Shown here piece by piece: positions 1 through 64,000 of a stretch of DNA of 64,000 nt. The notes under the pieces are model-generated. The model was not told the origin of the DNA, did no database searches, and worked only from the letters and a program-made list of their open reading frames with translations. The position numbers and the translations under genes were made by a program. The stretch lies in contig CAZBOU010000008.1 of assembly GCA_964493625.1 (NCBI GenBank), positions 3,561 to 67,560 of the forward strand. Direction: 5' to 3'. Positions within the stretch are counted from its first letter, which is position 1, and every line of letters starts with the position of its first letter. The stretch comes from an uncultured Caldisericota bacterium. GTDB lineage: Bacteria; Caldisericota; Caldisericia; UBA6126.

Positions 1-237
1 AAACATTTCTTGTGTGCAAGAAAAAGTATCTTTGTTTGGGTTTTGCGGGAAGCAGTATGAATTGTTTTCCTGACAGTGGAACAGGCCGATTTCGTGTATA
101 TAGGAGGAAGACAACTCGGGATTGTTCTGAAGAATATGAAGGGAAGTATAGGCTCCTTCATCTTGAAATCGAAAAGCATCTTGTGTTTCACCACATCCAA
201 AGCCATCAAGAAGAAAATAAAACAAACGTTTTTTCAT
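1..237 (-). CDS. phosphopentomutase-like metalloenzyme, N-terminal fragment (continues past window start)
   Basis: Absent from the ORF track because it has no in-window stop. The reverse-strand ATG at 237-235 opens MKKRLFYFLLDGFGCGETQDAFRFQDEGAYTSLHIL... and stays in frame to position 1. This resembles the DeoB N-terminal pattern (LDS-G-GE-PDA--F-D-GA-TL-HI). Confidence 0.5.
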   Translation of the reverse strand, partial: MKKRLFYFLLDGFGCGETQDAFRFQDEGAYTSLHILQNNPELSSSYIHEIGLFHCQENNSYCFPQNPNKDTFSCTQEMF

Positions 238-243
238 AAATTC

Positions 244-249
244 ATTATA
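244..249 (-). promoter_or_regulatory. candidate -10 box (TATAAT on minus strand) for the deoB-like gene
   Basis: The minus strand reads TATAAT-GAATTT-ATG. Only 6 nt separate the box from the start codon, and there is no Shine-Dalgarno. Confidence 0.3.
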
Positions 250-275
250 TGAAGATTTAACTCATCCACAATTCA

Positions 276-284
276 TGATATAAT
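276..284 (+). promoter_or_regulatory. candidate extended -10 (TGaTATAAT) for secA
   Basis: TG at 276-277 and TATAAT at 279-284 are followed by 8 nt (gtgttgtt) and then the secA ATG at 293. There is no Shine-Dalgarno in between. Confidence 0.35.
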
Positions 285-292
285 GTGTTGTT

Positions 293-2791
293 ATGATTAA
301 ATTTTTTGATACAACCGATCGATTTTTACGAAAACATAATCCTCTGGTGCGAAGAATAAGTCAACTTCAGCCTGAATTCGAAAATTTGTCCGATGAGAAT
401 CTAGTAGCAAAGACAAATGAATTCAAATCCCGGCATGAAAATGGAGAGTCTTTAAACTCTTTGCTACCAGAAGCTTTTGCTCTTGTGAAAGAAGCTGCTT
501 TTCGAACCCTACAAATGAGACACTTCGACGTTCAGTTGCTAGGGGGTATTGCATTGTTTCAAGGGAAAATTGCTGAAATGAAAACAGGAGAAGGAAAAAC
601 TCTTGTATCTACTTTGCCAGCATATCTAGAGGCATTATCTGGAAAAGGATGCCATATTGTTACTGTTAACTCCTATTTGGTTAAGAGAGACGCAGAATGG
701 ATGGGGCAAGTATATCGATTTCTAGGATTAAATGTTGGCTTTATCACCGCCGATCAAGACCCAAAAGAAAAACGAGAGGCTTATGATGCCGATATAACGT
801 ATGGAACCAATAGCGAGTTTGGCTTTGATTACCTTCGCGACAATATGGTGCGAGATATGAATCAACGATCGCAAGGAGATTTAAACTTTGCAATTGTAGA
901 CGAAGTTGACTCTGTTTTGGTGGATGAAGCAAGAACACCTCTCATCATATCAGGACCTTCAGAGCGGTCAACAGATCTTTATTATACAGCTGCAAATGCC
1001 ATTCGCAACTTACAAGTTGAAGAAGATTTTGAAATTGATGAAAAAACCAAATCAGTGACCATCACAGAAAAAGGCATCATACGATTGCAGGCTAGCTTGT
1101 CTATTGAAAACTTGTATGCAGATTCTCAAATAGAAATGCTTCGACACCTCAACCAAGCTCTGCGTGCAAAGTTTTGTTTTAAAAGTGAAGTAGACTACAT
1201 TGTCAAAGAAAATGAAGTGATCATTGTTGACGAGTTTACAGGGCGATTGCTCCCTGGAAGACGGTATAGTGATGGATTGCACCAAGCAATTGAAGCAAAA
1301 GAGGGTTTGAAGGTGAAAAGTGAGAATCAAACCTTGGCGACGATCACTTTCCAAAATTTCTTCCGCATGTACAAAAAGCTTTCTGGTATGACCGGAACAG
1401 CTAAAACAGAAGAGAATGAATTTCGAGAAATTTATGGATTGGATGTTATAGTCGTTCCCACTAACAAACCAATTGCTAGAAAAGACCATCCTGATGTTGT
1501 GTACAAGACAGAATCCATAAAGTATCGAAAAATTGTAGATGAAATAGCTGATTCCTACAAAACCGGACAACCGGTTCTTGTGGGAACTCGTTCGATTGAA
1601 AAATCAGAAAAAATTTCCTCCATGTTAAAACGTAAAGGTGTTCCCCATCAAGTTTTGAATGCAAAACATCATGAAAAAGAAGCCGAAATTATTAAATTAG
1701 CTGGAGAGCGAAACTCCATTACAATTGCAACGAATATGGCTGGCCGTGGAGTCGATATTGTATTGGGAAATGGAGTGAAAGACCTTGGAGGGCTGCATGT
1801 TATCGGAACAGAACGACATGAATCTCGGCGAATCGATAACCAGCTTAGGGGTCGTTCTGGACGACAAGGCGACCCTGGTTCAACACGATTCTTTCTTTCG
1901 TTGGAGGATGAACTACTGCGTATTTTTGGAGGCGATAGAATTACCTCCATTTTTAATACCTTGAAATTGGATGAAGATATGCCACTAGAAAGTGGTTTGC
2001 TAACCAAGGCCATTGAAAATGCACAGAAAAAAGTAGAAGCCTATAACTATGATATCCGTAAAAACCTTCTTCAATACGATGATGTCCTTAATAAGCAAAG
2101 AGAAATCATTTACAATGAGAGAAAACGTGTATTGGAATCAGAAGAAGTTGAAGACCATATTCAAAGCATGTTAGAACAGTTAGCAGTTGGCATTGCACAT
2201 CGGGCTATTCCGAAAGAAAACCGATTGGATACCAATGTAGAAGATTATATCAAAGGTCTATATGACCTAACGACATCCAAGCCTGACCTTCCTGATCTGG
2301 AAACGATTAAAGACCTACCTACGTTCACAACCAACCTGGTGAAGGAATTGTATGCTGCCAAAGAAGAAGAAGTAGGATCTGAAAACATGAGAAGTTTGGA
2401 ACGTCAGATTCTCTTGTACATCGTTGATGGCAAATGGAAGGATCATTTGTATAGCATGGATCAATTGAAAGAAGGAATTGGTCTTCGAGGGTATGGACAA
2501 GAGGATCCACTCGTTCGGTATCAAATTGAAGGCTTTAAAATCTTTGAGGATATGCTTAGTTCCATTAAAGAAGATGTAGTTAAGCTACTTTTCCGTATTC
2601 AAGTTCAAAAACGTCCAGTGATCATCAACAAAAATACACAAGACCAACAAAGACTTAAAGAAACCAGAGAGCTGAAGAAAGCAGATAAGAGCGTACAAAA
2701 ACCTGAAAGATCCCGGAAAATTGGTAGGAATGATCCGTGCCCGTGTGGAAGCGGTCTAAAATACAAAAAGTGTTGCGGACGGAGAAACTAA
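293..2791 (+). CDS. secA: preprotein translocase ATPase SecA
   Basis: 832-aa ORF with motor motifs MKTGEGKTL and [19 protein letters not shown]. The C-terminal zinc-binding tail [14 protein letters not shown] is typical of SecA. Confidence 0.97.
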
Positions 2792-2792
2792 T

Positions 2793-3900
2793 ATGATCGA
2801 TTTACAGGCTGAAAATGAGAAATATCATCTGTATTTAGAGCGTATAAAAAAAGCAAAGGAGTTCCTTTGACACAAATGGAACGTTTGCTAGATTAGCGGA
2901 ACTACAAAACCTAACGAGCCAACAAGAGTTTTGGGAGCAACCCTCTGACGACCAAACATTGATTTTAAAAGAATTGGAGCAGCTCAAGCGATTGAAAGCT
3001 TCGATTGCTGAACTGGAAGAGCTCCTTCTAGAAATTGAGACAGTGCTTGAATGTATTCAAATAGAACCCGAAGAAGAATCTTTCCAAAAATCACTAGAAG
3101 CAAATACGAGACGTCTGGATTCAAAATTAAAAGATGTAGAGATACGCTCTTTTCTGAATGGTAAATACGATGCACGCGATTGTTATGTATCCCTTTCTAG
3201 CGGCGCCGGCGGCGTAGATGCCATGGATTGGACACAGATATTGTTTAACATGTATGTTTCCTTTTTAAAGAAAAAAGGGTTTTCTTTTTCCATACTATCC
3301 ATGTCACATGGCTCAGAAGCAGGATTGAAAAGCGCTACTATTCAAGTAAAAGGGGATTATGCGTATGGGTTTTTGAAAAGTGAGAGAGGCGTGCATCGGT
3401 TGGTACGAATCTCCCCTTTTGACGCGAACCATAGACGACATACTTCCTTTAGTATGGTGGAAGTAATTCCAATATTTTCTGAGGCAACTGTAAACGTAGA
3501 TGAAAAAGATTTGCGCATTGATACATTTAATGCATCTGGGCATGGCGGACAAAACGTGCAAAAAAACGATACAGCTGTTCGCATTGTACACATCCCTACA
3601 GGAATTACAGCTACATGCCAATCAGAACGTTCACAAATGCAGAATAAGGCGTATGCACTTCAAGTCATATATTCAAAGTTAATGGCAAAAGTAGAAGAGA
3701 ATCGCTTAGAAGAGATCAATGACCTACGATTAAAAGGAGTTTCAGCAGAATGGGGTAGTCAAATCCGTTCGTATGTTATGCAGCCCTATACAATGGTAAA
3801 AGATGCACGCACGAATTATGAGACTGCAAATGTCGAGGGTATTCTTGCAGGTGACATAGAAGATATGATCTGGGAATACATCGGTACTGTATCGTCATAG
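2793..3900 (+). CDS. prfB: peptide chain release factor 2, expressed via programmed +1 frameshift
   Basis: ORF0 starts at ATG 2793 and runs MIDLQAENEKYHLYLERIKKAKEFL to the in-frame TGA at 2868-2870. Shifting +1 at CTT-TGA-C joins the frame of the 2959 ORF (DTNGTFARLAELQNLTSQQEFWEQPSDDQTLILKELEQ...). The downstream part carries SPF (RISPFD) and GGQ (SGHGGQNVQK). Confidence 0.93.
2856..2871 (+). promoter_or_regulatory. RF2 autoregulatory +1 frameshift site (internal SD-like AAGGAG + CTT TGA C)
   Basis: AAGGAG lies at 2856-2861, TTC at 2862-2864, the slippery CTT at 2865-2867, TGA at 2868-2870 and C at 2871. This is the same architecture as the canonical prfB recoding site. Confidence 0.85.
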
Positions 3901-3914
3901 TAGGAGGATAATAC

Positions 3915-6900
3915 ATGTTTACAAAAATTGATCTTGAAAAACCCTGGATGGATATTGAAGTAGACATCCTTGATGTGTGGGACACAAAAAGGATTTTTGA
4001 GCAGTCATTGGAAAATACCAAGGAGTATCCTCCTTTTGTGTTCTATGAAGGACCTCCCACGGCCAACGGTAAACCTGGTATCCACCATATTTTGGCTAGG
4101 GCCTATAAGGACTTAGTTTGTCGTTACAAAACCATGGATGGGTTTTATGTTGCTAGAAAAGCTGGATGGGACACTCATGGACTGCCGGTTGAATTAGAAG
4201 TTGAAAAGAAACTTCATATTGAAGGCAAAAACCAAATTGAAGAATATGGGTTGGCTCAATTCATTGAACAATGCAAACAGAGCATTTTTACCTACAAAGA
4301 AATGTGGGAGCAATATGCTACAAGGCGCATTGGGTATTGGGTTGATATGGATAATCCTTACATTACTTGTTCCAACGACTATATAGAATCGGTTTGGTGG
4401 GGGTTGAAGGAGATCTTTTCAAAGGGCATGATTTATAAGGGGTATAAGTCTGTTCCTCATTGCCCAAGGTGTCAAACGACATTAAGTTCCCATGAAGTGG
4501 CACAGGGGTATAAAGAGGTACAAGATCCATCCATTTTTATAAAGTTTCCACTGAAAACCGATCCAAATACAAGCTTACTAGTATGGACAACCACTCCCTG
4601 GACCTTAACAGCCAATGTAGCTGCAGCAGTTAAACCCGAAGCAATGTATGTGAAAGTACAAACAGAACAAGGTTTTTTTGTTGTAGCAAAGGATCGAGTT
4701 ACTGCTATATTTGAGGAAAACACGTTTGAAGTTCGAGAGGAATTCCTTGGGTCTACTCTAGTGGGCTTACATTATGAGGCTCCCTTTCATTTCTTTGATG
4801 AAACAATGGAAGGAAAAGGACACATTGTTATTGCGGCTAATTATGTAAGCATGGAGGATGGCACGGGTATTGTTCATATCGCCCCTGCTTTTGGAGTTGA
4901 AGATATGGAGGCAGGAAAAGAAAACGACCTTCCCCTTGTAATGTCTATCCACATTGACGGGACGATGAAAGAAGAAGTTACGCCATGGAAAGGGATGTGG
5001 ATTAAAGACGCTGATAAAGGAATTATCGCCGATTTAAAAAAACGCAATCTCTTATTCCGCCATTTACTTATCAAACACACCTACCCATTTTGCTGGAGAT
5101 GCAAATCACCTCTTATCTATATGGCCAAAACGAGTTGGTTTATGCAGGTGAGTTCCATACGAGCAGAATTGCAAAAAAATAACGAGACCATTCAGTGGTT
5201 TCCCGATCACATTAAAAAAGGGCGCTTTGGAGAATGGTTACGAGAGGCAAAAGATTGGGCAATCAGTCGAGAACGGTATTGGGGAACTCCTTTGAATATT
5301 TGGGAATGCGATCATTGTGGTCATATCCATTCCATAGGAAGCATTCAAGAATTGAAAGAACGAGCTACAAATGGTTTAGAAGAACCTATTGACTTACACC
5401 GGCCTTATGTAGATTCTATCAATATTCCATGTCCACATTGTTTGGCCGACATGAAACGAGTGCCCGACGTTCTGGATTGTTGGTTGGATTCTGGTTCTAT
5501 GCCTTTTGCTCAACACCATTATCCATTTGAACACAAGGAAGATTTTGATTCACGCTTTCCTGCTGATTTTATCTCAGAAGGTATTGATCAAACCAGAGGG
5601 TGGTTTTATACCTTGCTCACATTAAGTACTCTTTTGTTTCATAGGGCTCCCTATAAGAATGTTCTAACCTTTGAACTCATCTTGGATGAAAAGGGCGAGA
5701 AAATGTCAAAATCTCGCGGAAACGTAGTGGATGTCCAAGAGATTCTTAAAACATTCGGGGCTGATGCTATCCGCTGGTCTATGTTTACCTCAAGTACTCC
5801 CTATGTTCCCCGAAGATTTATGGAAGATCAATTGAAAGATGCGTTAAAGAATTTTATTATTCCACTGCTAAACGTCCTGTCTTTTTTTGTTACGTATGCT
5901 AACATTGACCAATTTGAGCCTACAAAAGAAGATGGCTTCAAAAAGGATGTTCAAGCAGATATGGATCGATGGATTTTATCCAAATGTGCTTCCTTGGCAA
6001 AAAATGTGAAGGAAAAACTAGACGTATATGATGTTACAGAGGCTGGAAGACTCATCTCAATTTTTGTGGATGAAATAACCAATTGGTATATACGCCGGTC
6101 CAGAAGGCGTTTTTGGAAAAGTGATAGCGATATCGATAAGCAATCAGCGTATCAAACTCTTTTCTTTGTTCTTCTCCAATTTGCAAAAATAATCTCTCCC
6201 TTCACACCATTTTTAGCAGACTATATATATCAAATTTTGAAATCGGGAGCCCCTTCTCTGATCAAGGATAGTATTCATCTCTATCGATATCCAACGCAAT
6301 ACCAAGAACTGGTCAACAAAGAATTAGAGACCAACATGGATGTTACACGAGGCTTAGTGAACGCTGGATTGCGAGCTCGAAAAGCTTCCAAAGTAAAAGT
6401 ACGAACTCCCTTTTCTGTCTGTTACATTTTTGTACCCGAAGAGATGCGTGTTGACGAAGATGCAATATCTCTTATTCAAGAAGAACTCAATGTTAAAAAT
6501 GTGGTAAGAGTGGATTCTTTTGAAGAGTATGCTGCCTATTCAGTAAAACCAAATCTCCCCATTCTAGGGAAAAAGCATGGCCCCAAAATTCCTCTTATAC
6601 GGAAAAGTCTAGATCAAATTGCAGTGAACGACCTACGTAAAATTGTATCAGAAGGTATCACTGTTACCCTTGAATTGCCTGATAAAACGACCATCAAGCT
6701 CTCTTCCGAGGACATTTTACTAAAAGTAATTGGCAAACTGCATTTTTTGGCCGAAGAGACACCTCACGGTGCAGTCATTGTATTGGATCCAACCCTCGAT
6801 TCTTCTCTTATCGAAGAGGGATATGCGCGCGAACTGGTTCATCATATTCAAATTCAGAGAAAACAACTTGATTTGGATGTTGAAGCGAGAATTTTCCTTG

Positions 6901-7073
6901 CTCTTTATACGCAAAACATAGAAGCTGCCAAATGGATGGAACGCTACCGAGAGTATATTTGCGGTGAGACTCTTTCTGATTCGCTGGAAATTATATCGGA
7001 CTTGGCGACCAAAGCGCCCTATACTTTTGAATTGACAAAAGATGCGGGAGAGATTGGGATTCAGATTCAATAG
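3915..7073 (+). CDS. ileS: isoleucyl-tRNA synthetase (long, type-2-like)
   Basis: 1052 aa with the class I signatures PPTANGKPGIHHILARA (HIGH) and KMSKSRGN (KMSKS), plus the editing-domain insertion. TAGGAGG RBS lies upstream, only 14 nt after prfB. Confidence 0.97.
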   Translation: MFTKIDLEKPWMDIEVDILDVWDTKRIFEQSLENTKEYPPFVFYEGPPTANGKPGIHHILARAYKDLVCRYKTMDGFYVARKAGWDTHGLPVELEVEKKLHIEGKNQIEEYGLAQFIEQCKQSIFTYKEMWEQYATRRIGYWVDMDNPYITCSNDYIESVWWGLKEIFSKGMIYKGYKSVPHCPRCQTTLSSHEVAQGYKEVQDPSIFIKFPLKTDPNTSLLVWTTTPWTLTANVAAAVKPEAMYVKVQTEQGFFVVAKDRVTAIFEENTFEVREEFLGSTLVGLHYEAPFHFFDETMEGKGHIVIAANYVSMEDGTGIVHIAPAFGVEDMEAGKENDLPLVMSIHIDGTMKEEVTPWKGMWIKDADKGIIADLKKRNLLFRHLLIKHTYPFCWRCKSPLIYMAKTSWFMQVSSIRAELQKNNETIQWFPDHIKKGRFGEWLREAKDWAISRERYWGTPLNIWECDHCGHIHSIGSIQELKERATNGLEEPIDLHRPYVDSINIPCPHCLADMKRVPDVLDCWLDSGSMPFAQHHYPFEHKEDFDSRFPADFISEGIDQTRGWFYTLLTLSTLLFHRAPYKNVLTFELILDEKGEKMSKSRGNVVDVQEILKTFGADAIRWSMFTSSTPYVPRRFMEDQLKDALKNFIIPLLNVLSFFVTYANIDQFEPTKEDGFKKDVQADMDRWILSKCASLAKNVKEKLDVYDVTEAGRLISIFVDEITNWYIRRSRRRFWKSDSDIDKQSAYQTLFFVLLQFAKIISPFTPFLADYIYQILKSGAPSLIKDSIHLYRYPTQYQELVNKELETNMDVTRGLVNAGLRARKASKVKVRTPFSVCYIFVPEEMRVDEDAISLIQEELNVKNVVRVDSFEEYAAYSVKPNLPILGKKHGPKIPLIRKSLDQIAVNDLRKIVSEGITVTLELPDKTTIKLSSEDILLKVIGKLHFLAEETPHGAVIVLDPTLDSSLIEEGYARELVHHIQIQRKQLDLDVEARIFLALYTQNIEAAKWMERYREYICGETLSDSLEIISDLATKAPYTFELTKDAGEIGIQIQ

Positions 7074-8253
7074 GAAACAATTCAATGGTTATTTTGTCGG
7101 GAATTGGTTGTGCTATGATTCCTTGGGGAATATTTCGTAGCTGAACAGAAACAGAATGGGTTCCCATTTCCAATCCTTGTACATCAATAAAAGCTTCAAT
7201 TGTTTCAAGTTGCGGAATCTTGGAGGCAAGCCCATATAGCTTACATTGAATACGGGGGAACTCTATCGAGTAGCCCAAATCAAAAGGCAGATTAAGAATA
7301 CTAACTTGAACGTCTTCAAAAACAGTACTAGCAATAGGTTGTATGGTGATAGTTACAAGGACAGACTGCGTGTCCTGGATGACATGAACTCCTTGTGGCA
7401 AAAGGATGTCTACTTCCTGAGATAGGGTTTGGTTTAGGCCATCAATGTTGACAGGATTGGTTTGTAGGGATTGCAGAGATTCCAAAATACTAATATTCCC
7501 GGACACTGTTACGATGGCAGGATCTACAAGTATTGCTGTAACTGTACCAAGGGGATTGCCGTTAATAGTAGGGATGACAGGGAGGACCTTCGAAATGTCA
7601 GTGTTCAAAACAGGTACTGAAACCTGTACTGATTCTGGCTCTATCGTTAACCCAGGAATCGGTTGGTTCAAGCTATCACGAGCTTCAACTTTTGCGTGAC
7701 TAAGAATATCTGAACTTGCATTGGAAAGATCTATTTCAACAAAAACGTTATGAATGGAATGAATCGAAGATTCTATGCCAGAAATATGCACCATTTCTGG
7801 ACTTACCGTAGGTTCACCTGCTATATTTCCCGACTGCAAATTCCCAGTTAAGATAACTTTCACAGGAAAATCATTGGTAATGATTTCTTCGACGGTTACT
7901 TCGATAAACGGAGGGTCAATGACAAGGACTGTTACTTCTTCAGGCGCATCAACAATTGGTTTCATCTTGTATGAACCGGACTGAATATCAGAAAAATCAA
8001 GGTATACAGATATATTGTTACGGTGTGTATCTATAGTATTGGAGGGCGCTTCTATTGTAATCTCCACTTCTTCTTGTTCCAGTGATATCTGATACTTTGT
8101 GGGAGCATTCTGAATCTGTATTTGAAACACAGAAGAATTGGTAACTTTTGCACCAAATACAAACGAAACATAAATCCAAACCAATGTAGCAAGTATGAGC
8201 GAGAAAACTTTCAGAAACAAGTTGTGTGTGATAAAACGTCGAAGGGAGATCAT
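6991..8253 (-). CDS. cdaR: YbbR-repeat protein, CdaA regulator-like
   Basis: An N-terminal TM anchor (FLKVFSLILATLVWIYVSF) is followed by repeated YbbR-like beta modules (e.g. TVSPEMVHISGIESSIHSIHNVFVEIDLS). The start overlaps the cdaA stop (ATGA at 8250-8253), the conserved cdaA-cdaR arrangement. Confidence 0.75.
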   Translation of the reverse strand: MISLRRFITHNLFLKVFSLILATLVWIYVSFVFGAKVTNSSVFQIQIQNAPTKYQISLEQEEVEITIEAPSNTIDTHRNNISVYLDFSDIQSGSYKMKPIVDAPEEVTVLVIDPPFIEVTVEEIITNDFPVKVILTGNLQSGNIAGEPTVSPEMVHISGIESSIHSIHNVFVEIDLSNASSDILSHAKVEARDSLNQPIPGLTIEPESVQVSVPVLNTDISKVLPVIPTINGNPLGTVTAILVDPAIVTVSGNISILESLQSLQTNPVNIDGLNQTLSQEVDILLPQGVHVIQDTQSVLVTITIQPIASTVFEDVQVSILNLPFDLGYSIEFPRIQCKLYGLASKIPQLETIEAFIDVQGLEMGTHSVSVQLRNIPQGIIAQPIPDKITIELFPIESESQSLPHLLSIQKYRALWSPSPI

Positions 8254-9038
8254 GATTTTACCTTTAACATAACAGACAGCATTCCTTTCAACTCTGTCGG
8301 TGTTAGATTGCTCGTGATACGACCCGAGATGGAAAGAGAGATAAAGCCTGTTTCTTCTGAAATGATAATGCTAATGGCATCCGTGTCCTCAGTAATGCCA
8401 ATACCAGCGCGATGACGCGTCCCAAAATTTCGAGTTAAGTGCAAATTGTCAGTTAAAGGGAGAATGACTCTTGCAGCTTTTATGGTTTGTTTTGTAATAA
8501 TCACTGCTCCATCATGTAGTAGCGATGGAGGAGTAAAAATGGTTATTAAGAGTTCCTCTTGAATGTTACTTTCTAAGATAACACCACTTTCCTCAAAAGA
8601 GTCCAAAGGGGAATCTCTTTGAATAACAATTAGTGCCCCAGTTTGGCATGTAGATAAATGTTTTACCGCATTGCAAAGGATGTCAATAGAGTCTGCTGTC
8701 AGAGTAGGAGTGTCTAAAAAAGAGGTTAATCGTCGAAAAATTGACTCTCTTCTTCCTAGTTTGCCTATTAGCCTTCGCAATTCGGGTTGGAAAAGAATAA
8801 CAATTAATACCGGAAGAGAAAACGTCAGAATGTTGATAGCTCCGCTAAGTAGCCAGTCCATTGCCAGCAATCCAAAAAATTTAGAAAGCCAAGCTAAAGC
8901 ATTGAGGAAAAGAATCAATAGGGCCAATCCTATAGCAAGTTGCAAGGCCCTTGTAGAATGTAGTAAAACAAGAAAGTAGTACACAATAATACCCACAAAG
9001 AGGATATCCAAAATAGTCATTACTAAAGTGTTTGCCAT
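8250..9038 (-). CDS. cdaA: diadenylate cyclase CdaA
   Basis: Three N-terminal TM helices are followed by DAC-domain motifs LHDGAVII and TRHRAGIGITEDTDAISIIISEETGFISL. I moved the start from the track's 9188 to ATG 9038 (MANTLVMTILDIL...), which aligns with the usual CdaA N-terminus and removes the overlap with hpf. Confidence 0.9.
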   Translation of the reverse strand: MANTLVMTILDILFVGIIVYYFLVLLHSTRALQLAIGLALLILFLNALAWLSKFFGLLAMDWLLSGAINILTFSLPVLIVILFQPELRRLIGKLGRRESIFRRLTSFLDTPTLTADSIDILCNAVKHLSTCQTGALIVIQRDSPLDSFEESGVILESNIQEELLITIFTPPSLLHDGAVIITKQTIKAARVILPLTDNLHLTRNFGTRHRAGIGITEDTDAISIIISEETGFISLSISGRITSNLTPTELKGMLSVMLKVKS

Positions 9039-9080
9039 ATATACATGTATAAAAAATTTTTCGTAAAAGAAAAGGGACTT

Positions 9081-9107
9081 TTGCAATAAAGATGAAAACG
9101 ATATAAT
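9081..9107 (+). promoter_or_regulatory. candidate sigma-70-type promoter for hpf
   Basis: TTGCAA lies at 9081-9086 and TATAAT at 9102-9107. The spacer is only 15 nt, so confidence is low. Confidence 0.3.
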
Positions 9108-9138
9108 GATTAGAAAGCTGAAAACCTGGGAGGCTATT

Positions 9139-9675
9139 ATGAAAATCACCGTAAAAAGTTCCTCTTCCAATAGTTTTGACGAATCCACCCTTAGCTACGC
9201 TGAAGAAAAGTTAGAAAAATTAGAAAAAATTTTTCAACCAATTCGAGAGGCAGACCTGGTGTTTAATGAATCCAAAGGGGTTCATATGGCCGAAGTAACA
9301 ATGTACGTCAATGGAAAAATTATTCGAGCGGAAACCAAAGATACCAATGTACGTAGTGCCATTGACAAGCTGAAGGACAAATTAGAACGTCAGATTAGGC
9401 GGTACAAAGAAAAAACGATCGATAAAAAAAGACATGTAAAGAAAGAATATCCCCAGGAAGTTGTACCTATTATAGATGACGAAGAAATGCCACAAATCAT
9501 TCGAGAGAAAAAATTCTCTATTGTTCCTCTTTCTGACGAAGATGCAGTAGAACAACTCGAGCTTTTGGGGCACGATTTCTTTCTCTATTATAGGATTAGC
9601 AAAGATTACAAAGGATTGGCAGTATTATACCGACGCAAACACAATGGGTATGGAATATTGATGCCCGAGGAATAA
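9139..9675 (+). CDS. hpf: ribosome hibernation promoting factor, long form
   Basis: MKITVKSSS... gives the N-terminal S30AE/YfiA fold. The C-terminal dimerisation domain reads KKFSIVPLSDEDAVEQLELLGHDFFLYY...VLYRRKHNGYGIL. GGGAGG RBS lies upstream of ATG 9139. The 9106 start in the track is an upstream extension. Confidence 0.9.
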   Translation: MKITVKSSSSNSFDESTLSYAEEKLEKLEKIFQPIREADLVFNESKGVHMAEVTMYVNGKIIRAETKDTNVRSAIDKLKDKLERQIRRYKEKTIDKKRHVKKEYPQEVVPIIDDEEMPQIIREKKFSIVPLSDEDAVEQLELLGHDFFLYYRISKDYKGLAVLYRRKHNGYGILMPEE

Positions 9676-9678
9676 ATC

Positions 9679-10143
9679 ATGAAACCTACATGGAAAGCCA
9701 TAGATATCGTTGTCATTTTGATCGTCTGCATGTCCCTTTCTTTTCTCATCATGAAAGGTGTTCAGTCGGCTCAATACAAAGCATCTCTCGAGCCAGTGCG
9801 TATTGAAATTGTAGTTCCCAATCTAGATCCTGACGTAGCAGATCAAATTCAAATTGGTGATTATCTGGTAGATAAAAACGCAAAACCTGTTTTTCTGATT
9901 CAAGAAAAGATCCAAAAACAAGCACAGCATCCAGTTATCGATCCAGAAGGAAACATTCTTGTAGCAGATCATCCCTTAATGGTGAGTTTATTTTTATGGG
10001 TAGAATCTGTGGAACCCATGGAATATCAAAACGGAATCCAGTATAATTGGCAAGTGGTCAAGGTTGGTGGATCTTTGATATGGGAGACCACAACCGAACG
10101 ATTTGTTGGTTTGGTCAGGCAATTAAAATTTGAATCAAATTAG
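9679..10143 (+). CDS. hypothetical N-terminally membrane-anchored protein
   Basis: 154 aa with one N-terminal TM helix (IDIVVILIVCMSLSFLIM) and a GAGGAA RBS, 3 nt after hpf. I recognised no family. Confidence 0.6.
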   Translation: MKPTWKAIDIVVILIVCMSLSFLIMKGVQSAQYKASLEPVRIEIVVPNLDPDVADQIQIGDYLVDKNAKPVFLIQEKIQKQAQHPVIDPEGNILVADHPLMVSLFLWVESVEPMEYQNGIQYNWQVVKVGGSLIWETTTERFVGLVRQLKFESN

Positions 10144-10159
10144 CAGTTGTAAAAATGAA

Positions 10160-10193
10160 GTTGTTAATATAAAATTTTAACAACAATTTTTTT
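10160..10193 (+). terminator. rho-independent terminator after the hpf operon
   Basis: Stem GTTGTTAA (10160-10167) pairs with TTAACAAC (10177-10184) and is followed by a T-run at 10187-10193. Confidence 0.6.
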
Positions 10194-10219
10194 AGATTTG
10201 AGTATTTTTTTCGTATAAT
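10191..10219 (+). promoter_or_regulatory. candidate promoter at the left edge of the surface island
   Basis: TTTAGA (10191-10196), a 17-nt spacer, then TATAAT (10214-10219), about 30 nt upstream of ATG 10252. Confidence 0.3.
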
Positions 10220-10251
10220 AACGGTAGTTGTTGACTGAAAGAGGTGAGGCT

Positions 10252-11088
10252 ATGAAGAAATTTTCTGTTTTGCTTGTGCTATTATTGCTTGCTACACCTT
10301 TGCTCGCATACGGCTTAACGGTCGATCGTGACGAAGGCGGAATTCCATTGCAAACAGTATTTTATTCCCAAAAAGCCAAAGAAGCTACAGGTAAAACACC
10401 TGTTCGTTTAAAAGACATCCAAGAGATCCCTAGTGATTTCAGAATGCTTAATGAAGACAATCTTCCTCACAACGAGGATCCATTTTTCCCTGAACCAGAT
10501 GGTTTTAAAGGTACGGTAGTTGAAATTGATACTACTCGTAACATTATTAAGATTGCTGATGTTCGTTACTACAACAACTACAGAAATGCATATGATTTTG
10601 CTGAGTTCTATACCATTGTATTCAATGAAATGACCGGGTTCATTATTGATGGAGAACCTTTTCCTACTGCAAATCACTTGACTATTGGATCCCCCATAAC
10701 AGCTGTAGGTGAGCCAGATTATGAAAACCAAATTCTGAACAACACCGTTGTTGTATTTCAAGGGTCTATTTATCAGCAAGAAGAACAAAGAAAAAAAGTG
10801 ATGCCCTTTTCAGGTGTTATATTATCTATTGATCAAGAATCTCAAACTATGGTTGTCCACTGCTCAGAACTCGCCACAGAAATCACCGTTTCCATTATTG
10901 AAGGCACTTGCTTCCAACAATTTGAAATGAACAACGAGGGAGAAAGAGTACTTGTAATTCTTGACAATCCTTCTCATGGATTTCCCCCTGAAATAAAAGA
11001 ACACATTCAATGTGACTTTGTTGGTGAAATGCATTATCCTTCTTACGATACTATTGCACATAGTGTCATCATTACTGAGAACAACTGA
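10252..11088 (+). CDS. hypothetical secreted protein with two similar beta-barrel-like modules
   Basis: Signal peptide MKKFSVLLVLLLLATPLLAYG and a GAGGTGAGG RBS. There are two internal modules, FKGTVVEIDTTRNIIKI... and FSGVILSIDQESQTMVV.... I recognised no catalytic motif. Confidence 0.6.
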   Translation: MKKFSVLLVLLLLATPLLAYGLTVDRDEGGIPLQTVFYSQKAKEATGKTPVRLKDIQEIPSDFRMLNEDNLPHNEDPFFPEPDGFKGTVVEIDTTRNIIKIADVRYYNNYRNAYDFAEFYTIVFNEMTGFIIDGEPFPTANHLTIGSPITAVGEPDYENQILNNTVVVFQGSIYQQEEQRKKVMPFSGVILSIDQESQTMVVHCSELATEITVSIIEGTCFQQFEMNNEGERVLVILDNPSHGFPPEIKEHIQCDFVGEMHYPSYDTIAHSVIITENN

Positions 11089-11102
11089 TTGGAGGGCAAA
11101 GA

Positions 11103-14100
11103 ATGAAATTAACAAAAAAAGTATTTTCTTTGTTCATATGTCTGATACTCAGTTCAGCATTTTTTTCTTTTTCTTTTACAAACCGAGTACAGGCAACTAA
11201 TAAAATTAAATGGGATAATATTACTCCCAAATCACCTCCATTAACCATTACAGATGGTAGCGCTGACTACAATTCTGGATATAACTATGCTTGGGCTGGC
11301 TATCAACTCCATCTTATGACTTCCTTTGCTGATCTAGTAGAAACTAAACCAGATGGTTCAAAAGTTATTCACTACTTTCAGTTTATACCATCTTCTTCTT
11401 ATGGTGATGGCTATTATATGCAGTATGGGCGTACCTATTATTACCAAAAAGGTGCTGTGGTACACTGGGATTCCGAAACCGAAGTGTGGGAGAAGATTAA
11501 TCCTTCTTTTTTTGGTGATTACTGGGCGGCATACAGTGGTGGGTTCACTGTCGTAGAAAGTCCCTACATTGATGCTGATGGTAGTATCTGGAATGGACGT
11601 CTTTTATTGCATACAACTCGAGATTTTCACCAGACTTACTATTATTATGGTGCATATGATTCCGAAGGGCATCTATATGCAAGAACATATCGACCTGATT
11701 ATGTTGGGAGGTATTATCCTGGGAAAACATGCGTTTTACGATGGGATGGCGCAGATAACTGGACTGATATGTGGGACCAATCTGGCGATAACGGGCATGT
11801 TGTACCTGGTCCCAATAATGCCGGATCCTATCAAGATGCCAAAGGTACCTCCAGCGGGAAAACTTACATTACATACTACGATGGTAGCGTTTATATAGCT
11901 GCCTTTAAAGATCGGTATTGCCACACCTATAACGATCCATCCTGTTCCTATTACTACAGCTCTCCTTACTGGGATTTAAAAATCTATCAGTATACTGGAT
12001 CACTCGATGCTTTATTAAATAGCCCTGCACCTCCTCAAGCTTGGACAGAAGTTTGGTCATATCCCTATGGTAGTCGTAGTTATTCCTACGGACCACCCTC
12101 TATCTACGAATTTAAAGTTCTTAACGATCGCTTTTTCTTGTCTACTTCCACTGAGAAATATAATGACTATGCCTATCAATCTATGAGCAACGGTGGGTAT
12201 TATTATGTTTCCCAAGACAATACCCCCTCCACGTTAACTCGAGGCACATTAAAAACACCTCCTCCTGCGAGAATTGGCACCATTGGCGATCTTCCCCTTA
12301 CGGGTGGTTGGGAATTTCCTCTTGAGTATAATGGGACCACCTACACTGCTGTTTTTACTTCATCTACCCCTTTTTACTATTGCTATAGTTATTCACCTAC
12401 CCAAAGTTATGCTTACAATGGGTCATATTATAATTTTTATGTAAATGCATCTTCTTACGACCCTAACCATACATATCGTGTTAATAAGCGTGCATATTCC
12501 AATTCAACTTGCAAGTTTAAAGGTACCATATCCGGAAGCAGAATTTATTTGTCCGCAATCGCATATTTAAACAACACCAACTACGATATTGAATCAATTA
12601 TTCCTGCCAATTATGGGAGTTCTACACGAACACAGCTTAATGATGCCAATTTTGGAACTTGTGGAGAAATACCTATTACAGGGGGTTACTCTTTCCCCAT
12701 CACATATGGAGGTACTACGTATACAGCTCAGTGGAATACTTCAACAAAATTCTTTTATTGTTATGGTTACAACAATACTCGTACCTATGCATATGAAAAT
12801 ACTTTTTACAGAACCTATGTGTTCAACAGAAACCTTTCTTCATACGACCCAAATTATACCTATATGAATTATCGGCGAGGTTTAACCAATCAAACGATTG
12901 CTTGGAAAGGGACCATATCCGGTACTACAATTAATTTAACTCATGTTGGTTGGCCCCGGAACACAAAATATTGTGACGATGTAACACTGCAGCGAATGGA
13001 AGTTCCATTTGAAGTAGGTTCTCCTCCCTCAACTTTTGAGTTTTTTAAAGGGTATGTTTATTCAGGATTCTATAACAATTCGAGTTTAGTTAGAACGAAT
13101 GACTTTTCTTTTGCTAATTTATCGAATATGAATACATGGAATGATTGCGGAACCATCAATGACCCAGGTGCTTCTCCGTCTAGGCCTATGACGGGCGCCA
13201 TACTAGCACTGCAAAAAACGACCGGAAAAGACGAATATGGGGATACGGTAGACACAAAAATGTTTATCGCAAGTAGTTATATGCATGGAGGCGAAAGCCC
13301 ATATGCCTATCAATACTACGGTACCGTTCCACTATATTCTACGGAAGGGGAAGATGTTGGAGGAGATCCAGACACGGTACCTTTAAAATTTACTCTCGAA
13401 GAAGATGAATGGAGAGAAGATAAGAGTTTCCCATCACCTAATTTTCAAAATTCTATCTATGGTGTATATGATTTGTATGACTCTAGTATGGGTTTAATTG
13501 CTCAATTTAGTATTTATAAACTCCCCAACCAACGTTATTATTACCATAGAGACTCAGAACACCATTTTAGAAAATTTATGGTTTATAATGCACCCCCTTC
13601 TTGTGACATTACCCAAGATCCAGACCCATATGTTAATGAACGGGGTACATTTACTTCAGGGGTTATTACCTTTGTACCTACAGGAGGTTTTGGAGCTGGC
13701 GATGTGAAGATATGGATGGACCTTCCGGAGAATATTTATGTACCTAATCAGGATAGCGGGGGAAGTCCTATCAATCAGCAATTTTTAAGCCCTCGGATTC
13801 CGATGGATGGTCTTGCATTAAGTATACCGTTAACCATAAAATCAACCGGTTCAGCTGTTGCTGATATGTACACCTCTGATCCTCAATGTGCTATTCATAT
13901 ACTAGACTTTACTACCGGAATTGAAGTCGTTGAATATTTCCATCTTAATGTAATTCCACCTAAACCAGGTTTTAGTGTTGATGCTAGTCCAACGACGTTT
14001 ACCTTATTCCAAGGAGAGTGTCCGTCTACAGAATGTTGTGAAGATCATTGCAAGCAAATTGATTTAGACTTGTTCGCTAGAAACGGTTTTGAAGACAATG

Positions 14101-15284
14101 TACTTATCGGAACCTATTGGACTGATCCTCCTGCGAATCATCCAGAGGGAGCTTCTGTTGAATGGGTTCGTAACACTTTCGTATACGATGTGTATGATAC
14201 TGTTGGTACTAGTTTTTCGTCTTTAGCTGAAGTGCGTGTGCGACCTGATATGGGAACGCGTTATTCAATAAAAGTTCGTGTTTCACCAGATACATTACCC
14301 GGGGTATATAAGTTTTGCATCATGTTTTTATCCGGTAGCATTAAACGACAAGTTTTTTGTACTATGAAAGTTCTTCCGCCAAGGCCGGCGATTGATGTAA
14401 ATCCAGCAGATGGTATTGGAAACTTTTCTATGCAGGTTTATACAAAAGAAGTAATTCCAGGCGGATCTGTAAACTACCGTCTGAAAATTGAAAGCAAAGC
14501 TGGTTTTTCGGGAAAAGTGACACTTTCTTTACGAAATCTACCTGATCAAGTTTACATTGATAATTATTCAGGATATGAGGGTATTGAGGCAGAAGTTCCA
14601 GTTCCTGGCTATAATTTAAATATTGTAGAGATCTCACCTACCTTAGATGCTTTTGCAAATGTTCGACTCCAGACTACTCCCTATACCATCAATCCTTATC
14701 CTCCCACAAACCTTGCCGTAAACTCAGTGAACCAAAACTTGAATATTATTTCTTGGGATGCTTCTCGAAGAGGTTCAAGACCTATAGGTGGATACGAAGT
14801 GTGGAGATCTCTCACTCGGTATATTGATGCTGCTAATCGCATTGCCATCGTCAATTCACCCAACACTTCCTATGAAGATGCCGATGTGGAGCCCAACACT
14901 CCGTACTACTATTTTGTACGTGCTTTCGACAACGATACTCCCGCTAATTTCTCTACGTATGCAACCTCAGGTAGAGTTGGCGAAGCTGCTTCTGTAACCA
15001 TTGTTGATGACGAACTGGATCAGGTTATGGCAACCGCCGATAAAATGGGTACTATTCCAGGCTTTTATACCTTACAAGTCATCGGTAATGGGGTAGGGGT
15101 TGGTCCTGGAAATGTCCCCACCAATCCATCCGCCGTTACCTATCTTGGCTTGCATGTATATAGGCAAGATCTCAACTTGAAAACGCCATTTTTGGATGTT
15201 TGGGGAGCCCTGGCTCTGTTATTCGGAATGATGCTTGTTGCATGGCAGTTTGTATTCCGTAAAAAAGAAGAACAAACGTTCTAA
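11103..15284 (+). CDS. 1393-aa Tyr-rich secreted surface protein with Fn3 domain and C-terminal sorting-type signal
   Basis: Signal peptide MKLTKKVFSLFICLILSSAFFSFS. Blade-like W-containing segments and YYY/YYYY runs suggest a propeller. It also has a roughly 115-120-aa tandem repeat, beta-sandwich modules and an Fn3 (14700-14955: PPTNLAVNSV...YEVWRS...YYYFVRAFD). The extreme C-terminus is TPFLDVW-GALALLFGMMLVAWQFVF-RKKEEQTF. Confidence 0.85.
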   Translation: MKLTKKVFSLFICLILSSAFFSFSFTNRVQATNKIKWDNITPKSPPLTITDGSADYNSGYNYAWAGYQLHLMTSFADLVETKPDGSKVIHYFQFIPSSSYGDGYYMQYGRTYYYQKGAVVHWDSETEVWEKINPSFFGDYWAAYSGGFTVVESPYIDADGSIWNGRLLLHTTRDFHQTYYYYGAYDSEGHLYARTYRPDYVGRYYPGKTCVLRWDGADNWTDMWDQSGDNGHVVPGPNNAGSYQDAKGTSSGKTYITYYDGSVYIAAFKDRYCHTYNDPSCSYYYSSPYWDLKIYQYTGSLDALLNSPAPPQAWTEVWSYPYGSRSYSYGPPSIYEFKVLNDRFFLSTSTEKYNDYAYQSMSNGGYYYVSQDNTPSTLTRGTLKTPPPARIGTIGDLPLTGGWEFPLEYNGTTYTAVFTSSTPFYYCYSYSPTQSYAYNGSYYNFYVNASSYDPNHTYRVNKRAYSNSTCKFKGTISGSRIYLSAIAYLNNTNYDIESIIPANYGSSTRTQLNDANFGTCGEIPITGGYSFPITYGGTTYTAQWNTSTKFFYCYGYNNTRTYAYENTFYRTYVFNRNLSSYDPNYTYMNYRRGLTNQTIAWKGTISGTTINLTHVGWPRNTKYCDDVTLQRMEVPFEVGSPPSTFEFFKGYVYSGFYNNSSLVRTNDFSFANLSNMNTWNDCGTINDPGASPSRPMTGAILALQKTTGKDEYGDTVDTKMFIASSYMHGGESPYAYQYYGTVPLYSTEGEDVGGDPDTVPLKFTLEEDEWREDKSFPSPNFQNSIYGVYDLYDSSMGLIAQFSIYKLPNQRYYYHRDSEHHFRKFMVYNAPPSCDITQDPDPYVNERGTFTSGVITFVPTGGFGAGDVKIWMDLPENIYVPNQDSGGSPINQQFLSPRIPMDGLALSIPLTIKSTGSAVADMYTSDPQCAIHILDFTTGIEVVEYFHLNVIPPKPGFSVDASPTTFTLFQGECPSTECCEDHCKQIDLDLFARNGFEDNVLIGTYWTDPPANHPEGASVEWVRNTFVYDVYDTVGTSFSSLAEVRVRPDMGTRYSIKVRVSPDTLPGVYKFCIMFLSGSIKRQVFCTMKVLPPRPAIDVNPADGIGNFSMQVYTKEVIPGGSVNYRLKIESKAGFSGKVTLSLRNLPDQVYIDNYSGYEGIEAEVPVPGYNLNIVEISPTLDAFANVRLQTTPYTINPYPPTNLAVNSVNQNLNIISWDASRRGSRPIGGYEVWRSLTRYIDAANRIAIVNSPNTSYEDADVEPNTPYYYFVRAFDNDTPANFSTYATSGRVGEAASVTIVDDELDQVMATADKMGTIPGFYTLQVIGNGVGVGPGNVPTNPSAVTYLGLHVYRQDLNLKTPFLDVWGALALLFGMMLVAWQFVFRKKEEQTF
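12276..12960 (+). repeat. protein-level tandem duplication inside the Tyr-rich protein
   Basis: R1 is GTIGDLPLTGGWEFPLEYNGTTYTAVFTSSTPFYYCYSYSPTQSYAYNGSYYNFYV..SSYDPNHTY...KGTISGSRIYL. R2 is GTCGEIPITGGYSFPITYGGTTYTAQWNTSTKFFYCYGYNNTRTYAYENTFYRTYV..SSYDPNYTY...KGTISGTTINL. The DNA copies have clearly diverged. Confidence 0.7.
15183..15281 (+). other. putative C-terminal protein-sorting signal (motif + TM helix + basic cluster)
   Basis: The last 33 codons encode TPFLDVWGALALLFGMMLVAWQFVFRKKEEQTF. The layout is tripartite like PEP-CTERM/PGF-CTERM/LPXTG signals but carries none of the named motifs. Confidence 0.55.
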
Positions 15285-15304
15285 TCAAGAACGAAAAATA
15301 AAAA

Positions 15305-15335
15305 AGAGGTCACCAAGCGTGGCCTCTTTTTTTTT
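15305..15335 (+). terminator. rho-independent terminator/attenuator between the substrate gene and the sortase-like gene
   Basis: AGAGGTCAC (15305-15313) pairs with GTGGCCTCT (15319-15327) with one G-U pair and a 5-nt loop. The T-run extends to 15335. The next ATG is at 15343. Confidence 0.65.
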
Positions 15336-15342
15336 AGACAAC

Positions 15343-15837
15343 ATGAAATCAAAAAAAGCACTTAAATACATTCTTATTTTTATCGGTTCTGCCTTACTAC
15401 TTCAATGGGTGCTACATCTGCCCTTTATTGTAGAGCCGTTCATGTATGTTACTACGAAATGTACTCTTCACCTTCTTCAACTTTTCGGATATTCTGTTAC
15501 CATGAATTATTTCCATATTATTGGTGCAATAGATATGGAAATCATCTATGAATGCACTGGAGTATACGGAATTATTATTCTAACGTCTGGGTTTTTGGCA
15601 TCGTGGCATCCATGGGAAGAAAAACTTTTGGCCATTGCATGGGGAATCGGTGTTGTTTTTGTTACCAACCAACTGCGTCTTTTGAGTATCTTTATCATTT
15701 CTTCTCAATGGCCTGAAGCATTTGAGTTTCTCCACTCGTATTTTTGGCAGTTTTTTCTCATATTCATTGTGTGTTTAGTCTATTATTTATGGATGCAAAA
15801 GATGGATGCGAAGTATACCGCCCTTCATGAAAAATAA
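15343..15837 (+). CDS. minimal exosortase/archaeosortase-family protein (putative transpeptidase)
   Basis: 164-aa polytopic membrane protein. It has an ordered Cys motif (MEIIYECTGVYGIIIL), Arg motif (VTNQLRLLSIFI) and His (EFLHSYFWQFF), as in the exosortase/archaeosortase family. The track's 15235 start overlaps the upstream gene and crosses the terminator, so I used ATG 15343. Confidence 0.65.
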   Translation: MKSKKALKYILIFIGSALLLQWVLHLPFIVEPFMYVTTKCTLHLLQLFGYSVTMNYFHIIGAIDMEIIYECTGVYGIIILTSGFLASWHPWEEKLLAIAWGIGVVFVTNQLRLLSIFIISSQWPEAFEFLHSYFWQFFLIFIVCLVYYLWMQKMDAKYTALHEK

Positions 15838-16315
15838 AAAATCTACATCCATTCTTGTATTTGTTTTGATTTTTAGTGTATCTTTAACTGTTGCCTATTT
15901 TTTATGGTATCCAGTATCTTTTTATTACGCTTGGTTCCGTCTAAAATCTGCGTATATTCTTTTGAACCTCTTTGGAATCTACCCAACTTTCAGCATTAGC
16001 GGTATCCAAAGTAGTCAAGGAGAGATGTTTGCGTTTCTTCCCTATATCGCTCTTATGCTGGCTACCTATAAAAAAAAGATATGCACGCACATAAAAGAGA
16101 TCGGGATTACATTTGTAGCGATCGTACTAATAGAAATAATAGGACGATTTTTAGAAAAATACGCCGGCATGTATCCAAAGAATTCCTTCCTATCAATGCT
16201 GGCTATCTTTTTTCTTGGAACAGCAAGAGTTGCTTTGCCATTTTTATCATGGTTGATTTCTTTATACAGAGAGAAAAAGCCCTTTTCACACTTATTTTCT
16301 TCTGAACCAGAATAG
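15827..16315 (+). CDS. polytopic membrane protein, apparent Cys-less paralog of the sortase-like protein
   Basis: 162 aa beginning MKNKKSTS (compare MKSKKALK). LLNLFGIYPTFS parallels LLQLFGYSVTMN, and the segment aligned to YECTG reads FAFLPY. The start overlaps the upstream stop by 11 nt in an A-rich stretch. Confidence 0.5.
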   Translation: MKNKKSTSILVFVLIFSVSLTVAYFLWYPVSFYYAWFRLKSAYILLNLFGIYPTFSISGIQSSQGEMFAFLPYIALMLATYKKKICTHIKEIGITFVAIVLIEIIGRFLEKYAGMYPKNSFLSMLAIFFLGTARVALPFLSWLISLYREKKPFSHLFSSEPE

Positions 16316-16374
16316 GGCTATTTCGGTATTTCTTTTAGTTAGAAGAACTCCTGATTTGTCGAAAGGTGGCAAAA

Positions 16375-19300
16375 ATGAAAAAATTACTACATATACTTTG
16401 TGCAATTTTCGTTTCTTTCACGATGTTTCATGTGGGGTTGATGCAATCACCAACCACGCAAGCAAATACAAACGTAAAGGATGCAATTTTTGCGGCCTTA
16501 CAATGGGTCCCTGTTGGGACTAGTCGTGATGGCACACAATTGCGCAATAGTGCATTGTTTCCATGGCAAAGAGGAAGTGAAGATTTATGGGGAAATCGTC
16601 AGTATCTAATGCCCTCTGCAGGAGCACCTAGGCCTGCCACCTCGGCAACAAAGTCAACCCCAGTGTACTATACAGAAATCTATTTTGATGTGATTGCTGC
16701 TGGTGGAAGATCCACAGAAGCAAATCATTACTATGTTGTCATGGATGATTCTCAACAGATATGGTTGGATCAAGATGGACGGTTTCAAGATGCTAGACAA
16801 AGTGATCAACCTACAACCAACTGCAGAACTTCTTCCGGTAGAGTTGACCCCAGCTCTGCAAACAACACACTTGGACCGTATCGCGTTGGAGATTATCTTC
16901 ATATAGAAAACAATAAAGGGTATTTATTTACTCCTTCGGGAGCCATAGAACCTATTGAATATAGCAACACAGATTATTCGGGAAGAGTTTTTCAAATTGG
17001 TCAAGCTCTTTTGGGTAACGAAGAAAACCACCCTGTTTTGTTGGTGTCGGAAGTGTTGCAAGCTTCTTGCGATACCTATACGTATAATATCTCTGTGGAA
17101 AGTGACCTTTGGATGGGGACAAATCCAGCTGTGACATCGGCACGATTGTTTTCTCATAGTGGCGATGTACCAGAAGTAGCTCAATTGATTCAAAAAAGCA
17201 CTGTTCTTGATCCATCTGGCAGGGAATTTTTCGCTCCTGCAACAACATTTCATAATATTCGATTGAAATACCGTGAATACATTGGCGTTGAAATCTGGAA
17301 GGATAACGGCGTAAATGTGAATGTATTTGGCGGAAATACTCGCTCCAATAATTTATCCGACGACTACAAGGCAGGGGAAACGTGCGAAGAATTTCTTGGC
17401 ATGAAGCAAGGTTCTTCCGATACAGATGCCTATTTACCGCTACTCCCTATTCCAGTAACCGATCGTTTTTATTCTTCTACTAGCTCTAGTCGCTATGGCT
17501 GCCAAGGTCCAATATATCGTGATTTTGATGATTCCCGAACGGTTAGCCCAGGGGATTTACGAATCACTTCGATCCATGTGAATATGGGCGAAACATTGAT
17601 TGATTATGCTGCAGGTACCACTGTAGCTGAAGGGGATTCAGATGTTGGATTTCCTCTACAAGACTTCATTGTAGAAGATTATTATGATCAGAATGAGAAT
17701 GGGGAATTTGATTCTCAAGACTTTATCTATAGAGATGTCGATGGTAATGATAGAGTTTCGAGTGGAGATATACGTGTAACACAAGTGTCGTATCGAGGAA
17801 CAACATACGACTGCGGTAGTACCGTACAAATAGGAGATGTTTGGTTGTTTGAAAACCCTGTAACAGGGATTACGATGGGGAAAAATGGCAACTTCCGTAG
17901 CATGGACATGGAAGTTATTCCCGGAGAAATCGACTTAAATGTCCGTGTAACACCTGCTTTTCGAGTGGAACAAACGTCTACTGTGACGGTAGCCATTCAA
18001 CCGCCACTAGAAGCAAATGAAAAAGCCGTTATTTTGATTCGATCTGTTGACGGGGGAGACTCAATTCGAGAGGTAAATGCAGGAGTCCGAGAGTATACTT
18101 TTACCTATACCCCCTGGGAAGGGACTTGTAGCCCTTTAGGGAAGCAAGTGCCAATTACTATCGAGTTATACCGCGGTCAAAATTTTACAGATGTGAATCA
18201 GGGACCAAAGGATGGGAATTACGGCTATTGGAAGGTAGACACTCCAAGGGCTGTGCAGTTCCTTGAAAACAAGTATGATTGCCGCATGTTTGATTCAATA
18301 TCGGTGCTTCCAGAATTAATAGAATTTCGCACGAACATTTCTTGTTTAAGCAATATCTCTTTTCGATATCCGAACTTAGTTTTAAAAATGTTTGATGCCG
18401 ATAACAAATCTGACGTGAATGATCCGAATGGAATGGCTATTTCCTCCACAGCGAGTCGAAACATTCTTGCAAATTACAATGCTACAGGATCGGGTATTCG
18501 ATATATGTTTACAGCTATTGATGGCATGAGTAATAAGTACATTGTTCAGGTGAATAGTGACAATACCTATTTGTTGTGGAAGTGGATAGACAATCCCTCG
18601 CCTACACCTGGAAAAGGGTATTACGGTGCTTTGGACTTTGAAGATGAAGTGTCAGGACCTTACGATTCTGCCAATGGACAAGCTCTTTATGGAGGTTCTT
18701 TAGAAGATGTCGACTGTTCAGAAGATAAAATTGAATGTAGAACTTGTGAGTTATCAGGACTTCCTCCTCTAGGAAAAATCACCAAAGGAGATACTTTCGG
18801 TATCTTTGACGGTACTTTAGGGGAAGTTTTAAATGACGGAGTCTGGGCTTTTGTCACTCCATACGGGAAAGGCTTGATAGGCAACGATGGTGGAGAATTT
18901 CCTGTGTGCTTATGGCCTCGAGAAAACAACAATGACGTGTCTGTTCGTGTATTCACAACGCATGCAATGTACGATTACAATTCGACCATTTCTCATCCTC
19001 CTTACTTTGTAACAGGAGGAGGAGATGGAATTGACTATTGCGGGATTGCTTTGCTAGGATGGAAGAGTTCTGACCCCAATCCACCCCCTGATCCAGATCC
19101 TCCAAGTCCTAAGCCACCAGATGATGGAGGTAGAAATGATGGCATTGCATTTTCTGAATTCGTCGCCATTGATCATTCATTGCAGTATTCTGAATTTCGT
19201 TATTCTTCTTCTATTCAACCCGATTACGATCCTGTACTGCAGCATATGATCCGAGATTTTCGATCCTATCCTGGTGGGCAAACCCACATGGGCCGATCTG

Positions 19301-22300
19301 GCCCTATCCTTCGAGAGGGTAGAAACGCTTGTCCTGCCAATTGGGAAAACCAATTTGTGAAGCTTGGTACAGAATTTTTCCCCATGACAGATTATGGGAT
19401 TTATTTCGTACTGCGTGATTCGCATGACGGAAGCCTTCTTTCCTTTGAATCATCGAATCGAAATCACCGCATTACTCAAATTGAGATCAAAGGACCCTTT
19501 TTAACTCCTTATTTCCCCTTGAGCAATGTTCGATATGGTGGAAGCAGTAATGTACCCCTTACCTACAATTGGAGTGGTGAAGTTATCATTGATAGCTCCA
19601 ACTACAAAGAATATGAGTTAACTGGAGCAGATTGGACTCGAACTACCAATCCAGGCCTTCGAGAAAGTGTTCGCTACGGACGTGCAAACAGTGTTTTAGA
19701 ATATTCACGAAGATTGAATTATACAGGTATACCAAAGGTCATCGTTATAGATGAGCTCATTCCTGTACAATATGGGAAAATATCTATTCGTGTTCATTTG
19801 GCCGATGGACGCATTGGAGACTATTATGACTGCTGCGATGTTCCCATGGAAGGAATCCCGGTGCATGCTCTTGAAATAGGAGACTATGCAGGAGGCATTG
19901 AGTATGGCAAAGACTGCGAGTTTACTGCAACAATCAAAGAGCACTCCTCTATGCAAAGTGTACGCCAAGTTAATGATGCTGTTGTATTTATTTGGCAAGA
20001 CCGAGGTGTAAAAACTCGATACAATCAAGAAACCTTAGAAGGAGCTGGAGATGGATGGGTAACGATGGCCCCAGAGTCTTCTGAGAATTCTGGGTATTCC
20101 ACAGCGTACTCTTCTTCTGATGATCTGAACGATGACGGCAAGATCTCTTTCAATGATTTTGAGACCGAAATTGTTGGAAGTTATGATCTTTCTACCAATA
20201 CTTGGGCCGGAGGAATGATTGATGCAAGGACATTCCAAAGAAATCAAGGAAAGTACAAGTTTGTTCTATCTGAGAAGAATAGATGTATTATTGATACGGT
20301 AGGAATGGATTTTAATAAAAATGGAGTTATTGAAGACCACGAAATCCTTCCTGTATACATCACTGCCTATAAATATGGAGATGACAACAACAGCCGAGGA
20401 TTTGGCCCTTTGTACCCTAATCCTATGAATCACAAGTACTATTCACATGCTGTATATCTATCGGGACAAAACATTGCACCAGTAGGATACAGCACTGGAC
20501 CACAAAAATCGTATGAGATTGATCTTTCTCCCTCTATTTTAACTGCAGGGGTTTCACCTGAAAGCGCTTTTCAAGGTCAACCATTCACGGTTACTGTAAA
20601 AAAATCGGATGGATCCCCAGTGGACTTAACAGACAACGGTTCTTTGAGTACAGAAGAAGTGGCTGCATTGTTCTTTGACGATACTCCCTTCAATGTACCG
20701 GACTACTATTGGGTTCGCACCAATTTGCAAAATACATCTACTGATGCTGCAAACAATAGCGATTTGTTCAACAAAAAAATCATTCAATATGATTTTTCAG
20801 GAGCCAAAAAGGGTGTCTACATCTTCAAAAATTTTGTAGCCAATGATGCTGGGTCTTTCAAATTAAGAGTTATGAATAAAAGACGTAGTGATTTTGGCTC
20901 GGTGGATGTAAAGGTAGCCTTGCCTACTGTCGACTATATTGTTTCTCCGTCAGCACCAGAAGGACTCATCCCCGGAGAATTATATTCTGTTACAGCTACT
21001 ATAAAAGATGCTCTTGGCAATACGATTCGTGGAGCAGACGTTCACTATTTACCCTTTTCCGGATCCATAAATGAGCACTATGATCCTGTTTTTCTAGGGA
21101 TCGATCAAGACAATTCATCTAGAAAATGGGCGTCTAACTCTATGGCTTACAACATGTCCATTGACCTTGCTAAACGTGATCGAAATCAAGCAGGGTGGTT
21201 TGGTCCCGGAGCTATCTATAATAGCGCACATGATGGCTTGGTCCATATTCTTGACCGCAACAATGATAATATCGTAAACCATCAAGACAGTTTGTTGGAC
21301 GTGAACGGTCAAATGAAATTTGTTATACCTGCCTGTGGCAACGTTTTTTATGGAGGTTTTGTAGGATGCAATCAGCTATTAAAACAAGCTGGAGTGAGTG
21401 ATGTTGCTGGCGGCCAACCAGAAGACCATGGCGGAAGCCTATCAAGGCGATACAGGCCTGACGGAACATTTCATATGGATTGGTTTGCTTTTAGTCAAGA
21501 TAAGGTTGTGGGCAAAGCACTAGAAATTTCTGCTTATGATCAAAACAAAGAACCCCTTTCTACGGTGGGATTTGATCTAGGCAACTACGACCTTATTTCA
21601 GGAGCAAAAAACAACGTATTATTGAAGATAAAAGAAGCTGGTTCTGGACTAAAAGGACTTCGCTTTTACGAAAATAATCAAAGAATTGCTCAAGTAGATA
21701 TACAATCCACCGAGGATTTTATTGAAGTTGAACTGCAACCATCGAATCCCGGTGAAAGTACTATTGTAGTTCGTGCTGTATATCAGTTTGACACGATGGA
21801 TACTCCTTTTGAACAAACCTGCATGTCATTTGATGTTATTTCCGGGCTGAGTGTTTCGATTGTAGAAGGAGAATTCCTCTATTCTACAGAGCGATCAAAA
21901 GTTGTATTGAAAGTAAATCAAGCGTATAGTGATTCCTTAAAGGATACTCTTCTTGGCTTGAAAGGGCCTGGAGTAGAAGAATGGGAGCCTATTGACTCCA
22001 ATGGAACTTCACTGTTCTATTTCACTCCTCCCTACCCTGGTACTATTCAAATTTTGATTAAGGGTTCTCAAGTATTAACTCATGCACCTACGATTACAGT
22101 TTTTGATTCGCAACAACCACCCTATTTGCTAATCAAGGAATACCCAAGCCTTACTAGGAAGAGCACAATTACTCTTCATGGAGAAACACAAATAGGCTGT
22201 AGCGTGTTTTTCGACGAAAATGAAATAGACGTGTCTTCTTCTGGTACGTTCTCGATTCCCATTGAGCTGGAAGAAGGGAAAAATGAATTTCTTGTTCGTG

Positions 22301-22983
22301 CTTTTAACCCAAAAGGAGTAAAAGCAGAAGAAAAAATCGTGATCTGGAAACGCACAAAGGGTCCTGATATTGAAGTAGATGCATTTCCCGAAACACCCCC
22401 AGAAAAGTTGGAATTGATGGTAACTGGAACCGTAACTCCCCCCGAAGCAGAAGTTATTGTGAATGGCTACGAAGCAATAGTAGAAAGTGATGGAACATTC
22501 TCTTGCACAATACCCATCCAAACCGGTGAAAATGAAATTTATATCAAAGCCGTAGACAGTATTGGAAATACTTCAGAAATGACCCTTACGTATACTTTTA
22601 AAGAGACGACCGTCATTGTTTTAACGATTGGTAGCAAGGCAATGATGATTGATGGAAAAAGCCAAGAAATGGATGTGGCCCCCTTTATTCGTAATGGCCG
22701 CACGATGGTCCCCATACGAGCAATCGCAGAAGCTTTTGGCGCAGAGGTAGAATGGAAACCTTCTACCGAAACCGTAGAAATACGGTTAGGAGACTTGTTC
22801 ATTTCCATGCAAATTGGGAATCCAGTAGCGATGATAGGCAAGAAGGTTACTTCTTTAGACAGTCCGCCCGTTATTGAAAATGGTCGTACGTTTGTACCCT
22901 TACGTTTCATTGCAGAAAGTTTCGGAGCAGAAGTTGAGTGGGTTGCTGAAACAAGAACCATCATTATTCATTACAATAGGTAG
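16375..22983 (+). CDS. 2202-aa secreted surface protein of unknown function with Ig-like + CuAO-N-like C-terminal cassette
   Basis: AAAGGTGG RBS and ATG 16375 give signal peptide MKKLLHILCAIFVSFTMFHVGLMQSPTTQA. It contains duplicated YRD-D...VS-GD-R-T modules, several EF-hand-like loops and a Pro-rich linker SSDPNPPPDPDPPSPKPPDD. Two Ig-like modules and two copper-amine-oxidase-N-like repeats follow (22610-22980: APFIRNGRTMVPIRAIAEAFGAEVEW / PPVIENGRTFVPLRFIAESFGAEVEW). Confidence 0.85.
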   Translation: MKKLLHILCAIFVSFTMFHVGLMQSPTTQANTNVKDAIFAALQWVPVGTSRDGTQLRNSALFPWQRGSEDLWGNRQYLMPSAGAPRPATSATKSTPVYYTEIYFDVIAAGGRSTEANHYYVVMDDSQQIWLDQDGRFQDARQSDQPTTNCRTSSGRVDPSSANNTLGPYRVGDYLHIENNKGYLFTPSGAIEPIEYSNTDYSGRVFQIGQALLGNEENHPVLLVSEVLQASCDTYTYNISVESDLWMGTNPAVTSARLFSHSGDVPEVAQLIQKSTVLDPSGREFFAPATTFHNIRLKYREYIGVEIWKDNGVNVNVFGGNTRSNNLSDDYKAGETCEEFLGMKQGSSDTDAYLPLLPIPVTDRFYSSTSSSRYGCQGPIYRDFDDSRTVSPGDLRITSIHVNMGETLIDYAAGTTVAEGDSDVGFPLQDFIVEDYYDQNENGEFDSQDFIYRDVDGNDRVSSGDIRVTQVSYRGTTYDCGSTVQIGDVWLFENPVTGITMGKNGNFRSMDMEVIPGEIDLNVRVTPAFRVEQTSTVTVAIQPPLEANEKAVILIRSVDGGDSIREVNAGVREYTFTYTPWEGTCSPLGKQVPITIELYRGQNFTDVNQGPKDGNYGYWKVDTPRAVQFLENKYDCRMFDSISVLPELIEFRTNISCLSNISFRYPNLVLKMFDADNKSDVNDPNGMAISSTASRNILANYNATGSGIRYMFTAIDGMSNKYIVQVNSDNTYLLWKWIDNPSPTPGKGYYGALDFEDEVSGPYDSANGQALYGGSLEDVDCSEDKIECRTCELSGLPPLGKITKGDTFGIFDGTLGEVLNDGVWAFVTPYGKGLIGNDGGEFPVCLWPRENNNDVSVRVFTTHAMYDYNSTISHPPYFVTGGGDGIDYCGIALLGWKSSDPNPPPDPDPPSPKPPDDGGRNDGIAFSEFVAIDHSLQYSEFRYSSSIQPDYDPVLQHMIRDFRSYPGGQTHMGRSGPILREGRNACPANWENQFVKLGTEFFPMTDYGIYFVLRDSHDGSLLSFESSNRNHRITQIEIKGPFLTPYFPLSNVRYGGSSNVPLTYNWSGEVIIDSSNYKEYELTGADWTRTTNPGLRESVRYGRANSVLEYSRRLNYTGIPKVIVIDELIPVQYGKISIRVHLADGRIGDYYDCCDVPMEGIPVHALEIGDYAGGIEYGKDCEFTATIKEHSSMQSVRQVNDAVVFIWQDRGVKTRYNQETLEGAGDGWVTMAPESSENSGYSTAYSSSDDLNDDGKISFNDFETEIVGSYDLSTNTWAGGMIDARTFQRNQGKYKFVLSEKNRCIIDTVGMDFNKNGVIEDHEILPVYITAYKYGDDNNSRGFGPLYPNPMNHKYYSHAVYLSGQNIAPVGYSTGPQKSYEIDLSPSILTAGVSPESAFQGQPFTVTVKKSDGSPVDLTDNGSLSTEEVAALFFDDTPFNVPDYYWVRTNLQNTSTDAANNSDLFNKKIIQYDFSGAKKGVYIFKNFVANDAGSFKLRVMNKRRSDFGSVDVKVALPTVDYIVSPSAPEGLIPGELYSVTATIKDALGNTIRGADVHYLPFSGSINEHYDPVFLGIDQDNSSRKWASNSMAYNMSIDLAKRDRNQAGWFGPGAIYNSAHDGLVHILDRNNDNIVNHQDSLLDVNGQMKFVIPACGNVFYGGFVGCNQLLKQAGVSDVAGGQPEDHGGSLSRRYRPDGTFHMDWFAFSQDKVVGKALEISAYDQNKEPLSTVGFDLGNYDLISGAKNNVLLKIKEAGSGLKGLRFYENNQRIAQVDIQSTEDFIEVELQPSNPGESTIVVRAVYQFDTMDTPFEQTCMSFDVISGLSVSIVEGEFLYSTERSKVVLKVNQAYSDSLKDTLLGLKGPGVEEWEPIDSNGTSLFYFTPPYPGTIQILIKGSQVLTHAPTITVFDSQQPPYLLIKEYPSLTRKSTITLHGETQIGCSVFFDENEIDVSSSGTFSIPIELEEGKNEFLVRAFNPKGVKAEEKIVIWKRTKGPDIEVDAFPETPPEKLELMVTGTVTPPEAEVIVNGYEAIVESDGTFSCTIPIQTGENEIYIKAVDSIGNTSEMTLTYTFKETTVIVLTIGSKAMMIDGKSQEMDVAPFIRNGRTMVPIRAIAEAFGAEVEWKPSTETVEIRLGDLFISMQIGNPVAMIGKKVTSLDSPPVIENGRTFVPLRFIAESFGAEVEWVAETRTIIIHYNR

Positions 22984-23020
22984 CACTAAAAACAACCAAT
23001 AGAATCGAACCGAATGCTAT

Positions 23021-23059
23021 AAAAAAAGACCCTGCTTTGGTAGCAGGGTCTTTTTTTTT
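23021..23059. terminator. bidirectional rho-independent terminator between convergent giant genes
   Basis: A-run (23021-23027), GACCCTGCT (23028-23036), loop TTGGT, AGCAGGGTC (23042-23050), T-run (23051-23059). Confidence 0.8.
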
Positions 23060-23095
23060 GCTCATACCTATAGTAAAAGATCATTCGATATATTC

Positions 23096-26000
23096 TTACA
23101 AACGCTCCCCAAAGTTATACGATAGTATGATTAGGTCAATACCATCCACTTTTCCGTCATCGTTAAAATCGCACCTGGCATCGTAGTTTGCATCTTCTTT
23201 GTTTGTGCCAAAGGCAGCTGCAAATAGTGTTAGGTCGTGAATATCTACAACTCCATCTCCATTCACATCTCCGGCTAGATAGTTTGTTACAAGGACATCA
23301 ACACCAGAACCAATCAAGGGGTACTCTTCTAACGCCTCAGTTTTGGCAGATGCTTTTTGAATATTCAAAGTAGAAGTGCCTTTGTTGATCCCAATAAAGG
23401 ACAACGTAATCAGCATTCCTGTACCTTGTAAAGAAAAGCCAGTGTTCATCATTATTTTGATCACAACTTTGCCATTGTCTTTGTCAATTTCTTGCAACAA
23501 AGTATGCGCATCGGCTGTATTTTGAAGAAGCATTGAAGATGCTTTTACATCAAGACATTCTACCAAAACAGGATCGTATTGAATTTCAAATTCGATATAA
23601 GATAGATTTTTTGCGTCTTTTAATTGAATATCAATAGGGGTTGGTTTTTTAATCTTAATCTGCGGATATATGGGGTGAAAATGCAACGAGGCGTATCCTT
23701 CTTGAATCGATAGGACAGAAAGTTTGAATTGTGATGTTCTTGTTTTTCCTCCTCCAATACCCTGGATGCTTATGATGTGCTCTTGACTTGGTAGAGATGG
23801 GCTTGTATGGAAAGTAATGGTGACAGGTTTTCCAAAATCCTTTTTTTCAATGATAGATGGTTCAATAGAATGCGTGATACCCTCCGGTACGTTTCCGACC
23901 GTTAAGGTTACAGGGGCTGTCCATTTTAAACTAAAACTAGGATTGAATGTCATCTCGACAGAAGTACCTGCTGTTGCGTGCAAGGTAAAATTTGGTTCAA
24001 GGTTCAAAGAAAAATCACCATCGGCTAGTATTATTTCAAGAGTAACAGAGATTCTTTTTGTGGTTTTATTCGCTTTTCCCAGTACAATAAATTTTAATTC
24101 TGTAGGGGTCATAGTTTGTGTTGTTTGGATATGAAGAACAGATTTTTGTCCTTCGATAATCATTTGTTTCGAAAATGAAAACTGTAGATTTGATGGAAGC
24201 TGATCAACAGATAGATCTACATTTTCACTGAATCCATCAAATCCAGAAAAAGTGATTTCATAATCTGCTGATTCACCTGCATACACTTGCTGGTAGGTAG
24301 GGGAAACCTTAAGAGCATAATCACCCTGCATTGTTTCGTATACAGTGATATGGTATACCAATTCAGCATGTTTGCCACCACCTTGGCCAAGGATTATCAA
24401 CTCAAACTCTCCGGGTTCCACAATAGGACTAAAATGCATGCTTGCAGTAGTTGTACCTGGACAGGGTGCAATAGGGGGGTTAAAAGTGACTTCTACACCT
24501 TCGGGTGGTGTTCCTTTGAGGCCCATGGTAACAGGGGCATTAAAGCCTGCCGTTCTAGAAAGAGAAATATCAGAACGAACCGTTGTTCCAGCATTTACCT
24601 CAAATTCTGTGTTAATGGAAGAAAGAGAAAATTCTCCAGGAGCAATGTTTTGAACACGCAGTTGAATGCGAGTTGTTTTCTTTATCGTTCCACTAAACGC
24701 TATTACAAGAAGGCTATGGCTACCAGTAGGAGTTTCCGAGGTGGTTTGAATTTTAAGAGTTGTTTCTCCTGGGGCAGTATTTAACTGTGAAGGAGAGAAT
24801 TCATAATGTGTTCCTGCTGGCACATTTTCGAGCTGAAATTCCACTGGTTTTTTCAAGGGAATATCATTGATGACATTGATTTTTATGTCTACACTACCAC
24901 CTTGAAAAAGTGTGGTTGACTGTGTATCTGGGATCAATGTAAAACCGACACTCGAGGAGAAGCAATACAATTTACCAGAGTTGGTTCCAACGGCAACTAC
25001 CCCTCTACCCACTGCAGGGCTACTTTGTATAGGAGCATCCAAAGTTTTTTCCCAGACCAATCTTCCTGCTTCGTCAAGCATGGTTAGTTTTTTGTCCAAA
25101 CCGGCTACTAAAATTTTATCTCCTGCAATAACAGGGTTTGTTGTAACAGCTCCTCCGCCTACAGAGTAGGACCATTTTTCTTCTTTTGTTTCTGTATCAA
25201 TTTTACGAAGCTCGGCCATTTTTAAATTTTGATTCTTTTTTACCCCAATAAAGTAAATGTGCTTTTCATCTTCATCTAGAGCGGGAGTATTGGGCACTTC
25301 GTCGTAGGTTAAAATTTGCCATTTCATTGTCATGGAAGGATTCACACGATAGAAAAATAAGTTCTCACCACCTCCACCAATGTAGATGCCATCTTTACCA
25401 ATCGTTGGAGAGGATTTAAAGCTGGCACGAAAACCGTTAAATTTTCCAAAAGGCAAACCATTTACAGACGAGAGAGAGTACATGTAGTTGTCATATGTAG
25501 AAACATATACACGGTTTTTGTAATAGGCTGGAGAGGTGTATATGGGGGCATCATATTGATTCATCCAACGTTGTTCTCCACCTTCAATAGACAAGGCGTA
25601 AAACTCTCCTTTTTCAGTACCAAAATAGACTTTATCATCACCTATACAAGCTGTAGACCGGATACTTGATCCTACATTTCGGTACCATATCGGTCTGCCT
25701 GTGTTTCTGTTAAAGCAGAAGAAGATTCCATCCAGTGTTCCAACAAACAGTTTTTCTTCATGAATTCTAGGGGAACATGTCCATGGAGGTGGATCGTCCT
25801 CCTCCTCTTCCCCGATAGGTGGTAGGATGCGATTGGATTGACCCAAATAGTAATCCCACAATTTTTCTCCCGTAGTTCGGTCTATGGCGTATAGCTTCGT
25901 AGAGTGTCGGCCATCTGGCAAAGCTTTTTCTCCTACAAAATAAATCACGTTGCCAATGATGGCGGGTGTGGATCGAATGGCATCGCTGTCAGATTGGTAC

Positions 26001-27916
26001 ATGTAACGATCTTCCAGTTTACTGCTCACGCTTTCCTCTGTATAGTTTCGCAATGTGTTTGTGTTTCCAAAACCATTCCAGTCGAAGCGTTTTGTTCCTT
26101 TCACTTTGATTGTAAATCTTTCCATGACAGATTTACCGCCACCCTTTGCTTCCACAGCAAAAGAGTAAGTCTCGGGATCGACCGTTACATCTACGACAAT
26201 AATCAATTGACTTGTTCCTGGAACTCGCAGTGAGGGAGAGGAAAACTTCGTACTAAACCCGGGATTGGTAGATTTCATACTTAAATTAACAGCTCCATAA
26301 AACCCATCTGGAGAACTTACATCAAGATTGAAGACAGCAGCATTGCCAGCGTCAATCTCAATACTAGGTGGTTTGATGTTCAGGGTAAAGGTGCCTTCTT
26401 CAATTTCCAAAACTTCAACACTAAGAGAAACCTTTCTTGTTCGACCAAGAGTCTCTCCAAATATCTCAATAAAATAGGTTCCTGGTTTTGTTTCTTTGTT
26501 CACAATAAGACGGAGGTTCGCGGTTGCATTGCTATCTGACATTTTGACTATGTTTGGAGTAACAATCGTTTCAATTCCCAAAGGAGTTTTTCCGATACGC
26601 AGAAAAACATTTTGAGAAAAGGAAGAGGTGGCACTGATTTGAATTTCAATATTTCGTTCTTCTCCTTGATACATCGAGACATTTGCAGGAGATAAGGAAA
26701 GTCCAAAATCTATATTGTCTGCAAAACAAACACATGTACTGGAAAAGGCTAAAATAATCTTATTTTTCGTAATAATGGGAGAGGTGTTGATTTCATTTCC
26801 TAGAAGAGTTGAGAATACTTCTTTGCCTGTTTCGGTATCCAGTGCATAGAATTTTCCATCTCCTCCTCCAAATACGACGTATTCGCCCGTAACAGCAGGA
26901 GAACTGACTACTCTACCCGGAACTGGAAACTTCCACTTTGTTTTTCCGTCTGTACGACGAATGGCTAGCATTTTTCCATCTTCGTCGCCAACAAAGAGTG
27001 TATTTTGTGTTACTGCAGGAGTGGAAACAAAGTTACCGATTTGTCCCGTACGCCAAATGATTTCACCTGTGTAGGCATTGATAGCGAATATTTCTCCTTG
27101 TCCACTAGCAGATCTAGTGGAGACGTATAGCACTCCATCAAGATAAACAGGAGAGGCCTTGCATTCATCATTTGTCCCAATAGGTAATTGGATACCGTTT
27201 CGATCAAAAAGAGGCTTTAAATCACTGTAATCATAGGCATAAAGACGGCCACCTGATGTTACTGCAAATACTCTGCCAGCTCCAATAATGGGAGAAGAGA
27301 TGACACTTCCGTTTAAAGGAATTCTTTCCAGTTCACTACCGGCTGCATTTAAAACATACAGAAATTCCGTAGAGGTACCAAAAAAAACTTTGTCTCCATA
27401 GACCAAACAAGAACTGGATGTGATTTGACCGTAGGCTACAAACTTCCACAGTTCTGTTCCGTCATCACGTAGGCAGTACATATAAGAAGGAGTATCGGAC
27501 GATCCACCCGTAGAAAAAAACAATTTTCCATTGCTATATGTTGGAGCTCCATACGGAAGTGGGTAGTTTAAAAAACGTTCTTCCGTTTCCCAAATCTTTT
27601 CTCCTTCAGCTGTATCAATTGCATATACTTTTCGATTGTCAGCCACAATATAGGCAATGTTGTTTTGAACGATAGGAGAGGAAGAAATGGAGCTTCCTGT
27701 TTGGAAGCGCCACTGTTCAAGCAATCCTTCTACCTGAATGAGTTCAGAAGAAACCCCAGTACGTGATTCGTTTTGGTGGAATGTTGGCCAATCGCTTCCT
27801 TCTTGAGCATACACTGAGGAAATAGAGCGATTCCATGGAATAACAAGGCTAGAGATTACGATACATAAACAGAGAAGTCCAGACATTGTATTTCGAGCAT
27901 ATTGGTGGATATTCAT
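23096..27916 (-). CDS. 1606-aa secreted protein: two PQQ/BamB-like beta-propellers, beta-sandwich modules, cohesin-like domain and dockerin
   Basis: Signal-anchor MSGLLCLCIVISSLVIPW...VYAQEG. Propeller blades include KVYAIDTAEGEKIWET, GEIFAINAYTGEIIWRT, GKFYALDTETGKEVF, TKLYAIDRTTGEKLWDY and GEFYALSIEGGEQRW. The cohesin-like module and dockerin are listed as separate features below. Confidence 0.85.
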   Translation of the reverse strand: MNIHQYARNTMSGLLCLCIVISSLVIPWNRSISSVYAQEGSDWPTFHQNESRTGVSSELIQVEGLLEQWRFQTGSSISSSPIVQNNIAYIVADNRKVYAIDTAEGEKIWETEERFLNYPLPYGAPTYSNGKLFFSTGGSSDTPSYMYCLRDDGTELWKFVAYGQITSSSCLVYGDKVFFGTSTEFLYVLNAAGSELERIPLNGSVISSPIIGAGRVFAVTSGGRLYAYDYSDLKPLFDRNGIQLPIGTNDECKASPVYLDGVLYVSTRSASGQGEIFAINAYTGEIIWRTGQIGNFVSTPAVTQNTLFVGDEDGKMLAIRRTDGKTKWKFPVPGRVVSSPAVTGEYVVFGGGDGKFYALDTETGKEVFSTLLGNEINTSPIITKNKIILAFSSTCVCFADNIDFGLSLSPANVSMYQGEERNIEIQISATSSFSQNVFLRIGKTPLGIETIVTPNIVKMSDSNATANLRLIVNKETKPGTYFIEIFGETLGRTRKVSLSVEVLEIEEGTFTLNIKPPSIEIDAGNAAVFNLDVSSPDGFYGAVNLSMKSTNPGFSTKFSSPSLRVPGTSQLIIVVDVTVDPETYSFAVEAKGGGKSVMERFTIKVKGTKRFDWNGFGNTNTLRNYTEESVSSKLEDRYMYQSDSDAIRSTPAIIGNVIYFVGEKALPDGRHSTKLYAIDRTTGEKLWDYYLGQSNRILPPIGEEEEDDPPPWTCSPRIHEEKLFVGTLDGIFFCFNRNTGRPIWYRNVGSSIRSTACIGDDKVYFGTEKGEFYALSIEGGEQRWMNQYDAPIYTSPAYYKNRVYVSTYDNYMYSLSSVNGLPFGKFNGFRASFKSSPTIGKDGIYIGGGGENLFFYRVNPSMTMKWQILTYDEVPNTPALDEDEKHIYFIGVKKNQNLKMAELRKIDTETKEEKWSYSVGGGAVTTNPVIAGDKILVAGLDKKLTMLDEAGRLVWEKTLDAPIQSSPAVGRGVVAVGTNSGKLYCFSSSVGFTLIPDTQSTTLFQGGSVDIKINVINDIPLKKPVEFQLENVPAGTHYEFSPSQLNTAPGETTLKIQTTSETPTGSHSLLVIAFSGTIKKTTRIQLRVQNIAPGEFSLSSINTEFEVNAGTTVRSDISLSRTAGFNAPVTMGLKGTPPEGVEVTFNPPIAPCPGTTTASMHFSPIVEPGEFELIILGQGGGKHAELVYHITVYETMQGDYALKVSPTYQQVYAGESADYEITFSGFDGFSENVDLSVDQLPSNLQFSFSKQMIIEGQKSVLHIQTTQTMTPTELKFIVLGKANKTTKRISVTLEIILADGDFSLNLEPNFTLHATAGTSVEMTFNPSFSLKWTAPVTLTVGNVPEGITHSIEPSIIEKKDFGKPVTITFHTSPSLPSQEHIISIQGIGGGKTRTSQFKLSVLSIQEGYASLHFHPIYPQIKIKKPTPIDIQLKDAKNLSYIEFEIQYDPVLVECLDVKASSMLLQNTADAHTLLQEIDKDNGKVVIKIMMNTGFSLQGTGMLITLSFIGINKGTSTLNIQKASAKTEALEEYPLIGSGVDVLVTNYLAGDVNGDGVVDIHDLTLFAAAFGTNKEDANYDARCDFNDDGKVDGIDLIILSYNFGERL
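23099..23272 (-). other. dockerin module (two EF-hand-like Ca-binding repeats)
   Basis: GDVNGDGVVDIHDLTLFAAAFG ... CDFNDDGKVDGIDLIILSYNFG at the extreme C-terminus. Confidence 0.8.
23273..23692 (-). other. cohesin-like module
   Basis: ASLHFHPIYPQIKIKKPTPIDIQLKDAKNLSYIEFEIQYDPVLVECLDVKASS...GTGMLITLSFIGINKGTSTLNI. The pattern (F-I-YDP--L----V, G-G-L--L-F) is typical of cohesin folds. Confidence 0.55.
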
Positions 27917-27919
27917 ACA

Positions 27920-30900
27920 TTATCCCCTTCCATTAAAAAGATCCATAATCGTATTGAAGCTTTTTTCAAACCAATTTTGGACCATGTTTAAACTGAAAAT
28001 TGATGATTTTTTTGGAAACACAATTTCTATGCTTTGATCTTGTGGATGCCATTCAATCGAAGCATGGAAAGTTTCTGCAATAAATCGTAGTGGAACAACA
28101 GTTCGACCTGGAGGGATGGTGAAAGGTTCAACATCCAGCGTAACTTCCAGTTTGTTGTCAATAAGAGCAGTTTTTTGATGTAGCCAAAGGTCAATTTTTT
28201 TTGTAAATGGTGCAAAAATCTGAATAGAAATCTTTTGTTCGTCTTCGTACCAATCAACATTTGCTCCAAAGCTTTCTGCTATAAAACGCAAAGGAATCAT
28301 AGTACGACCCTTGGTGGTAAAAGGTTTACAATCAATAAGTACAGATTCTTGATTGACAATAGCCTTTTCGTTTCCTATCTGTAACCAGATAAAAACTGGC
28401 TCAAACACTTTCCTTTCAAGGGTATATTCAATGGTTGTTTTGTTTCCTGCCAGATCGACAGCTTCCGCATGTAGAGTATTAGAACCGATATGTAAAGGCA
28501 ATCGATGGGAGAACGATCCATCTGTTCCAATAGGAATAGGTGTATTGTTAATGGTAAGCTTGGCGTTGTATTCAGACGATCCAGATACATCGATAAAATC
28601 TGTGTAGATGATATCAGGAAATGGATCAAATAGGAGTTTGGGGGGTTTTGTGTCAATAGTAAAAACATACGATGCAGGTTCTGGAGTAACGTTGCCAAAA
28701 GAATCTCTGGCTTTTACGCGAAAAATATGCTCTCCATCTTCTGTTATATGGAGTACTTTTGATGTTTCTGCCGAGAAAGGGCTCCATGGTTCAATATTGA
28801 GTTGATAAGAGTAAAACAGATCCTCCGTTTTTGTTTGGATGTCTTCACCAGTCCATCGAAACTGGACCATTTGCTGGTTCGATATTGGATCTGGATGGGA
28901 GACAATTTCAGCTGTAGGAGGATCGCGGTCAGTTTTAAAAACAGTAAACTCCAAAGGAGATGTTTCGACTCGAATTGGATTTAACTTTGCATCCAATAAG
29001 GTTGCATTATCAATATAGATAGATCCAGACCCAATCGATAGTGTTTCTAACTGAAAAGACAGCAATGTTCCTGAGCCAGATACACCTCCATTTTCTTTGC
29101 CTTCTCTTGAAAGCGCAACATGTAAATACGGCACTCCATCCTGTGTGGATTCTTTTTTGATTATGGAGTTGACATGAACGTTGCCAGCTGAAAGAAAACT
29201 CCCTATTTTGCAGGTTTCTTTTTGGATATCTGTGATAGAGGGTGCGAAATATAAATAAAAGGTGACACCAAAAACGTCTGATCCTGTTTCGATGGCAATA
29301 TCTATGGTCGGATGAGAGCCTATTTCAATTTTTGGGTGAGGGGACTGTATGTCAATTTCTTGGGATGAAAAAGAAAGACGTGCAAGGTTTGACGAGTATG
29401 TTTCAAACTCTGTTGGTGAGAAATCTTTCGTAGAAGATGCAACAGAATCAAGTTGACTTAATGCTGCAGATGGTTGCTGATAGAATGGCTGCATAGAAGC
29501 GATAGAAACATCTCGATAGTAGCGAGTGACAATAACAGAAAAAGGTTCACCTCTCAAAGCAGCAGCTTGAGCACCATATTGGGGAAGACCTACGCCATGC
29601 CCCCAACCCTTTCCATACAAGTAAACATGTGATTGTGTTTGGGTATTAGTCAAGTTTGTTCTCATAAGGGGTGGAGGAACAGACTGGCGATTCCCAGAAG
29701 AATCATCAAAAATTCCAAACCAGCTCGATTTCAAATTAAAATAGTATTGAAATTGTAGCCCGGTAATTTGCACTATACCCTTTTCGGTAAATACGTTTAC
29801 AAAGCGGACTCGATGGCTGTTCTCAAATGTTTGTAATTCACATTTTTCAATAGTATTTACGGCAATGTTTTCTTTTTCTTTTAACAAAAGTTGCAATTGT
29901 GAATGGAAATTTTCTTTTGTAAAGTGTTTGTACCATGAATAGTGGGGAGAAATCTCTTCTCCTGGAGAATCTACTGGTTGCAAATAAGGATAAGGAGAAC
30001 TATTCCAAGCGTTGGCGTTACTCTCAGTCATACCTCCACTACATGAATGGAAGGGGCTGGTAATCAGTTGTTGATTCCAGGTAAGAACTAAGTCTTTTGT
30101 CTCTTCTACTGCTTGATTGGTTGATTTAAATTGTCTAGTGCCCAGATATACCTGGCAGTAAGTGTCGTCAGTAACATCGTAGTATGAGGTTGTATTTTTA
30201 CGAGCTGCCTGAGCTCTTTTTAGTGCGAATGTTCGAGCCGTAATAGCCTGTGATTTGAGTGCTTCCATGTGCCAGTTGGCAGAAATTTCAGCGGGAACAA
30301 CCCCTTTTAAGTAGGTTTCCATATCAATGTGATTCACAGCACTTAAGTCTATGTTGTTTGGAGAATGGATCCAAATAGAACCATAGTAAGAATAATTTCC
30401 CACCTGTATTGAACCATCCCTAGATTGAGGAGAGATCTGCAACAAAGTACTAAAAGTACTAGTTTGATCAGAGATTGTTTTTTGTATATAAATCCCTGAG
30501 TTTAAATCAAGTAAACACAGGGGGGTATTTTTTTCAATGGTTACTACCTTCCCGTCGGACATAGAAGATGCCATGGAAGACAAGAGAAAGGAAGCTTCTT
30601 TCTCGGAATAAAAAGGTCCGATTCTAGCAGAGAGTTGTTTTTGATCAAGTGATATATAGAAAGAAAGAGAAGAGGAAGAAAAAAAAGAATGCCGAATGGA
30701 TTGTACGGTTTCAAGAGGATTTTTTGCCAAAGGAAGTTGCACATAGTAAACAGGTGAGGTGGGCCTGCACAAAGATACAATAAAGGGCGATGCTGAAGGG
30801 GAACCAATGGATAACCACGCATCTGAGAATGGATGATAAACAAGTAGGTTGTCAGAAGATTGCAGAGAGATTCTTTGGGAAGAGTGTTTTACACGTACCC

Positions 30901-31015
30901 GAAGAATATATTGGTTTTGATTTTCAATGCCAAGTGTATAATTAGTTTGGAATGGCAACGAAGGCAGGAAAATCATGCAACAAATAAGGATGATAAAACT
31001 CTGTTTCAGCCACAT
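27920..31015 (-). CDS. 1031-aa secreted SpoIID/LytB-domain protein with SPOR-like, cohesin-like, Fn3/Ig-like and CuAO-N-like modules
   Basis: GGGAGGTGG RBS. It has a SPOR-like segment (ARIGPFYSEKEASFLLSSM) and SpoIID motifs (YLKGVVPAEISANWHMEALKSQAITARTFAL, YDVTDDTYCQVYLG, HSCSGGMTESNANAW). A cohesin-like module lies at about 28960-29385 (FGVTFYLYFAPS...GSGTLLSFQLETLSIGSGSIYI), followed by an Ig-like module. Two CuAO-N-like repeats lie at 27923-28400 (KPFTTKGRTMIPLRFIAESFGANVDW / EPFTIPPGRTVVPLRFIAETFHASIEW). Its stop is 3 nt from the start of the PQQ-propeller gene. Confidence 0.85.
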   Translation of the reverse strand: MWLKQSFIILICCMIFLPSLPFQTNYTLGIENQNQYILRVRVKHSSQRISLQSSDNLLVYHPFSDAWLSIGSPSASPFIVSLCRPTSPVYYVQLPLAKNPLETVQSIRHSFFSSSSLSFYISLDQKQLSARIGPFYSEKEASFLLSSMASSMSDGKVVTIEKNTPLCLLDLNSGIYIQKTISDQTSTFSTLLQISPQSRDGSIQVGNYSYYGSIWIHSPNNIDLSAVNHIDMETYLKGVVPAEISANWHMEALKSQAITARTFALKRAQAARKNTTSYYDVTDDTYCQVYLGTRQFKSTNQAVEETKDLVLTWNQQLITSPFHSCSGGMTESNANAWNSSPYPYLQPVDSPGEEISPHYSWYKHFTKENFHSQLQLLLKEKENIAVNTIEKCELQTFENSHRVRFVNVFTEKGIVQITGLQFQYYFNLKSSWFGIFDDSSGNRQSVPPPLMRTNLTNTQTQSHVYLYGKGWGHGVGLPQYGAQAAALRGEPFSVIVTRYYRDVSIASMQPFYQQPSAALSQLDSVASSTKDFSPTEFETYSSNLARLSFSSQEIDIQSPHPKIEIGSHPTIDIAIETGSDVFGVTFYLYFAPSITDIQKETCKIGSFLSAGNVHVNSIIKKESTQDGVPYLHVALSREGKENGGVSGSGTLLSFQLETLSIGSGSIYIDNATLLDAKLNPIRVETSPLEFTVFKTDRDPPTAEIVSHPDPISNQQMVQFRWTGEDIQTKTEDLFYSYQLNIEPWSPFSAETSKVLHITEDGEHIFRVKARDSFGNVTPEPASYVFTIDTKPPKLLFDPFPDIIYTDFIDVSGSSEYNAKLTINNTPIPIGTDGSFSHRLPLHIGSNTLHAEAVDLAGNKTTIEYTLERKVFEPVFIWLQIGNEKAIVNQESVLIDCKPFTTKGRTMIPLRFIAESFGANVDWYEDEQKISIQIFAPFTKKIDLWLHQKTALIDNKLEVTLDVEPFTIPPGRTVVPLRFIAETFHASIEWHPQDQSIEIVFPKKSSIFSLNMVQNWFEKSFNTIMDLFNGRG

Positions 31016-31163
31016 AAAACCACCTCCCTTCGCTTATCAATAAACGAAGAATCGCGATAAAAGGTTACGCCAATGGATCGAAAACGTTCATTTTCATTCT
31101 ATTTGTATAGTATATATATACAAAAGATTTCCACAAAACACAACAATCAACTAGTCCTTTTTC

Positions 31164-31191
31164 TTGACTTTGATACGAGTTATCTTAAGAT
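31164..31191 (+). promoter_or_regulatory. candidate promoter for the S8 peptidase gene
   Basis: TTGACT (31164-31169), a 16-nt spacer, then TAAGAT (31186-31191), about 65 nt upstream of ATG 31256. Confidence 0.35.
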
Positions 31192-31255
31192 TATTGGAAA
31201 GTGTTAATTTTGATTTGAAAAGGGCTTTTATCTCTTGAGAAGGGAGAGTATAAGC

Positions 31256-34200
31256 ATGTTTAAAGGTAAATTGTTGCATGTTATGCTTGCTATTGTTTTC
31301 TTACTAGGTTCTATCTTTTTCTCTGTACGCTCAGATAGTATTTATGCTGGTGAAGGGAAAAAGGTAATTGTTTACATTGAAAGATCAACCGCAGAAGAAT
31401 TTAAAAGAGGCGGGTTTGATGTTTTGGAGATGTATGATGAATTTTCGCTTTTCAATGTAACTCCTACCGAGGAAGAAATTCTTAGAGTCAGAAACATCCA
31501 TTTTACGGAAACACCCGACATAGACAAAATATTCTATGGTGGTTTCGTGTTTACCTCCGATGGAGCTAAAAACATGGTGTACCCTTCGGAAGTAAAAGCG
31601 CATCTTAGCACTATGGCGGATGAAGGTCTTTTTCTCTTGCAATTTTCCGGTCCCGTTAAGCCGGAATGGATTGTGACTGTAGAGGCGCAAGGTATTGAAA
31701 TTCACTCCCCCTTGCAATATTCTGCTTATCTCGTGAAAGCGACGAGAAAAATGATGCCTGGAATCAAATCACTTCCTTTTGTCAGAACAATGGGTCAAGT
31801 GCCTGGATTCTTAAAGGTATCACAAGACTTGCGCAACCAAACAGCGCAAGTGGCGAACATTGTTGCGACTACTACAGAAACCTTTAATATTAATCGCTTT
31901 CTTGAGATGGCCAATGTGAAAGAAAACGAATTTCACTTTTATATAAGTTTTAACAAGGGCCATTTGCACTTGTTTGACTTTCCTCTCTCAAAATTAAATC
32001 TCCTCTACACTGATATGAATGTACTCTATGTAGAAGAGATGATTGAAAATACAATTTTCAATCAATATGCTGCCCAAGTGATTGGAGTTCGAAATGCTTC
32101 CAACGCAAACAACTTGCCTGAAGACAATATTGGCGAACACCAAATTGTTGCAGTAGCTGATACAGGTTTGTCTACAGGTGTTAAAGATAGCACGATGCAT
32201 CCTAATTTTGGAACCAACGGTGACAAAGTTGTAGGACATTTCAGCTACAACGTTGGTGGTGACCCAGCCACAGCTGATTGGAGCTGCTTCATATCTCCAT
32301 TGGGTGCAAATACACACGGAACTCACGTAGCCGGTTCTGTACTTGGAGATGGTGATTCTTCTCCTGGCGGAAACCACAAAGGAATGGCACCTGGTGCTGA
32401 TATTGTAGTGCAAAACATTGCTACTACTGGAAGTTTACGAGCTGTAGCTCCACCTGCATTTGATACACTTTTTGGTGATGCCTACAATGCTGGTGCTCGC
32501 ATTCATACAAATTCATGGGGTGGTGGCACCAATGCCTATGGAACTAGTTCATCTAGTATCGACTCCTTCATATGGGAGAACAAAGATTTTTCCATTCTTT
32601 TTGCTATGGGAAACGATGGACCAAATGCTGGGACAATGAACACTCATCCCAATGCAAAGAACTGCATTTCAGTAGGAGCTTCCCAAAACAATAGCGGGGG
32701 CTTTAATCATGATTGGATGGCATCTTTTTCCTCACGGGGTTTAGCTGGCGATGGGCGCATTAAACCAGACGTTGTAACTCCCGGACAGACAATTTACTCT
32801 TCAGTGACCACTGGTTCCCAAGCATCACCCAATCATACCTGGGCGTCATTCCAGGGTACTAGCATGGCAACACCTGTTGCTGCTGGAGCTTTAGCCTGTA
32901 TTCGAGAATTTTTTACTCATGGAACTATCGTTACAGATTATAGAAATCCTAGCTCAGCACTTTTAAAGGCAACTATGGTGAATGGGTGTTATTATGTAGG
33001 CATGAAAAATGAATCAGGTACCGACTTAGTGTCCCCCGATGGAAATATTGGTTGGGGCCGAGTCGATGCAAAACAATCCCTTGACCCAGAAGATGGTGTA
33101 CGAGCAAAATTTTATGATCATCCAATGAATTTGGGCTTAATGTCAGGGCAAACTCATTTTATCCCTTTTCGCGTTGCTGACGGAGTCACTCTTCCACTAT
33201 CTATAACACTTGTATGGACAGATGCTCCTGCGACGCCCGGTGCAAGTCCAGCCCTAGTAAATAATCTTGATCTTAAGCTTGTAACTCCTAGCGGGGATTA
33301 TTATTTTGGGAATCGCTTTGATGCTCAAGGAGTATCTTCGTTGAATCCTACTACCCCCGATGCTTTAAATAATGTAGAGGTAATTCGTATTCCAGAGCCT
33401 CAACCTGGACAGTATCGAATTGAAATTGTAGGTGCCAACATTACCACTGGGGTGCAACCCTTTGCTGTCGCCTATTCCGGTAATGTGTTTTCTGGTAGTG
33501 AACCAGAACCGCCACCCGTAGAAGAAGAACTGAAGTTGAAAGTTACCCCCGATTACCGCGATGTACTTCGTGGTTCTGAGGGAGAGTATTCAGCTAGCGT
33601 TACCTCTATTGGTGTTAGCGGGGACGTGACCGTATCGTTGGAATTTCGTCATTCAGGCGTTTTCAAACAACCCTCAGAACTCGGTATCACCTATACAATT
33701 ACTCCCTCCACTTTCCCCATTAGCTCAGGCGTTACTCTTAGCTCCCAAATTTCAATTAACACTTCTACCAATACACCTTTGGGCTATATTGATGTGATTG
33801 TGCATGCATCCACCGCAAGCCAAGCTGCAGATCCTGTTACTGTCATTATGAATATTATTGATGAACCTTATTTTAGAATGAATTTTGAACCTGCTACTGT
33901 TTATGTAAGGCAAACCGAAACCGGCGAAACAATGATAAATATTACACCGATGTTTGGTTTTTCCGAGCAGGTTGTTTTTGACGATATCTATGGATTGCCT
34001 TCTAACTCTGAAATTTCCTTTAGACCTATGCCCACTGGTCCTAATACTCAGTATCGTTCAAAAGTTACAATTACAACAAATCTTGATACTCCAATTGGCA
34101 CGTACATGATTTCCATACGAGGCCGCAATATTACTACTTCTCGAGATGTTTCTGTATATAAACAGTTTAAACTAGTAGTTTCACGAAGAGTGAATGTGTA

Positions 34201-34921
34201 CAAAGCCGAAGTTTATTGCAAGAGCGTACCAGAAACAGTTGATGTGGGTGATGAAGTTCGGTTCCGCTTCCAAATGAAGAATACTGGAAATGAACCATTG
34301 ATTAACAATATGCTGGTATTTCAACTCGATCCCAGTTTAGAATTTTTATATAGTGAACCTGCAGCAAATTATTCCGATGGAAAACTGTTTATGGGGATCC
34401 GTGATTTGAATGCAGGAGAATGCTATCCTTATGCTTGTTCAAGCATAGGCTACCCTGGTGTATCTGATAAAGATGGAGACTATATCGTTATCAAATGCAG
34501 GGTAAAAGATTCAAAAATGAATTCCGACGCTGCCTCTTATCAACTACAAAATACCGTGGAAGTTATTTCTGATCCCGCCTATAAGCGAACATTTTCGATT
34601 TGTCCCGTTACAGTCAGGCCTAAACAAGCTGGAGAGTATCCTCTTTACTTCAAAGTATATTTTGAAAATCTAGATTCTGATGGTGCTATTGAAACAGGTA
34701 AAGAAGTAAAAGTTAAATTTCAGTTACAAGGTGGATCAGGGGATTATTTATTCAGCTGGGACTGGGCTGATGGGAATATGATCCAAGATCAAAAAGCAGA
34801 TATTGAAGAAATAGATTTGCGACATACCTATACTAAAAAAGGCCTCTATAGGATCATTATCACAGCTCGGGATTCAAAAGGAAGATACAAAAAAGGTGAA
34901 GTTCTTTTACGTGTAAAATGA
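31256..34921 (+). CDS. 1221-aa secreted subtilisin-family (S8) serine peptidase with beta-sandwich modules and C-terminal PKD-like domain
   Basis: GGGAGAG RBS and ATG 31256 give MFKGKLLHVMLAIVFLLGSIFF. The catalytic residues are Asp (IVAVADTGL), His (NTHGTHVAGSV), Asn (HTNSWGG) and Ser (QGTSMATPVAAGA). A P-domain-like segment reads LVWTDAPATPGASPALVNNLDLKL. The PKD-like tail is WDWADGNM...HTYTKKGLYRIIITARDSKG. Confidence 0.9.
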   Translation: MFKGKLLHVMLAIVFLLGSIFFSVRSDSIYAGEGKKVIVYIERSTAEEFKRGGFDVLEMYDEFSLFNVTPTEEEILRVRNIHFTETPDIDKIFYGGFVFTSDGAKNMVYPSEVKAHLSTMADEGLFLLQFSGPVKPEWIVTVEAQGIEIHSPLQYSAYLVKATRKMMPGIKSLPFVRTMGQVPGFLKVSQDLRNQTAQVANIVATTTETFNINRFLEMANVKENEFHFYISFNKGHLHLFDFPLSKLNLLYTDMNVLYVEEMIENTIFNQYAAQVIGVRNASNANNLPEDNIGEHQIVAVADTGLSTGVKDSTMHPNFGTNGDKVVGHFSYNVGGDPATADWSCFISPLGANTHGTHVAGSVLGDGDSSPGGNHKGMAPGADIVVQNIATTGSLRAVAPPAFDTLFGDAYNAGARIHTNSWGGGTNAYGTSSSSIDSFIWENKDFSILFAMGNDGPNAGTMNTHPNAKNCISVGASQNNSGGFNHDWMASFSSRGLAGDGRIKPDVVTPGQTIYSSVTTGSQASPNHTWASFQGTSMATPVAAGALACIREFFTHGTIVTDYRNPSSALLKATMVNGCYYVGMKNESGTDLVSPDGNIGWGRVDAKQSLDPEDGVRAKFYDHPMNLGLMSGQTHFIPFRVADGVTLPLSITLVWTDAPATPGASPALVNNLDLKLVTPSGDYYFGNRFDAQGVSSLNPTTPDALNNVEVIRIPEPQPGQYRIEIVGANITTGVQPFAVAYSGNVFSGSEPEPPPVEEELKLKVTPDYRDVLRGSEGEYSASVTSIGVSGDVTVSLEFRHSGVFKQPSELGITYTITPSTFPISSGVTLSSQISINTSTNTPLGYIDVIVHASTASQAADPVTVIMNIIDEPYFRMNFEPATVYVRQTETGETMINITPMFGFSEQVVFDDIYGLPSNSEISFRPMPTGPNTQYRSKVTITTNLDTPIGTYMISIRGRNITTSRDVSVYKQFKLVVSRRVNVYKAEVYCKSVPETVDVGDEVRFRFQMKNTGNEPLINNMLVFQLDPSLEFLYSEPAANYSDGKLFMGIRDLNAGECYPYACSSIGYPGVSDKDGDYIVIKCRVKDSKMNSDAASYQLQNTVEVISDPAYKRTFSICPVTVRPKQAGEYPLYFKVYFENLDSDGAIETGKEVKVKFQLQGGSGDYLFSWDWADGNMIQDQKADIEEIDLRHTYTKKGLYRIIITARDSKGRYKKGEVLLRVK

Positions 34922-34961
34922 AACTTTTAACCTTTTAACTGTATTATAATAAAGTAAAACA

Positions 34962-35006
34962 AATTAATGAGAACCTCTTCAGATTAAGAAGAGGTTCTCA
35001 TTAATT
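34962..35006 (+). terminator. 19-bp perfect hairpin, probable terminator after the S8 gene
   Basis: AATTAATGAGAACCTCTTC (34962-34980), a 7-nt loop, then GAAGAGGTTCTCATTAATT (34988-35006). It is followed by a weak TTCTT tract rather than a clean U-run. Confidence 0.55.
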
Positions 35007-35025
35007 TCTTCGAAAGGGGTGTCTT

Positions 35026-35892
35026 ATGAAGAATATGAAACGTTTCTTAGTTGTTTTTTTGGGAGTTTTAATGGGTGTAACCGCATTGTTTTCAGTGGGA
35101 GGGTTGCAAGCAAAAGAAAGCGCTGTTGTTCAAAGTACTTTCTTTAAACCCTTGTTAGTTTTATCAACAGCAAACCAAAATAGTGTATTTTTTTCGTTTA
35201 CAAATACTGCCAAAAAACCTAGCAAATTGTATGCTAAACTTACTCATGAGTATACTAAACATGACGATTCTGAATGGTTGGTTCAGTTTTGTTACTCCAA
35301 TATCTGTTTTCTTGATGAAGGAGAATCCCCTAATACCGTTGACCCAGGGAAAAAAGAAGAAATGCATGTTCAGATGTCTCCTTATGTTGCAAAAGTTGGC
35401 GATACTATTAAATGTACACTTGAAGTTTGGCCTGTTGCAGAACCTAAAAATGTAACAAAAGTACTGTTTTATGGTGTGGTTGTAGATGAGAGCAGAGTTG
35501 AACTCCGAATTGATAATACGCAAGCAAAAGTAAATGATAAAGTCCAAACTCTTGATGCAGCCCCTTTTATATTGAATAGTCGTACAGTTGTGCCACTACG
35601 ATTTATCGGCGAAGCATTAGGCGCTGAAATAGGATGGGATAACAACCAAAGAATGGTTAGCTATAAACTTGGCGATGAGATTTTGTATTTCTGGATTGAC
35701 AAAAAAGATGCAAGGGTAGTTATTGGCCCCTATTTTGCCAAGACAATACCACTAGAAGCAGCTCCTGTCATTCGAAATGGAAGATCTTTTGTACCTGTCC
35801 GTGTTGTATCTGAATTGCTAGGTGCAAAAGTTGGTTGGGAAGGTTCTACACGAACCGTTAGTATCGATTTTCCTGCACCCTATGATCATTAG
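35026..35892 (+). CDS. 288-aa secreted protein: small beta-sandwich + two CuAO-N-like repeats
   Basis: Signal peptide MKNMKRFLVVFLGVLMGVTALFSVGGLQA. The repeats lie at 35497-35889: APFILNSRTVVPLRFIGEALGAEIGW and APVIRNGRSFVPVRVVSELLGAKVGW. Confidence 0.75.
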   Translation: MKNMKRFLVVFLGVLMGVTALFSVGGLQAKESAVVQSTFFKPLLVLSTANQNSVFFSFTNTAKKPSKLYAKLTHEYTKHDDSEWLVQFCYSNICFLDEGESPNTVDPGKKEEMHVQMSPYVAKVGDTIKCTLEVWPVAEPKNVTKVLFYGVVVDESRVELRIDNTQAKVNDKVQTLDAAPFILNSRTVVPLRFIGEALGAEIGWDNNQRMVSYKLGDEILYFWIDKKDARVVIGPYFAKTIPLEAAPVIRNGRSFVPVRVVSELLGAKVGWEGSTRTVSIDFPAPYDH

Positions 35893-35912
35893 ATTCGTTG
35901 AAGGGGTTTTGT

Positions 35913-38900
35913 ATGATGGTTAAGAAATATATTTCATGGTTTCTCGCAATACTACTACTGCTAGGGTTGATGTCTCCCTTGAATCGACATGTATCTGCTT
36001 CTGAGGTAGAACAAGATAGTAAAATTTCTATTATTGGTGGGGGTATACCGACCGGTATGTTTTTTGCTCCTACATATCTCAACATTCAACAGCAGAGGTT
36101 GTATGTAGCAGATTCCAAAAACAATCGCGTTCAAGCTTTTATTCGGGGTAACGTATTTCAATTAGCTTTTGGTGGATATGGTCAAAACGAAAGAGAGTTT
36201 GATCAACCTGCTGGAATTTGTACAACAGAAGACGAGCTGTATATTGTTGACTCTTTAAACGCTCGTGTTCAAATATTTGACTCCAAGGGAAATTACCGGT
36301 CTCAGTTTGGATCTTTCGGTAGTGAACCGGGAAATTTTAACACTCCTACGGATATTGCCACAGATGGAACTAAACTGTTTGTATTGGATACTGGAAATGC
36401 TCGCGTTCAAATATTTGATCGCACTGGAAAATATCTTTCTTCTTTCGGCTCACAAGGAGTTGAAGATGGGTTTTTTAGTAAACCTTTGGGTATAGAGGTT
36501 GCTAAAGGAAAAATATATGTTTCCGATACAGGCAACAATAGAGTTCAGATTTTTTCTGATGCTGGATCCTTTGTTAGCGTATTTGGATTTAGTGGAACCG
36601 AAGAAAAAGGTTTCCACAAACCTAAAGGTATTACTTTTCATGAAGAAAAAGTGTACATTGTAGACTCCGGCAATAAACGCATCCATGTTTATGACGAAAA
36701 TGGTGTTTACCAATCTGTCGTGGCCGTACCAGAAACGAAAAGTCCTTTTGGTGTTTCCATTTTAGATAACAAGATTTTGGTTTCTGACATTGTTACAAAT
36801 GAAATCTTAACCTATACATTTGATGGAAGGCAAAACGGATTTTTTGGAGAAAAACCTGATTATTCAGGTCGATTTGTAAAGCCCATTGCTGTTTCTGCTA
36901 CTGAAAAAGATATTTATGTACTCGATGCCCACTTGAAAACTGTACAAGTATTCGATGAGCATTTTGAGCCTATTCATCACTTTTCTTTCGAAGAAATGCA
37001 TAAAGCGGATTTATTCAATCCTGTTGACATATCTGTGTATGATGGACATGTTTATATTGTTGATGAAATGAAACCAGCAATTAGTATATTCACTACAGCT
37101 GGAACATTTGTTAGTAATATAGGGTCCTATGGAACAGAACCTGGAACATTTATTTCTCCTCAAGGCATTTGTTTGTATGACGACAAGATTTATCTATCCG
37201 ATGCTGGCAATTCCAGAGTACAAGTTTTGACTCTCCAAGGAGATCCCTTGTTAACTTTTGGTTCTTTTGGTTCTAAAAATAACCAATTTTTTAACATGAA
37301 AGGGATCGCTGTTATTGAAAATTCAATATTTGTTACGGATTCTGGAAATTCTCGCATTACTGTCTATGACCTAGAAGGGAATTATATCACTTCCTATGGT
37401 AAAAAAGGCTTTGAAACTGGCAATTACTTTGGTCCAAACGGAATTCATGTCGACATGTCAGGCAAAGTATATATTGCCGACATGCTAAACAATCGTATTC
37501 AAATATTGAATTCTATTACCGATCAATCCAAGGTATTTGGTCAGTTTGGTTCTATTTTTCAAGATCCAGAAAACTATGCTAAAGGAAAAACCGATTATCG
37601 CTATGACTTGATACCGGGTTATTTTGTTTATCCCACAGATGTAACGGTTTTTCAAAACTATATTGCAGTAGTGGATCCCTATAATGTCCGTGTACAAATG
37701 ATCCCGTTTTCTACTGTTTTTGATAAAAACCCTCTTAGTGTTACCCCTGATTTCTTAGATTTTGGTTCGGTTGGTTCTTCTACCTCTGTTACCCGAACAT
37801 TCATTTTACGTAACACAGGTGGAAACTATATCGAAGGGAATATTACTTGTAACCAAGATTTTGTCACGATTGAACCAACCCATTTTAAAGGATCGTCAGA
37901 AGAGATTTCTTTAACCATAAAGGGTGACTCACTAGAAGCTGGAAAAAAATACGAAGCCAAAGTTACAGTTACTCTTTTGGATGGTCAATCCAGAGAAATT
38001 TCTCTTACATTATCTGCTAGCAGTGAACCAGATTTTTATGCAGAAATTACTCCATTTTTTGTAGCTTCTGCGGAAGAAGAATTGCGCGTTCCCATTAAGG
38101 TATATCCTCAAAATGGATTTGAAGGACTTGTTACATTCTCAGCTATTGAGCTTCCAAAAAACACCCTACCTACATTTGACCCTCCCTCTGTTAACTTACC
38201 TGATACGGATACGACCTATTTAATCTTGAAGTCTTCTTCAGATTATATTGAAGCAGGAGAATACCGAATTGAAGTGCGAGCTGACTCAGCAAAGGGCAAT
38301 AAGTCACATCACTTTAATTCAACGTTTGTTTTTAAACAAAAATTAGACCTTGTACCTCATACCGTTTTGGGTGAGCTTTTTACTGCTACTTGGTGTTTGA
38401 ATTGTGTTTACTCCCACATGGCTATGGATCAACTATACGAAGAGATGGGAAAAGAAACCGTTACCTTTATTGAGTATTATGTCGACTCCACAAGTGATCA
38501 TCCTGTGCCTCGTCTTTCATGGATAGAAAGTGAACAACGGATGAAATGGTACATGTCTGACAGAGGATTGCCTACAATTTTCTTTGACGGAACGGATTAC
38601 TTAAAAGGTGTTTCTACTGATAACAATACACCAGAAGCCAAAAGAGCTCGCATGTATGAAGATTATCGAAGAAAAGTCGTTGAGAAATCGAAAGAATCCT
38701 CTGCAGTTACTATTTCAGTACGAAGTATATTCGACTCCAAGCGTCGCATGGGAAAAGTCCATGCTTCGGTAAATGCATTGGACAACCTACCCTATAAGAA
38801 TCCTCATATCTACTTTGCAGTTATTGAAAGCCATATTCCATATAGCGCCGTCAACGGCGATAAGTTCCATCACTTTGTGTTGAGAGATTTTATTACCCCT

Positions 38901-40676
38901 GCAAACGATGACAAATATGATTATCTTGGCACAGCCATGAAACTTCCATCTGGAGATACTTTTGGAACAAAAGGAGATACCTTTGAAATCGACGTCGATT
39001 TTTCTCTCCTTGACTTCTTTAATCTAGCTAATATTTCGTTAGTTGTTTTTGTCCAAGACAATGTTACAAAAAAAGTGTTACAATCAGCTACCTATCCCGT
39101 GAAAGTAATTAACTATCGTTCCTTTTACGTAGTTTCCGATGGATCGTTGGTTCAAAAGAAAACCAAGGGAGAAACGGGCAGTATTCAGTTTGACATCATT
39201 AACGACGGAACTATTCGCGATACATATCAGGTGCGTGTGCTAAACAAATCTCTCGAAAAATGGAATTATACTGTCTCAGTGGATGGTAAAAAACAAAGTG
39301 GGGTAGTTCCCCAAATTACTCTCGATGCTTTTGAACGATCCTCAATTCGACTTGATTTCACCATACCACCTGATGCTCCTGTGCATGCGGATCAGGAATT
39401 TGTTTTCCAAATTGATTCTTCCACATCTCATCATTCCAAAGAACTTAAGGGATATATTGAAGTCATAGAAACTCGTCCTCCGGGTTTCATCCTAGATATT
39501 GAAGAACCAGCTGATCTAAATTTAATGGCTGGGAATGAAGGCACTATCGGTATTCGAGTTACTCCCGATCCGTATGTAGAAGACAATGTAGAACTTACTT
39601 TGCTGAACGCCCCAGAGGAACTTGCTTCTTATCAGTTTACTCCTCCTTCCGGTCCAGCACCCCTAGAATCAGTTCTTACCTTTGCTTTTACGGATACCAC
39701 TTCTGAAAAAGAATTTGATTTGGTGATTCAAGCCAAAGCAGGCACTGTTGTCAAAACTGCTATTGTTACTATTCAGGTTCTTCGCAATCCTGATGCAGTC
39801 CCACCACCTCTTAAAATTGCATATCCCTCCGACAATCTACTTACCAATAAACCGGATCTAACTATTACAGGTATGACTGACCCAACCGCTACACTTACTA
39901 TCAATCAAGCCCCTGTCGAAATCACCAAAAATGGCTCTTTCGAGCATTCCTTAACTTTAGACGAAGGGATCAACACTATTGATGTGGTTGCTGCGAACCG
40001 AAAAGGACTCCAAACAAAAGAAACCCTTACCATTACATTGGATATTACTCCTCCGGTTCTCACCATCGAAACTGAAATTCCCGAGGAAACCACGAAGCGA
40101 AGCATTACAGTTGTAGGTAAAACCGAGCCCAATTGTGTGGTAACCATTGGTGATCAAGATATCCTTTTGGAAGAAGACGGTAGCTTTGAATACACCGCTC
40201 AGCTTACACATGGGTGGAATGGTATTTATGTTACAGCAATTGATCCTGCCTCCAATTCCACTACTATTGAATATTACATTACCGTCATTAACAAAATTGT
40301 ATTACAAATAGGCAATCAAACCGCTTCTGTAAATGATGAAGAAGTAGTTCTTGAAGCGGCACCTTATATCAAGAATGGTAGAACCATGGTACCTATTCGT
40401 TTTATTGCCGAATCCCTAGGAGCAGAAGTAGGCTGGGACAATACCACCAAATCAATTACCATTGAGAAAGATGGCATTCTCATTTCTTTACAGATTGGCA
40501 ATATGGAAGCTTTTATCGAAGAAGAAGACGTAATTGGTCGAAAAAGAATAACCCTAGAAGCTCCACCTGAAATAGTGAGTGGTAGAACTTTTGTACCCTT
40601 ACGTTTTATAAGTGAGGCCTTTGGAGCATCACTTGATTGGAACGATGATACAAGGGAAATTACGATTAAACAATAG
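35913..40676 (+). CDS. 1587-aa secreted NHL-repeat protein with internal thioredoxin-fold CxxC domain, Ig-like modules and CuAO-N-like cassette
   Basis: GAAGGGG RBS. About a dozen NHL blades are visible (e.g. DSLNARVQIFDSKGNYRSQFGSFGSEPGNFNTPTDIA, DTGNARVQIFDRTGKY, DTGNNRVQIFSDAGSF, DAGNSRVQVLTLQGD, DMLNNRIQIL). A WCLNC motif lies at 38391-38405 in GELFTATWCLNCVYSHMAMDQLYEE. Two Ig-like modules follow, and the CuAO-N-like repeats lie at 40296-40673 (APYIKNGRTMVPIRFIAESLGAEVGW / PPEIVSGRTFVPLRFISEAFGASLDW). Confidence 0.85.
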   Translation: MMVKKYISWFLAILLLLGLMSPLNRHVSASEVEQDSKISIIGGGIPTGMFFAPTYLNIQQQRLYVADSKNNRVQAFIRGNVFQLAFGGYGQNEREFDQPAGICTTEDELYIVDSLNARVQIFDSKGNYRSQFGSFGSEPGNFNTPTDIATDGTKLFVLDTGNARVQIFDRTGKYLSSFGSQGVEDGFFSKPLGIEVAKGKIYVSDTGNNRVQIFSDAGSFVSVFGFSGTEEKGFHKPKGITFHEEKVYIVDSGNKRIHVYDENGVYQSVVAVPETKSPFGVSILDNKILVSDIVTNEILTYTFDGRQNGFFGEKPDYSGRFVKPIAVSATEKDIYVLDAHLKTVQVFDEHFEPIHHFSFEEMHKADLFNPVDISVYDGHVYIVDEMKPAISIFTTAGTFVSNIGSYGTEPGTFISPQGICLYDDKIYLSDAGNSRVQVLTLQGDPLLTFGSFGSKNNQFFNMKGIAVIENSIFVTDSGNSRITVYDLEGNYITSYGKKGFETGNYFGPNGIHVDMSGKVYIADMLNNRIQILNSITDQSKVFGQFGSIFQDPENYAKGKTDYRYDLIPGYFVYPTDVTVFQNYIAVVDPYNVRVQMIPFSTVFDKNPLSVTPDFLDFGSVGSSTSVTRTFILRNTGGNYIEGNITCNQDFVTIEPTHFKGSSEEISLTIKGDSLEAGKKYEAKVTVTLLDGQSREISLTLSASSEPDFYAEITPFFVASAEEELRVPIKVYPQNGFEGLVTFSAIELPKNTLPTFDPPSVNLPDTDTTYLILKSSSDYIEAGEYRIEVRADSAKGNKSHHFNSTFVFKQKLDLVPHTVLGELFTATWCLNCVYSHMAMDQLYEEMGKETVTFIEYYVDSTSDHPVPRLSWIESEQRMKWYMSDRGLPTIFFDGTDYLKGVSTDNNTPEAKRARMYEDYRRKVVEKSKESSAVTISVRSIFDSKRRMGKVHASVNALDNLPYKNPHIYFAVIESHIPYSAVNGDKFHHFVLRDFITPANDDKYDYLGTAMKLPSGDTFGTKGDTFEIDVDFSLLDFFNLANISLVVFVQDNVTKKVLQSATYPVKVINYRSFYVVSDGSLVQKKTKGETGSIQFDIINDGTIRDTYQVRVLNKSLEKWNYTVSVDGKKQSGVVPQITLDAFERSSIRLDFTIPPDAPVHADQEFVFQIDSSTSHHSKELKGYIEVIETRPPGFILDIEEPADLNLMAGNEGTIGIRVTPDPYVEDNVELTLLNAPEELASYQFTPPSGPAPLESVLTFAFTDTTSEKEFDLVIQAKAGTVVKTAIVTIQVLRNPDAVPPPLKIAYPSDNLLTNKPDLTITGMTDPTATLTINQAPVEITKNGSFEHSLTLDEGINTIDVVAANRKGLQTKETLTITLDITPPVLTIETEIPEETTKRSITVVGKTEPNCVVTIGDQDILLEEDGSFEYTAQLTHGWNGIYVTAIDPASNSTTIEYYITVINKIVLQIGNQTASVNDEEVVLEAAPYIKNGRTMVPIRFIAESLGAEVGWDNTTKSITIEKDGILISLQIGNMEAFIEEEDVIGRKRITLEAPPEIVSGRTFVPLRFISEAFGASLDWNDDTREITIKQ

Positions 40677-40699
40677 TAGAAATGCTATTTGTGATTACC

Positions 40700-40733
40700 A
40701 AAAAAGGCGCACTAAAAAGTGCGCCTTTTTTTT
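40700..40733. terminator. bidirectional rho-independent terminator at the right edge of the island
   Basis: A-run, GGCGCAC (40706-40712), loop TAAAAA, GTGCGCC (40719-40725), T-run (40726-40733). It sits between convergent genes. Confidence 0.8.
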
Positions 40734-40766
40734 ATTTGATATGATATAGCCGACCAAGGCTATCTT

Positions 40767-41861
40767 TTAGGATAGGGATACAATTTTTTTATGAATTGTT
40801 TTTTTTAACTCTTCAATACCCTCATTTTTCAATGCAGATACTTGTATGCAGTTGTCCGTATTGCAAAATTCAATTTGATCTACATCGATGTCAGGATGAA
40901 TTGCATCCATTTTGTTTAAAACGGTGAGGGAGGGAATTTCATTAGCCCCTAGATCTTCCAATGTTTCGCGAACCGTTTCATGATGTTGCAAGCATTGTTT
41001 ATCGCTGACATCAACAACCTTTATAATCAGATCAGACATAAGGATCTCTTCCAAAGTGCTCTTAAATGCTTCTATTAACTCATGTGGTAGTTTGCGTATA
41101 AACCCTACAGTATCGTTGAAAAGAACCTCTCCGATAGAAGGACTTAGGAATCCTTTACGCGTTCTTGTATCGAGGGTATGAAAAAGAAGATTATCCGTGG
41201 GGATGTTTTCTTTTGTTAAGCAGTTAAACAAAGTAGATTTACCAGCATTTGTATAGCCAACCAAAGAGACGATAAATACGGAAGAAGATAGACGCTTGCT
41301 GCGTTTTGTATAGCGCTGTTTCTCTATCTGTCCCAGGGACCTTTTTAATCGTTTTAACCGCTGGAATAACTGTCGACGATTTAATTCAATTTTCTTTTCC
41401 CCTGGACCTTTTCCGCCTATAAAGCCAGCTTGTTGATCAAGAGAGGAGTGCTGATTAATAAGCTCTGCTTTACGCCTTTGTAGAGTTGCAATTTCAACTT
41501 GAATCTTTCCTTCTTTTGTGTGGGCTCGTTTAGAAAAAATTTCCAGTATAATTCTAGGTCTATCCAAAACAGGAACATTGCAGAATTTTTGTAAATTTCG
41601 AATCTGAGAAAACTTCAGCTCATCATCTACCGATATAACATCGACTGAACCTGCCTGGATATACTGCTGGAGCTCGTTCAATTTCCCTTTTGTTAGATAG
41701 TTTCGTGCATCTGGTTTGTGCATTTGAACAATAAAAATTAACTCTGTGTGAATATCTAAGGTAGCGAGGAGAGATTCTAATTCTTTTATTGTATCAAGTG
41801 AGTTCTTGCGTCCCACTATAACTGTTTTAAATACTTTATTTTGCGATGGATTTTGATGCAT
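40767..41861 (-). CDS. hflX: GTPase HflX
   Basis: The HflX N-domain is followed by G motifs GYTNAGKSTLFN, DTVGFI and NKMD. I chose the start at ATG 41861 (MHQNPSQNKVFKTVIVG), which overlaps the recN 3-prime end by 26 nt. Confidence 0.9.
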   Translation of the reverse strand: MHQNPSQNKVFKTVIVGRKNSLDTIKELESLLATLDIHTELIFIVQMHKPDARNYLTKGKLNELQQYIQAGSVDVISVDDELKFSQIRNLQKFCNVPVLDRPRIILEIFSKRAHTKEGKIQVEIATLQRRKAELINQHSSLDQQAGFIGGKGPGEKKIELNRRQLFQRLKRLKRSLGQIEKQRYTKRSKRLSSSVFIVSLVGYTNAGKSTLFNCLTKENIPTDNLLFHTLDTRTRKGFLSPSIGEVLFNDTVGFIRKLPHELIEAFKSTLEEILMSDLIIKVVDVSDKQCLQHHETVRETLEDLGANEIPSLTVLNKMDAIHPDIDVDQIEFCNTDNCIQVSALKNEGIEELKKTIHKKIVSLS

Positions 41862-43587
41862 GAAGCAGTATTTCCTTTGCGTGCTCAATAGCAGTGGGGG
41901 AACTGATGTTACCACCCATCATGCGAGCAATTTCTTTGATTCTGTTGGGAGGATTTAATTGATTTACCGAGGCTATTGTGGTGGCACTCTCTGTAGATTT
42001 TTGAATGTAGTAATGAGAGTCTCCACATGCAGCTATTTGAGGTAAATGTGTTATACAGAGAGTTTGACTATGAGAGCTAATGGATTTTAATTTTACTCCC
42101 ACCTTGTTTCCAGTTACACCATTAATGCCTGTGTCTATTTCATCAAAAATATAGACGACGTTTTCTTTGTCGTTTTTCTTTAATACTGCCTTAATTGCAA
42201 GCATGATTCGAGACAATTCCCCTCCAGAAGCGATTTTATCTATAGGCATCATGGGCAAATCATGATTGGGCTGAAATTGAAAAGAAATCTGATCCATTCC
42301 AGTTTCATCCGTTTTGACTTTGCATTCTTTAAACGAAACATACGAAAGTTCGTTTTCAGGAGCAATCTGGTTGGAAAATTGTATAGAGAAAGTTGCTGTA
42401 GGCATTGATAATTCATGCAAATTGCTTTCAATTTCTCTTGCCAGATCATGACTTGCTTTTTCGCGAACCTGGTGAAGAGAAAAACATTCTTTCTCAAGAC
42501 GATTTCGTATATCTTTTTCTTGCTCAACTAGCGAGCCTATGTTGTGTGTTTGTGCTTGAATTTCTTCATAGCGCAACTTTTTTTGTTTGTATGTTTGTTG
42601 TATTTCACCATAGCTATTCCCATAGCGGGAACGTATTGTCTGTAGTAGGTCAATTCTATCTAAACATTGTTCGAGACCACTCGGATTGTAGTTGGTTTCA
42701 AGATTGGATAACTCTTGATGAAGTTCATGTGATACGTCTTTAATCACAGAGTCCACTGTAGTTAATGTTTGTAGATTGTCTGAGGCAACTTTGGAGAAAG
42801 ATGAGATGGTAGACAGTGATTTTATACTCTTTTGGAGTAAATTTCTTACAATTTCATGATTGTCATCTCCCTCTGATAAGAAGAGCAAGGTATTTTGTAG
42901 TTCTTGGATAAGTTCTGTACGGTTCTCTAGCTGACTTCGTTCTTCCTGAAGTAGTTCCCATTCCTCGGGTAAGACTTGGGCGGTTTCTATTTCTTGCATT
43001 TGGAATTGGAGGTACTCAGATTCTTGTGCCAATTCCTTTTCTTTTTGTTGAAGAGTTGTTCTGGTTTTTACATTTAGTAAGAGTTGACTTCTCAAAGAGC
43101 GTATATTTTGACGGTGCAGAGTAGCCTCTTTCCCAATGTATTTATCAAGATATTCAAGTTGTTTTTTGGCTATAAGGAGAGAACCAGTTTCTCTTTGTCC
43201 ATGAAAATCAATGAGTTCATTGCCAATCTCTTTGAATAAATGAAGAGTGCAAACCTGTCCATTTATTCGGGAGCGATTTTTTCCTTGACTAGAAAAAGTC
43301 CTTTCTAGTACCAAACAATCTTCTGTGTCAGAGTCATATCCTTCATTTTGAATTGTATGATGTATAGATTGGGGGATGGCTGTAAAGGTTAATCGAACGT
43401 ATGGTCTTGCTTTTTCTTCTCCCATAGATTCTTTTTGGATTGAATGGCCCAAGCCAAAAAGGATGGCATTCATTAATAACGTTTTACCAGCGCCCGTTTC
43501 TCCCGTAAAAACATTGAAACCATCTTGCAATTGAATGGAAATATTTTTTGCGATCACAAAATTCTGAATGATGATTTCTTGTAGCAC
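41836..43587 (-). CDS. recN: DNA repair protein RecN
   Basis: Walker A is FTGETGAGKT, followed by a long coiled-coil and the C-terminal signature ASGGELSRIMLAIK with Walker B IFDEIDTGI. The probable GTG start at 43587 (LQEIIIQNFVI, typical RecN N-terminus) overlaps the nadK stop by 1 nt. The track's TTG at 43599 is the alternative. Confidence 0.92.
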   Translation of the reverse strand: MLQEIIIQNFVIAKNISIQLQDGFNVFTGETGAGKTLLMNAILFGLGHSIQKESMGEEKARPYVRLTFTAIPQSIHHTIQNEGYDSDTEDCLVLERTFSSQGKNRSRINGQVCTLHLFKEIGNELIDFHGQRETGSLLIAKKQLEYLDKYIGKEATLHRQNIRSLRSQLLLNVKTRTTLQQKEKELAQESEYLQFQMQEIETAQVLPEEWELLQEERSQLENRTELIQELQNTLLFLSEGDDNHEIVRNLLQKSIKSLSTISSFSKVASDNLQTLTTVDSVIKDVSHELHQELSNLETNYNPSGLEQCLDRIDLLQTIRSRYGNSYGEIQQTYKQKKLRYEEIQAQTHNIGSLVEQEKDIRNRLEKECFSLHQVREKASHDLAREIESNLHELSMPTATFSIQFSNQIAPENELSYVSFKECKVKTDETGMDQISFQFQPNHDLPMMPIDKIASGGELSRIMLAIKAVLKKNDKENVVYIFDEIDTGINGVTGNKVGVKLKSISSHSQTLCITHLPQIAACGDSHYYIQKSTESATTIASVNQLNPPNRIKEIARMMGGNISSPTAIEHAKEILLHASKSIAK

Positions 43588-44429
43588 TACAATCCCCAAT
43601 TAAACTTTCGATTTAAGGTATCAAAAAAATTTTTCTTCTTTAGATGGATGATACGTAGCTTTTTTTCTGATTTTTTTATCTGTATTCGATCTTTATCTAC
43701 GACGGTATTGTGAAAAAAACCATCCGTAATGAAGAGAGTCGGTCTCTGGTGGCAATTAATTGAAACGGAAATCAGTCGAGAATCGGGTAGTACTAAACAT
43801 CTGCTTCCTAAACGATGAGGACACAAAGGATTGATGATAATATCGCTACATTGAGGATCCAAGATGGGTCCTCCTGAGGATAAAGAATAGGCTGTTGAAC
43901 CTGTAGGCGTCGATACGATCATGCCATCGCCTCGAAAATTAGCAATTTTCTGTTTATCGGAAAAGATGTCCAGTGAAATCATTTTTGACATAGGTTGTCT
44001 TTGAAACAATATGTCGTTGACTGCATATCCAGAACAGCACACTTGACCATTTCGAATCATTTCGAATTCTAAGGTCATTCGATCTTCAATGTGGTACTTT
44101 CCATGAATTAAATCATGCAACGAAAGCAAAACTTCTTCTTCTTCAATCGTGGTAAGAAAACCTGTGTAACCATAATTGATTCCAATCAGAGGCGTACTAG
44201 AGTGTATTACATTGTGAGAGGCTCTTAAGAAAGTACCGTCTCCCCCTATACTAATTAAAAAATCTAGTGCGGGTAAAGTAGTTTGTTCAATGATAGGTTC
44301 AGAAAAAAAATGTTGAATATCGGGATCCAAAAAAACATCAATATTGTTGGTTTTTAAAAACTGAATAATCTCACTTGCGATATGAATCACTTCTTCAATT
44401 TGTTTTCGAAAAAAAATGCCAACCTTCAT
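43587..44429 (-). CDS. nadK: NAD kinase
   Basis: 280 aa with the GGDGT motif (ISIGGDGTFLRA) and the conserved C-terminal region STPTGSTAYSLSSGGPI. Confidence 0.9.
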   Translation of the reverse strand: MKVGIFFRKQIEEVIHIASEIIQFLKTNNIDVFLDPDIQHFFSEPIIEQTTLPALDFLISIGGDGTFLRASHNVIHSSTPLIGINYGYTGFLTTIEEEEVLLSLHDLIHGKYHIEDRMTLEFEMIRNGQVCCSGYAVNDILFQRQPMSKMISLDIFSDKQKIANFRGDGMIVSTPTGSTAYSLSSGGPILDPQCSDIIINPLCPHRLGSRCLVLPDSRLISVSINCHQRPTLFITDGFFHNTVVDKDRIQIKKSEKKLRIIHLKKKNFFDTLNRKFNWGL

Positions 44430-45195
44430 ATACTGTCCTTTTCATTTGGTCGTATGAAATAATATACTCTTCTTTCATTTTCGATAAATAAATAAGAAAT
44501 TCAATATTACCTTGCGATCCTAAAATGGGAGAATAAGAAAAGCCTTTTACAAACAAACCATTTTCTTGATAGCATTGTATAGATTTGGTCAATGCATCCA
44601 TCATGAGGGTGGGATCTTTTACAATTCCATGATGAGTTTTTTTGGGGCCAACTTCAAATTGTGGCTTCCATAGTAATATTCCTTCCAAAGAGCTTGACGA
44701 TATCTGACTAACCCTAGGTATAATCAAGCAAGAGGATATAAAGGAAACATCCATTGTGAATACATGAAAAGTAGGATCAAATAAGGATGCATCCATTGTT
44801 CGAGCATTGCAGTTTTCAAGAGCAGTGACTCGAGGATCTTTTTTCAAGGATGCATGAAGCTGATTTGTCCCGACGTCTAGAGCATACACTCTCGAGGCCC
44901 CTTTTTCGAGTAAAACTTGTGTAAACCCGCCCGTTGAAGCTCCAATGTCGAGCGCTATTTTCTGATGGATTTGGATAGGAAAGAACGCAAACGCCTTCCG
45001 AATTTTTGATGCTCCTCGACTAACACTGAAATCATATTGCTTCGATATATCAATCTGATCTTCTACAGAGCATTCTTTTGATGGTTTCAGGCAAGGAATT
45101 TTGTTTAGGCATACATAGCCCTGTTGAATCATGAAATTTGCCTTTGAACGACTATCGGTGATGTTCTTGTGCACCAATAACTTATCCAGTCTCAT
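44395..45195 (-). CDS. tlyA: TlyA-family rRNA 2-prime-O-methyltransferase
   Basis: An N-terminal S4-like segment (MRLDKLLVHKNITDSRSKA) is followed by the SAM-binding motif ALDIGASTGGFTQVLL. Its position between dxs and nadK/recN matches Clostridia and Bacilli. Confidence 0.85.
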   Translation of the reverse strand: MRLDKLLVHKNITDSRSKANFMIQQGYVCLNKIPCLKPSKECSVEDQIDISKQYDFSVSRGASKIRKAFAFFPIQIHQKIALDIGASTGGFTQVLLEKGASRVYALDVGTNQLHASLKKDPRVTALENCNARTMDASLFDPTFHVFTMDVSFISSCLIIPRVSQISSSSLEGILLWKPQFEVGPKKTHHGIVKDPTLMMDALTKSIQCYQENGLFVKGFSYSPILGSQGNIEFLIYLSKMKEEYIISYDQMKRTVYEGWHFFSKTN

Positions 45196-47026
45196 CCATC
45201 CCCAACATTTCCAGAATATGTTCGACTGTAAATCCGGAATTCTTCAAAATAGATGATCGAGATTGTTGTCCCAAAAAAGGCTCTCCCAATCCAATAGAAT
45301 CAACTTTACAGATGCAAGAAGGAAGAGAATATAGATAACTTTGTACCATGGAAGCGAATCCACCCGATTGGATTCCATCTTCAATAAGTATTATATGTTT
45401 ACAATGAGAGGAGATTGATTGAAACATTTCTTTATCGAATGGTTTGATAAATCTTGCATTCACAATACCAATATTTTTCTTTTTCGTAGCACATATGTTT
45501 CGAACTGACCGACATAAGTCTTCAAAAGGACCAATAAAAACTAAGTAGGCATCTGTTCCTTTTTCAAGACAAACAGAAGTACCTAGTTTGATCGGAGGCG
45601 ATCCATATGCAGTTAAGGTATGTTCTTTGGGGTATCGAATGAATGTGGGCATAGAACAGTTTCGAATGGACCATTGCACCATGTCCTTTAATTCTGTTCC
45701 ATTGGAAGGAGCCATGATTGTAACATTGGGAAGAGGTAGCAAAAAAGCAATATCAAAACTTCCCTGGTGGGTTGGACCATCGGCAGATACAGCTCCCGCT
45801 CGGTCAACTGCGAAAACAACGGGTTCTGATTGAATACAGCAATCATGAATGACTTGATCGTAAGCTCTCTGCAAAAAAGTTGAATAGATCCCAACAACAG
45901 GGATAAGCTTTTTGTGAGCTAGTCCAGCAGCAGTAGAAACAAGACATTGTTCTGCAATGCCAACATCGATAAATCGTGAGGGATACTGCCTTGCAAAAGG
46001 AACCATATGCAAACCTTCGCTCATCGCTGCTGTAAGAGCAATTAACCTAGGGTGACTTTTGGCAGTTTCCAACAAAACTTCTCCAAAAAAGGTAGAAAAT
46101 GTTTTTTTGTCCGCTTTTATTCGTATGCACTCTTTATCCATGGCAAAGGGAGGAGAGCTATGGAACTGAGTAGAGTTGTTTTCAAAATGAGTGATTCCTT
46201 TTCCTTTTTTTGTAACAACATGAACCAAACAAGGTTTATTTAGTTTTCGAATTTGCTGGAAAATTTCACTCAATACTTCAATGTTATGCCCGTTATAGGG
46301 GCCAAAGTAGGTGATTCCAAATTCTTCAAAAATGGACCGGGGGATGAAAAATTTTTTCGTTGCCATCTTTACTCTTTCAAGAAAAGATACCATTTTCTTC
46401 CCAGCAGAACCCATTTTGTATAGCTGACTTTTGGTCCTATTGTTAACAATTCTGTAAAAAACACTATTTCGCAATCGATCTAATTCATGAGATAAGTATC
46501 CTACATTCTTTGAAATAGACATTTCATTGTCATTCAAAACAATTATTATGGGTAGCTTGTGATGACCAATACAATTGATAGCTTCAAAATTTTCTCCACT
46601 TGTGAACGATCCATCTCCAACAATGGCAATGGTGTAGGAGGGGTCTTGGAGAATTTTCTTTGCATAGGCAAATCCGAATGCGAGGGATAAGGAAGTGCCT
46701 GAATGGCCAGCTATAAATTTATCATAGATACTCTCGTGTGTATTAGGGTAACCACTAATCCCATTGCTTTGCCGAAGAGTATGAAATCGGTCCCATCTGC
46801 CGGTTAAAAGCTTATATGTGTAGCATTGATGACCAACATCAAATAGAAAATCATCTTTTTCTGGGTGAAAAACCCGTAAAAGAGCAACCGTTAATTCAAC
46901 AACCCCTAAATTGGAGGATAGATGCCCTCCATTTTTCGAGACTGTGGCAATAATTTTTTCTCTTACAGAGCAACAAAGGTCTTGTAATTCTGAAACATTC
47001 AAGGACGGTATTGAGTTGAAATTCAT
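45182..47026 (-). CDS. dxs: 1-deoxy-D-xylulose-5-phosphate synthase
   Basis: 614 aa with the ThDP-binding region (GHSGTSLSLAFGFAYA, VGDGSFTSGENFEAIN) and transketolase-like middle and C-terminal domains. Confidence 0.95.
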   Translation of the reverse strand: MNFNSIPSLNVSELQDLCCSVREKIIATVSKNGGHLSSNLGVVELTVALLRVFHPEKDDFLFDVGHQCYTYKLLTGRWDRFHTLRQSNGISGYPNTHESIYDKFIAGHSGTSLSLAFGFAYAKKILQDPSYTIAIVGDGSFTSGENFEAINCIGHHKLPIIIVLNDNEMSISKNVGYLSHELDRLRNSVFYRIVNNRTKSQLYKMGSAGKKMVSFLERVKMATKKFFIPRSIFEEFGITYFGPYNGHNIEVLSEIFQQIRKLNKPCLVHVVTKKGKGITHFENNSTQFHSSPPFAMDKECIRIKADKKTFSTFFGEVLLETAKSHPRLIALTAAMSEGLHMVPFARQYPSRFIDVGIAEQCLVSTAAGLAHKKLIPVVGIYSTFLQRAYDQVIHDCCIQSEPVVFAVDRAGAVSADGPTHQGSFDIAFLLPLPNVTIMAPSNGTELKDMVQWSIRNCSMPTFIRYPKEHTLTAYGSPPIKLGTSVCLEKGTDAYLVFIGPFEDLCRSVRNICATKKKNIGIVNARFIKPFDKEMFQSISSHCKHIILIEDGIQSGGFASMVQSYLYSLPSCICKVDSIGLGEPFLGQQSRSSILKNSGFTVEHILEMLGMDETG

Positions 47027-47027
47027 G

Positions 47028-47888
47028 CTAGGCTAGTTGACCCCTTAACCACTGGAAAATATCGGTGAATTTTTGGTTATCATGATGTACGACTTCAGAT
47101 AGAAGCGATTCAGCTTGGTTCAATTCAGAGGAAAACAGTTGGACCATTGCTTCTTGATCAAACAATTGGAAGGCATTTGATTTTTCTTGAGGGTTGTCTC
47201 GGTCGTGGAAATCATCTGCAAGCTGAAATGCGTTGCCAAAATGAAAACCAACCTTCTCAAGCAGGCCAGTAGTTTCTGAGGGTTGTAAGGCGCAGACGCT
47301 TCCCATCATAAAAGCAGCAGAAAACAGTGCAGCTGTCTTTTGATGCACAATACCAAAAAAAGTTTTCTGATTGATTTCATAAGAGCTTTCTTGGTAACAT
47401 TCCAGAGCTTGCCCTTCAATCATTCCTGGTATACCCCCCTTTTCGCTAAGTATTTGGAGAAGTTGCAAAGTGGCATCCTTGGGAAGTATTTCTTCCGGAA
47501 TGGATGTGAGAGTATGAAAAGCAATAGAAAATAGGGCATCTCCTGTCAATAGACCAATATCTTCTCCATACAGAGTATGGGTGGTTTTTTGACCCCGTCG
47601 ATACTCATCATTATCCATGCAAGGTAAGTCGTCATGGACCAGAGAAAAGCAGTGCAACAGTTCAAGAGAACAGGCTGCTTCTAATGCTGCAGTAGAAGCA
47701 TGTTGCGAGAGAGCTTCAAAAGTGTTGAGTAAAATAATAGCTCGTAATCTTTTGCCACCAGCAAAGATACTATGTTCTATAGGGGCGTATAAAACGGATG
47801 CAGACTTCAAGGGCAATAACAATTCTCTAAGACGATTTTCAACAAGTTTCTTTTTTTGGAGCCAATCTTGAGTAAAATGGTTACTCAT
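47028..47888 (-). CDS. ispA: (2E,6E)-farnesyl diphosphate synthase / short-chain polyprenyl synthase
   Basis: First Asp-rich motif FSLVHDDLPCMDNDEYRRG and second motif FQLADDFHD. The start ATG at 47888 overlaps the nusB stop by 8 nt. Confidence 0.88.
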   Translation of the reverse strand: MSNHFTQDWLQKKKLVENRLRELLLPLKSASVLYAPIEHSIFAGGKRLRAIILLNTFEALSQHASTAALEAACSLELLHCFSLVHDDLPCMDNDEYRRGQKTTHTLYGEDIGLLTGDALFSIAFHTLTSIPEEILPKDATLQLLQILSEKGGIPGMIEGQALECYQESSYEINQKTFFGIVHQKTAALFSAAFMMGSVCALQPSETTGLLEKVGFHFGNAFQLADDFHDRDNPQEKSNAFQLFDQEAMVQLFSSELNQAESLLSEVVHHDNQKFTDIFQWLRGQLA

Positions 47889-48351
47889 TTTGTTCTTCCT
47901 CCGTAGAAGTGCATTTTTCATGTGGACGATATTTACGAAACACGGATCCTAAAACGCCATTGACAAACTTCCCAGAAGGAATACCTCCATATACTTTCGC
48001 CAATCGAATAGCTCTATCAATAATGATTCCAGTTTTCATAGCAGGTTCATATAGGAGTTCATAAATTCCTATGCGTAGAATAATTTTGTCAAGTAACATT
48101 ACTCGTTCAACTTTCCAGTTGCTCAAATGATCTTTCATTATTGTATCAAGTTTTTTTGCATTCTGATAGATATTTTCGGCCATTTCTACAGGAGCTTCCC
48201 CAAAGTCAAGAGGTTGGGAGACGTAAAATTCTTCTTCAATTTGATGATTTAACACTTCAATAGAAGCACTATGGAATTCTTTTTGATACAGTAAAAGTAG
48301 TACTCGTTCATGCAATCGCTGATTAAAATGTGCTTCTGGATTTTCAATCAT
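47881..48351 (-). CDS. nusB: transcription antitermination factor NusB
   Basis: LDKIILRIGIYELLYEPAMKTGIIIDRAIRLAKVYGGIPSGKFVNGVLGSV is a typical NusB core. I chose the start at ATG 48351 (MIENPEAHF), 1 nt after the efp stop, rather than 48399, which would overlap efp. Confidence 0.85.
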   Translation of the reverse strand: MIENPEAHFNQRLHERVLLLLYQKEFHSASIEVLNHQIEEEFYVSQPLDFGEAPVEMAENIYQNAKKLDTIMKDHLSNWKVERVMLLDKIILRIGIYELLYEPAMKTGIIIDRAIRLAKVYGGIPSGKFVNGVLGSVFRKYRPHEKCTSTEEEQNE

Positions 48352-48352
48352 A

Positions 48353-48916
48353 TTATTGTATAGAGACCCTTTCAAGGTATTCTTTTGTGCGAGTGTCAAC
48401 TTTCACAATGTTGCCTTCATCAATAAACAATGGAACCTGGACAACAAGTCCAGTTTCTAATGTAGCAGGCTTACTACCACCTTGTGCAGTGTCACCTCGT
48501 AACCCAGGATCTGTTTGAGCGACCTTTAATTCTATACTCGCAGGGAGGTGGAGACCAATAGGGTTGTCTTCGTAAAAAAGCATGTCGATACTGGAATTTT
48601 CCAGTAAAAAATCTGCTTCTTCCTTGCAATCTTCTTCTGATAAAGTGTATTGCTCAAAGGTTTCTTGGTCCATAAAAACATATCCATTATCTTTGTATAG
48701 GTATTGCATTTTTTTGGTTTGCAAATAGGCATCTTTCATTTTTTCATCAGGTCGAAAGGTTTTCTCCATCGTACTTTTCTGTTTTAAACTACGCATTTTG
48801 ACCCGAACAAAAGGAGAGCCTTTCCCGGGCTTAATATGTTCAAATGAAGTTATGATCCATAGTTGACCTTCATATTCACAGGCTTTTCCTGGCCGGAGTT
48901 CATTCGCTGTAATCAT
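48353..48916 (-). CDS. efp: elongation factor P
   Basis: MITANELRPGKACEYEGQLWIITSFEHIKPGKGSPFVRVKMRSL. GGAGG lies 5 nt upstream of ATG 48916. The 48928 start in the track lies inside the RBS. Confidence 0.95.
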   Translation of the reverse strand: MITANELRPGKACEYEGQLWIITSFEHIKPGKGSPFVRVKMRSLKQKSTMEKTFRPDEKMKDAYLQTKKMQYLYKDNGYVFMDQETFEQYTLSEEDCKEEADFLLENSSIDMLFYEDNPIGLHLPASIELKVAQTDPGLRGDTAQGGSKPATLETGLVVQVPLFIDEGNIVKVDTRTKEYLERVSIQ

Positions 48917-49089
48917 GGTTACCTCCAAAGGGGCAAATTGGTTTCAAATACAATATTATAACAATATACCAGATATATGGAAAAGAACTATTCCGTCCCT
49001 TTTTAACCATTTCGTAATGACTTCTCTATTTCATTATGCTTTAATATTATGTATTAAAGAATCGTAAACGTACAGAAGGGAGTTATGGT

Positions 49090-49419
49090 ATGGCATCAAA
49101 AGAAAGATCTGACCAGAGTAAGTCTGTTCAAAATTACCCTGATCGGAAAATTCCGCGTAAGGAAAAAAGTCCAGGAAACTGGTATCTTATTGTGGGTCTT
49201 ATTGCAATTTTTTTCATGATCATTGGATCTACTGGGATTATCCCAGGAGTAGAAGGACAATTGCCTGAAATTTACAATACGGCTCTTACTCTTTGTTTGT
49301 CTTGTATTGGACTAGGCCAGATTAACTTTATGATTTTGGGTAGTATGTTTTTTGCTTTTATCGTATTTATGTTACTGTTTGGATTGACCAAACATGATAA
49401 ACCAGGAGAATACAAATGA
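49090..49419 (+). CDS. small two-TM membrane protein with CLSC motif
   Basis: 109 aa. A basic N-terminus is followed by two hydrophobic helices with CLSC between them. GGGAG RBS lies 9 nt upstream. The stop overlaps the next start (ATGA at 49416-49419). Confidence 0.55.
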   Translation: MASKERSDQSKSVQNYPDRKIPRKEKSPGNWYLIVGLIAIFFMIIGSTGIIPGVEGQLPEIYNTALTLCLSCIGLGQINFMILGSMFFAFIVFMLLFGLTKHDKPGEYK

Positions 49420-50660
49420 AATCAAAAGAAATACGAAAGAAGAATACTAAAATCTTCCATACTGTTCAGTGGATTGGGTTTTTCTTCGGAACATTTGCAT
49501 TTTATTGGTTGGCAACGCTAAATCCAATTTACCTAAAACGGTTTCCTATGCCTTGGTTGGTCTGTTGGTCTAATCCATTTGCCCCTGGAGCTTGCCCAGC
49601 AGGAACTTTGCAACATTTTCTCACCATCGGCAATGGTGTCATTCCATTCTTTGCAATCGGAATGTTGGCTCTTATTGGGGTGTTCTTTGGACGAATGACA
49701 TGTGGTTGGCTCTGTCCTTTTGGTCTTCTACAAGACTTGAGCTACAAAATGAAGCAATATGCCAAAATCATTGTTTTGGTTGTTTTGGCCGTTATTGTTG
49801 GATACCTTTGTTGGACTGCTCCCATGTTTTCTGGCTATACTAGCCCTCGGACTGGAAACTTTACGAGTTTATCTCTGCGCGATTTGTGGGCTTACGGTCG
49901 AATGACACGATTTTGGACCTTTTTGATTGCTCATTTGTTGCTGTTTGGCGCAATTTTTTCTCTGTTCTTTTTCAAGTTTAAAAAATTCACCATTAGTAAT
50001 AAACTAGGAAACTGGGGACGGGCTTTCTTCTTTATTGTCCCCTTCATTTTGCTACCCCTTCTAGTATCGGACGCACACCTAGCAACTCGCGGTCCTTGGT
50101 TTTGTAAGCTTTGTCCTGCAGGAAGTGTATTTGCTGCCATTCCCCAGTTTTTAGGGAATGCTCTTCCAAAAAGTTTTTTCCCTTTTATGGGTCTTCCTCA
50201 AGAATCTCCTCTTATCCCATACGGAATGTCTAGTTATCAAGATATACGAAGTATGGGGCAAGCAATGTTTGCTATCAAAATTTCGATGCTTGTATTGCTT
50301 TTGTGGGTGACTACATTATCGAAACGAGTCTTTTGCAAGTTTGCCTGTCCAATTGGTACATTCTACTCATTCTTTACATACTTTTCATCCATACGCGTAG
50401 TTGTTAACAAAGATATATGTCGAGGCGAAAGCTGTAATATCTGCAGAGCCGTATGTCCTATGGATATAAAAATCTATGAAGAAGGATCCTTGTCTCATTG
50501 CATTGGTTGTCTTGAATGTGTGAATCGATGTCCTCATGAGGCAGCACAAGTACTGCGACCATCCTATTTTAACTTCTTGATTCCACGATCACGTTACACA
50601 ATAGCTACGATTCCATCTCCCTCAGAAGAACCATCTTCACCAGATCAAACCAAAGCGTAG
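49416..50660 (+). CDS. NapH/MauN-like integral-membrane polyferredoxin (4Fe-4S binding protein)
   Basis: Membrane-edge CxxxCP motifs are CGWLCPFG, CKLCPAG and CKFACPIG. Two C-terminal ferredoxin motifs are CRGESCNICRAVCP and CIGCLECVNRCP. Confidence 0.8.
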   Translation: MKSKEIRKKNTKIFHTVQWIGFFFGTFAFYWLATLNPIYLKRFPMPWLVCWSNPFAPGACPAGTLQHFLTIGNGVIPFFAIGMLALIGVFFGRMTCGWLCPFGLLQDLSYKMKQYAKIIVLVVLAVIVGYLCWTAPMFSGYTSPRTGNFTSLSLRDLWAYGRMTRFWTFLIAHLLLFGAIFSLFFFKFKKFTISNKLGNWGRAFFFIVPFILLPLLVSDAHLATRGPWFCKLCPAGSVFAAIPQFLGNALPKSFFPFMGLPQESPLIPYGMSSYQDIRSMGQAMFAIKISMLVLLLWVTTLSKRVFCKFACPIGTFYSFFTYFSSIRVVVNKDICRGESCNICRAVCPMDIKIYEEGSLSHCIGCLECVNRCPHEAAQVLRPSYFNFLIPRSRYTIATIPSPSEEPSSPDQTKA

Positions 50661-50672
50661 AAAAAGATTCCT

Positions 50673-52106
50673 ATGCGATTGCGTTTTGCACCTTCTCCCA
50701 CGGGCGCTCTCCACGTTGGAAGCGCCCGTGTGGCTCTTGTCAATTATTTAATTGCATTGCACTACCATGCAGATTTAATTTTACGCATTGAAGATACAGA
50801 TTTTGAACGCTCTACAAAAGAGAGCTTAAACTCTATTCTTGAATCTCTTCAATGGCTAGGAATTACGTTTCAAGAAGGACCTTATTTTCAGAGTCGAAGA
50901 ATCCCAGTCTATAAAACAGTTATTCAGCGTTTGTTACAAGAAAAGAAAGCGTATCGATGTTTTTGCTCATCAGAAGAAATAGAAGCTATGAGAGTAGAGC
51001 AAGCAGCTCTCCATAAACCACCTGGATACGATGGACGCTGCAAAGAATTGTCTGAGACACAGATTCACCAGTTTTTATCTGAAGGTAAACCTTATGTTGT
51101 TCGGTTGCGAGTCCCTTCGAAATCAATCCTTTTTCAGGACTTAATAAAGGGAAATGTTGTTTTTGATGGTGCTTTAATTTCTGACTTTGTGATAGCTAGA
51201 CAGGATGGATCTCCGACGTATCAATTGGCCGTCGTAGTGGATGATTTTGAAATGGGGATTACGCATGTGGTTCGAGGGGAGGATCATGTATCCAATACTC
51301 CAAAACAGATAGCTCTTTATCAAGCATTGGGGTTGTCTCTGCCGACATTTGCACACATACCATTAATTATTGGAAATGATCGGTCCAAATTAAGCAAACG
51401 CCATGGAGATACATCCATACAAGCATATCGAGAAAAAGGGTATCTTCCGCAAGCTCTTGTGAATTATTTTGCATTGCTAGGAAGTTCTCATGATTCTCAA
51501 CAAGAAATCTTATCTTTGGAACAACTTGCTCAGGACTTTTCTTTTGAACATTTGTCAAAGTCTCCTTCTACGTTTGATCTACCCAAATTAACCTGGATGA
51601 ATCATTGGTATATACAACAGCTACCTACAGAGGATTTTGTAGAAAAATTACAACCTTTTGTAGCTTCTATCCCATTGACTTCTTTAACCATAAAGAAAAT
51701 TGCTTCTCTGTCACAGGCACAAATGAAAACTCTGCAATCAATTGAAGATGTTTGCGAGCCATTTTATAAATATCACGTAGATTGGTCCAATAAAGCCATC
51801 CAAAAATTGATAAAAAAGCCTGAGCTAATCGATTTTTTACAGCATTATTACCAGCTTTTATTAGATGCAGAAACATTTTCTATTTCTTTTCTTGAAGAAA
51901 CATTTGACTCGTTGTTTCGTTCGAAAAGTTTAAAAAAGAGGGATGCTATTCAAATAGTACGTTTAGCTGCTATGGGGAAGTTGATTTCTCCACCTCTTTT
52001 TGATACTTTATACTTGTTAGGGCACCAAGAAAGCATAGAAAGAATGAATCTATTTTTACAGGAAGTACCATGTCAGAGACAAGAAAGTCTGATGGAAAGC
52101 ACATAA
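50673..52106 (+). CDS. gltX: glutamyl-tRNA synthetase
   Basis: RLRFAPSPTGALHVGSAR (HIGH region) and KLSKRHG (KMSKS). 477 aa. Confidence 0.95.
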   Translation: MRLRFAPSPTGALHVGSARVALVNYLIALHYHADLILRIEDTDFERSTKESLNSILESLQWLGITFQEGPYFQSRRIPVYKTVIQRLLQEKKAYRCFCSSEEIEAMRVEQAALHKPPGYDGRCKELSETQIHQFLSEGKPYVVRLRVPSKSILFQDLIKGNVVFDGALISDFVIARQDGSPTYQLAVVVDDFEMGITHVVRGEDHVSNTPKQIALYQALGLSLPTFAHIPLIIGNDRSKLSKRHGDTSIQAYREKGYLPQALVNYFALLGSSHDSQQEILSLEQLAQDFSFEHLSKSPSTFDLPKLTWMNHWYIQQLPTEDFVEKLQPFVASIPLTSLTIKKIASLSQAQMKTLQSIEDVCEPFYKYHVDWSNKAIQKLIKKPELIDFLQHYYQLLLDAETFSISFLEETFDSLFRSKSLKKRDAIQIVRLAAMGKLISPPLFDTLYLLGHQESIERMNLFLQEVPCQRQESLMEST

Positions 52107-54616
52107 AGAAGCAGAAGAAATCCCGATGTAAAAATGTTTTTAAGTGGATTGGGATTGTTTTTTCTGTTTTCATCGTTATTGTAACTGTTGCTTTTTTTGT
52201 TATTAAAAATCGCCTAGAAGTGTCCCTCCCAAGTATTCAAGATATTGCAGAGAATCCTCCTGTAGCATCTCAGATATTTGATCGTCACGGTCGATTTATT
52301 GCCAGCGTTCAATTGGATGAATATAGAATCAATGTTCCTATCTCGGAAACATCCCCCTATATTCAAAAAGCTGTTGTCGCCTCAGAAGATGAGCGTTTCT
52401 ACAATCACAGAGGGTTTGATATTATCGGGATTGCAAGAGCTTTGTTTTATAATATTAGAGAGCGTGACATTGGGCAAGGCGGTTCTACTATTACCCAACA
52501 GTTGGCACGAGATTTATTTTTAAGCCTTGAAACTTCGTATACTCGAAAAATTAAAGAAATATTACTAGCTCTAGAGCTAGAAAAAAAATACACAAAAGAA
52601 GAAATTTTGGAGTCTTTTTTAAACTATCAATACTTTGGCCCAAGTCCTACCGGTAGGTGTTTTGGTGTAGAAACAGCAGCCCGTAACTTTTTTGGCAAAC
52701 ACAACAAAGAAGTCACCTTGTCCGAAGCAGCCATAATTGCAGGTACACTCGACGCTCCTTCGTTACGATCTCCTTGGTATGATCCTGAAAACGCTATGAG
52801 TAGGGGGAATCTTGTTCTTGGAAAAATGCTCCGAAATGGCTTTATTACAGAAGAAGAATATCAAACAGCACATATTAAAGGAATCCGACAAGAGCTCCCA
52901 AAAGATTTCGTAAAAGAACCAGGAATTGTCTATTTAGGATCCTTTTCAACTGAAACTAAAACAGAATCAAAGTATTACTTCGTTGACTATATTCGAGAAG
53001 AAGTCCAGAAACTATTTCCAGAAGGTGAGAAAGCCTTGTTACACGATGGGTTGAAAATACATACAACCTTGGATTTAAAAGTTCAAAATATTGCTGATGA
53101 AGCTATACGGAAAATATTTCATGACGCAGAAGAAAAAAAACAATTCAATCCAGACTTAAAAGATGTGTTTGATGTGGTTCAACCGCAAGGACAGATTGTT
53201 GTTTTAAAACCAGACACTGGAGAGATTCTGGCAATGATTGGTGGACGCGATTATGCCAACACTAAGTTTAATCGCTGTACTGCCTTTCGACAACCAGGCT
53301 CGCTTTTTAAACTTTTTGACTACACGACTGCTGTGGAATCGGGCGTATGTGGCACAGGAACAATAATCACTAGTGAGTCTTTCCAAATGGAAGATAACGA
53401 TGATGTGTGGATACCTGAAGAATGGACGGCTGGAGATACATTTTTCGGTTCTTTGACTGCTAGAATGGCACTGGTACGTTCCTCAAACATTTGTGCTATC
53501 CGAGTAGCCCAATGGTCTGGATGGGAACGAGTTGCCTATTATGCTGAAAAAATGGGAATTCAACGACCCGTTCTCGCTGTTCCTTCTATGGCTATCGGTA
53601 GCCTTGAGGTTAGTCCAATTGAAATGGCTACAGCTTTTGGTGTTTTGGCTAACGGAGGAACTAGAACCGATCCTATTTGCATTACAAAAATATCTACTCA
53701 TAGCGATCGTACTCTCTTTTCATATGAAAGCTATCCTGTCCGAGTGATTCACGAATCCACCTCCATATTGATGAATGACTTGTTTCAGTCGGTCTTTTTC
53801 AATACAGCTGGCGTTTCTGTCCCTTTTGATGCAGCAGGTAAAACAGGTACTGCTGAAGATTTTTTAAGTGGATGGTTTACGGGGTATACCCCCGACATTG
53901 TTGCCTGCTCTTGGATTGGTAGAGATAGTGCTGACGTAAAAGTTCCTAATGCTCGAATATGGGGGTCTTCTTTTGCAGCTCCTCTAGTAAAGGAGTTTTT
54001 GTCTAGTTTGTACAAGGCACAGTCTTCCTCAGATTGGGATTCAGAGGAATATCTTAAGAAAAATCCTTTTCTATCCACCAACGAAGACATTGATGGAGCA
54101 ATGCTGTGTAAAACATCTGGACTGCTAGCAAATGATTTTTGCCCACCAGAAGAACGAGTTGAAAGCAGATATAGAAAAGGATACTTGCCCTCCTATTATT
54201 GCAATGTACATCAAGAAGAGTTTGTTGTGTTACAGATTTGTCCACTGTCTGGAAAAATTGCTGGAGAATGGTGTGAAAACCCCATTGAGAAAAAGTTTCT
54301 AAAAGGAACTGAACCGACTGAGATATGTGATCATTGCAAAGTGCCGATTGAAGTGGAAATGTACACGGGTATTCTAGAAGAAGATCGCACATATCGCATT
54401 GGTAAACCAGTTGAAATGCATTTTAAAATCAATGATGTGCAGGGTAATCGCATTGAAATCTATATCAATAAAAGAAGAAAAGCGATTCTTGTGGAAGAAC
54501 CATGGTTTTATGAGTGGATACCAGAACAAACAGGAGAGAACAAGATTATTGTCATCTTGCGGGATACCGAATCATTTATTTATCAGCTGAACATCAATGT
54601 GGATATACAAGAATAA
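52070..54616 (+). CDS. class A penicillin-binding protein (glycosyltransferase GT51 + transpeptidase), copy 1
   Basis: TM anchor; GT51 motifs ASEDERFYNHRGFD and GGSTITQQLARD; transpeptidase motifs SLFK (SxxK) and KTGT. The C-terminal extension is Cys-rich plus a beta-sandwich. The start overlaps gltX by 37 nt. Confidence 0.92.
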   Translation: MSETRKSDGKHIKKQKKSRCKNVFKWIGIVFSVFIVIVTVAFFVIKNRLEVSLPSIQDIAENPPVASQIFDRHGRFIASVQLDEYRINVPISETSPYIQKAVVASEDERFYNHRGFDIIGIARALFYNIRERDIGQGGSTITQQLARDLFLSLETSYTRKIKEILLALELEKKYTKEEILESFLNYQYFGPSPTGRCFGVETAARNFFGKHNKEVTLSEAAIIAGTLDAPSLRSPWYDPENAMSRGNLVLGKMLRNGFITEEEYQTAHIKGIRQELPKDFVKEPGIVYLGSFSTETKTESKYYFVDYIREEVQKLFPEGEKALLHDGLKIHTTLDLKVQNIADEAIRKIFHDAEEKKQFNPDLKDVFDVVQPQGQIVVLKPDTGEILAMIGGRDYANTKFNRCTAFRQPGSLFKLFDYTTAVESGVCGTGTIITSESFQMEDNDDVWIPEEWTAGDTFFGSLTARMALVRSSNICAIRVAQWSGWERVAYYAEKMGIQRPVLAVPSMAIGSLEVSPIEMATAFGVLANGGTRTDPICITKISTHSDRTLFSYESYPVRVIHESTSILMNDLFQSVFFNTAGVSVPFDAAGKTGTAEDFLSGWFTGYTPDIVACSWIGRDSADVKVPNARIWGSSFAAPLVKEFLSSLYKAQSSSDWDSEEYLKKNPFLSTNEDIDGAMLCKTSGLLANDFCPPEERVESRYRKGYLPSYYCNVHQEEFVVLQICPLSGKIAGEWCENPIEKKFLKGTEPTEICDHCKVPIEVEMYTGILEEDRTYRIGKPVEMHFKINDVQGNRIEIYINKRRKAILVEEPWFYEWIPEQTGENKIIVILRDTESFIYQLNINVDIQE

Positions 54617-57137
54617 CCGAACCAGAGATTTTTCAAAAAAAAACAAGAGTCCTTTTCAAAAGATCTTTCTTTCTTTTCTCATTCTGCTACTGATAGCTAT
54701 TTTTGCTTCTTTTTTTTATCTGTATAGGGTTTACACCCAGTTTTCCAACGAGCTTCCCAAATCAGAAGATATTGTCATAACTAGAGAAGAGTCTTCAAGT
54801 ATTTACGATCGTGATGGAAATCTTCTAAAAGTCTTGTATCTAACTGAACAGCGATTGTATGTCCCGTTAAAAGATATTTCGAAAGCTGTACAAAGTGCCA
54901 TTTTAGCGTCTGAAGACGAACGATTCTTTCTCCATGAGGGAGTTGATTTACGGGCAGTTCTACGAGCAGTATATGTCAATTTCTTGTCGGGAGATTTATC
55001 AGAAGGTGGCTCAACTATTACGCAACAGTTAGCAAGAAATGTGTTTCTTGGTCAAGAGAAAACATTTACTCGTAAACTGAAAGAAATGATTTTGTCTCTC
55101 AGAATTGAATCCGTATACAGAAAATCCGAAATATTGGAAATGTATTTAAACCAATGTTACTTTGGAGAAGGTTGCTATGGCATTGAAACTGCTGCAAGAA
55201 AATACTTCAATGTACATGCATCGGATTTGGATGTTGCTCAAGCATCAATTTTGGCAGCCGTACTACCCTCTCCCTCTACTTTGAACATTTACTCCTCTTT
55301 TGATCGTGTAAAAGTCCGACAAGAGTCTGTTTTACAAAAAATGGTAGCCAATGGATTTATTACACAAGAAGAAGCGGATAAAGCCTATCAAAAGAAGATC
55401 ACTGTTTTCGAAGGAACGAGTATAAAGAATAATGATGTTGTGCTAGAAAACGGTCTAGAATACTTCATAGATTATGTGAAAGACTTTGTCATAAACAAAC
55501 TTTCTGCGGATGAATTATACAAGGGGGGATTAAAAATCCATACTACTATTTCTCTACCTGTTCAAAAGGCTTGTTATGACTCGATGAAACAAGTTTTACA
55601 GGATGGTGAATCAAAAGGAGTTTTGCCTATTGAACGTTACGATTCTCTGCAAGTAATTCAACCGCAAGGGGCAGTTGTAGCTCTTGATCCACAGACAGGA
55701 GAAATCCTTGCCATGGTAGGAGGAAGAGACTATATTAATACGAATTACAATCGATGTTTGGCTTCGCGCCAACCCGGATCAAGCTTTAAAGTTTTTGCGT
55801 ATACAGCAGCCATAGATCGAGGTATAATAGCGCCAGAAAGCAGAAGGGTAAGCGAATATATAAATATTGAGGGCTGGAAACCAAGAGAGTGGTCTGGTCA
55901 TTATTTCGGCCCTATGTCTGTGGAAAGAGCTATCCAGATTTCTTCCAACATTGTCGCAGTAAAAGTTGCTATTGAAACAGGTCTTAGCACTGTTATTGAG
56001 TATGCTCAAAATATGGGAATTCAAACAGATCTTTTGGCAGTTCCTTCTATAGCGCTTGGCTCTGTAGATGTCCGCCCTATCGATATGGCCTCTGCATTTG
56101 GTACATTATCCAACGAAGGAAGACAAATTGACCCTGTTGGTATTACGCAAATCCTTAAATCTGGAAATGTTGATCCTATGTATATTCATCGTCTAGATGA
56201 AAAACAAGTGGTTTCTCCTCAAGCCTCATGGATTATGACTCAGCTTCTCCAGAAACCTATATCTCCAGGGGGAACTGCTTCATCCATACGAGTACCTGGA
56301 ATCCATATGGCCGGAAAAACAGGAACAACGGAGAATTATAAAGATGGTTGGTTTGTGGGCTTTACAAAAGGAATAACAATAGCCGTATATGTAGGTTCAG
56401 ACTCCAAAGAAGTAGATCTGTCATACATTAAAAATTATGGTTCGGAATTTGCTGGGAGTATTTTTAAAAGCGTGATTCAAAAAGTATACGATTCTTCTTT
56501 TCCGATCAAATTCCGAAATGAACCATGGAAAAAGCCTGAAGGAATTGTTTCAATACGAGTTTGCAATGAAACCGGTTTACGTGCAAACTCGTCGTGTCCT
56601 TATCATCTAGAGACCAGAATTAATGGACTATATCCTTCATATTGCAGTAAAAAACACATTTCTGAAGGGGAAAAGCAAGCAAAAGAAGAAGAAAAAAAGA
56701 AAGAAGAAGAGCAAAAAGAGACACCTGAATTGAGCGATAAAAACAAAGATTCATCTAAAACGGATGAAAATAATGACGAACCCTCTCCTGTTACTCCAAA
56801 CCCACCCAAAGAAGAGCCAAAACCTCCTCAAACTCCAGAAACGTCCTTTCAAAGCCCCTTCATATCAGATACAGGAGATTTTTCTATTAGCTTTTCTTCA
56901 CAGTTGCTTGTTGTGCAATCTCCTGTCACAGTTGAATTCTCGATTTGGGATCCGCAGGCAGATTCTGTGGAGTTGTATCTTAACGGCTCCCTTGTCGCTA
57001 TTTTAAATGAGTTTCCTTATCGATACACTTTTGTACCACAAATGCCTGGAGAGAATATCATTCAAGTGATTTTACGTGATGCATCGAATGGTATTCTCGG
57101 AAACAAAATCATTCCCGTCTATGTTTTTTCGCAGTAA
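54597..57137 (+). CDS. class A penicillin-binding protein, copy 2 (tandem paralog)
   Basis: ASEDERFFLHEGVD, GGSTITQQLARN, SSFK and KTGT. A Lys/Glu-rich then Pro-rich linker (KEEEKKKEEEQKE...PVTPNPPKEEPKPPQTPE) is followed by a beta-sandwich tail resembling that of copy 1. It overlaps copy 1 by 20 nt. Confidence 0.92.
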   Translation: MWIYKNNRTRDFSKKNKSPFQKIFLSFLILLLIAIFASFFYLYRVYTQFSNELPKSEDIVITREESSSIYDRDGNLLKVLYLTEQRLYVPLKDISKAVQSAILASEDERFFLHEGVDLRAVLRAVYVNFLSGDLSEGGSTITQQLARNVFLGQEKTFTRKLKEMILSLRIESVYRKSEILEMYLNQCYFGEGCYGIETAARKYFNVHASDLDVAQASILAAVLPSPSTLNIYSSFDRVKVRQESVLQKMVANGFITQEEADKAYQKKITVFEGTSIKNNDVVLENGLEYFIDYVKDFVINKLSADELYKGGLKIHTTISLPVQKACYDSMKQVLQDGESKGVLPIERYDSLQVIQPQGAVVALDPQTGEILAMVGGRDYINTNYNRCLASRQPGSSFKVFAYTAAIDRGIIAPESRRVSEYINIEGWKPREWSGHYFGPMSVERAIQISSNIVAVKVAIETGLSTVIEYAQNMGIQTDLLAVPSIALGSVDVRPIDMASAFGTLSNEGRQIDPVGITQILKSGNVDPMYIHRLDEKQVVSPQASWIMTQLLQKPISPGGTASSIRVPGIHMAGKTGTTENYKDGWFVGFTKGITIAVYVGSDSKEVDLSYIKNYGSEFAGSIFKSVIQKVYDSSFPIKFRNEPWKKPEGIVSIRVCNETGLRANSSCPYHLETRINGLYPSYCSKKHISEGEKQAKEEEKKKEEEQKETPELSDKNKDSSKTDENNDEPSPVTPNPPKEEPKPPQTPETSFQSPFISDTGDFSISFSSQLLVVQSPVTVEFSIWDPQADSVELYLNGSLVAILNEFPYRYTFVPQMPGENIIQVILRDASNGILGNKIIPVYVFSQ

Positions 57138-57765
57138 GGTTTCTTCAAAAACCGGCCTGTTCATCGTTTTGGAAGGTATTGATGGGTGTGGAAAATCGAC
57201 ACAAATCCAATGTATTGAGAAATGGTTTCATACCAATCAATTGCCATATAATAGTACCAAGGAACCTACAAATTCATCCATTGGAAAGATGATTCAGACT
57301 TCTCTTGCAAAGCAACAGATTGAGTACTCTCCTTTGGTTCAGTTATTGTTGTTTACGGCGGATCGATTTCATCATGTGGAGCAAATGAAGAAATGGACAC
57401 AAGCTGGTATACATGTTGTTTGCGATCGATTTCTTGACTCTACTTTTGCATATCAAGCTTCTACTAGTAAACTAAGAGAAGTATTTGAATTTCATGAAAA
57501 AGAAGTTACCGATATTCTTTATCCAGACCTTACTTTTTTTTTGGATGTTCCTGTAGAAATTTCTTTAAAAAGAGTTTATAGTCGAGGACGTACCGAGTGT
57601 TTTGAAAATGAAATGTTTTTAACAAGTGTGAGAGATCGTTATTTTGAGAGAATATATAAACACCCTGAGAAGTACATTGTTCTTAATGGGAATGCTCCAG
57701 TAGATGTTGTTTTCTCCGATATTGTAAAACACATATCCAATTTCATAGGAGGAGATAGAAAATGA
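57121..57765 (+). CDS. tmk: thymidylate kinase
   Basis: GLFIVLEGIDGCGKSTQ (P-loop) and the DRF motif (VVCDRFLDSTFAYQ). ATG 57121 overlaps the PBP stop by 17 nt. Confidence 0.9.
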   Translation: MFFRSKVSSKTGLFIVLEGIDGCGKSTQIQCIEKWFHTNQLPYNSTKEPTNSSIGKMIQTSLAKQQIEYSPLVQLLLFTADRFHHVEQMKKWTQAGIHVVCDRFLDSTFAYQASTSKLREVFEFHEKEVTDILYPDLTFFLDVPVEISLKRVYSRGRTECFENEMFLTSVRDRYFERIYKHPEKYIVLNGNAPVDVVFSDIVKHISNFIGGDRK

Positions 57766-58091
57766 AATTTGTTATATCTGTCATTCAGGAAGAAGATACA
57801 AAAAATGTAGTAGATATCCTTCTTAATGAAGGGTTTAAAGTTACAAAACTGAGAAGTATGGGGGGCTTTCTTGAGGTTCACAATACCATTCTTTTGTCAG
57901 CTGTTGAGACGAAGTGTTTGGATAAATACTTGGATATCATTAAGAACAACTGTAAAAGCAGACAACGGTTTGTTGAAAATGTCCCATTGAATATGTTGGA
58001 AGGGAGTCCAGGCTATACTCTTCCTGTAAAAGTAACCGTAGGTGGAGCGCAAGTGTTTATCATCAACATGGAGGACTACAAGAAGTACTAA
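57762..58091 (+). CDS. darA: PII-like cyclic-di-AMP receptor DarA/PstA (YaaQ family)
   Basis: 109 aa. MKFVISVIQEEDTKNVVDILLNEGFKVTKLRSMGGFL...VTVGGAQVFI closely parallels Bacillus DarA (MKLIVAVVQDQDSNRLL..FRVTKLATTGGFL...VGGATVFV). It occupies the tmk-darA-holB position. Confidence 0.85.
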   Translation: MKFVISVIQEEDTKNVVDILLNEGFKVTKLRSMGGFLEVHNTILLSAVETKCLDKYLDIIKNNCKSRQRFVENVPLNMLEGSPGYTLPVKVTVGGAQVFIINMEDYKKY

Positions 58092-59074
58092 TGAGTCTCC
58101 ATCAAATTACTATTGGACATCATGCGCTGAAAGAATCCTTGATTCATTATTTGCAGGGGAATCCTCAGACCAATACATTGTTATTTGCTGGACCCCCTGG
58201 ATCCGGGAAGAGTTATTTTTTGAAAGCATTTGCACAGGATTTTCTCTGCATGGGAAATTCTGGTATTGCATGCGGACATTGTGAAAGCTGCAGAGGCTTT
58301 CTCACGGGTACTATACCGGACTTTATAGAATGCAACTCGCAGAAAAACCCCATCAAAATACAGCAGATACGAGACTTACAGAAAGATGCTTTAATGCATC
58401 CAGTATTTAGTAACAAAAAACTTATAGTTCTATACGGTGCAGATAGCTTAACCATGGAAGCATCGAATGCTCTTCTAAAAATGTTGGAAGAACCAAGTGC
58501 ATCTACTTGTTTTGTTTTAGAAACAAGCATGCCTGATAAGATTTTAAATACAATTCGATCTCGTTCCGTATTGTTTCGCTTTCAACCTTACTCATGTAGC
58601 GAGATTAAATCTATTTTAGAGGAGTCTGGTCTTGAAGAAGATTCTCAAAAAAGAGAACTCCTTTCTTTTTTAGCCAACGGCAATGCACATAGGGCTTTTA
58701 AACTGTGCAATAACGATTACTTCTCTACGAGAGTTGAATACTGTTCTAAATTCGGCACCATTATTATAGAAGAAGATGCAATTCCTTCTTTCCCAAGAAA
58801 AATGGAAAAAAAAGAGTTATGTGATTTCATTTTTGAATCACAGTCCATTCTAGAGGATGCTATCCGTTACAATCTACACAGAGAAGATCAAGTAAAAAAT
58901 AAAGACCAAATTCAACTCATACAGGCTATTCAGGAGTCTTTTCCCTTACCCACCATTGTAGAGTTGCAAGAAATATTGTTACAATGTGAACAAATGACAG
59001 ATTCCTCTGGTATTCTCGCAAACAAGATACTGTTGAAGATCATTATGGACTGTAAAAAGTTATTGTTTTTCTAG
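58091..59074 (+). CDS. holB: DNA polymerase III delta-prime subunit
   Basis: LLFAGPPGSGKS, the zinc module CGHCESCRGF, and NALLKMLEEP. The start overlaps the darA stop by 1 nt (TAATG). Confidence 0.85.
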   Translation: MSLHQITIGHHALKESLIHYLQGNPQTNTLLFAGPPGSGKSYFLKAFAQDFLCMGNSGIACGHCESCRGFLTGTIPDFIECNSQKNPIKIQQIRDLQKDALMHPVFSNKKLIVLYGADSLTMEASNALLKMLEEPSASTCFVLETSMPDKILNTIRSRSVLFRFQPYSCSEIKSILEESGLEEDSQKRELLSFLANGNAHRAFKLCNNDYFSTRVEYCSKFGTIIIEEDAIPSFPRKMEKKELCDFIFESQSILEDAIRYNLHREDQVKNKDQIQLIQAIQESFPLPTIVELQEILLQCEQMTDSSGILANKILLKIIMDCKKLLFF

Positions 59075-59144
59075 GAAATTGTAACATTTGCTTGTATTAA
59101 TCAGTATACTGTTATGTAAACTCTTTTAAAAAAAGGAGCCCATA

Positions 59145-62100
59145 ATGAAGAACCAAACCATAGCTGTTATGGTTTTAGCTGTTTTTATTTTTTTATCTGG
59201 TATTTTTCCTAGTGCAGTTAAGGGTAATACTGAAAAAATTAGTCCCTCGTTTTACAAGGATGTTTGCACTACAACAAACCTGATTCCCGTGGTCATAGAG
59301 TTTAATAAACCTTGTTCATATCGATATGTACGAGACTCATTTCATATATCTAGTTTTGTATATACACAAGAAGAAATACGCATAAAATATGAAACAGATT
59401 TGACTTCCTACCAAAATCATCTCCTTCAGAAATGGCAGAAGCAGGGCATTGGCGTGTATGCGGACCATCAGGTTTATCATGTCATGAATGCAATGATCGC
59501 AGAGATCAGAGGGACCGATATTGAACGCCTGATAAAGAGTCCCGGTGTGAAATATGTGTATGACAATCGTATAGAATACTACCCAGAAAGATCTATTGCT
59601 GCGGTTACTACACAAGTTCAAAAAGTATGGGACACCCTCGGATATAAAGGAGAGAGTATCCGCGTGGGTATTTTGGACTCCGGTCTAGACAGAACTCATC
59701 AAGATTTTAGTTCCGATTTGACGGATGCAAATATTGTAGATGAAGATGGATATGTAAAACAATCTCGTGTGTATGCAGGAGAAGATTTTGCCGATGGAGA
59801 CTCAGACTGGAATGACGACCTACCCGTTGGTATGCATGGGTATGGACATGGAACACATGTGGCCGGCATTGTCGGAGGGAATTCCTGGATTCATAGCGAT
59901 ACTCTAGGGATGGCTCCTGAGGTAGAATTTTGCATATACAAAGTTTTTTCCAAAGAAAAATCAGGAGCCAGGAATATTTTGGCTGCGATTGATCGAGCAT
60001 TCACTGATCAATGTGATATCATTAATATGTCACTGGGGCATAGCGGGGGTTCTGCGAAAGGAAGTTCGTATTATTCTTCCCTAACCGAGAATGTTAAAGA
60101 AGCTATTGAAAGCGGTGCTTTTTTTATTGTGGCTTCTGCTGGCAACGATGGAACTAGAGGTAGAAAACTAAACTTTTCAACAGGTTCACCTGCTAGCACA
60201 TTTGAATTTCTTAGTGTTGCTGCTTCCAATGATCGACCATTTGAAACTTTTCTCGTTTCTACAGACACCACAAAAAGAAGCATTGACTTTACCTTGTCTC
60301 CACATTCTGGTCCCTTTACAAATAAAATTCTCCAACAACAAATGATTCCTTGTGGGTTGGGGAAAAAAGAAGATATTCCTTCGAGTGTTGAAGGAAATAT
60401 TGCTTTGATTAAACGAGGCAGTATGACATTTCGCGAGAAAATGGAAAATGCAATGGAAAAAGGTGCTGTTGCAGTCATTTTATACAACCACAGCGCTGGC
60501 TTGATTACTCCTGCACTAGCAACTGGTAGCGAGAATCCAGAGGATATTGATACAATTCCTGTCTGTATGGTAGCTAAAATTGATGGACAATGGCTTTTGG
60601 ATCATTATGAAGAACCATTGCAGATGACGTTAAAAGAAGGTCGCCAAATGACAATCGCTACGTTTTCTTCTTCTGGTCCTACTGTGGACGGATTTTTCAA
60701 ACCAGAAGTTACAGCCCCTGGAACCGCAATTTTGTCATGTTTCCCCAAAAATTCGTATGCAAAAGCAGGCGGGACATCTATGTCAGCGCCTGTGGTTAGC
60801 GGCTTGAGCGCTCTATTGAAAGAAGCCCAACCAGACTGGAACTTGATGCAAATTAAATCTGCTTTCATGAATACTGCTGAGGTGTTAGTGAATCCTCTAA
60901 CAGATCATCCTATTGCATTATCAATGCAAGGTGCTGGCGAAGTTAGGTTGGAGAATGCAATACATACGCCAGCTTTTATTGAGCCTCAAGCGTTTGTTGT
61001 GCAGCCTACTATCGTTCAACCACATGGGATCACAGGCGATAAACCCCTTACGTTTTCTGTTACCAGTAACTCCCAAAATCCCATCACTTTTCGCTTATCG
61101 ACCGAAATATTTGCCATTATGCCAGACGAAAGCATCCCGTTTGAGTGGAATTTCGACAAAGAATTGATCACCATAGAGCCAGGTGAACAGAAAGATTTCT
61201 CCATCGCTTTTGAGTTGGAAGAAAATGCCCCAAGAGATCACTATGACGGTTTGATTTGGCTTGTTCCAGAAGAAACCGAGAAGCAACATCTTCATATTCC
61301 TTTTGTTGTGTATCCAGATGGTATTACAACCATCGATGCTCCCATTTCCAATATTCTTATAGAACCCAAAGAATGGGATTATTCCTCTGAAAATACAGAC
61401 CCTTTACGAATTGGTTTTTATCTGCATTCAGGTACAGAGCAAAGCATTGAAGGCGAGACAAACTACAATAATTTTGCCAATGTTATGGTTTCTCTTGTGG
61501 ATGAATCGGGTCAAGAATGGGCATTAATTGATACACCATCATCGTTACTTGCAGGAGATTACTATTATTTTGAATGGTCTGGTAAAACAAAAAATGGGAG
61601 TTATTTGCTATTTGATGGTGACTATTACCTCAAAATTACAATTGATGGTTTTGTCTATAAAAATGGAGAATTAGTACGAGAAACTTCTTACAACTCTATG
61701 GACAAAGATAAGGAAAGTGTAAAGTTTATCATTGAAAACTCCCCCGTTCCACTACCGGAGAATGTTATTATATCAGCTAAAAGGCTTTATCATGTTGATG
61801 AATCTCTTCACATGGGTTTTATTTTAGAAAAAGCCAAAGATGTTAATGGGGTTCGTTTCACTTATCGATATGACCCGCAAGCTCTTGATTTCGAGGGCGT
61901 TACGTATGGACAGGATATTACTCCCTGTGAAACAGATGAGTTTGTCATTGACCATGATATTGATCATGGCATCTTACAATGTACCCTTATACAAAAAGAA
62001 GAAAACTGGACGGGAGACTATTTACAAATCCTTTCTCTTGAATTTTCACTTAAAGAAAGCGGTAAGCCACTTCTGTTTGATTTTAAAGATGGTTTTCTTT

Positions 62101-62354
62101 TTTCATCAAGTCAGGAATCAGGTCGGCTGAAAGCCTTCTACCCCGAAGTAAAAGGCACTCGTCGGTCGAATTATCATTTGTGCGACCTTAATGGTGATCG
62201 CGTTGTAGATAGGTATGATTTTATTGAATTTCAGAAGTATTTTGATAGTCAATATGGCGATCAAAGATACAACGAAATTTGCGATTTTAATCAGGATCAC
62301 AGGATCCAACTAGAAGACCTTATGATATTAAGTAAAGAATATGTTGAAAACTAG
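59145..62354 (+). CDS. 1069-aa secreted S8 peptidase with PA-domain insertion, cohesin-like module and C-terminal dockerin
   Basis: AAGGAG RBS and a signal peptide, then an I9-like propeptide. Catalytic residues are Asp (VGILDSGLD), His (GHGTHVAGIVGG) and Ser (GGTSMSAPVVSGL). The PA domain reads IALIKRGSMTFREKMENAMEKGAVAVILYNH. A cohesin-like module lies at about 61780-62120 (VRFTYRYDPQALDFEGVTYG...LQILSLEFSLKESG). The dockerin lies at 62181-62340 (CDLNGDRVVDRYDFIEFQKYF...CDFNQDHRIQLEDLMILSKEY). Confidence 0.9.
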   Translation: MKNQTIAVMVLAVFIFLSGIFPSAVKGNTEKISPSFYKDVCTTTNLIPVVIEFNKPCSYRYVRDSFHISSFVYTQEEIRIKYETDLTSYQNHLLQKWQKQGIGVYADHQVYHVMNAMIAEIRGTDIERLIKSPGVKYVYDNRIEYYPERSIAAVTTQVQKVWDTLGYKGESIRVGILDSGLDRTHQDFSSDLTDANIVDEDGYVKQSRVYAGEDFADGDSDWNDDLPVGMHGYGHGTHVAGIVGGNSWIHSDTLGMAPEVEFCIYKVFSKEKSGARNILAAIDRAFTDQCDIINMSLGHSGGSAKGSSYYSSLTENVKEAIESGAFFIVASAGNDGTRGRKLNFSTGSPASTFEFLSVAASNDRPFETFLVSTDTTKRSIDFTLSPHSGPFTNKILQQQMIPCGLGKKEDIPSSVEGNIALIKRGSMTFREKMENAMEKGAVAVILYNHSAGLITPALATGSENPEDIDTIPVCMVAKIDGQWLLDHYEEPLQMTLKEGRQMTIATFSSSGPTVDGFFKPEVTAPGTAILSCFPKNSYAKAGGTSMSAPVVSGLSALLKEAQPDWNLMQIKSAFMNTAEVLVNPLTDHPIALSMQGAGEVRLENAIHTPAFIEPQAFVVQPTIVQPHGITGDKPLTFSVTSNSQNPITFRLSTEIFAIMPDESIPFEWNFDKELITIEPGEQKDFSIAFELEENAPRDHYDGLIWLVPEETEKQHLHIPFVVYPDGITTIDAPISNILIEPKEWDYSSENTDPLRIGFYLHSGTEQSIEGETNYNNFANVMVSLVDESGQEWALIDTPSSLLAGDYYYFEWSGKTKNGSYLLFDGDYYLKITIDGFVYKNGELVRETSYNSMDKDKESVKFIIENSPVPLPENVIISAKRLYHVDESLHMGFILEKAKDVNGVRFTYRYDPQALDFEGVTYGQDITPCETDEFVIDHDIDHGILQCTLIQKEENWTGDYLQILSLEFSLKESGKPLLFDFKDGFLFSSSQESGRLKAFYPEVKGTRRSNYHLCDLNGDRVVDRYDFIEFQKYFDSQYGDQRYNEICDFNQDHRIQLEDLMILSKEYVEN

Positions 62355-62364
62355 GGTGGTATAT

Positions 62365-64000
62365 ATGAAGAAGATTGTTTTTTTACTATTTTTAATGTGT
62401 TGTTTTATTGGTGTTTCGATCTTTCCTGTACAAGGATCTTTTGATAGAAAGACAACTCATCACGATGTCTTTATCGAAGATAGTATCTTGTCAAAGCAGA
62501 AGGATACCACTTTAATTCCTATCATTGTGGAGCTAACAGAGCCTTGTGTAATTGAACAAAGTGATCGTCAAGTTACAATGGCTTCCTTTTATCATACGAA
62601 TCAAGATTTTATACTCGATTATTCCTTTGAACCAAGTGTTTTGTCACAACAAGCGTCTTTTCTTTCTTATCTAGAGAGAAACGGAATCAGTTTCCGGGAT
62701 ACTGGGAATCATTGTACGATTATTGCCAATTCCGTTGCATTGGACGTTAAAGGTACAGATATTAAACATATACTTGACCATCCTGGTGTTTCGAAAATAT
62801 GGTCCAACGAAGTGCGGTTTTTCCCATCTCGCTATGTAGCTGCTCAAACAACTCATGCAGTTGACGCCTGGAAGGGAATTGCTAAAAACATGGGCGTTGA
62901 AGGCTCGGGTGTAAAGGTAGGCGTTCTTGATACTGGCTTGGATACCACCCACGATGATTTCCAAAAGCGAGTTAAGGGGGGTTATGATTACGGAGACAAT
63001 GACCCAGATTTTAACGATCGGGTTGGACATGGAACACATGTAGCAGGAATTATTGGTGGAAAATCTCTTGATAACAAATTTAACGTTGGGATGGCTCCTG
63101 AAGCATTTTTATATATCTACAAAGTTTTTTCTTCATCGTCTCCTGGAGCAAATACCCAAAATATTATTAAAGCAGTTGAGCAATCGATAAAAGATAAATG
63201 TGATGTTATCAATATGTCGCTGGGATATGAGAGTGGTGAACCTGCCACATCTACAGGCTATTATGCTGACAGTATCAGAAATGCCAATAAAACAGGTGTA
63301 ATGGTTGTAGTGGCTGCAAGCAATGAAGGATCCAGAGGCAAAAAGCAAAAATATGCCATCGGTTCACCTAGCACCCTCGATGTATGTTTTAGCGTCGCAG
63401 CAACTGATGATCGTTCCAAACTTAGTTTTTCCGCGTCTGCCAATGGCGAAAAACGCCGAATTACGGCAAAATTAGCACAATATTCTCCTTCTTTTACCAA
63501 TAAACTAACCAATACTTCTTTGGTAGATTGTGAATATGGAGAGTTAGAGACTATACCCGATGATGTCCGTGGAAAAATTGCGATATTGCAACGAGGCCCA
63601 AAAAATTCTAATATGACATTTCGTGAAAAAATGGACAATGTACGTAATGCCGGAGCAATTGCTCTAATTATCTATAATTACAAAGGCGAACAGTTGATAT
63701 CGCCAGCTATTGCCACGCAAGATGAAGATCCATCAAATATAACATTCATCCCAACTTGTCTCATCCCATATACAGATGGACAGTGGTTATTGGATCATAC
63801 CGATGAAGTATCTCTTGACTTTTCCCAAGGTGTTGGTTCGATTATGTCCACCTTTAGTTCTCAAGGATCTGGATCCGATGGTTGGTTTAAGCCAGAAATT
63901 GCAACTCCTGGAACAAACATTATGTCCACGGTACCAAAAAATTCATATGCTGCCAATAGTGGAACATCAATGGCATCTCCTGTTATGGCAGGTTTAGTAG
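62365..64000 (+). CDS. second S8 peptidase with PA domain (paralog), truncated by window end
   Basis: Absent from the ORF track because it has no in-window stop. GGGTGG RBS and ATG 62365 give MKKIVFLLFLMCCFIGVSIFPVQG. Motifs are VGVLDTGLDTTHDD, GHGTHVAGIIGG, the PA segment KIAILQRGPKNSNMTFREKMDNVRNAGAIALIIYN, and GTSMASPVMAGL at the window edge. Confidence 0.85.
   Translation, partial: MKKIVFLLFLMCCFIGVSIFPVQGSFDRKTTHHDVFIEDSILSKQKDTTLIPIIVELTEPCVIEQSDRQVTMASFYHTNQDFILDYSFEPSVLSQQASFLSYLERNGISFRDTGNHCTIIANSVALDVKGTDIKHILDHPGVSKIWSNEVRFFPSRYVAAQTTHAVDAWKGIAKNMGVEGSGVKVGVLDTGLDTTHDDFQKRVKGGYDYGDNDPDFNDRVGHGTHVAGIIGGKSLDNKFNVGMAPEAFLYIYKVFSSSSPGANTQNIIKAVEQSIKDKCDVINMSLGYESGEPATSTGYYADSIRNANKTGVMVVVAASNEGSRGKKQKYAIGSPSTLDVCFSVAATDDRSKLSFSASANGEKRRITAKLAQYSPSFTNKLTNTSLVDCEYGELETIPDDVRGKIAILQRGPKNSNMTFREKMDNVRNAGAIALIIYNYKGEQLISPAIATQDEDPSNITFIPTCLIPYTDGQWLLDHTDEVSLDFSQGVGSIMSTFSSQGSGSDGWFKPEIATPGTNIMSTVPKNSYAANSGTSMASPVMAGLV

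Follow-up and report, generated by a model that had tools for sequence, protein, structure and literature searches.

The functional analogue studied in most depth for the locus described here is the archaeosortase A (ArtA)/PGF-CTERM system of the Haloferax volcanii S-layer glycoprotein, in which a Cys-dependent polytopic enzyme removes the tripartite tail of a large surface glycoprotein in a reaction coupled to lipid attachment. Exosortases A and B with their PEP-CTERM substrates belong to the same superfamily and follow the same logic of motif, helix and basic cluster; enzymes of the exosortase A (XrtA) type, with roughly 8 TM segments, occur in diderm bacteria, where they are tied to EPS loci and have many substrates. 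Two minimal enzymes are exosortase H (XrtH, TIGR04177), of about 160 aa with Cys, Arg and His columns, and archaeosortase B (ArtB, TIGR04144), an archaeal family; the corresponding sorting signals are IPTL-CTERM (TIGR04174), a tripartite tail in which P, L/F, W and G are spaced as IPTLxxWG and abut the helix, and VPXXXP-CTERM (TIGR04143). [quoted passage not shown] An IPTL-CTERM protein is the S-layer protein of Methylomirabilis lanthanidiphila, and in its mature form the tail at the C-terminus went undetected (PMC8671808).

Analysis of a 64 kb stretch of DNA (the window) revealed a gene for a 1393-aa secreted protein with a tripartite C-terminal tail directly upstream of a gene for a 164-aa exosortase-type enzyme. 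It is likely that the two belong to a dedicated exosortase/archaeosortase-type sorting module that is, by descent, a divergent single-substrate relative of exosortase H/IPTL-CTERM. Unlike this enzyme, ArtA is larger (271-position model, on which the window enzyme reaches 33.1 bits against a cut-off of 75), goes with the motif PGF and many substrates and is not encoded beside a substrate gene; lipid-attachment genes were not identified at the window locus. The XrtA model did not match the window enzyme at E<=1, and the window tail contains neither a PEP nor a PGF motif and was matched by neither of these CTERM models. Sortase A with LPXTG signals offers an analogous outcome and Cys/Arg/His chemistry, but its fold is unrelated, LPXTG is spaced from the helix, and the window tail has no LPXTG motif, no TIGR01167 match and an exosortase as its neighbor.

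Source and conservation of the locus

The window originates from Caldisericota, a little-studied phylum with very few cultured members, and not from Firmicutes: its DNA is 87.5% identical to a Caldisericota MAG, and the named close homologues are all from Caldisericia. The Firmicutes-like housekeeping synteny seen in a preliminary description of this DNA is contradicted by both lines of evidence and a Firmicutes origin was rejected; the genome being that of a member of the Caldisericota, the argument that sortase A/LPXTG would be expected here instead therefore falls. A literature search found no searchable paper pairing Caldisericota with exosortases.

Both open reading frames are present at the size and position first described (Table 1). 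The tailed gene lies directly upstream of the enzyme gene in 22 of the 22 loci in which both were readable, with enzyme identity ranging from 94% down to 41%. Substrate orthologues (1201-1275 aa) are present in all related loci, as is, at the same position, an orthologue of 264-284 aa of the secreted protein encoded ahead of the substrate, whose gene has an ATG at 10252 within a frame opening at TTG 10228 and for which no match was found in Pfam or NCBIfam. The cluster ends with a 2205-aa secreted protein, the C-terminal part of which contains Glucodextran_B and tandem Cu_amine_oxidN1 domains (Pfam) and an orthologue of which (2187-2218 aa) occupies the same position in every sufficiently long locus.

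Table 1. Features of the conserved cluster, with positions in the window.
Feature	Position	Strand	Basis
Promoter-like site ahead of the ~279-aa gene	10191-10219		consensus match only, 10/12 positions
First conserved cluster gene, ~279-aa secreted protein, no family assigned	10252..11088	+	ORF
Candidate substrate, 1393 aa	11103..15284	+	ORF
Predicted Sec-type signal peptide, MKLTKKVFSLFICLILSSAFFSFSFTNRVQA, cleavage likely after VQA	11103..11195	+	read from translation
Fibronectin type III domain, residues about 1198-1278	14694..14936	+	Pfam fn3 and PDB profile match
Tail signature TPFLDVWG, residues 1361-1368, abutting TM helix	15183..15206	+	translation, orthologue alignment
Tail TM helix ALALLFGMMLVAWQFVF, then RKK basic cluster	15207..15266	+	translation
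Terminator-like hairpin: A-run, stem GAGGTCAC / GTGGCCTC, nine-T run	15300..15335	+	RNAfold
Enzyme, 164 aa	15343..15837	+	ORF and TIGR04178
Partner, ~162 aa, polytopic membrane protein	15827..16315	+	ORF, conserved position after enzyme
Last conserved cluster gene, 2205-aa secreted protein, no sorting tail	16366..22983	+	Pfam

The exosortase-family enzyme

On sequence grounds, the 164-aa protein is a member of the exosortase/archaeosortase family, as the HMM comparison confirmed: it matches TIGR04178 with 56.8 bits (cut-off 23) over residues 65-152. PF09721 is precomputed for an identical protein, and a Pfam scan of the enzyme in this study was empty at E<=1. Regarding the active site, IIYECTGVYG, TNQLRLLS and EFLHSYF can all be read in the sequence and the catalytic layout proposed earlier (a Cys, the Arg of NxxR and a His) was found in conserved family columns, but the Cys, numbered 70 at first, is residue 71. 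Cys71 (codon 15553-15555) and Arg112 (15676-15678) are invariant and Asn109 and His131 (15733-15735) at least 90% conserved among 61 diverse relatives that are 20-64% identical to the enzyme, and all four residues are invariant within the Caldisericota clade.

The enzyme is predicted to be a membrane-embedded polytopic protein, with an AlphaFold2 model (pLDDT 96.7) that has an all-helical membrane fold, one beta-hairpin and long hydrophobic helices at residues 3-23, 27-47, 69-86, 91-122 and 124-163. No match was obtained at E<=10 in a PDB profile search with the enzyme, nor below E 0.5 in a PDB fold search with the model, and there is no solved relative against which the active-site geometry could be checked. 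The view that the protein is much shorter than typical family members applies to the comparison with XrtA and ArtA, but its length is normal in the ArtB/XrtH/XrtM/XrtX wing, whose profiles have 150-168 positions; the best relatives among the matches listed in an exhaustive search are mostly of 145-235 aa. Alternative starts at TTG 15235 and GTG 15319 were rejected, as they lie within the substrate tail or the hairpin; the alignment with orthologues begins at the ATG at 15343.

The candidate substrate and its C-terminal tail

The 1393-aa protein encoded upstream is the best candidate for the substrate of the enzyme. Its predicted signal peptide, MKLTKKVFSLFICLILSSAFFSFSFTNRVQA, combines a basic n-region with a hydrophobic core and a site resembling A-x-A (read by eye), and its Tyr content is 9.1%, compared to 3.4-4.8% in eight other large window proteins. 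There are 22 N-x-S/T sequons versus 13.9 +/- 3.3 in shuffles (p about 0.012), thus the protein is enriched in sequons as had been noted, but only to a modest degree; this enrichment and a probable high expression would fit the ArtA picture. Pfam, NCBIfam and PDB profile searches with the body of the protein detected a fibronectin type III (fn3) domain alone and no other relatives. This domain stands about 80 residues ahead of the tail and scores 24.4 bits in Pfam, just short of the cut-off of 25, and an orthologue profile of the substrate matches the fn3 domains of titin and contactin in PDB (E 3e-4). An internal repeat was detected by Smith-Waterman alignment with shuffled controls, while self-BLASTP did not report one.

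The last 33 residues of the protein are TPFLDVWG / ALALLFGMMLVAWQFVF / RKKEEQTF, the RKK being followed by five residues and the stop codon (to 15284). All parts of the generic tripartite sorting signal (Haft) are present, namely a motif, a TM helix and a C-terminal basic cluster in a protein with an N-terminal signal peptide, and the same applies to all orthologues. In eight orthologues sharing an overall identity of 29-69%, T1361, P1362 and W1367 are invariant; the consensus over lineages is TPx[FLM][DNS]xW[GT], and a hydrophobic stretch and a K/R cluster are retained in all orthologue tails. The tail is conserved more than the body, both in close orthologues (79-94% versus 58-69% identity) and in distant ones (34-48% versus 28-31%), in line with selection acting on the tail.

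Probable relationship to exosortase H and IPTL-CTERM

The window enzyme scores under the cut-off of every named subfamily. Its nominal best subfamily is ArtB (64.9 bits, cut-off 150), which has the same minimal size, followed by XrtH (61.9 bits, cut-off 86). Among the syntenic orthologues of the enzyme, the four divergent ones all have XrtH as their top subfamily; of these, those of loci L020 (88.3 bits) and L024 (87.6 bits) pass the XrtH cut-off and those of L022 (64.3 bits) and L023 (66.5 bits) fail. In the sample of 61 nearest relatives, about 20 roughly attain this cut-off.

Regarding the tail, none of the NCBIfam models of C-terminal sorting domains was reached by that of the window (best VPEID-CTERM, 13 bits, cut-off 33). 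The native tails of any lineage gave only noise against the sorting-signal models (VPEID-CTERM 13 bits, midcut_by_XrtH 13.6 bits) and those of all lineages remained under the cut-off of the IPTL-CTERM model (20.5), with no match at E<=10; the L020 tail is the one with a weak match to midcut_by_XrtH, a model of XrtH substrates. The window tail gave no VPxxxP_CTERM match either, TPFLDV having Val instead of the second Pro at the sixth motif position. In all Caldisericota lineages, the tail has P, L/F, W and G spaced as in IPTLxxWG; its first residue is Thr and its third is variable, and the motif counts for little on the curated model. The window tail differs from IPTL-CTERM in starting with Thr rather than Ile or Val, in its Phe/Met-rich helix and in its Lys-rich basic cluster.

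In a motif-swap test, candidate motifs were placed in a constant consensus background and scored on the IPTL-CTERM model; the probes were synthetic consensus peptides, not natural sequences, built on a consensus that was validated by its score of 48-50 bits. IPTLSEWG reached 48.3 bits, TPTFDTWG 33.1, a control with WG only 27.8, the window motif TPFLDVWG 26.9 and the background with no motif 20.5. Thus, TPTFDTWG, which aligns at profile positions 2-27, gains about 5 bits over the WG-only control, and the window motif is no better than that control.

The signal of the window tail had been described as unnamed and possibly new; it is indeed caught by no model, but it probably does not constitute a new class, its consensus over divergent orthologues being close to the IPTLSEWG of IPTL-CTERM. 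The pair is most likely a divergent variant of the known exosortase H/IPTL-CTERM sorting system, from which it differs in having apparently one adjacent substrate and in its occurrence in the phylum Caldisericota. The alternative that this is a new sorting class, with a coincidental resemblance to IPTLxxWG and an enzyme forming its own subfamily equidistant from ArtB and XrtH, appears rather unlikely. It would agree with the window enzyme lying far from both cut-offs, with the WG being the sole source of the gain of the window motif in the swap test and with the missing TIGR04174 matches; in addition, among the matches listed only three more 50%-identity clusters lie below E 1e-30 and a fourth stands at 1.6e-30, with nothing between it and 1e-19, and two independent modules, L025 (tail EVPTLSP...) and L027, lean to ArtB/VPXXXP-CTERM. 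Against it stand the orthologues that pass the XrtH cut-off with XrtH as top match, the spacing kept in all lineages and the weak match of the L020 tail, and the IPTL-CTERM model is dominated by a helix rich in Leu, Ala and Arg, not to be expected from an AT-rich genome.

Number of substrates and proposed mechanism

No second such tail was detected in a six-frame translation of the 64 kb window, in agreement with the earlier observation that no other protein in the window has one, and at least seven other large secreted window proteins end in Cu_amine_oxidN1, dockerin or other domains, all without a tail. A degenerate DNA scan for the tail across the metagenome returned four loci, all of the same orthologue, and no second tailed gene; a loose regular expression applied to 389 kb of related loci returned one tail per locus, always preceding the enzyme. 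These observations, together with the strict adjacency kept over deep divergence, argue against a general exosortase with several scattered substrates of which the giant neighbor is merely one, an arrangement we regard as distinctly unlikely. It would be the one-to-many condition of the classical XrtH/IPTL-CTERM and PEP-CTERM systems, and is favored by locus L028, where enzyme and partner occur without an adjacent substrate, and by the coverage, which comprised partial genomes (64 kb of the source genome and 12-20 kb per relative); moreover, the metagenome scan used a strict pattern including part of the TM helix and would therefore miss a paralogous tail with a different helix.

In the preferred reading of a dedicated single-substrate module, the 1393-aa protein would be exported by Sec and remain anchored in the cytoplasmic membrane through its C-terminal helix, with RKK facing the cytoplasm and Cys71, Arg112 and His131 of the exosortase near the outer leaflet, a topology derived only from secondary structure and the positive-inside rule. 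The enzyme would recognize TPFLDVWG where the motif meets the helix and cut at this junction via a Cys-acyl intermediate, and the mature protein may then be attached to a lipid or glycan that serves as acceptor in the envelope, or be released for surface-layer assembly. That the C-terminal helix is instead a permanent uncleaved anchor, with an enzyme acting elsewhere or non-proteolytically and an adjacency due to a shared envelope operon, is highly improbable, since a plain anchor needs neither an invariant T-P...W at the helix nor a tail conserved above the body, the enzyme retains its catalytic Cys, Arg and His in full and in the independent three-gene modules L025 and L027, too, a short exosortase comes right after a large tailed protein, even if cleavage is a proposal, the cluster includes tail-less envelope genes (for the ~280-aa and 2205-aa proteins) and the tail is below all curated sorting-signal models.

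To our knowledge, exosortase-type sorting has been tried experimentally in only a few systems. The locus pairs one enzyme with one substrate whose tail is missed by curated models, and this one-to-one arrangement suits heterologous reconstitution of exosortase chemistry, including the questions of a one-step transpeptidase and of the acceptor (Haft preprint 10.1101/2023.06.07.544157). It could also be a starting point for models of the tail, of the enzyme clade and of the partner, leading to better annotation of a deep-branching phylum.

The partner gene

A conserved third gene, absent from the preliminary description, follows the enzyme gene in every Caldisericota locus as well as in L025, L027 and L028, and recurs beside short exosortases in bacteria and an archaeon. 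Its start overlaps the last 11 nt of the enzyme gene, and its product has no Pfam or NCBIfam family and is a "hypothetical protein" everywhere. Alignment of partner and exosortase with hhalign gave a probability of 70-75% and E about 3e-5 over 140 colinear columns, with reversed-sequence controls under 1%, and the AlphaFold2 model (pLDDT 84) has a helix order resembling that of the enzyme. In the proposed module, the partner would act as a non-catalytic membrane protein co-translated with the enzyme. It may be a Cys-less paralogue of the exosortase and, if so, may explain how minimal exosortases function with so few helices.

More tentatively, a three-gene cassette that encodes a giant surface protein with a tail, a minimal exosortase and, as its obligate partner, a catalytically dead exosortase paralogue might be common to Caldisericota, a Nanoarchaeota archaeon and other lineages. 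In Caldisericota, an ArtA-like cut-and-anchor reaction of this cassette would produce the main proteinaceous surface layer, a reading that is doubtful at present. Should the substrate be the main surface-layer protein in Caldisericota, this locus would give entry to the envelope of a scarcely cultured phylum.

The intergenic hairpin

The hairpin between the substrate and enzyme genes is real and conserved in the clade of the window. Its RNAfold structure (pairs 15300-15333) has a free energy of -18.1 kcal/mol (z = -4.5), a value reached by none of 200 shuffles; the nine-T run (15327-15335) follows a G+C stem, its first Ts are base-paired to the A-run upstream, and it ends 7 nt ahead of the enzyme ATG. 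A simple terminator scan missed it. In this clade, only transcripts reading through the hairpin would reach the enzyme gene, providing much substrate and little enzyme, as had been suggested. The hairpin is absent in L020, L022, L024 and L027 and is therefore not a defining part of the system, and the expression-ratio argument is limited to some lineages for the same reason. A hairpin after the substrate gene was also found in L023 and L025, and in 8 of 8 loci of the window's clade, where its free energy is -18 to -27 kcal/mol and the stems differ by compensatory changes; these sequences were folded one by one, as the MAFFT alignment was out of register by a column in the 5' arm for L007 and L009.

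Organisation and conservation of the gene cluster

Comparison of related loci revealed that a gene ending in the C-terminal tail (short motif, transmembrane helix and basic cluster) lies directly before the gene of the exosortase-family enzyme in all 22 loci readable on both sides, a count that takes in one locus (L014) represented by the last 40 substrate codons only, at a contig end. Scanned for the tail with a degenerate DNA pattern, the metagenome collection returned four loci, all of them orthologues of the tailed protein (the putative substrate, below called the substrate) with the enzyme following it wherever the contig permits, and a loose regular expression over 389 kb of collected loci found the tail once per locus. 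Judged from these partial genomes, the locus bears the signature described for dedicated one-to-one systems (Haft, 10.1101/2023.06.07.544157), and the enzyme-substrate pair is, on this evidence, real and conserved.

The loci were gathered by exact-protein look-up, a GTDB genome scan and a metagenome scan, and the order cdaA/ybbR, hpf, DUF4330, ~270-aa protein, substrate, enzyme, ~160-aa membrane protein (the putative partner) and ~2200-aa protein is retained across enzyme identities from 94% to 41%. The ~279-aa secreted protein of the window, encoded 14 nt before the substrate gene in a position kept in all related loci, has no detectable family; it could be an additional part of the system or a surface protein that co-assembles. 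The surrounding chromosome core comprises secA, prfB, ileS, ybbR, cdaA, hpf, hflX, recN, dxs, gltX and a class A PBP gene. All close homologues with names come from Caldisericia/Caldisericota MAGs, and the window shares 87.5% DNA identity over 11.9 kb with one Caldisericota MAG, so that the earlier reading of the genome as Firmicutes-like is wrong. One comparative study places Caldiserica alongside lineages for which a loss of the outer membrane is discussed.

The observation made in the preliminary description is confirmed and its interpretation partly supported: the enzyme-substrate pair and its conservation hold, but the organism was misidentified and a third gene, that of the partner, was overlooked.

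Coordinates of the features in the window and in comparison loci
Locus	Feature	Position	Strand	Remarks
Window	~279-aa secreted protein	10252-11088	+	ORF map
Window	1393-aa protein (substrate)	11103-15284	+	ORF map
Window	Tandem duplication inside substrate	12267-12584, 12645-12971	+
Window	Hairpin	15300-15333
Window	Nine-T run	15327-15335
Window	Apparent start of database copy of enzyme (P0001)	15319-15345		GTG within 3' arm of terminator hairpin
Window	164-aa polytopic protein (enzyme)	15343-15837	+	ORF map
Window	~162-aa polytopic protein (partner)	15827-16315	+	ORF map; ATG 11 nt inside enzyme gene
Window	2205-aa secreted protein	16366-22983	+	C-terminal Glucodextran_B and tandem Cu_amine_oxidN1 domains
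Window	1606-aa PQQ beta-propeller protein	23096-27916	-	Dockerin at C-terminus
Window	1031-aa secreted protein	27920-31015	-	Cu_amine_oxidN1 end
Window	288-aa secreted protein	35026-35892	+	Cu_amine_oxidN1 end
Window	1592-aa secreted protein	35898-40676	+	Cu_amine_oxidN1 end
L011	Substrate gene in two ORFs	6215-9941
L025	Module in other Caldisericia lineage	3835-9087		Same in L026
L027	Module in Nanoarchaeota MAG	3915-6988
L028	Short exosortase and partner homologue	6001-7212		High-GC bacterial contig

The putative substrate protein and its tail

The ORF map and translation bear out the 1393-aa protein described initially; it has a Sec-type signal peptide at the N-terminus, one fn3 domain near residue 1200, and a C-terminus consisting of TPFLDVWG, then ALALLFGMMLVAWQFVF, then RKKEEQTF; likewise, a six-frame scan of the window found no second tail of this type. 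Tyrosine makes up 9.1% of the substrate, compared with 3.4-4.8% of eight other large proteins of the window, and its N-x-S/T sequons number 22, where shuffled sequences have 13.9 +/- 3.3 (p about 0.012). Tail identity exceeds that of the remainder of the protein both in close orthologues (79-94% vs 58-69%) and in distant ones (34-48% vs 28-31%), and residues T1361, P1362 and W1367 are invariant.

Substrate tails of the window and of comparison loci
Locus	Tail
Window	KTPFLDVWGALALLFGMMLVAWQFVFRKK
L012	KTPFLNIWGILALLFGMMFVAWQFVFRKK
L014	ATPFLNTWGWFIILLSMILAFYVVSKR
L020	KTPTFDTWGMLLLLFGLFAFMFVQKRKR
L024	KTPAFDTWGMLALLFGLFVFMFIQKRKR
L023	KTPAFDFWGLLLLMVGLLGFVFVKTKKK
L022	ATPTFSWWTAFLLLLSMVAAFIFVMEKRIKK

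Residues 389-494 and 515-623 of the substrate form a tandem duplication of ~107 aa (Smith-Waterman score 302 vs 41 +/- 8 in shuffles), which probably accounts for the 120-190 aa by which this protein exceeds its orthologues. At locus L011, from anaerobic digester metagenomes, the substrate gene is split into two ORFs (496 and 634 aa), having been frameshifted, turned into a pseudogene or misassembled; tail and enzyme are intact there.

The exosortase-family enzyme

Regarding the enzyme, its proposed place in the exosortase/archaeosortase family was upheld by the NCBIfam signature model TIGR04178 (56.8 bits, cut-off 23), with scores under the cut-off of every named subfamily, the best two being archaeosortase B (ArtB; 64.9, cut-off 150) and exosortase H (XrtH; 61.9, cut-off 86). 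HMMER, run exhaustively over 1.84 billion cluster representatives, yielded 2379 relatives at E<=0.001; just three other clusters (50% identity) lie below E 1e-30 and a fourth at 1.6e-30, followed by a drop to about 1e-19. Most of the best matches listed have 145-235 aa, and the enzyme, which had been thought much shorter than typical, is of normal size for the part of the family formed by ArtB, XrtH, XrtM and XrtX.

When the enzyme of the window is aligned with 60 of these relatives (20-64% identity), Cys71 and Arg112 prove invariant, and conservation is 90% or higher for Asn109 and His131; the Cys, Arg and His proposed earlier therefore do fall in conserved columns, the Cys being residue 71 and not 70. 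[quoted passage not shown] The highly confident AlphaFold2 model (pLDDT 96.7) has helices at 3-23, 27-47, 69-86, 91-122 and 124-163, with residues 53-66 forming a beta-hairpin, and, because both termini are Lys-rich, the simplest topology would put Cys71, Arg112 and His131 close to the outer leaflet. Neither sequence nor fold search found a solved structure like the model. Since the orthologues are alignable only from the ATG at 15343, the 164-aa form is likely to be the real product; the database copy has 172 aa. A Pfam scan of the enzyme gave no family at E<=1, although the precomputed annotation of the identical protein includes PF09721 (Exosortase_EpsH); minimal exosortases can escape Pfam when it is used alone.

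Probable relationship to XrtH and IPTL-CTERM

No NCBIfam sorting-domain model reached its cut-off on the native tails of any lineage, so that the signal is unnamed in practice. The lineage consensus of the motif, TPx[FLM][DNS]xW[GT], nevertheless has the same spacing of P, L/F, W and G as IPTLSEWG, the hallmark motif of IPTL-CTERM (TIGR04174), which is the signal paired with exosortase H. The enzymes, too, tie the clade to XrtH: two syntenic orthologues are above the XrtH cut-off of 86 (L020, 88.3; L024, 87.6), all four divergent orthologues have XrtH as their best-scoring subfamily, and of the 61 nearest relatives in the sample about 20 score at roughly the XrtH cut-off, with none near that of ArtB.

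Motifs were also swapped into a constant consensus helix and scored with the IPTL-CTERM model, for which the IPTLSEWG consensus is a valid probe, since it gave 48-50 bits and covered all 27 positions. TPTFDTWG scored 33.1 bits (aligned from profile position 2), above the WG-only (27.8) and no-motif (20.5) controls, and so also links the clade to XrtH, whereas the window's TPFLDVWG, at 26.9 bits, added nothing over WG alone. The latter score would suit an independent sorting class, a reading that is considered unlikely. Most of the weight of the model lies in a Leu/Ala/Arg-rich helix, which the AT-rich Caldisericota lineage does not have. The pair is therefore concluded, from sequence comparison, to be a divergent relative at the XrtH/IPTL-CTERM edge, although by curated criteria not a member, and its motif is probably a divergent IPTL-type signal.

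The putative partner gene and related modules

The partner follows the enzyme in every Caldisericota locus, usually overlapping the enzyme stop codon, and is also found behind short exosortases in three more settings. In the L025 module, a second, separate system on a 1.06 Mb contig, the order is a 1337-aa subtilase-like protein, hairpin and T-run, 201-aa exosortase and 158-aa partner; the tail (EVPTLSPIS, helix, RRK) is VPxxxP-like at 17.4 bits against a cut-off of 30, and the exosortase scores best with ArtB (89 bits vs 150). The L027 module consists of a 688-aa beta-helix protein with the tail DVPGLSLSG and helix, a 173-aa exosortase (ArtB, 103.6 bits vs 150) and, with an 11-nt overlap, a 158-aa partner; a gene for an Rce1-like protease is close by on the other strand. 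At L028 the partner homologue (hmmsearch, 18.9 bits) and exosortase have no adjoining tailed substrate, the opposite strand carrying a gene for a histidine kinase there instead, so that the enzyme-partner pair may be the conserved core.

Two motifs, P-[FY]-[LI]-x-L-M-x-[AST] and P-F-x-x-W, are common to the partner family, for which neither Pfam nor NCBIfam offers a model and every annotation reads 'hypothetical protein'. Profile-profile comparison showed weak similarity of the partner to exosortases over 140 colinear columns (probability 70-75%, E about 3e-5; reversed-sequence controls <1%), with no Cys or His of the partner in the catalytic Cys and His columns, and its AlphaFold2 model (pLDDT 84) has helices at 2-48, 70-81 (after a loop), 85-115 and 120-148, in an order similar to that of the enzyme. 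A non-catalytic exosortase paralogue is a reasonable hypothesis for the partner from these alignments and models. If it were a required pseudo-enzyme subunit, this would add some value to the locus, which serves annotation and offers a clean test system for exosortase sorting.

The hairpin between the substrate and enzyme genes

The hairpin and T-run noted earlier between the two genes were recovered with RNAfold (-18.1 kcal/mol, z = -4.5; 0 of 200 shuffles equally stable), the T-run ending 7 nt before the enzyme ATG. The hairpin recurs throughout the window's clade, in all eight loci (-18 to -27 kcal/mol), with compensatory stem variants (GAGGTCAC/GTGGCCTC, GGGGTCACC/GGTGACCCC, GAGGCCAC/GTGGCCTC, GGAGGTCACC/GGTGACCTCC), each followed by a nine-T run and, 4-12 nt further, the enzyme start codon. 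Since this leaves no space for a promoter, the enzyme would have to be transcribed by read-through or from inside the substrate gene, and the arrangement is consistent with high substrate and low enzyme output. A hairpin with T-run also lies 3' of the substrate gene in L023 and L025, and none was found in the 17-29 nt after that gene in L020, L022, L024 and L027; its absence from several lineages points to lineage-specific tuning, not to a defining part of the system.

Proposed sorting pathway and surface proteins

Most likely, the substrate would be exported by Sec, retained in the membrane by its C-terminal helix, recognised through the motif at the helix boundary, and cleaved via Cys71 with subsequent transfer to an acceptor or release. 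Among systems that have been studied, the nearest is that of ArtA with the S-layer glycoprotein of H. volcanii; in the searchable literature, no paper naming both Caldisericota and exosortases was found. The features of the substrate would fit a major surface-layer component, given its size, Tyr richness, sequon enrichment, conserved core-genome position and the strong terminator behind its gene, and there is a precedent in an S-layer protein of the IPTL-CTERM type that lacks its tail when mature (PMC8671808).

Unlike the substrate with its exosortase tail, the remaining large surface proteins in the window have Cu_amine_oxidN1 or dockerin ends, and the organism thus has at least three different C-terminal ends for surface proteins, the exosortase tail being in one protein of the window only. 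In the four secreted proteins with tandem Cu_amine_oxidN1 ends, these are mostly preceded by Glucodextran_B.

Follow-up and report, generated by a model that had tools for sequence, protein, structure and literature searches.

A C-terminal stalk-domain cassette as an old, lineage-wide tag that most likely holds exported Caldisericota proteins at the cell envelope

Four exported proteins with a common terminal domain

The 64-kb stretch of DNA analysed here (the window) derives from an uncultured sludge bacterium, a Caldisericia MAG of the phylum Caldisericota and not, as a sequence-only reading had set the scene, one of the Firmicutes. P0001 is a giant secreted protein of 2202 aa counted from Met4, encoded on the plus strand (16366/16375..22983; the ORF opens at a GTG at 16366). 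P0002, a SpoIID/LytB-domain protein of 1031 aa with a hydrophobic N-terminal signal or anchor, lies on the minus strand (27920..31015). P0003, a secreted protein of 288 aa with a signal peptide at aa 1–29 (35026..35892, plus strand), is followed 5 nt downstream by the gene of P0004, an NHL beta-propeller protein of 1592 aa counted from a TTG at 35898 (35898/35913..40676, plus strand; public gene calls use the ATG at 35913). These four ORFs were said to share a C-terminal cassette, which we confirm for all of them, each with a terminal PF07833 domain (the stalk domain). A six-frame HMM scan of the 64 kb revealed no fifth PF07833 carrier. Hydrophobic N-terminal export signals are present on all four proteins and AxA-type cleavage sites on three of them, as judged by a heuristic. 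The signal peptide of P0001 is of the Sec type with cleavage between MKKLLHILCAIFVSFTMFHVGLMQSPTTQA and N, and that of P0004 is cleaved between …NRHVSA and SE.

The heads of the four proteins are unrelated, which supports the view that the module is portable. The P0001 head (~1,880 aa, acidic) has no match in Pfam or the PDB. It defines a family of 104 protein clusters, almost all of which terminate in PF09136 plus PF07833; most clusters are nameless, the names that exist are Caldisericia/Caldiserica or plain 'bacterium', and the giant-protein family is so far found only under Caldisericia labels. Where homologues of this head have no stalk domain, their C-termini consist of Ig modules, another beta-sandwich or a degenerate sequence that resembles the stalk, and no recognisable alternative anchor was found in them. 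The SpoIID/LytB domain of P0002 (~29498–30349, minus strand) scores 217.9 bits with TIGR02669 (cut-off 83.3), and 176.7 with the sporulation equivalog TIGR02870, which is under the cut-off of 234.75. P0002 aa 589–701 (28913..29251, minus strand) may form a cohesin-like beta-sandwich, a weak assignment: the segment resembles a cohesin-like segment of the neighbouring dockerin protein, which adjoins P0002, at a BLASTP E of 0.002 and 18% identity, and aa 545–730 gave no Pfam or PDB sequence match. P0004 carries NHL blades over about aa 50–600 and an Omp28/thioredoxin-like segment that contains WCLNC.

P0003 had been proposed as a near-minimal anchor. It has a conserved, confidently folded head, a PapD/Ig-like beta-sandwich of 115 aa (aa 38–152; 35137–35481) with a conserved FCYSNICFLDEGES motif, and its full-length orthologues are 41–95% identical, which does not fit that description. 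The AlphaFold2 model of P0003 (pLDDT 90.5, pTM 0.81) matches PapD-like chaperones, PorA-N and ASH domains in Foldseek.

The large secreted proteins of the surrounding island each carry a different terminal module: the stalk domain, a dockerin, a TM-plus-basic tail or PKD. An exosortase-like gene lies alongside the TM-plus-basic tail. The SLH domain (PF00395) has no match in the four carriers or their large neighbours. A search for sequencing runs of any kind listed DNA only, from sludge, lake, sediment and oil-facility metagenomes.

The stalk domain and the Ig-like modules

The stalk domain (Cu_amine_oxidN1, gathering threshold 24.2 bits) occupies 22606..22980 (plus strand) at the C-terminus of P0001 (E 2.8e-55, 185.3 bits), 28016..28399 (minus strand) in P0002 (aa 873–1000; E 1.4e-39, 134.8 bits), 35488..35889 (plus strand) in P0003, where no Ig module stands ahead of it (E 3e-47, 159.5 bits), and 40287..40673 (plus strand) in P0004 (E 5.5e-53, 177.9 bits). 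The repeat coordinates of the sequence-only reading agree with these, but in P0002 they took in an extra basic tail of 31 aa past the domain (27923..28015, minus strand; …VQNWFEKSFNTIMDLFNGRG, pI 9.7), which is kept in the orthologues at the related loci L014 and L030. The PF07833 model of 108 positions covers both ~60-aa halves (e.g. aa 2095–2201 in P0001), so the two repeat copies counted per protein are one internally duplicated domain.

A Foldseek search with the whole 288-aa model is dominated by the PapD-like head, and hence the stalk domain was modelled separately, with the P0004 copy. AlphaFold2 predicts this domain with a pLDDT of 95.7 and a pTM of 0.87, as a compact pseudo-dimer in which each half is β5-α-β2 and the two helices pack on each other. 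The model superimposes on domain D1 of the E. coli amine oxidase with 1.6 Å over 79 columns at 25% identity, and its Foldseek matches (1OAC, 1SPU and 6GRR) have rmsd values of 1.6–2.1 Å and an E of 1e-4. The search returned no significant fold besides amine oxidase D1 and no likeness to a known peptidoglycan- or polymer-binding module. When the four window domains are combined in a profile, this also matches E. coli D1 and the PaSOD-1 NTD (8IMD) in the PDB; the four-sequence profile is needed, as one cassette searched as a single sequence gave no match.

Across 106 sequences, conservation of the GRT…VP.R…E…W residues reaches at least 90% in each of the two halves. The window domains are acidic to neutral (pI 4.6–6.9) and pI is bimodal across the family, which makes it unlikely that anionic wall polymers are held simply by charge. 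Charge as a binding clue was dropped given this bimodality.

One or two Ig-like modules had been described ahead of the repeats in three proteins, and this holds: five PF09136 modules (Glucodextran_B, gathering threshold 27 bits) are detected, two in P0001 (aa 1918–1997 and 1998–2080; 22117..22605, plus strand; 69.9 bits), one in P0002 (aa 789–870; 28406..28651, minus strand; 36.7 bits) and two in P0004 (aa 1300–1382 and 1383–1465; 39795..40286, plus strand; 88.2 bits). The Pfam search found none in P0003. The five modules are 21–34% identical among themselves, and in 22 of 23 cases the Ig-to-stalk junction lies between −3 and +3 residues. To see whether Ig-Ig-stalk travelled as one block, the Ig modules were labelled by position on a tree, which requires 5 label changes vs 12.3 when shuffled, a difference that orthologue groups inflate in a tree with only 2 well-supported branches.

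Age and distribution of the cassette

Four carriers inside 24 kb with a common Ig-plus-stalk order could reflect recent cassette shuffling or gene conversion within the island, the cassette acting as a mobile 3´ exon-like unit, and the sequence-only reading had the module shuffled onto its heads. The cassettes are only 31–49% identical in protein, and DNA matches between them are confined to patches of 28–151 bp with 67–89% identity around the GRTxVPLRFIAE core, which indicates a shared architecture rather than a shared copy. Each window domain is placed in the tree beside its orthologue from other MAGs and not beside its window neighbours, and the orthologues retain both architecture and synteny. 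The fusions are therefore old and show no trace of recent shuffling, and recent shuffling or gene conversion, refuted by cassette identity, tree and DNA comparison, is extremely improbable.

The analysis was extended to a family-wide representative search and to 80 related genomic loci. The profile of the four window stalk domains matches 55,388 clusters at 50% identity. At the related loci, which were chosen by similarity to the window cassettes and thus give biased proportions, the stalk domain is at the extreme C-terminus in 47 of 54 Caldisericota carriers, and an abutting Ig module precedes it in 26 of those 47. Among Bacillota carriers, none of 41 has an Ig module and the stalk domain is N-terminal in half. 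The radiation of the stalk domain within Caldisericota is that of a C-terminal tag combined with a fixed Ig spacer, a layout that is new here. Carriers are clustered, with three or four per locus at L011, L020, L026 and L075 as well as the four described here.

The proposal that the repeat-bearing proteins are exported is borne out in every sample: signal-peptide-like N-termini, called by a heuristic and not by SignalP, occur in 125 of 138 M-starting top family representatives, in 45 of 46 5´-complete Caldisericota carriers and in 38 of 41 Bacillota carriers. A lipobox is absent in 50 of 51 carriers, whose heads include cohesin (PF00963) in 3 and a C25 peptidase in 4. LivJ-type and sugar-type solute-binding proteins carry the stalk domain at the N-terminus, without a lipobox, and in Caldisericota and Cryosericum their genes come first in complete ABC-importer operons. 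In Caldisericota the stalk domain occupies the place that a lipid anchor would have on the binding proteins of complete ABC importers, which provides a clean, testable retention phenotype.

Probable envelope retention, its alternatives and known systems

The best reading, which we consider probable, is that the C-terminal cassette is a tag characteristic of Caldisericota that retains proteins at the envelope non-covalently. The four proteins are exported by Sec and each ends in one stalk domain, to which one or two Ig-like modules are joined without a linker in three of them. Attachment of the stalk domain to the envelope and the identity of its partner there are both inferences: it would grip a component of the wall or of a periplasm-like layer, for which peptidoglycan or a polymer bound to the wall is the likeliest candidate. 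The Ig modules, if rigid, would serve as spacers that push the head away from the attachment point, so that a propeller, a SpoIID-type murein enzyme or a giant protein without assigned function would be projected. This reading is favoured because stalk-fused solute-binding proteins head complete ABC-importer operons, because of the cohesin and SpoIID fusions, and because C. thermocellum OlpC has been published as a surface protein. [quoted passage not shown]

The anchoring idea itself is not new. Among wall anchors other than SLH, cellulosome papers already list the stalk domain (PMC11557425, PMC3413522); the domain is catalogued, and it is the layout that is lineage-specific. In the literature searched, we found no experiment showing that PF07833 binds peptidoglycan, a secondary wall polymer or an S-layer, and S-layer anchoring specifically finds no support here. 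A fold unlike that of known wall binders counts against retention, as do giant-head homologues of which some have neither a stalk domain nor a recognisable anchor. So does the only biochemistry available on the family, in which a half-domain was shown to homodimerise (PMC10432803). In Caldisericum there is an outer-membrane-like layer, and BamA and LPS genes are lacking (PMC4104836, PMC5007114); should this layer enclose a periplasm, tethering of solute-binding proteins would not be strictly necessary.

That homodimerisation is also a reason to consider the stalk domain a protein-protein module, which would oligomerise its carriers or dock them on a dedicated envelope or sheath protein instead of a wall polymer. 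The PaSOD-1 half-domain pairs through the same helix-helix and edge-strand contacts that join the halves of the full domain (PMC10432803), flavinylated proteins with a stalk domain are predicted dimers (PMC11334425), and the carriers here cluster in the genome and have acidic stalk domains. The tandem form, however, satisfies the dimer interface within one chain, as the monomer model with its pTM of 0.87 indicates, and oligomerisation alone would be insufficient to keep a solute-binding protein at the cell. To our knowledge, the D1 domains of the E. coli amine oxidase (1OAC) make no dimer contact, which also speaks against this alternative. We regard it as fairly unlikely.

A passive structural element (a stabilising cap, spacer or folding aid) with no specific ligand is very unlikely. 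It would agree with the 'stalk' of the E. coli enzyme, which has no assigned role, with the 12.5 °C rise in melting temperature that the PaSOD NTD confers (PMC10432803) and with the fact that no ligand is reported. In E. coli D1 the helix pair R38/E42 appears with its charges swapped, as D/K, which suggests that the role of some conserved residues is to make a structural salt bridge and not to build a binding site. The conservation of the GRT…VP.R…E…W residues in both halves, the size of the family, its restriction to exported proteins and chain termini, and the apparent replacement of the lipid anchor on transporter binding proteins together argue for a specific function instead.

A broader form of the retention tag can be conceived, in which the Ig-plus-stalk cassette is a general Caldisericota fastening device that attaches giants (2,200–3,700 aa), propellers and enzymes to the wall and in which the giants build or carry the outer layer. 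We consider it quite unlikely. On the evidence as a whole, the cassette is an address tag of long standing that extends across the lineage, and its most likely role is to keep proteins at the cell envelope. PF07833 is among the larger exported-protein domains without demonstrated function, and cellulosome work already presumes it to be a wall anchor. The window contributes no mechanism; it contributes a lineage-specific layout, which bears on how proteins are held in the Caldisericota envelope, whether this has one membrane or two. A stalk-domain ligand, once identified in Caldisericota, would assign a function to a domain of more than 55,000 protein clusters.

Among known systems, the SLH, CWB2 and LysM modules are functional analogues only: they are likewise terminal, portable modules of non-covalent retention, built of repeated units with pseudo-symmetry, but they are unrelated in fold and sequence, have no Pfam matches in the four proteins, and have known ligands. 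Glucodextran_B, the Ig-like domain of the Arthrobacter glucodextranase, is represented by the five window modules above the PF09136 cut-off, but in the window cassette it looks like a spacer. PF09136 is described in Pfam as a wall or S-layer anchor. Searching the literature for domain B of glucodextranase in connection with S-layers returned nothing usable. OlpC of C. thermocellum and ScaG of Acetivibrio cellulolyticus use the same domain family for the presumed surface attachment of a modular secreted protein, and their combination of a stalk domain with a type I cohesin recurs in Caldisericota (3 of 51 carriers). In contrast to the window cassette, their stalk domain is N-terminal, has no Ig spacers and belongs to a true monoderm with cellulosomes; their cohesin is on the same chain, whereas the segment in P0002 is a weak cohesin candidate.

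D1 of the E. coli amine oxidase (1OAC) is the type structure of the PF07833 family, with the same fold of two helices packed on a twisted sheet, and is also extracytoplasmic. In D1, half 1 is missing its first four to five strands, the GRT/R motifs are absent, and the domain is N-terminal on an enzyme, whereas the window stalk is a full duplicated domain at the C-terminus, usually behind Ig modules, of non-enzymatic giants. The PaSOD-1 NTD of Paenibacillus lautus (8IMD) has the topology of a half-repeat, with seven strands and one helix, in a protein that is secreted yet retained by the cell, and its homodimer mimics the intramolecular pair of the window domain. It is a single half-repeat and must dimerise; the two halves are fused in one chain in the window proteins, so that dimerisation is not required.

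Four carriers and the fold of their shared domain

Four ORFs in the window end in the stalk domain (PF07833, Cu_amine_oxidN1; Pfam E 1e-39 to 1e-55): the giant secreted protein P0001 (2,202/2,205 aa; 16366/16375-22983, plus strand), the SpoIID/LytB-domain protein P0002 (1,031 aa; 27920-31015, minus strand), the 288-aa protein P0003 (35026-35892, plus strand) and the NHL-propeller protein P0004 (1,592 aa; 35898-40676, plus strand). The domain occupies 22606-22980 (plus) in P0001, 28016-28399 (minus) in P0002, 35488-35889 (plus) in P0003 and 40287-40673 (plus) in P0004, and is immediately preceded in P0001, P0002 and P0004 by two, one and two copies, respectively, of the Ig-like module PF09136 (Glucodextran_B). 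A six-frame scan with an HMM built from the four domains revealed no fifth PF07833 copy in the window. The common C-terminal module proposed in the sequence-only reading is found by Pfam in all four proteins, although P0002 runs 31 residues beyond it.

The domain had been described as two repeats. However, a single 108-position Pfam model spans both ~60-aa halves, and the P0004 domain, modelled from a 106-sequence alignment taken from related loci, forms one compact unit with β5-α-β2 twice (pLDDT 95.7, pTM 0.87), which indicates one domain. In a Foldseek search of the PDB, the only significant match to this model is E. coli copper amine oxidase D1, with 25% identity and an rmsd of 1.6 Å over 79 columns. 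[quoted passage not shown] In contrast to the single, dimerising half-repeat of PaSOD-1, the window stalk domains hold both halves in one chain; because the topologies match, we infer that the tandem domain is the covalently joined equivalent of that dimer.

Heads of the carriers and neighbouring genes

The P0001 head (16375-22116; 1,880 aa) is acidic (pI 4.65), contains 21 Cys and has no Pfam or PDB match. Its family comprises 104 clusters of 2,100-3,700 aa, nearly all ending in PF09136 plus PF07833; most clusters are nameless, and the named members are all Caldisericia/Caldiserica or plain 'bacterium'. In a few members the stalk domain is missing. Upstream, a 1,393-aa protein (11103-16315) ends in a hydrophobic helix and basic tail (…LALLFGMMLVAWQFVFRKKEEQTF) and is followed by two small polytopic membrane ORFs, an arrangement that fits an exosortase-type sorting system.

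The SpoIID/LytB domain of P0002 is genuine. The basic 31-aa tail past its stalk domain (27923-28015, minus; …VQNWFEKSFNTIMDLFNGRG), kept in the orthologues at loci L014 and L030, may form an amphipathic helix. The product of a gene (23096-27916, minus) that ends 3 nt from the SpoIID gene combines PQQ-type propellers with a cohesin-like segment and a type I dockerin. A β-sandwich of P0002 (28913-29251, minus) is weakly similar to this cohesin-like segment (BLASTP E 0.002) and is at most a possible cohesin; by analogy with OlpC, the two proteins could be a stalk-anchored socket-and-plug pair.

P0003 had been proposed to be a near-minimal, anchor-only protein, which is contradicted by its head: residues 38-152 are predicted with high confidence to fold as a PapD/Ig-like sandwich, and this head is kept in orthologues of 287-296 aa with identity down to 41%. 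It carries a strongly conserved FCYSNICFLDEGES motif. In other assemblies the gene lies in the same place, between the S8 peptidase and NHL genes. It always precedes the NHL giant, which begins 5 nt past its end in the window (gene and gap, 35026-35897), and the order is kept in six related loci (L001-L004, L009 and L041); this constant order suggests that P0003 acts as a partner or accessory. P0004 combines NHL propellers with an Omp28/thioredoxin-like segment (about 38360-39110; aa 822-1072), which contains WCLNC, a CxxC motif, and shows weak similarity to 'Omp28-related selenoprotein'. The combination is reminiscent of NHLRC2-type proteins.

Host lineage and age of the fusions

Full-length P0003 homologues with 88-92% identity carry the NCBI name 'Caldisericia bacterium', the best genomic matches to the window cassettes (stalk domain with any Ig modules) are Caldisericota MAGs, and sludge metagenomes contain the locus; the context is therefore not Firmicutes. 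Electron micrographs of Caldisericum exile reveal an outer-membrane-like layer, but BamA and LPS genes are missing (PMC4104836, PMC5007114), and recent surveys place Caldisericota among outer-membrane-losing lineages. The MAG 'Calditrichota bacterium CTOTU18381' (DAIMET01…; loci L012, L014, L024, L060 and L073) contains giant and SpoIID cassettes that are 93% and 74% identical and spaced 5 kb as in the window; the label is probably wrong and the MAG a near relative inside Caldisericota. A 910-kb contig under the name Candidatus Woesearchaeota archaeon carries a stalk-domain ORF with no recognisable signal peptide (L017, 7992-8366); transfer, contamination of the bin or a wrongly called start may account for it.

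The fusions are old and their layout is lineage-specific. The four domains share 31-49% protein identity, and at DNA level their similarity is limited to patches of 28-151 bp surrounding the conserved core. A 106-domain tree, which rests on a short alignment and leaves many forks without resolution, pairs each window copy with its orthologue's domain in other MAGs rather than with its window neighbours. It also separates a clade of 51 members, most of them from Caldisericota (SH-aLRT 93), from a Bacillota clade. All carriers were called in 80 related loci, chosen by similarity to the window cassettes, so that proportions are indicative only. The domain is C-terminal in 47 and N-terminal in 3 of the 54 Caldisericota carriers, with an abutting Ig module in 26, as against 15, 20 and 0 of 41 in Bacillota; a hydrophobicity heuristic, not SignalP, called signal-peptide-like N-termini in 45/46 5'-complete Caldisericota and 38/41 Bacillota carriers. 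The Ig-to-stalk junction falls within -3 to +3 residues in 22/23 cases. Family-wide, 55,388 representatives of 50%-identity clusters match the profile of the four domains; among the best 149, the domain most commonly follows the signal peptide directly (87) and is C-terminal in 25.

Function of the stalk domain

We consider, with moderate confidence and on indirect lines of evidence, that the stalk domain most likely retains its carriers at the envelope. The carriers are exported and 50/51 lack a lipobox, and the domain sits at chain termini, like an address tag. Such behaviour is also suggested by the window island, whose large secreted proteins each end differently: in a stalk domain, in a dockerin, in PKD, or in a TM-plus-basic tail with an exosortase-like gene alongside. 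Of 51 complete Caldisericota-type carriers, three have cohesin heads; further heads include NHL, SBBP and PQQ propellers, periplasmic binding proteins and C25 peptidases. Three N-terminal-stalk carriers from Caldisericota and Ca. Cryosericum (L039, 7911-12799; L079, 7902-11565; L061, 7908-9476) are LivJ-type or sugar-type solute-binding proteins without a lipobox; in L039 and L079, the two whose flanks were examined, the carrier is the first gene of a complete ABC-importer operon, with ATPase and permease genes next. In these proteins the stalk domain, together with a cleavable signal peptide, stands in for the usual lipid anchor, which further argues for retention and makes the transporter-linked carriers a clean functional test of the domain. 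Published locations agree: the stalk-plus-cohesin protein OlpC lies on the C. thermocellum surface and the domain is counted among non-SLH anchors (PMC3413522, PMC11557425, PMC12811415), the D. reducens surfaceome includes PF07833 proteins, often with murein-hydrolase domains (PMC4137172), and secreted PaSOD stays out of the medium (PMC10432803).

Several points count against retention. Foldseek against the PDB revealed no likeness of fold to known wall-binding modules, the window stalk domains are acidic in a family bimodal in pI, and an enclosing outer layer, if Caldisericota have one, might make a tether needless for binding proteins. The sole biochemistry of the family is half-domain dimerisation (PMC10432803), as a protein-docking or oligomerisation module would show; we hold that role to be unlikely. 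That the domain is a passive structural element, placed though it is at chain termini, seems quite improbable. Earlier work had already recorded the domain, the fact that it is portable and the hypothesis that it anchors proteins. What sets this case apart is its phylum, an Ig-plus-stalk layout fixed at the C-terminus, a giant family that carries this layout and is known under Caldisericia labels only, and the transporter-linked carriers.

Follow-up and report, generated by a model that had tools for sequence, protein, structure and literature searches.

Three genes encoding cohesin-bearing proteins lie in the window, i.e., the 64 kb stretch of DNA that constituted the portion of the genome viewed (Table 1). 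A SpoIID/LytB-family gene is located 3 nt upstream of the start of a giant secreted propeller gene on the same strand, and a secreted S8 subtilase with a PA insert is encoded elsewhere in the window. The SpoIID protein is composed of a signal or anchor peptide, the SpoIID domain, a cohesin, a Y_Y_Y/Big_13-like Ig domain, Glucodextran_B and two copies of Cu_amine_oxidN1, and Pfam finds no dockerin in it. In the propeller protein, two PQQ/BamB-like beta-propellers and Ig-like domains are followed by a C-terminal cohesin-dockerin cassette, and the protease likewise ends in such a cassette. Each of the three proteins has a single cohesin and a signal-peptide-like hydrophobic N-terminus (3/3), and Pfam detects no glycoside hydrolase (GH) or carbohydrate-binding (CBM) family in any of them. 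This layout is the one proposed by the initial annotation, which had also noted the CuAO-N-like domain and the missing dockerin of the SpoIID protein as well as the lack of GHs and CBMs, and whose module boundaries proved accurate to ~20 nt. The host belongs to the phylum Caldisericota rather than to the Firmicutes, and its lineage is reportedly one of several in which the outer membrane was lost. Sporulation is, to our knowledge, not known from this phylum, and given such a host the presence of SpoIID is no sign of it.

Table 1 Genes and modules of the three cohesin-bearing proteins in the window
Feature	Position	Strand	Details
SpoIID/LytB-family gene	27920..31015	-	1031 aa
SpoIID lytic-transglycosylase domain (predicted activity)	29471..30349	-	aa ~223-515; Pfam SpoIID E 4.9e-27
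SpoIID-protein cohesin	28940..29362	-	aa ~552-692; divergent
Ig-like (Y_Y_Y/Big_13) and Glucodextran_B spacer domains of SpoIID protein	28412..28918	-	Pfam; present in orthologs too
2x Cu_amine_oxidN1 (PF07833) of SpoIID protein	27986..28375	-	Pfam E 1.4e-39, 2 stretches
Giant secreted propeller gene	23096..27916	-	1606 aa
Propeller-protein cohesin	23288..23704	-	aa ~1405-1543
Propeller-protein dockerin, two repeats	23099..23281	-	aa ~1546-1606; Ca loops DVNGDGVVDIHD and DFNDDGKVDGID
Secreted S8 subtilase gene with PA insert	59145..62354	+	1069 aa
Protease cohesin	61797..62144	+	aa ~885-1000; divergent
Protease dockerin, two repeats	62178..62351	+	aa ~1012-1069; divergent; loops DLNGDRVVDRYD and DFNQDHRIQLED

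The SpoIID domain aligns over the full length of the catalytic domain with the SpoIID/LytB structures 4RWR, 5I1T and 5TXU (E 2e-31 to 2e-21) and retains the catalytic Glu of the VV..E motif (GVVPAE vs GVVASE in 4RWR), identifying it as a SpoIID/LytB lytic transglycosylase domain with predicted activity. Unlike these three enzymes, the window protein extends by ~500 further C-terminal residues that hold the cohesin, the Ig-like domains and the Cu_amine_oxidN1 pair; we know of no earlier description of a cohesin on a SpoIID/LytB enzyme. An identical architecture is seen in the orthologs P0002, P0008, P0011, P0032 and P0054, with the cohesin retained in 5/5 ortholog clusters. The Cu_amine_oxidN1 pair is a putative cell-wall-association module that may serve as an anchor, as D. 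reducens has PF07833 proteins both in its surfaceome and within its set of wall hydrolases (PMC4137172).

None of the three cohesin-like modules reached the Pfam Cohesin gathering score (PF00963; 24.1 bits). For the SpoIID module, the Pfam search returned no family match even at E<=10, while Cohesin was the sole family match of the propeller and protease modules (22.4 and 20.0 bits). In the profile check suggested by the initial annotation, both dockerins pass PF00404 and all three cohesins fall short of PF00963. A cohesin HMM made solely from foreign sequences and searched against the 251 six-frame ORFs of the window singled out exactly three places, namely the modules of the SpoIID protein (1.6e-35), the propeller protein (8.8e-19) and the protease (8.3e-4), the next ORF scoring E 1.3. 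An exhaustive search with the SpoIID module turned up 108 relatives (E<=1e-3). Of the 101 that were scanned, 92 have Pfam Cohesin at matching coordinates; the module's counterpart in P0054 comes close to the Pfam threshold itself (22.8 bits). All 36 PDB matches of the SpoIID-cohesin profile are cohesins (best E 3.9e-17), as are the best 50 Foldseek matches of its AlphaFold (AF2) model (pLDDT 96.4), headed by 2xdh (TM 0.69/0.77) and including the R. flavefaciens ScaC cohesin 5lxv among the top structural matches. The propeller cohesin aligns with the SpoIID-module family in hhalign over 130 columns (probability 97.9%, E 3.3e-13).

The protease cohesin is the weakest-supported of the three. Its L017 ortholog clears the Pfam gathering score (27.6 bits), a two-sequence profile matches established cohesins (E 5.8e-11 for the best domain), and hhalign gives E 1.4e-4. 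The AF2 model of the cohesin part has a pLDDT of 82-95, built on an alignment of cohesin homologs that favours a cohesin fold, and its best 50 Foldseek matches are all cohesins (E down to 9e-5). Neither the failure of cohesin profiles nor an unrelated sandwich fold, either of which would have spoken against the proposed modules, was seen: custom profiles match cohesins, and so do the predicted folds, solved cohesins being elongated jelly-roll beta-sandwiches. Because transitive homology, the PDB profile search and the predicted folds of the SpoIID and protease modules agree, all three segments are, judged by sequence, genuine though very divergent cohesins.

A dockerin repeat was taken as ~22 residues comprising an EF-hand-like Ca loop (D1, N3, D5, G6, D/N9, D12) and a helix. 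The propeller dockerin shows all of these features in both repeats, with two canonical Ca loops; it scores 35.5 bits against Pfam Dockerin_1 (PF00404; gathering score 22.9 bits) and, as a single sequence, matches the PDB dockerin 2y3n_B with E 1e-7. The protease dockerin shows them in part: each Ca loop has Arg or His in place of Gly6, and loop 2 has Gln at position 9. It nevertheless passes Pfam at 23.9 bits, the profile of its orthologs matches PDB dockerins with E 6.9e-12, and AF2 models it as three helices (pLDDT 63-80); for the L017 ortholog dockerin, Pfam made no call at E<=0.1. Ca ligands 1, 3, 5 and 12 are intact in 4/4 loops of the two modules. Both are genuine dockerins, as the initial annotation had claimed, and are predicted to bind cohesins in a Ca-dependent manner. 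At positions 10/11, where recognition usually resides, the propeller and protease dockerins are unlike each other (I-H and G-I vs R-Y and L-E), so the two may not share one socket.

Type II modules are the best matches of both dockerins (2y3n_B, 4u3s, 2b59) and of the cohesin profile (3l8q). X-module stabilisers are a feature of type II X-dockerins, and in the propeller protein the first Ca loop follows the last cohesin strand by a very short linker of ~4 residues. Both the type II affinity and this linker would suit a cis unit in which the cohesin packs onto the adjacent dockerin of the same chain, as an intramolecular clasp or an X-module-like stabiliser, with any partner located elsewhere. 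Intramolecular dockerin clasps are known (PMC3821032). Known complexes suggest, however, that with a linker of four residues the dockerin would probably fall short of the canonical 8-3-6-5 face on the cohesin next to it, and for the protease cassette AF2 places the two domains without confidence in a rigid packing (two-domain pTM 0.64, dockerin pLDDT 63-80). We consider such a cis unit unlikely.

Conservation extends to the arrangement of the SpoIID and propeller genes as a two-gene unit. They are tightly paired in every related contig examined, i.e., in five further Caldisericia contigs (L001, L003, L018, L019 and L020, with spacings of 3 nt, 30 nt or an overlap) and in L002; the contig end cuts the propeller gene in L001, L019 and L020, and the SpoIID gene is cut in L002. 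The pairing persists at SpoIID identities down to 33-35%, and the distant L018 propeller still has its cohesin-dockerin end. Propeller orthologs at 95%, 85% and 51% overall identity retain the complete architecture, with dockerin identities of 100%, 90% and 66%, respectively. Likewise, the protease orthologs L016 and L017 keep both the upstream holB and the S8-PA-...-cohesin-dockerin order, and the dockerin is 49% identical in L017 as compared to 35% for the whole protein. The dockerin is thus the best-conserved module in both proteins, which argues for a selected binding function. The SpoIID cohesin is conserved no better than the protein as a whole (30-33% vs 33-35% in L018-L020; 71% vs 67% in L003).

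Could these modules be vestigial or repurposed, with the cohesins acting as spacer beta-sandwiches or non-dockerin binders and the dockerins merely as Ca-binding stabilisers? The degenerate protease dockerin and the failure of all three cohesins at the Pfam threshold would fit, but the preferential conservation of the dockerins in deep comparisons, the intact Ca ligands and the presence of the cassette in every propeller and protease ortholog seen make this very improbable.

With three proteins bearing cohesins and two bearing dockerins, mutual plugging on the cell surface in the style of cellulosome parts is probable from the domain content. Of the three cohesin proteins, just the SpoIID protein has Cu_amine_oxidN1, and it is without a dockerin; both dockerin proteins lack Cu_amine_oxidN1 and any other recognisable anchor. 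This complementary distribution, together with the gene pairing and the dockerin conservation, fits the idea of the SpoIID protein as a scaffold; the location of the protease gene 31 kb away from the SpoIID-propeller operon, in a housekeeping context, speaks against it, as do the differences between the two dockerins at positions 10/11, the degenerate Ca loops of the protease dockerin and the lack of extra conservation of the SpoIID cohesin. On balance, we give roughly even chances to a non-cellulosomal cohesin-dockerin system in which the SpoIID cohesin would be the anchor, the propeller would dock onto it via its dockerin, and the propeller cohesin would offer a second socket. An N-terminal hydrophobic segment and the C-terminal tandem Cu_amine_oxidN1 would fasten the lytic transglycosylase to the wall, where it would display one cohesin. 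Ca-dependent binding of the dockerin of the co-transcribed propeller to this cohesin would retain the otherwise unanchored propeller, whose own cohesin, in the manner of a ScaC-type adaptor, could accept the protease dockerin or a further propeller copy. In this way the wall-remodelling enzyme would come to carry binding and proteolytic subunits in short stacks, joined head to tail.

A rather unlikely alternative is that the cassettes only recognise their own copies, forming propeller or protease homo-oligomers or chains in which the SpoIID cohesin plays no part. Cohesin and dockerin do share one polypeptide, the cassette occurs on two unrelated proteins as well as in L006, and in four unrelated database proteins a dockerin lies within ~10 residues of the last cohesin. 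A precedent exists in R. bromii Amy4, a GH13 enzyme with a cohesin and a dockerin that binds its own and other dockerins, has been shown to multimerise head to tail by self-recognition, and is anchored through Sca2 (PMC4611034). Self-recognition leaves unexplained, however, why the SpoIID cohesin is kept in five ortholog clusters and why the gene pairing is conserved, and the cassette cohesins evolve faster than their dockerins (38% vs 66% and 24% vs 49% identity).

Since the view was limited to 64 kb of the genome, the true partners may instead be other cohesin or dockerin proteins. A multi-cohesin scaffoldin or additional dockerin proteins outside the window would make the three proteins peripheral to a larger system, and multi-cohesin proteins are indeed common among relatives of these cohesins, many matches having 2 to 5 modules in tandem. 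Yet ~120 kb of Caldisericia loci (L001-L006, L016-L020), like the window, contain no cohesin or dockerin genes beyond orthologs of the SpoIID, propeller and protease proteins, and we regard such outside partners as fairly improbable. Extending the SpoIID-anchored assembly to the whole class, a lytic transglycosylase might double as a wall socket throughout the Caldisericia, with propeller and protease cassettes polymerising head to tail into a surface layer or sheath. This is a quite unlikely reading; if true, wall remodelling would be physically coupled with surface-coat assembly, and cohesin-dockerin pairs would serve envelope architecture instead of polymer degradation.

Cellulosomes combine dockerin-bearing GHs or other CAZymes with a CBM-bearing multi-cohesin scaffoldin; the three proteins have no GH or CBM family and a single cohesin each. 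The initial annotation saw an assembly logic borrowed from cellulosomes; this logic is not new, being known already from non-cellulosomal cohesin/dockerin systems, ScaC-type adaptors and self-binding Amy4. Non-cellulosomal cohesin/dockerin modules were reportedly treated by Peer et al. in FEMS Microbiol Lett 291:1 in 2009, a review cited by PMC8542988 and PMC2930009. As in such systems, the window modules reside on proteins without GH or CBM, some of which have both module types, and the best structural match of the SpoIID and protease modules, 2xdh, is a non-cellulosomal cohesin of A. fulgidus; the phylum and the carrier proteins differ from earlier cases. R. flavefaciens ScaC is a stand-alone cellulosome adaptor with one cohesin and one dockerin. 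In layout, the cassettes of the window are equally minimal, which makes the propeller and protease proteins candidate adaptors; unlike ScaC, the cassettes are fused to large functional proteins and have a linker of only a few residues.

Each of the propeller and protease proteins resembles Amy4 in having one cohesin and a C-terminal dockerin, with binding predicted here. Wall-anchored, single-cohesin Sca2 of R. bromii accepts dockerins including those of peptidases (PMC4611034), and the SpoIID protein, with its putative anchor, would be a comparable single-cohesin protein. In contrast to the amylosome, the cargo would be a protease and a propeller rather than amylases, and the candidate anchor is a SpoIID enzyme with Cu_amine_oxidN1 rather than a sortase-attached scaffoldin. 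Dockerin-bearing S8 peptidases, too, have been described before: in Ca. Stygibacter (Cloacimonadota), S8 peptidases with a C-terminal dockerin belong to a putative cellulosome-like surface complex for polymer degradation, on a non-cellulosomal, multi-cohesin scaffoldin of 3755 aa that also has CBMs and ends in a C-terminal domain of T9SS type (PMC8542988). The window protease shares the S8 domain, the C-terminal dockerin and the origin in an uncultured non-Firmicutes lineage; unlike in Ca. Stygibacter, the window proteins have single cohesins only and no CBM, and the candidate anchor is a SpoIID enzyme.

The three genes match their description in the initial annotation (coordinates, strands and lengths in the table), and in the window the SpoIID stop codon lies 3 nt from the start of the downstream propeller gene. 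Read from the sequence, all three N-termini comprise a short charged and then a hydrophobic stretch typical of export, and the three proteins are probably exported. Pfam assigned PQQ_2/BamB-like and ACSF4-type beta-propellers followed by Dockerin_1 (35.5 bits against a gathering score of 22.9) to the propeller protein, and Peptidase_S8, PA and Dockerin_1 (23.9 bits) to the protease. In the SpoIID protein it recognised SpoIID, Big_13-like, Glucodextran_B and two Cu_amine_oxidN1 domains (E = 1.4e-39) and no Dockerin_1, as expected from its earlier description as a dockerin-less protein with a CuAO-N-like module; likewise, glycoside hydrolase and CBM families, already reported as missing, had no Pfam match in any of the three proteins. 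The catalytic Glu motif of SpoIID is kept in the alignment to 4RWR, and the presence of SpoIID in this Caldisericota genome does not imply sporulation. A SPOR-like N-terminal domain suspected by eye on the same protein had no Pfam match even at E ≤ 10. A scan of the operon for promoters and terminators gave signals no higher than shuffled expectation, and no exact database entry is on record for the propeller protein.

Features of the window, with positions as numbered along it
Feature	Coordinates	Strand	Length
Propeller protein	23096-27916	(-)	1606 aa
SpoIID-family protein, C-terminal tandem Cu_amine_oxidN1	27920-31015	(-)	1031 aa
S8/PA subtilase (protease)	59145-62354	(+)	1069 aa
Propeller-type dockerin	23099-23281		
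Protease-type dockerin	62178-62351		
Island of very large secreted proteins	11103-40676		
Island protein, C-terminal tandem Cu_amine_oxidN1	16366-22983		2205 aa
Island protein, C-terminal tandem Cu_amine_oxidN1	35026-35892		
Island protein, C-terminal tandem Cu_amine_oxidN1	35898-40676		
Two class A penicillin-binding protein genes	52070-57137		
Release factor 2 gene	2793-3900		
Programmed +1 frameshift signal	about 2850-2870		

Pfam Cohesin was the sole family match of the propeller and protease modules (22.4 and 20.0 bits), both below the gathering score of 24.1, and the SpoIID module had no Pfam match even at E ≤ 10. Single-sequence PDB searches retrieved the dockerins and none of the cohesins, while word-indexed homolog searches returned no matches for the SpoIID module or the protease C-terminus and one, dockerin-only, for the propeller C-terminus. 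Direct comparison among the three modules gave only weak significance, at E = 6e-4 and 8e-3 with BLASTP and at about 0.3 with phmmer inside the window. When 1.84 billion representatives were searched exhaustively with HMMER (E ≤ 1e-3), 108 relatives of the SpoIID module came up, headed by a same-length ortholog with 71% identity and including many with two to five tandem module copies. Pfam Cohesin was present at E ≤ 1e-3 in 92 of the 101 relatives scanned (best 1.4e-47), at coordinates coinciding with the stretches that the SpoIID module matched. A family profile made of the window module and 57 segments from relatives retrieved 36 PDB sequences, all 36 of them cohesins, with the best matches to type II ScaB cohesins (E = 3.9e-17); the A. 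fulgidus cohesin 2xdh scored 4e-9. Folding the module from the family alignment with AlphaFold2 (AF2) gave a model (pLDDT 96.4, pTM 0.88) whose best 50 Foldseek PDB matches were cohesins only, topped by the non-cellulosomal Archaeoglobus fulgidus cohesin 2xdh (E = 3e-10, TM 0.69/0.77).

The propeller module aligned to this family profile over 130 columns (probability 97.9%, E = 3.3e-13). The protease module, the most divergent cohesin of the three, did so with an hhalign E of 1.4e-4; its ortholog, found on two metagenome contigs, scored 27.6 bits, above the Pfam threshold, and a two-sequence profile of both led to bona fide cohesins (best single-domain E = 5.8e-11). In the AF2 model of the protease, the cohesin part (pLDDT 82-95) had exclusively cohesins as structural matches, albeit from a thin alignment without locus-derived ortholog rows and made of cohesin homologs, which biases it toward the cohesin fold. 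As a control, a cohesin HMM from non-window sequences only, run on 251 six-frame window ORFs, singled out the three modules (E = 1.6e-35, 8.8e-19 and 8.3e-4), with the next ORF at E = 1.3. The cohesin-like segments of the initial annotation are thus cohesins by family profiles, by the control HMM and, for SpoIID and the protease, by AF2 and Foldseek; since profile, fold and within-window control evidence all agree on cohesins, the alternative raised there, that they fail cohesin profiles or fold as other sandwiches, falls away. The window held no further cohesins or dockerins beyond these three cohesins and two dockerins, and partners encoded beyond the 64 kb remain an alternative to an assembly among the three proteins.

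Both previously noted dockerins exceed the Pfam Dockerin_1 threshold and match PDB dockerins, the protease one being degenerate. The propeller dockerin is canonical, with complete Ca ligands in its loops DVNGDGVVDIHD and DFNDDGKVDGID and a match to PDB dockerin 2y3n_B (E = 1e-7). Barely above the gathering score, the protease dockerin has Gly6 substituted in both loops and Gln at position 9 of loop 2. PDB dockerins were matched by a profile built from dockerins of the protease type (E = 6.9e-12), and in the AF2 model the three helices expected of a dockerin were present, with moderate confidence. The best scores of both dockerins and of the cohesin profile were against type II modules. Protease-type dockerins have a Cys directly before each Ca loop (LCDLNGD, ICDFNQD), as does the ortholog on the related contig L017 (about 4440-4627), and the propeller type has one before loop 2 only (RCDFNDD); in the degenerate dockerin of the protease, the two Cys might be joined as a disulfide staple.

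In the propeller protein and the protease alike, only ~4 residues separate the last cohesin strand from the first Ca loop, and the two C-termini align end to end, including a common ...Y(N/D)..CDFN.D... segment, so that the cohesin-dockerin pair resembles a single mobile cassette. A cis clasp or an X-module-like unit remains a rival account of the same pair. Given that the dockerin also starts within ~10 residues of the last cohesin in four mutually unrelated database proteins from the search with the SpoIID module (P0015, P0030, P0036 and P0076), the short-linker cassette recurs outside Caldisericota. A fragment from a more distant Caldiserica MAG (L006, 2-2891) contains FlgD_ig, cohesin and dockerin, with an NHL-repeat gene following it. 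Its first dockerin repeat, DFNEDGVVDIHD, resembles the propeller type and not the protease type, and cassette types may have been swapped between carrier proteins.

A genome scan assigned the window to phylum Caldisericota: the propeller C-terminus was 92% identical to that of an uncultured Caldisericota MAG and 75-76% to those of three more MAGs. On this result a Firmicutes origin, to which SpoIID, CdaA/CdaR and Cu_amine_oxidN1 had pointed, was rejected. The propeller gene directly follows the SpoIID gene in all related contigs of sufficient length, at a distance of 3 nt (L001, L003) or 30 nt (L018) or overlapping it (L019, L020); L002 has the same order, with the SpoIID gene truncated by the contig end. 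The whole large-surface-protein island is syntenic in L018 and L019, with SpoIID only 35% identical to that of the window, and the L018 propeller C-terminus retains its cohesin-dockerin pair. Orthologs of the protease still have holB upstream and end in the cassette. The order SpoIID, cohesin, Ig-like, Glucodextran_B and Cu_amine_oxidN1 is common to five 50%-identity clusters. In public records the SpoIID-cohesin orthologs go only by SpoIID/LytB-type names or "stage II sporulation protein D", the cohesin being unannotated. L003 (DAIMET010000016.1) is labelled Calditrichota; the label is probably wrong, given the synteny of this locus with the window and with Caldisericota MAGs and the 67-85% identity of its proteins to those of the window.

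By module, the dockerin was the best conserved part of both cargo proteins. Compared with its closest ortholog (L002), the propeller protein is 95% identical overall, 89% in its own cohesin and 100% in its dockerin; the corresponding values are 85, 70 and 90% for L003 and 51, 38 and 66% for L018, and those of the protease against L017 are 35, 24 and 49%. That the modules are vestigial is unlikely, because such strong dockerin conservation speaks against it.

The proteins complement one another in module content: the sole cohesin protein with Cu_amine_oxidN1, SpoIID, has no dockerin, and neither dockerin protein has Cu_amine_oxidN1 or another anchor that can be recognised. Three giant proteins nearby carry Cu_amine_oxidN1 directly, and the module is suggestive of a general surface-retention function in this lineage. 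In a Gram-positive bacterium, proteins with PF07833 (Cu_amine_oxidN1) occur in the surfaceome and among wall hydrolases (PMC4137172), and Caldiserica is listed with the lineages whose outer membrane has been lost (bioRxiv 10.1101/2021.05.31.446380). The island also extends over L018 1-17710 and L019 205-16866, with synteny at only ~35-50% protein identity in a comparison that excludes window 11103-22983. Its 2205-aa member has four EF-hand/dockerin-like Ca-loop motifs (DFDDSRTVSPGD, DVDGNDRVSSGD, DLNDDGKISFND and DFNKNGVIEDHE, at aa ~385-470 and ~1250-1330); the spacing of the motifs is unlike that of dockerins, and Pfam gave no dockerin match there.

In the simplest arrangement, the SpoIID enzyme would be located at the wall and its cohesin would take the dockerin that the co-transcribed propeller protein carries; extra sockets would come from the cassette cohesins, into which the protease or additional copies of the same protein could plug. 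Cohesin-dockerin tethering among these proteins is an even call, and the specific pairing of the SpoIID cohesin with the propeller dockerin somewhat less probable than that. The scaffold interpretation of the initial annotation, in which an anchored SpoIID-cohesin protein recruits propeller and protease, is plausible and now better supported.

The three-protein set is not a cellulosome: unlike one, it has no CAZyme, CBM or multi-cohesin scaffoldin. Its place is among the non-cellulosomal cohesin/dockerin systems, exemplified by A. fulgidus 2xdh and by those of Peer et al. 2009 as cited in PMC8542988 and PMC2930009. Among the closest functional precedents are ScaC-type adaptors, a proposed Cloacimonadota complex that includes an S8-dockerin peptidase (PMC8542988), and Amy4 of R. 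bromii, an enzyme that carries a single cohesin and a single dockerin. The Amy4 cohesin binds its own dockerin, and pure self-association of this kind remains in contention here; the Amy4 tether is a wall-anchored single-cohesin protein, which also accepts peptidase dockerins (PMC4611034).

The concept of cohesin-dockerin surface assembly is not novel; new are the fused short-linker cassette, the carriers and the phylum, and the literature searched contained no mention of dockerins together with Caldisericota. Candidate assembly is thereby extended to a phylum that is nearly wholly uncultured, and to a SpoIID-family wall hydrolase as cohesin-bearing candidate anchor, a giant propeller cargo and a subtilase, carriers that to our knowledge are not usually tied to such modules. 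Because standard annotation misses these cohesins, Pfam-reliant censuses of non-cellulosomal cohesins undercount. Being small (three cohesins, two dockerins) and conserved, the set makes a tractable test case for the retention of anchorless proteins on an envelope apparently without an outer membrane.

Elsewhere, the window encodes CdaA/CdaR, and two adjoining, slightly overlapping class A penicillin-binding protein genes (transglycosylase and transpeptidase) precede tmk, holB and the protease gene. A classic programmed +1 frameshift signal is present in the gene for release factor 2, where an SD-like AAGGAG is followed by CTT TGA C; translation would start at the ATG at 2793, and the main frame resumes in +1 (ORF listed from 2959).
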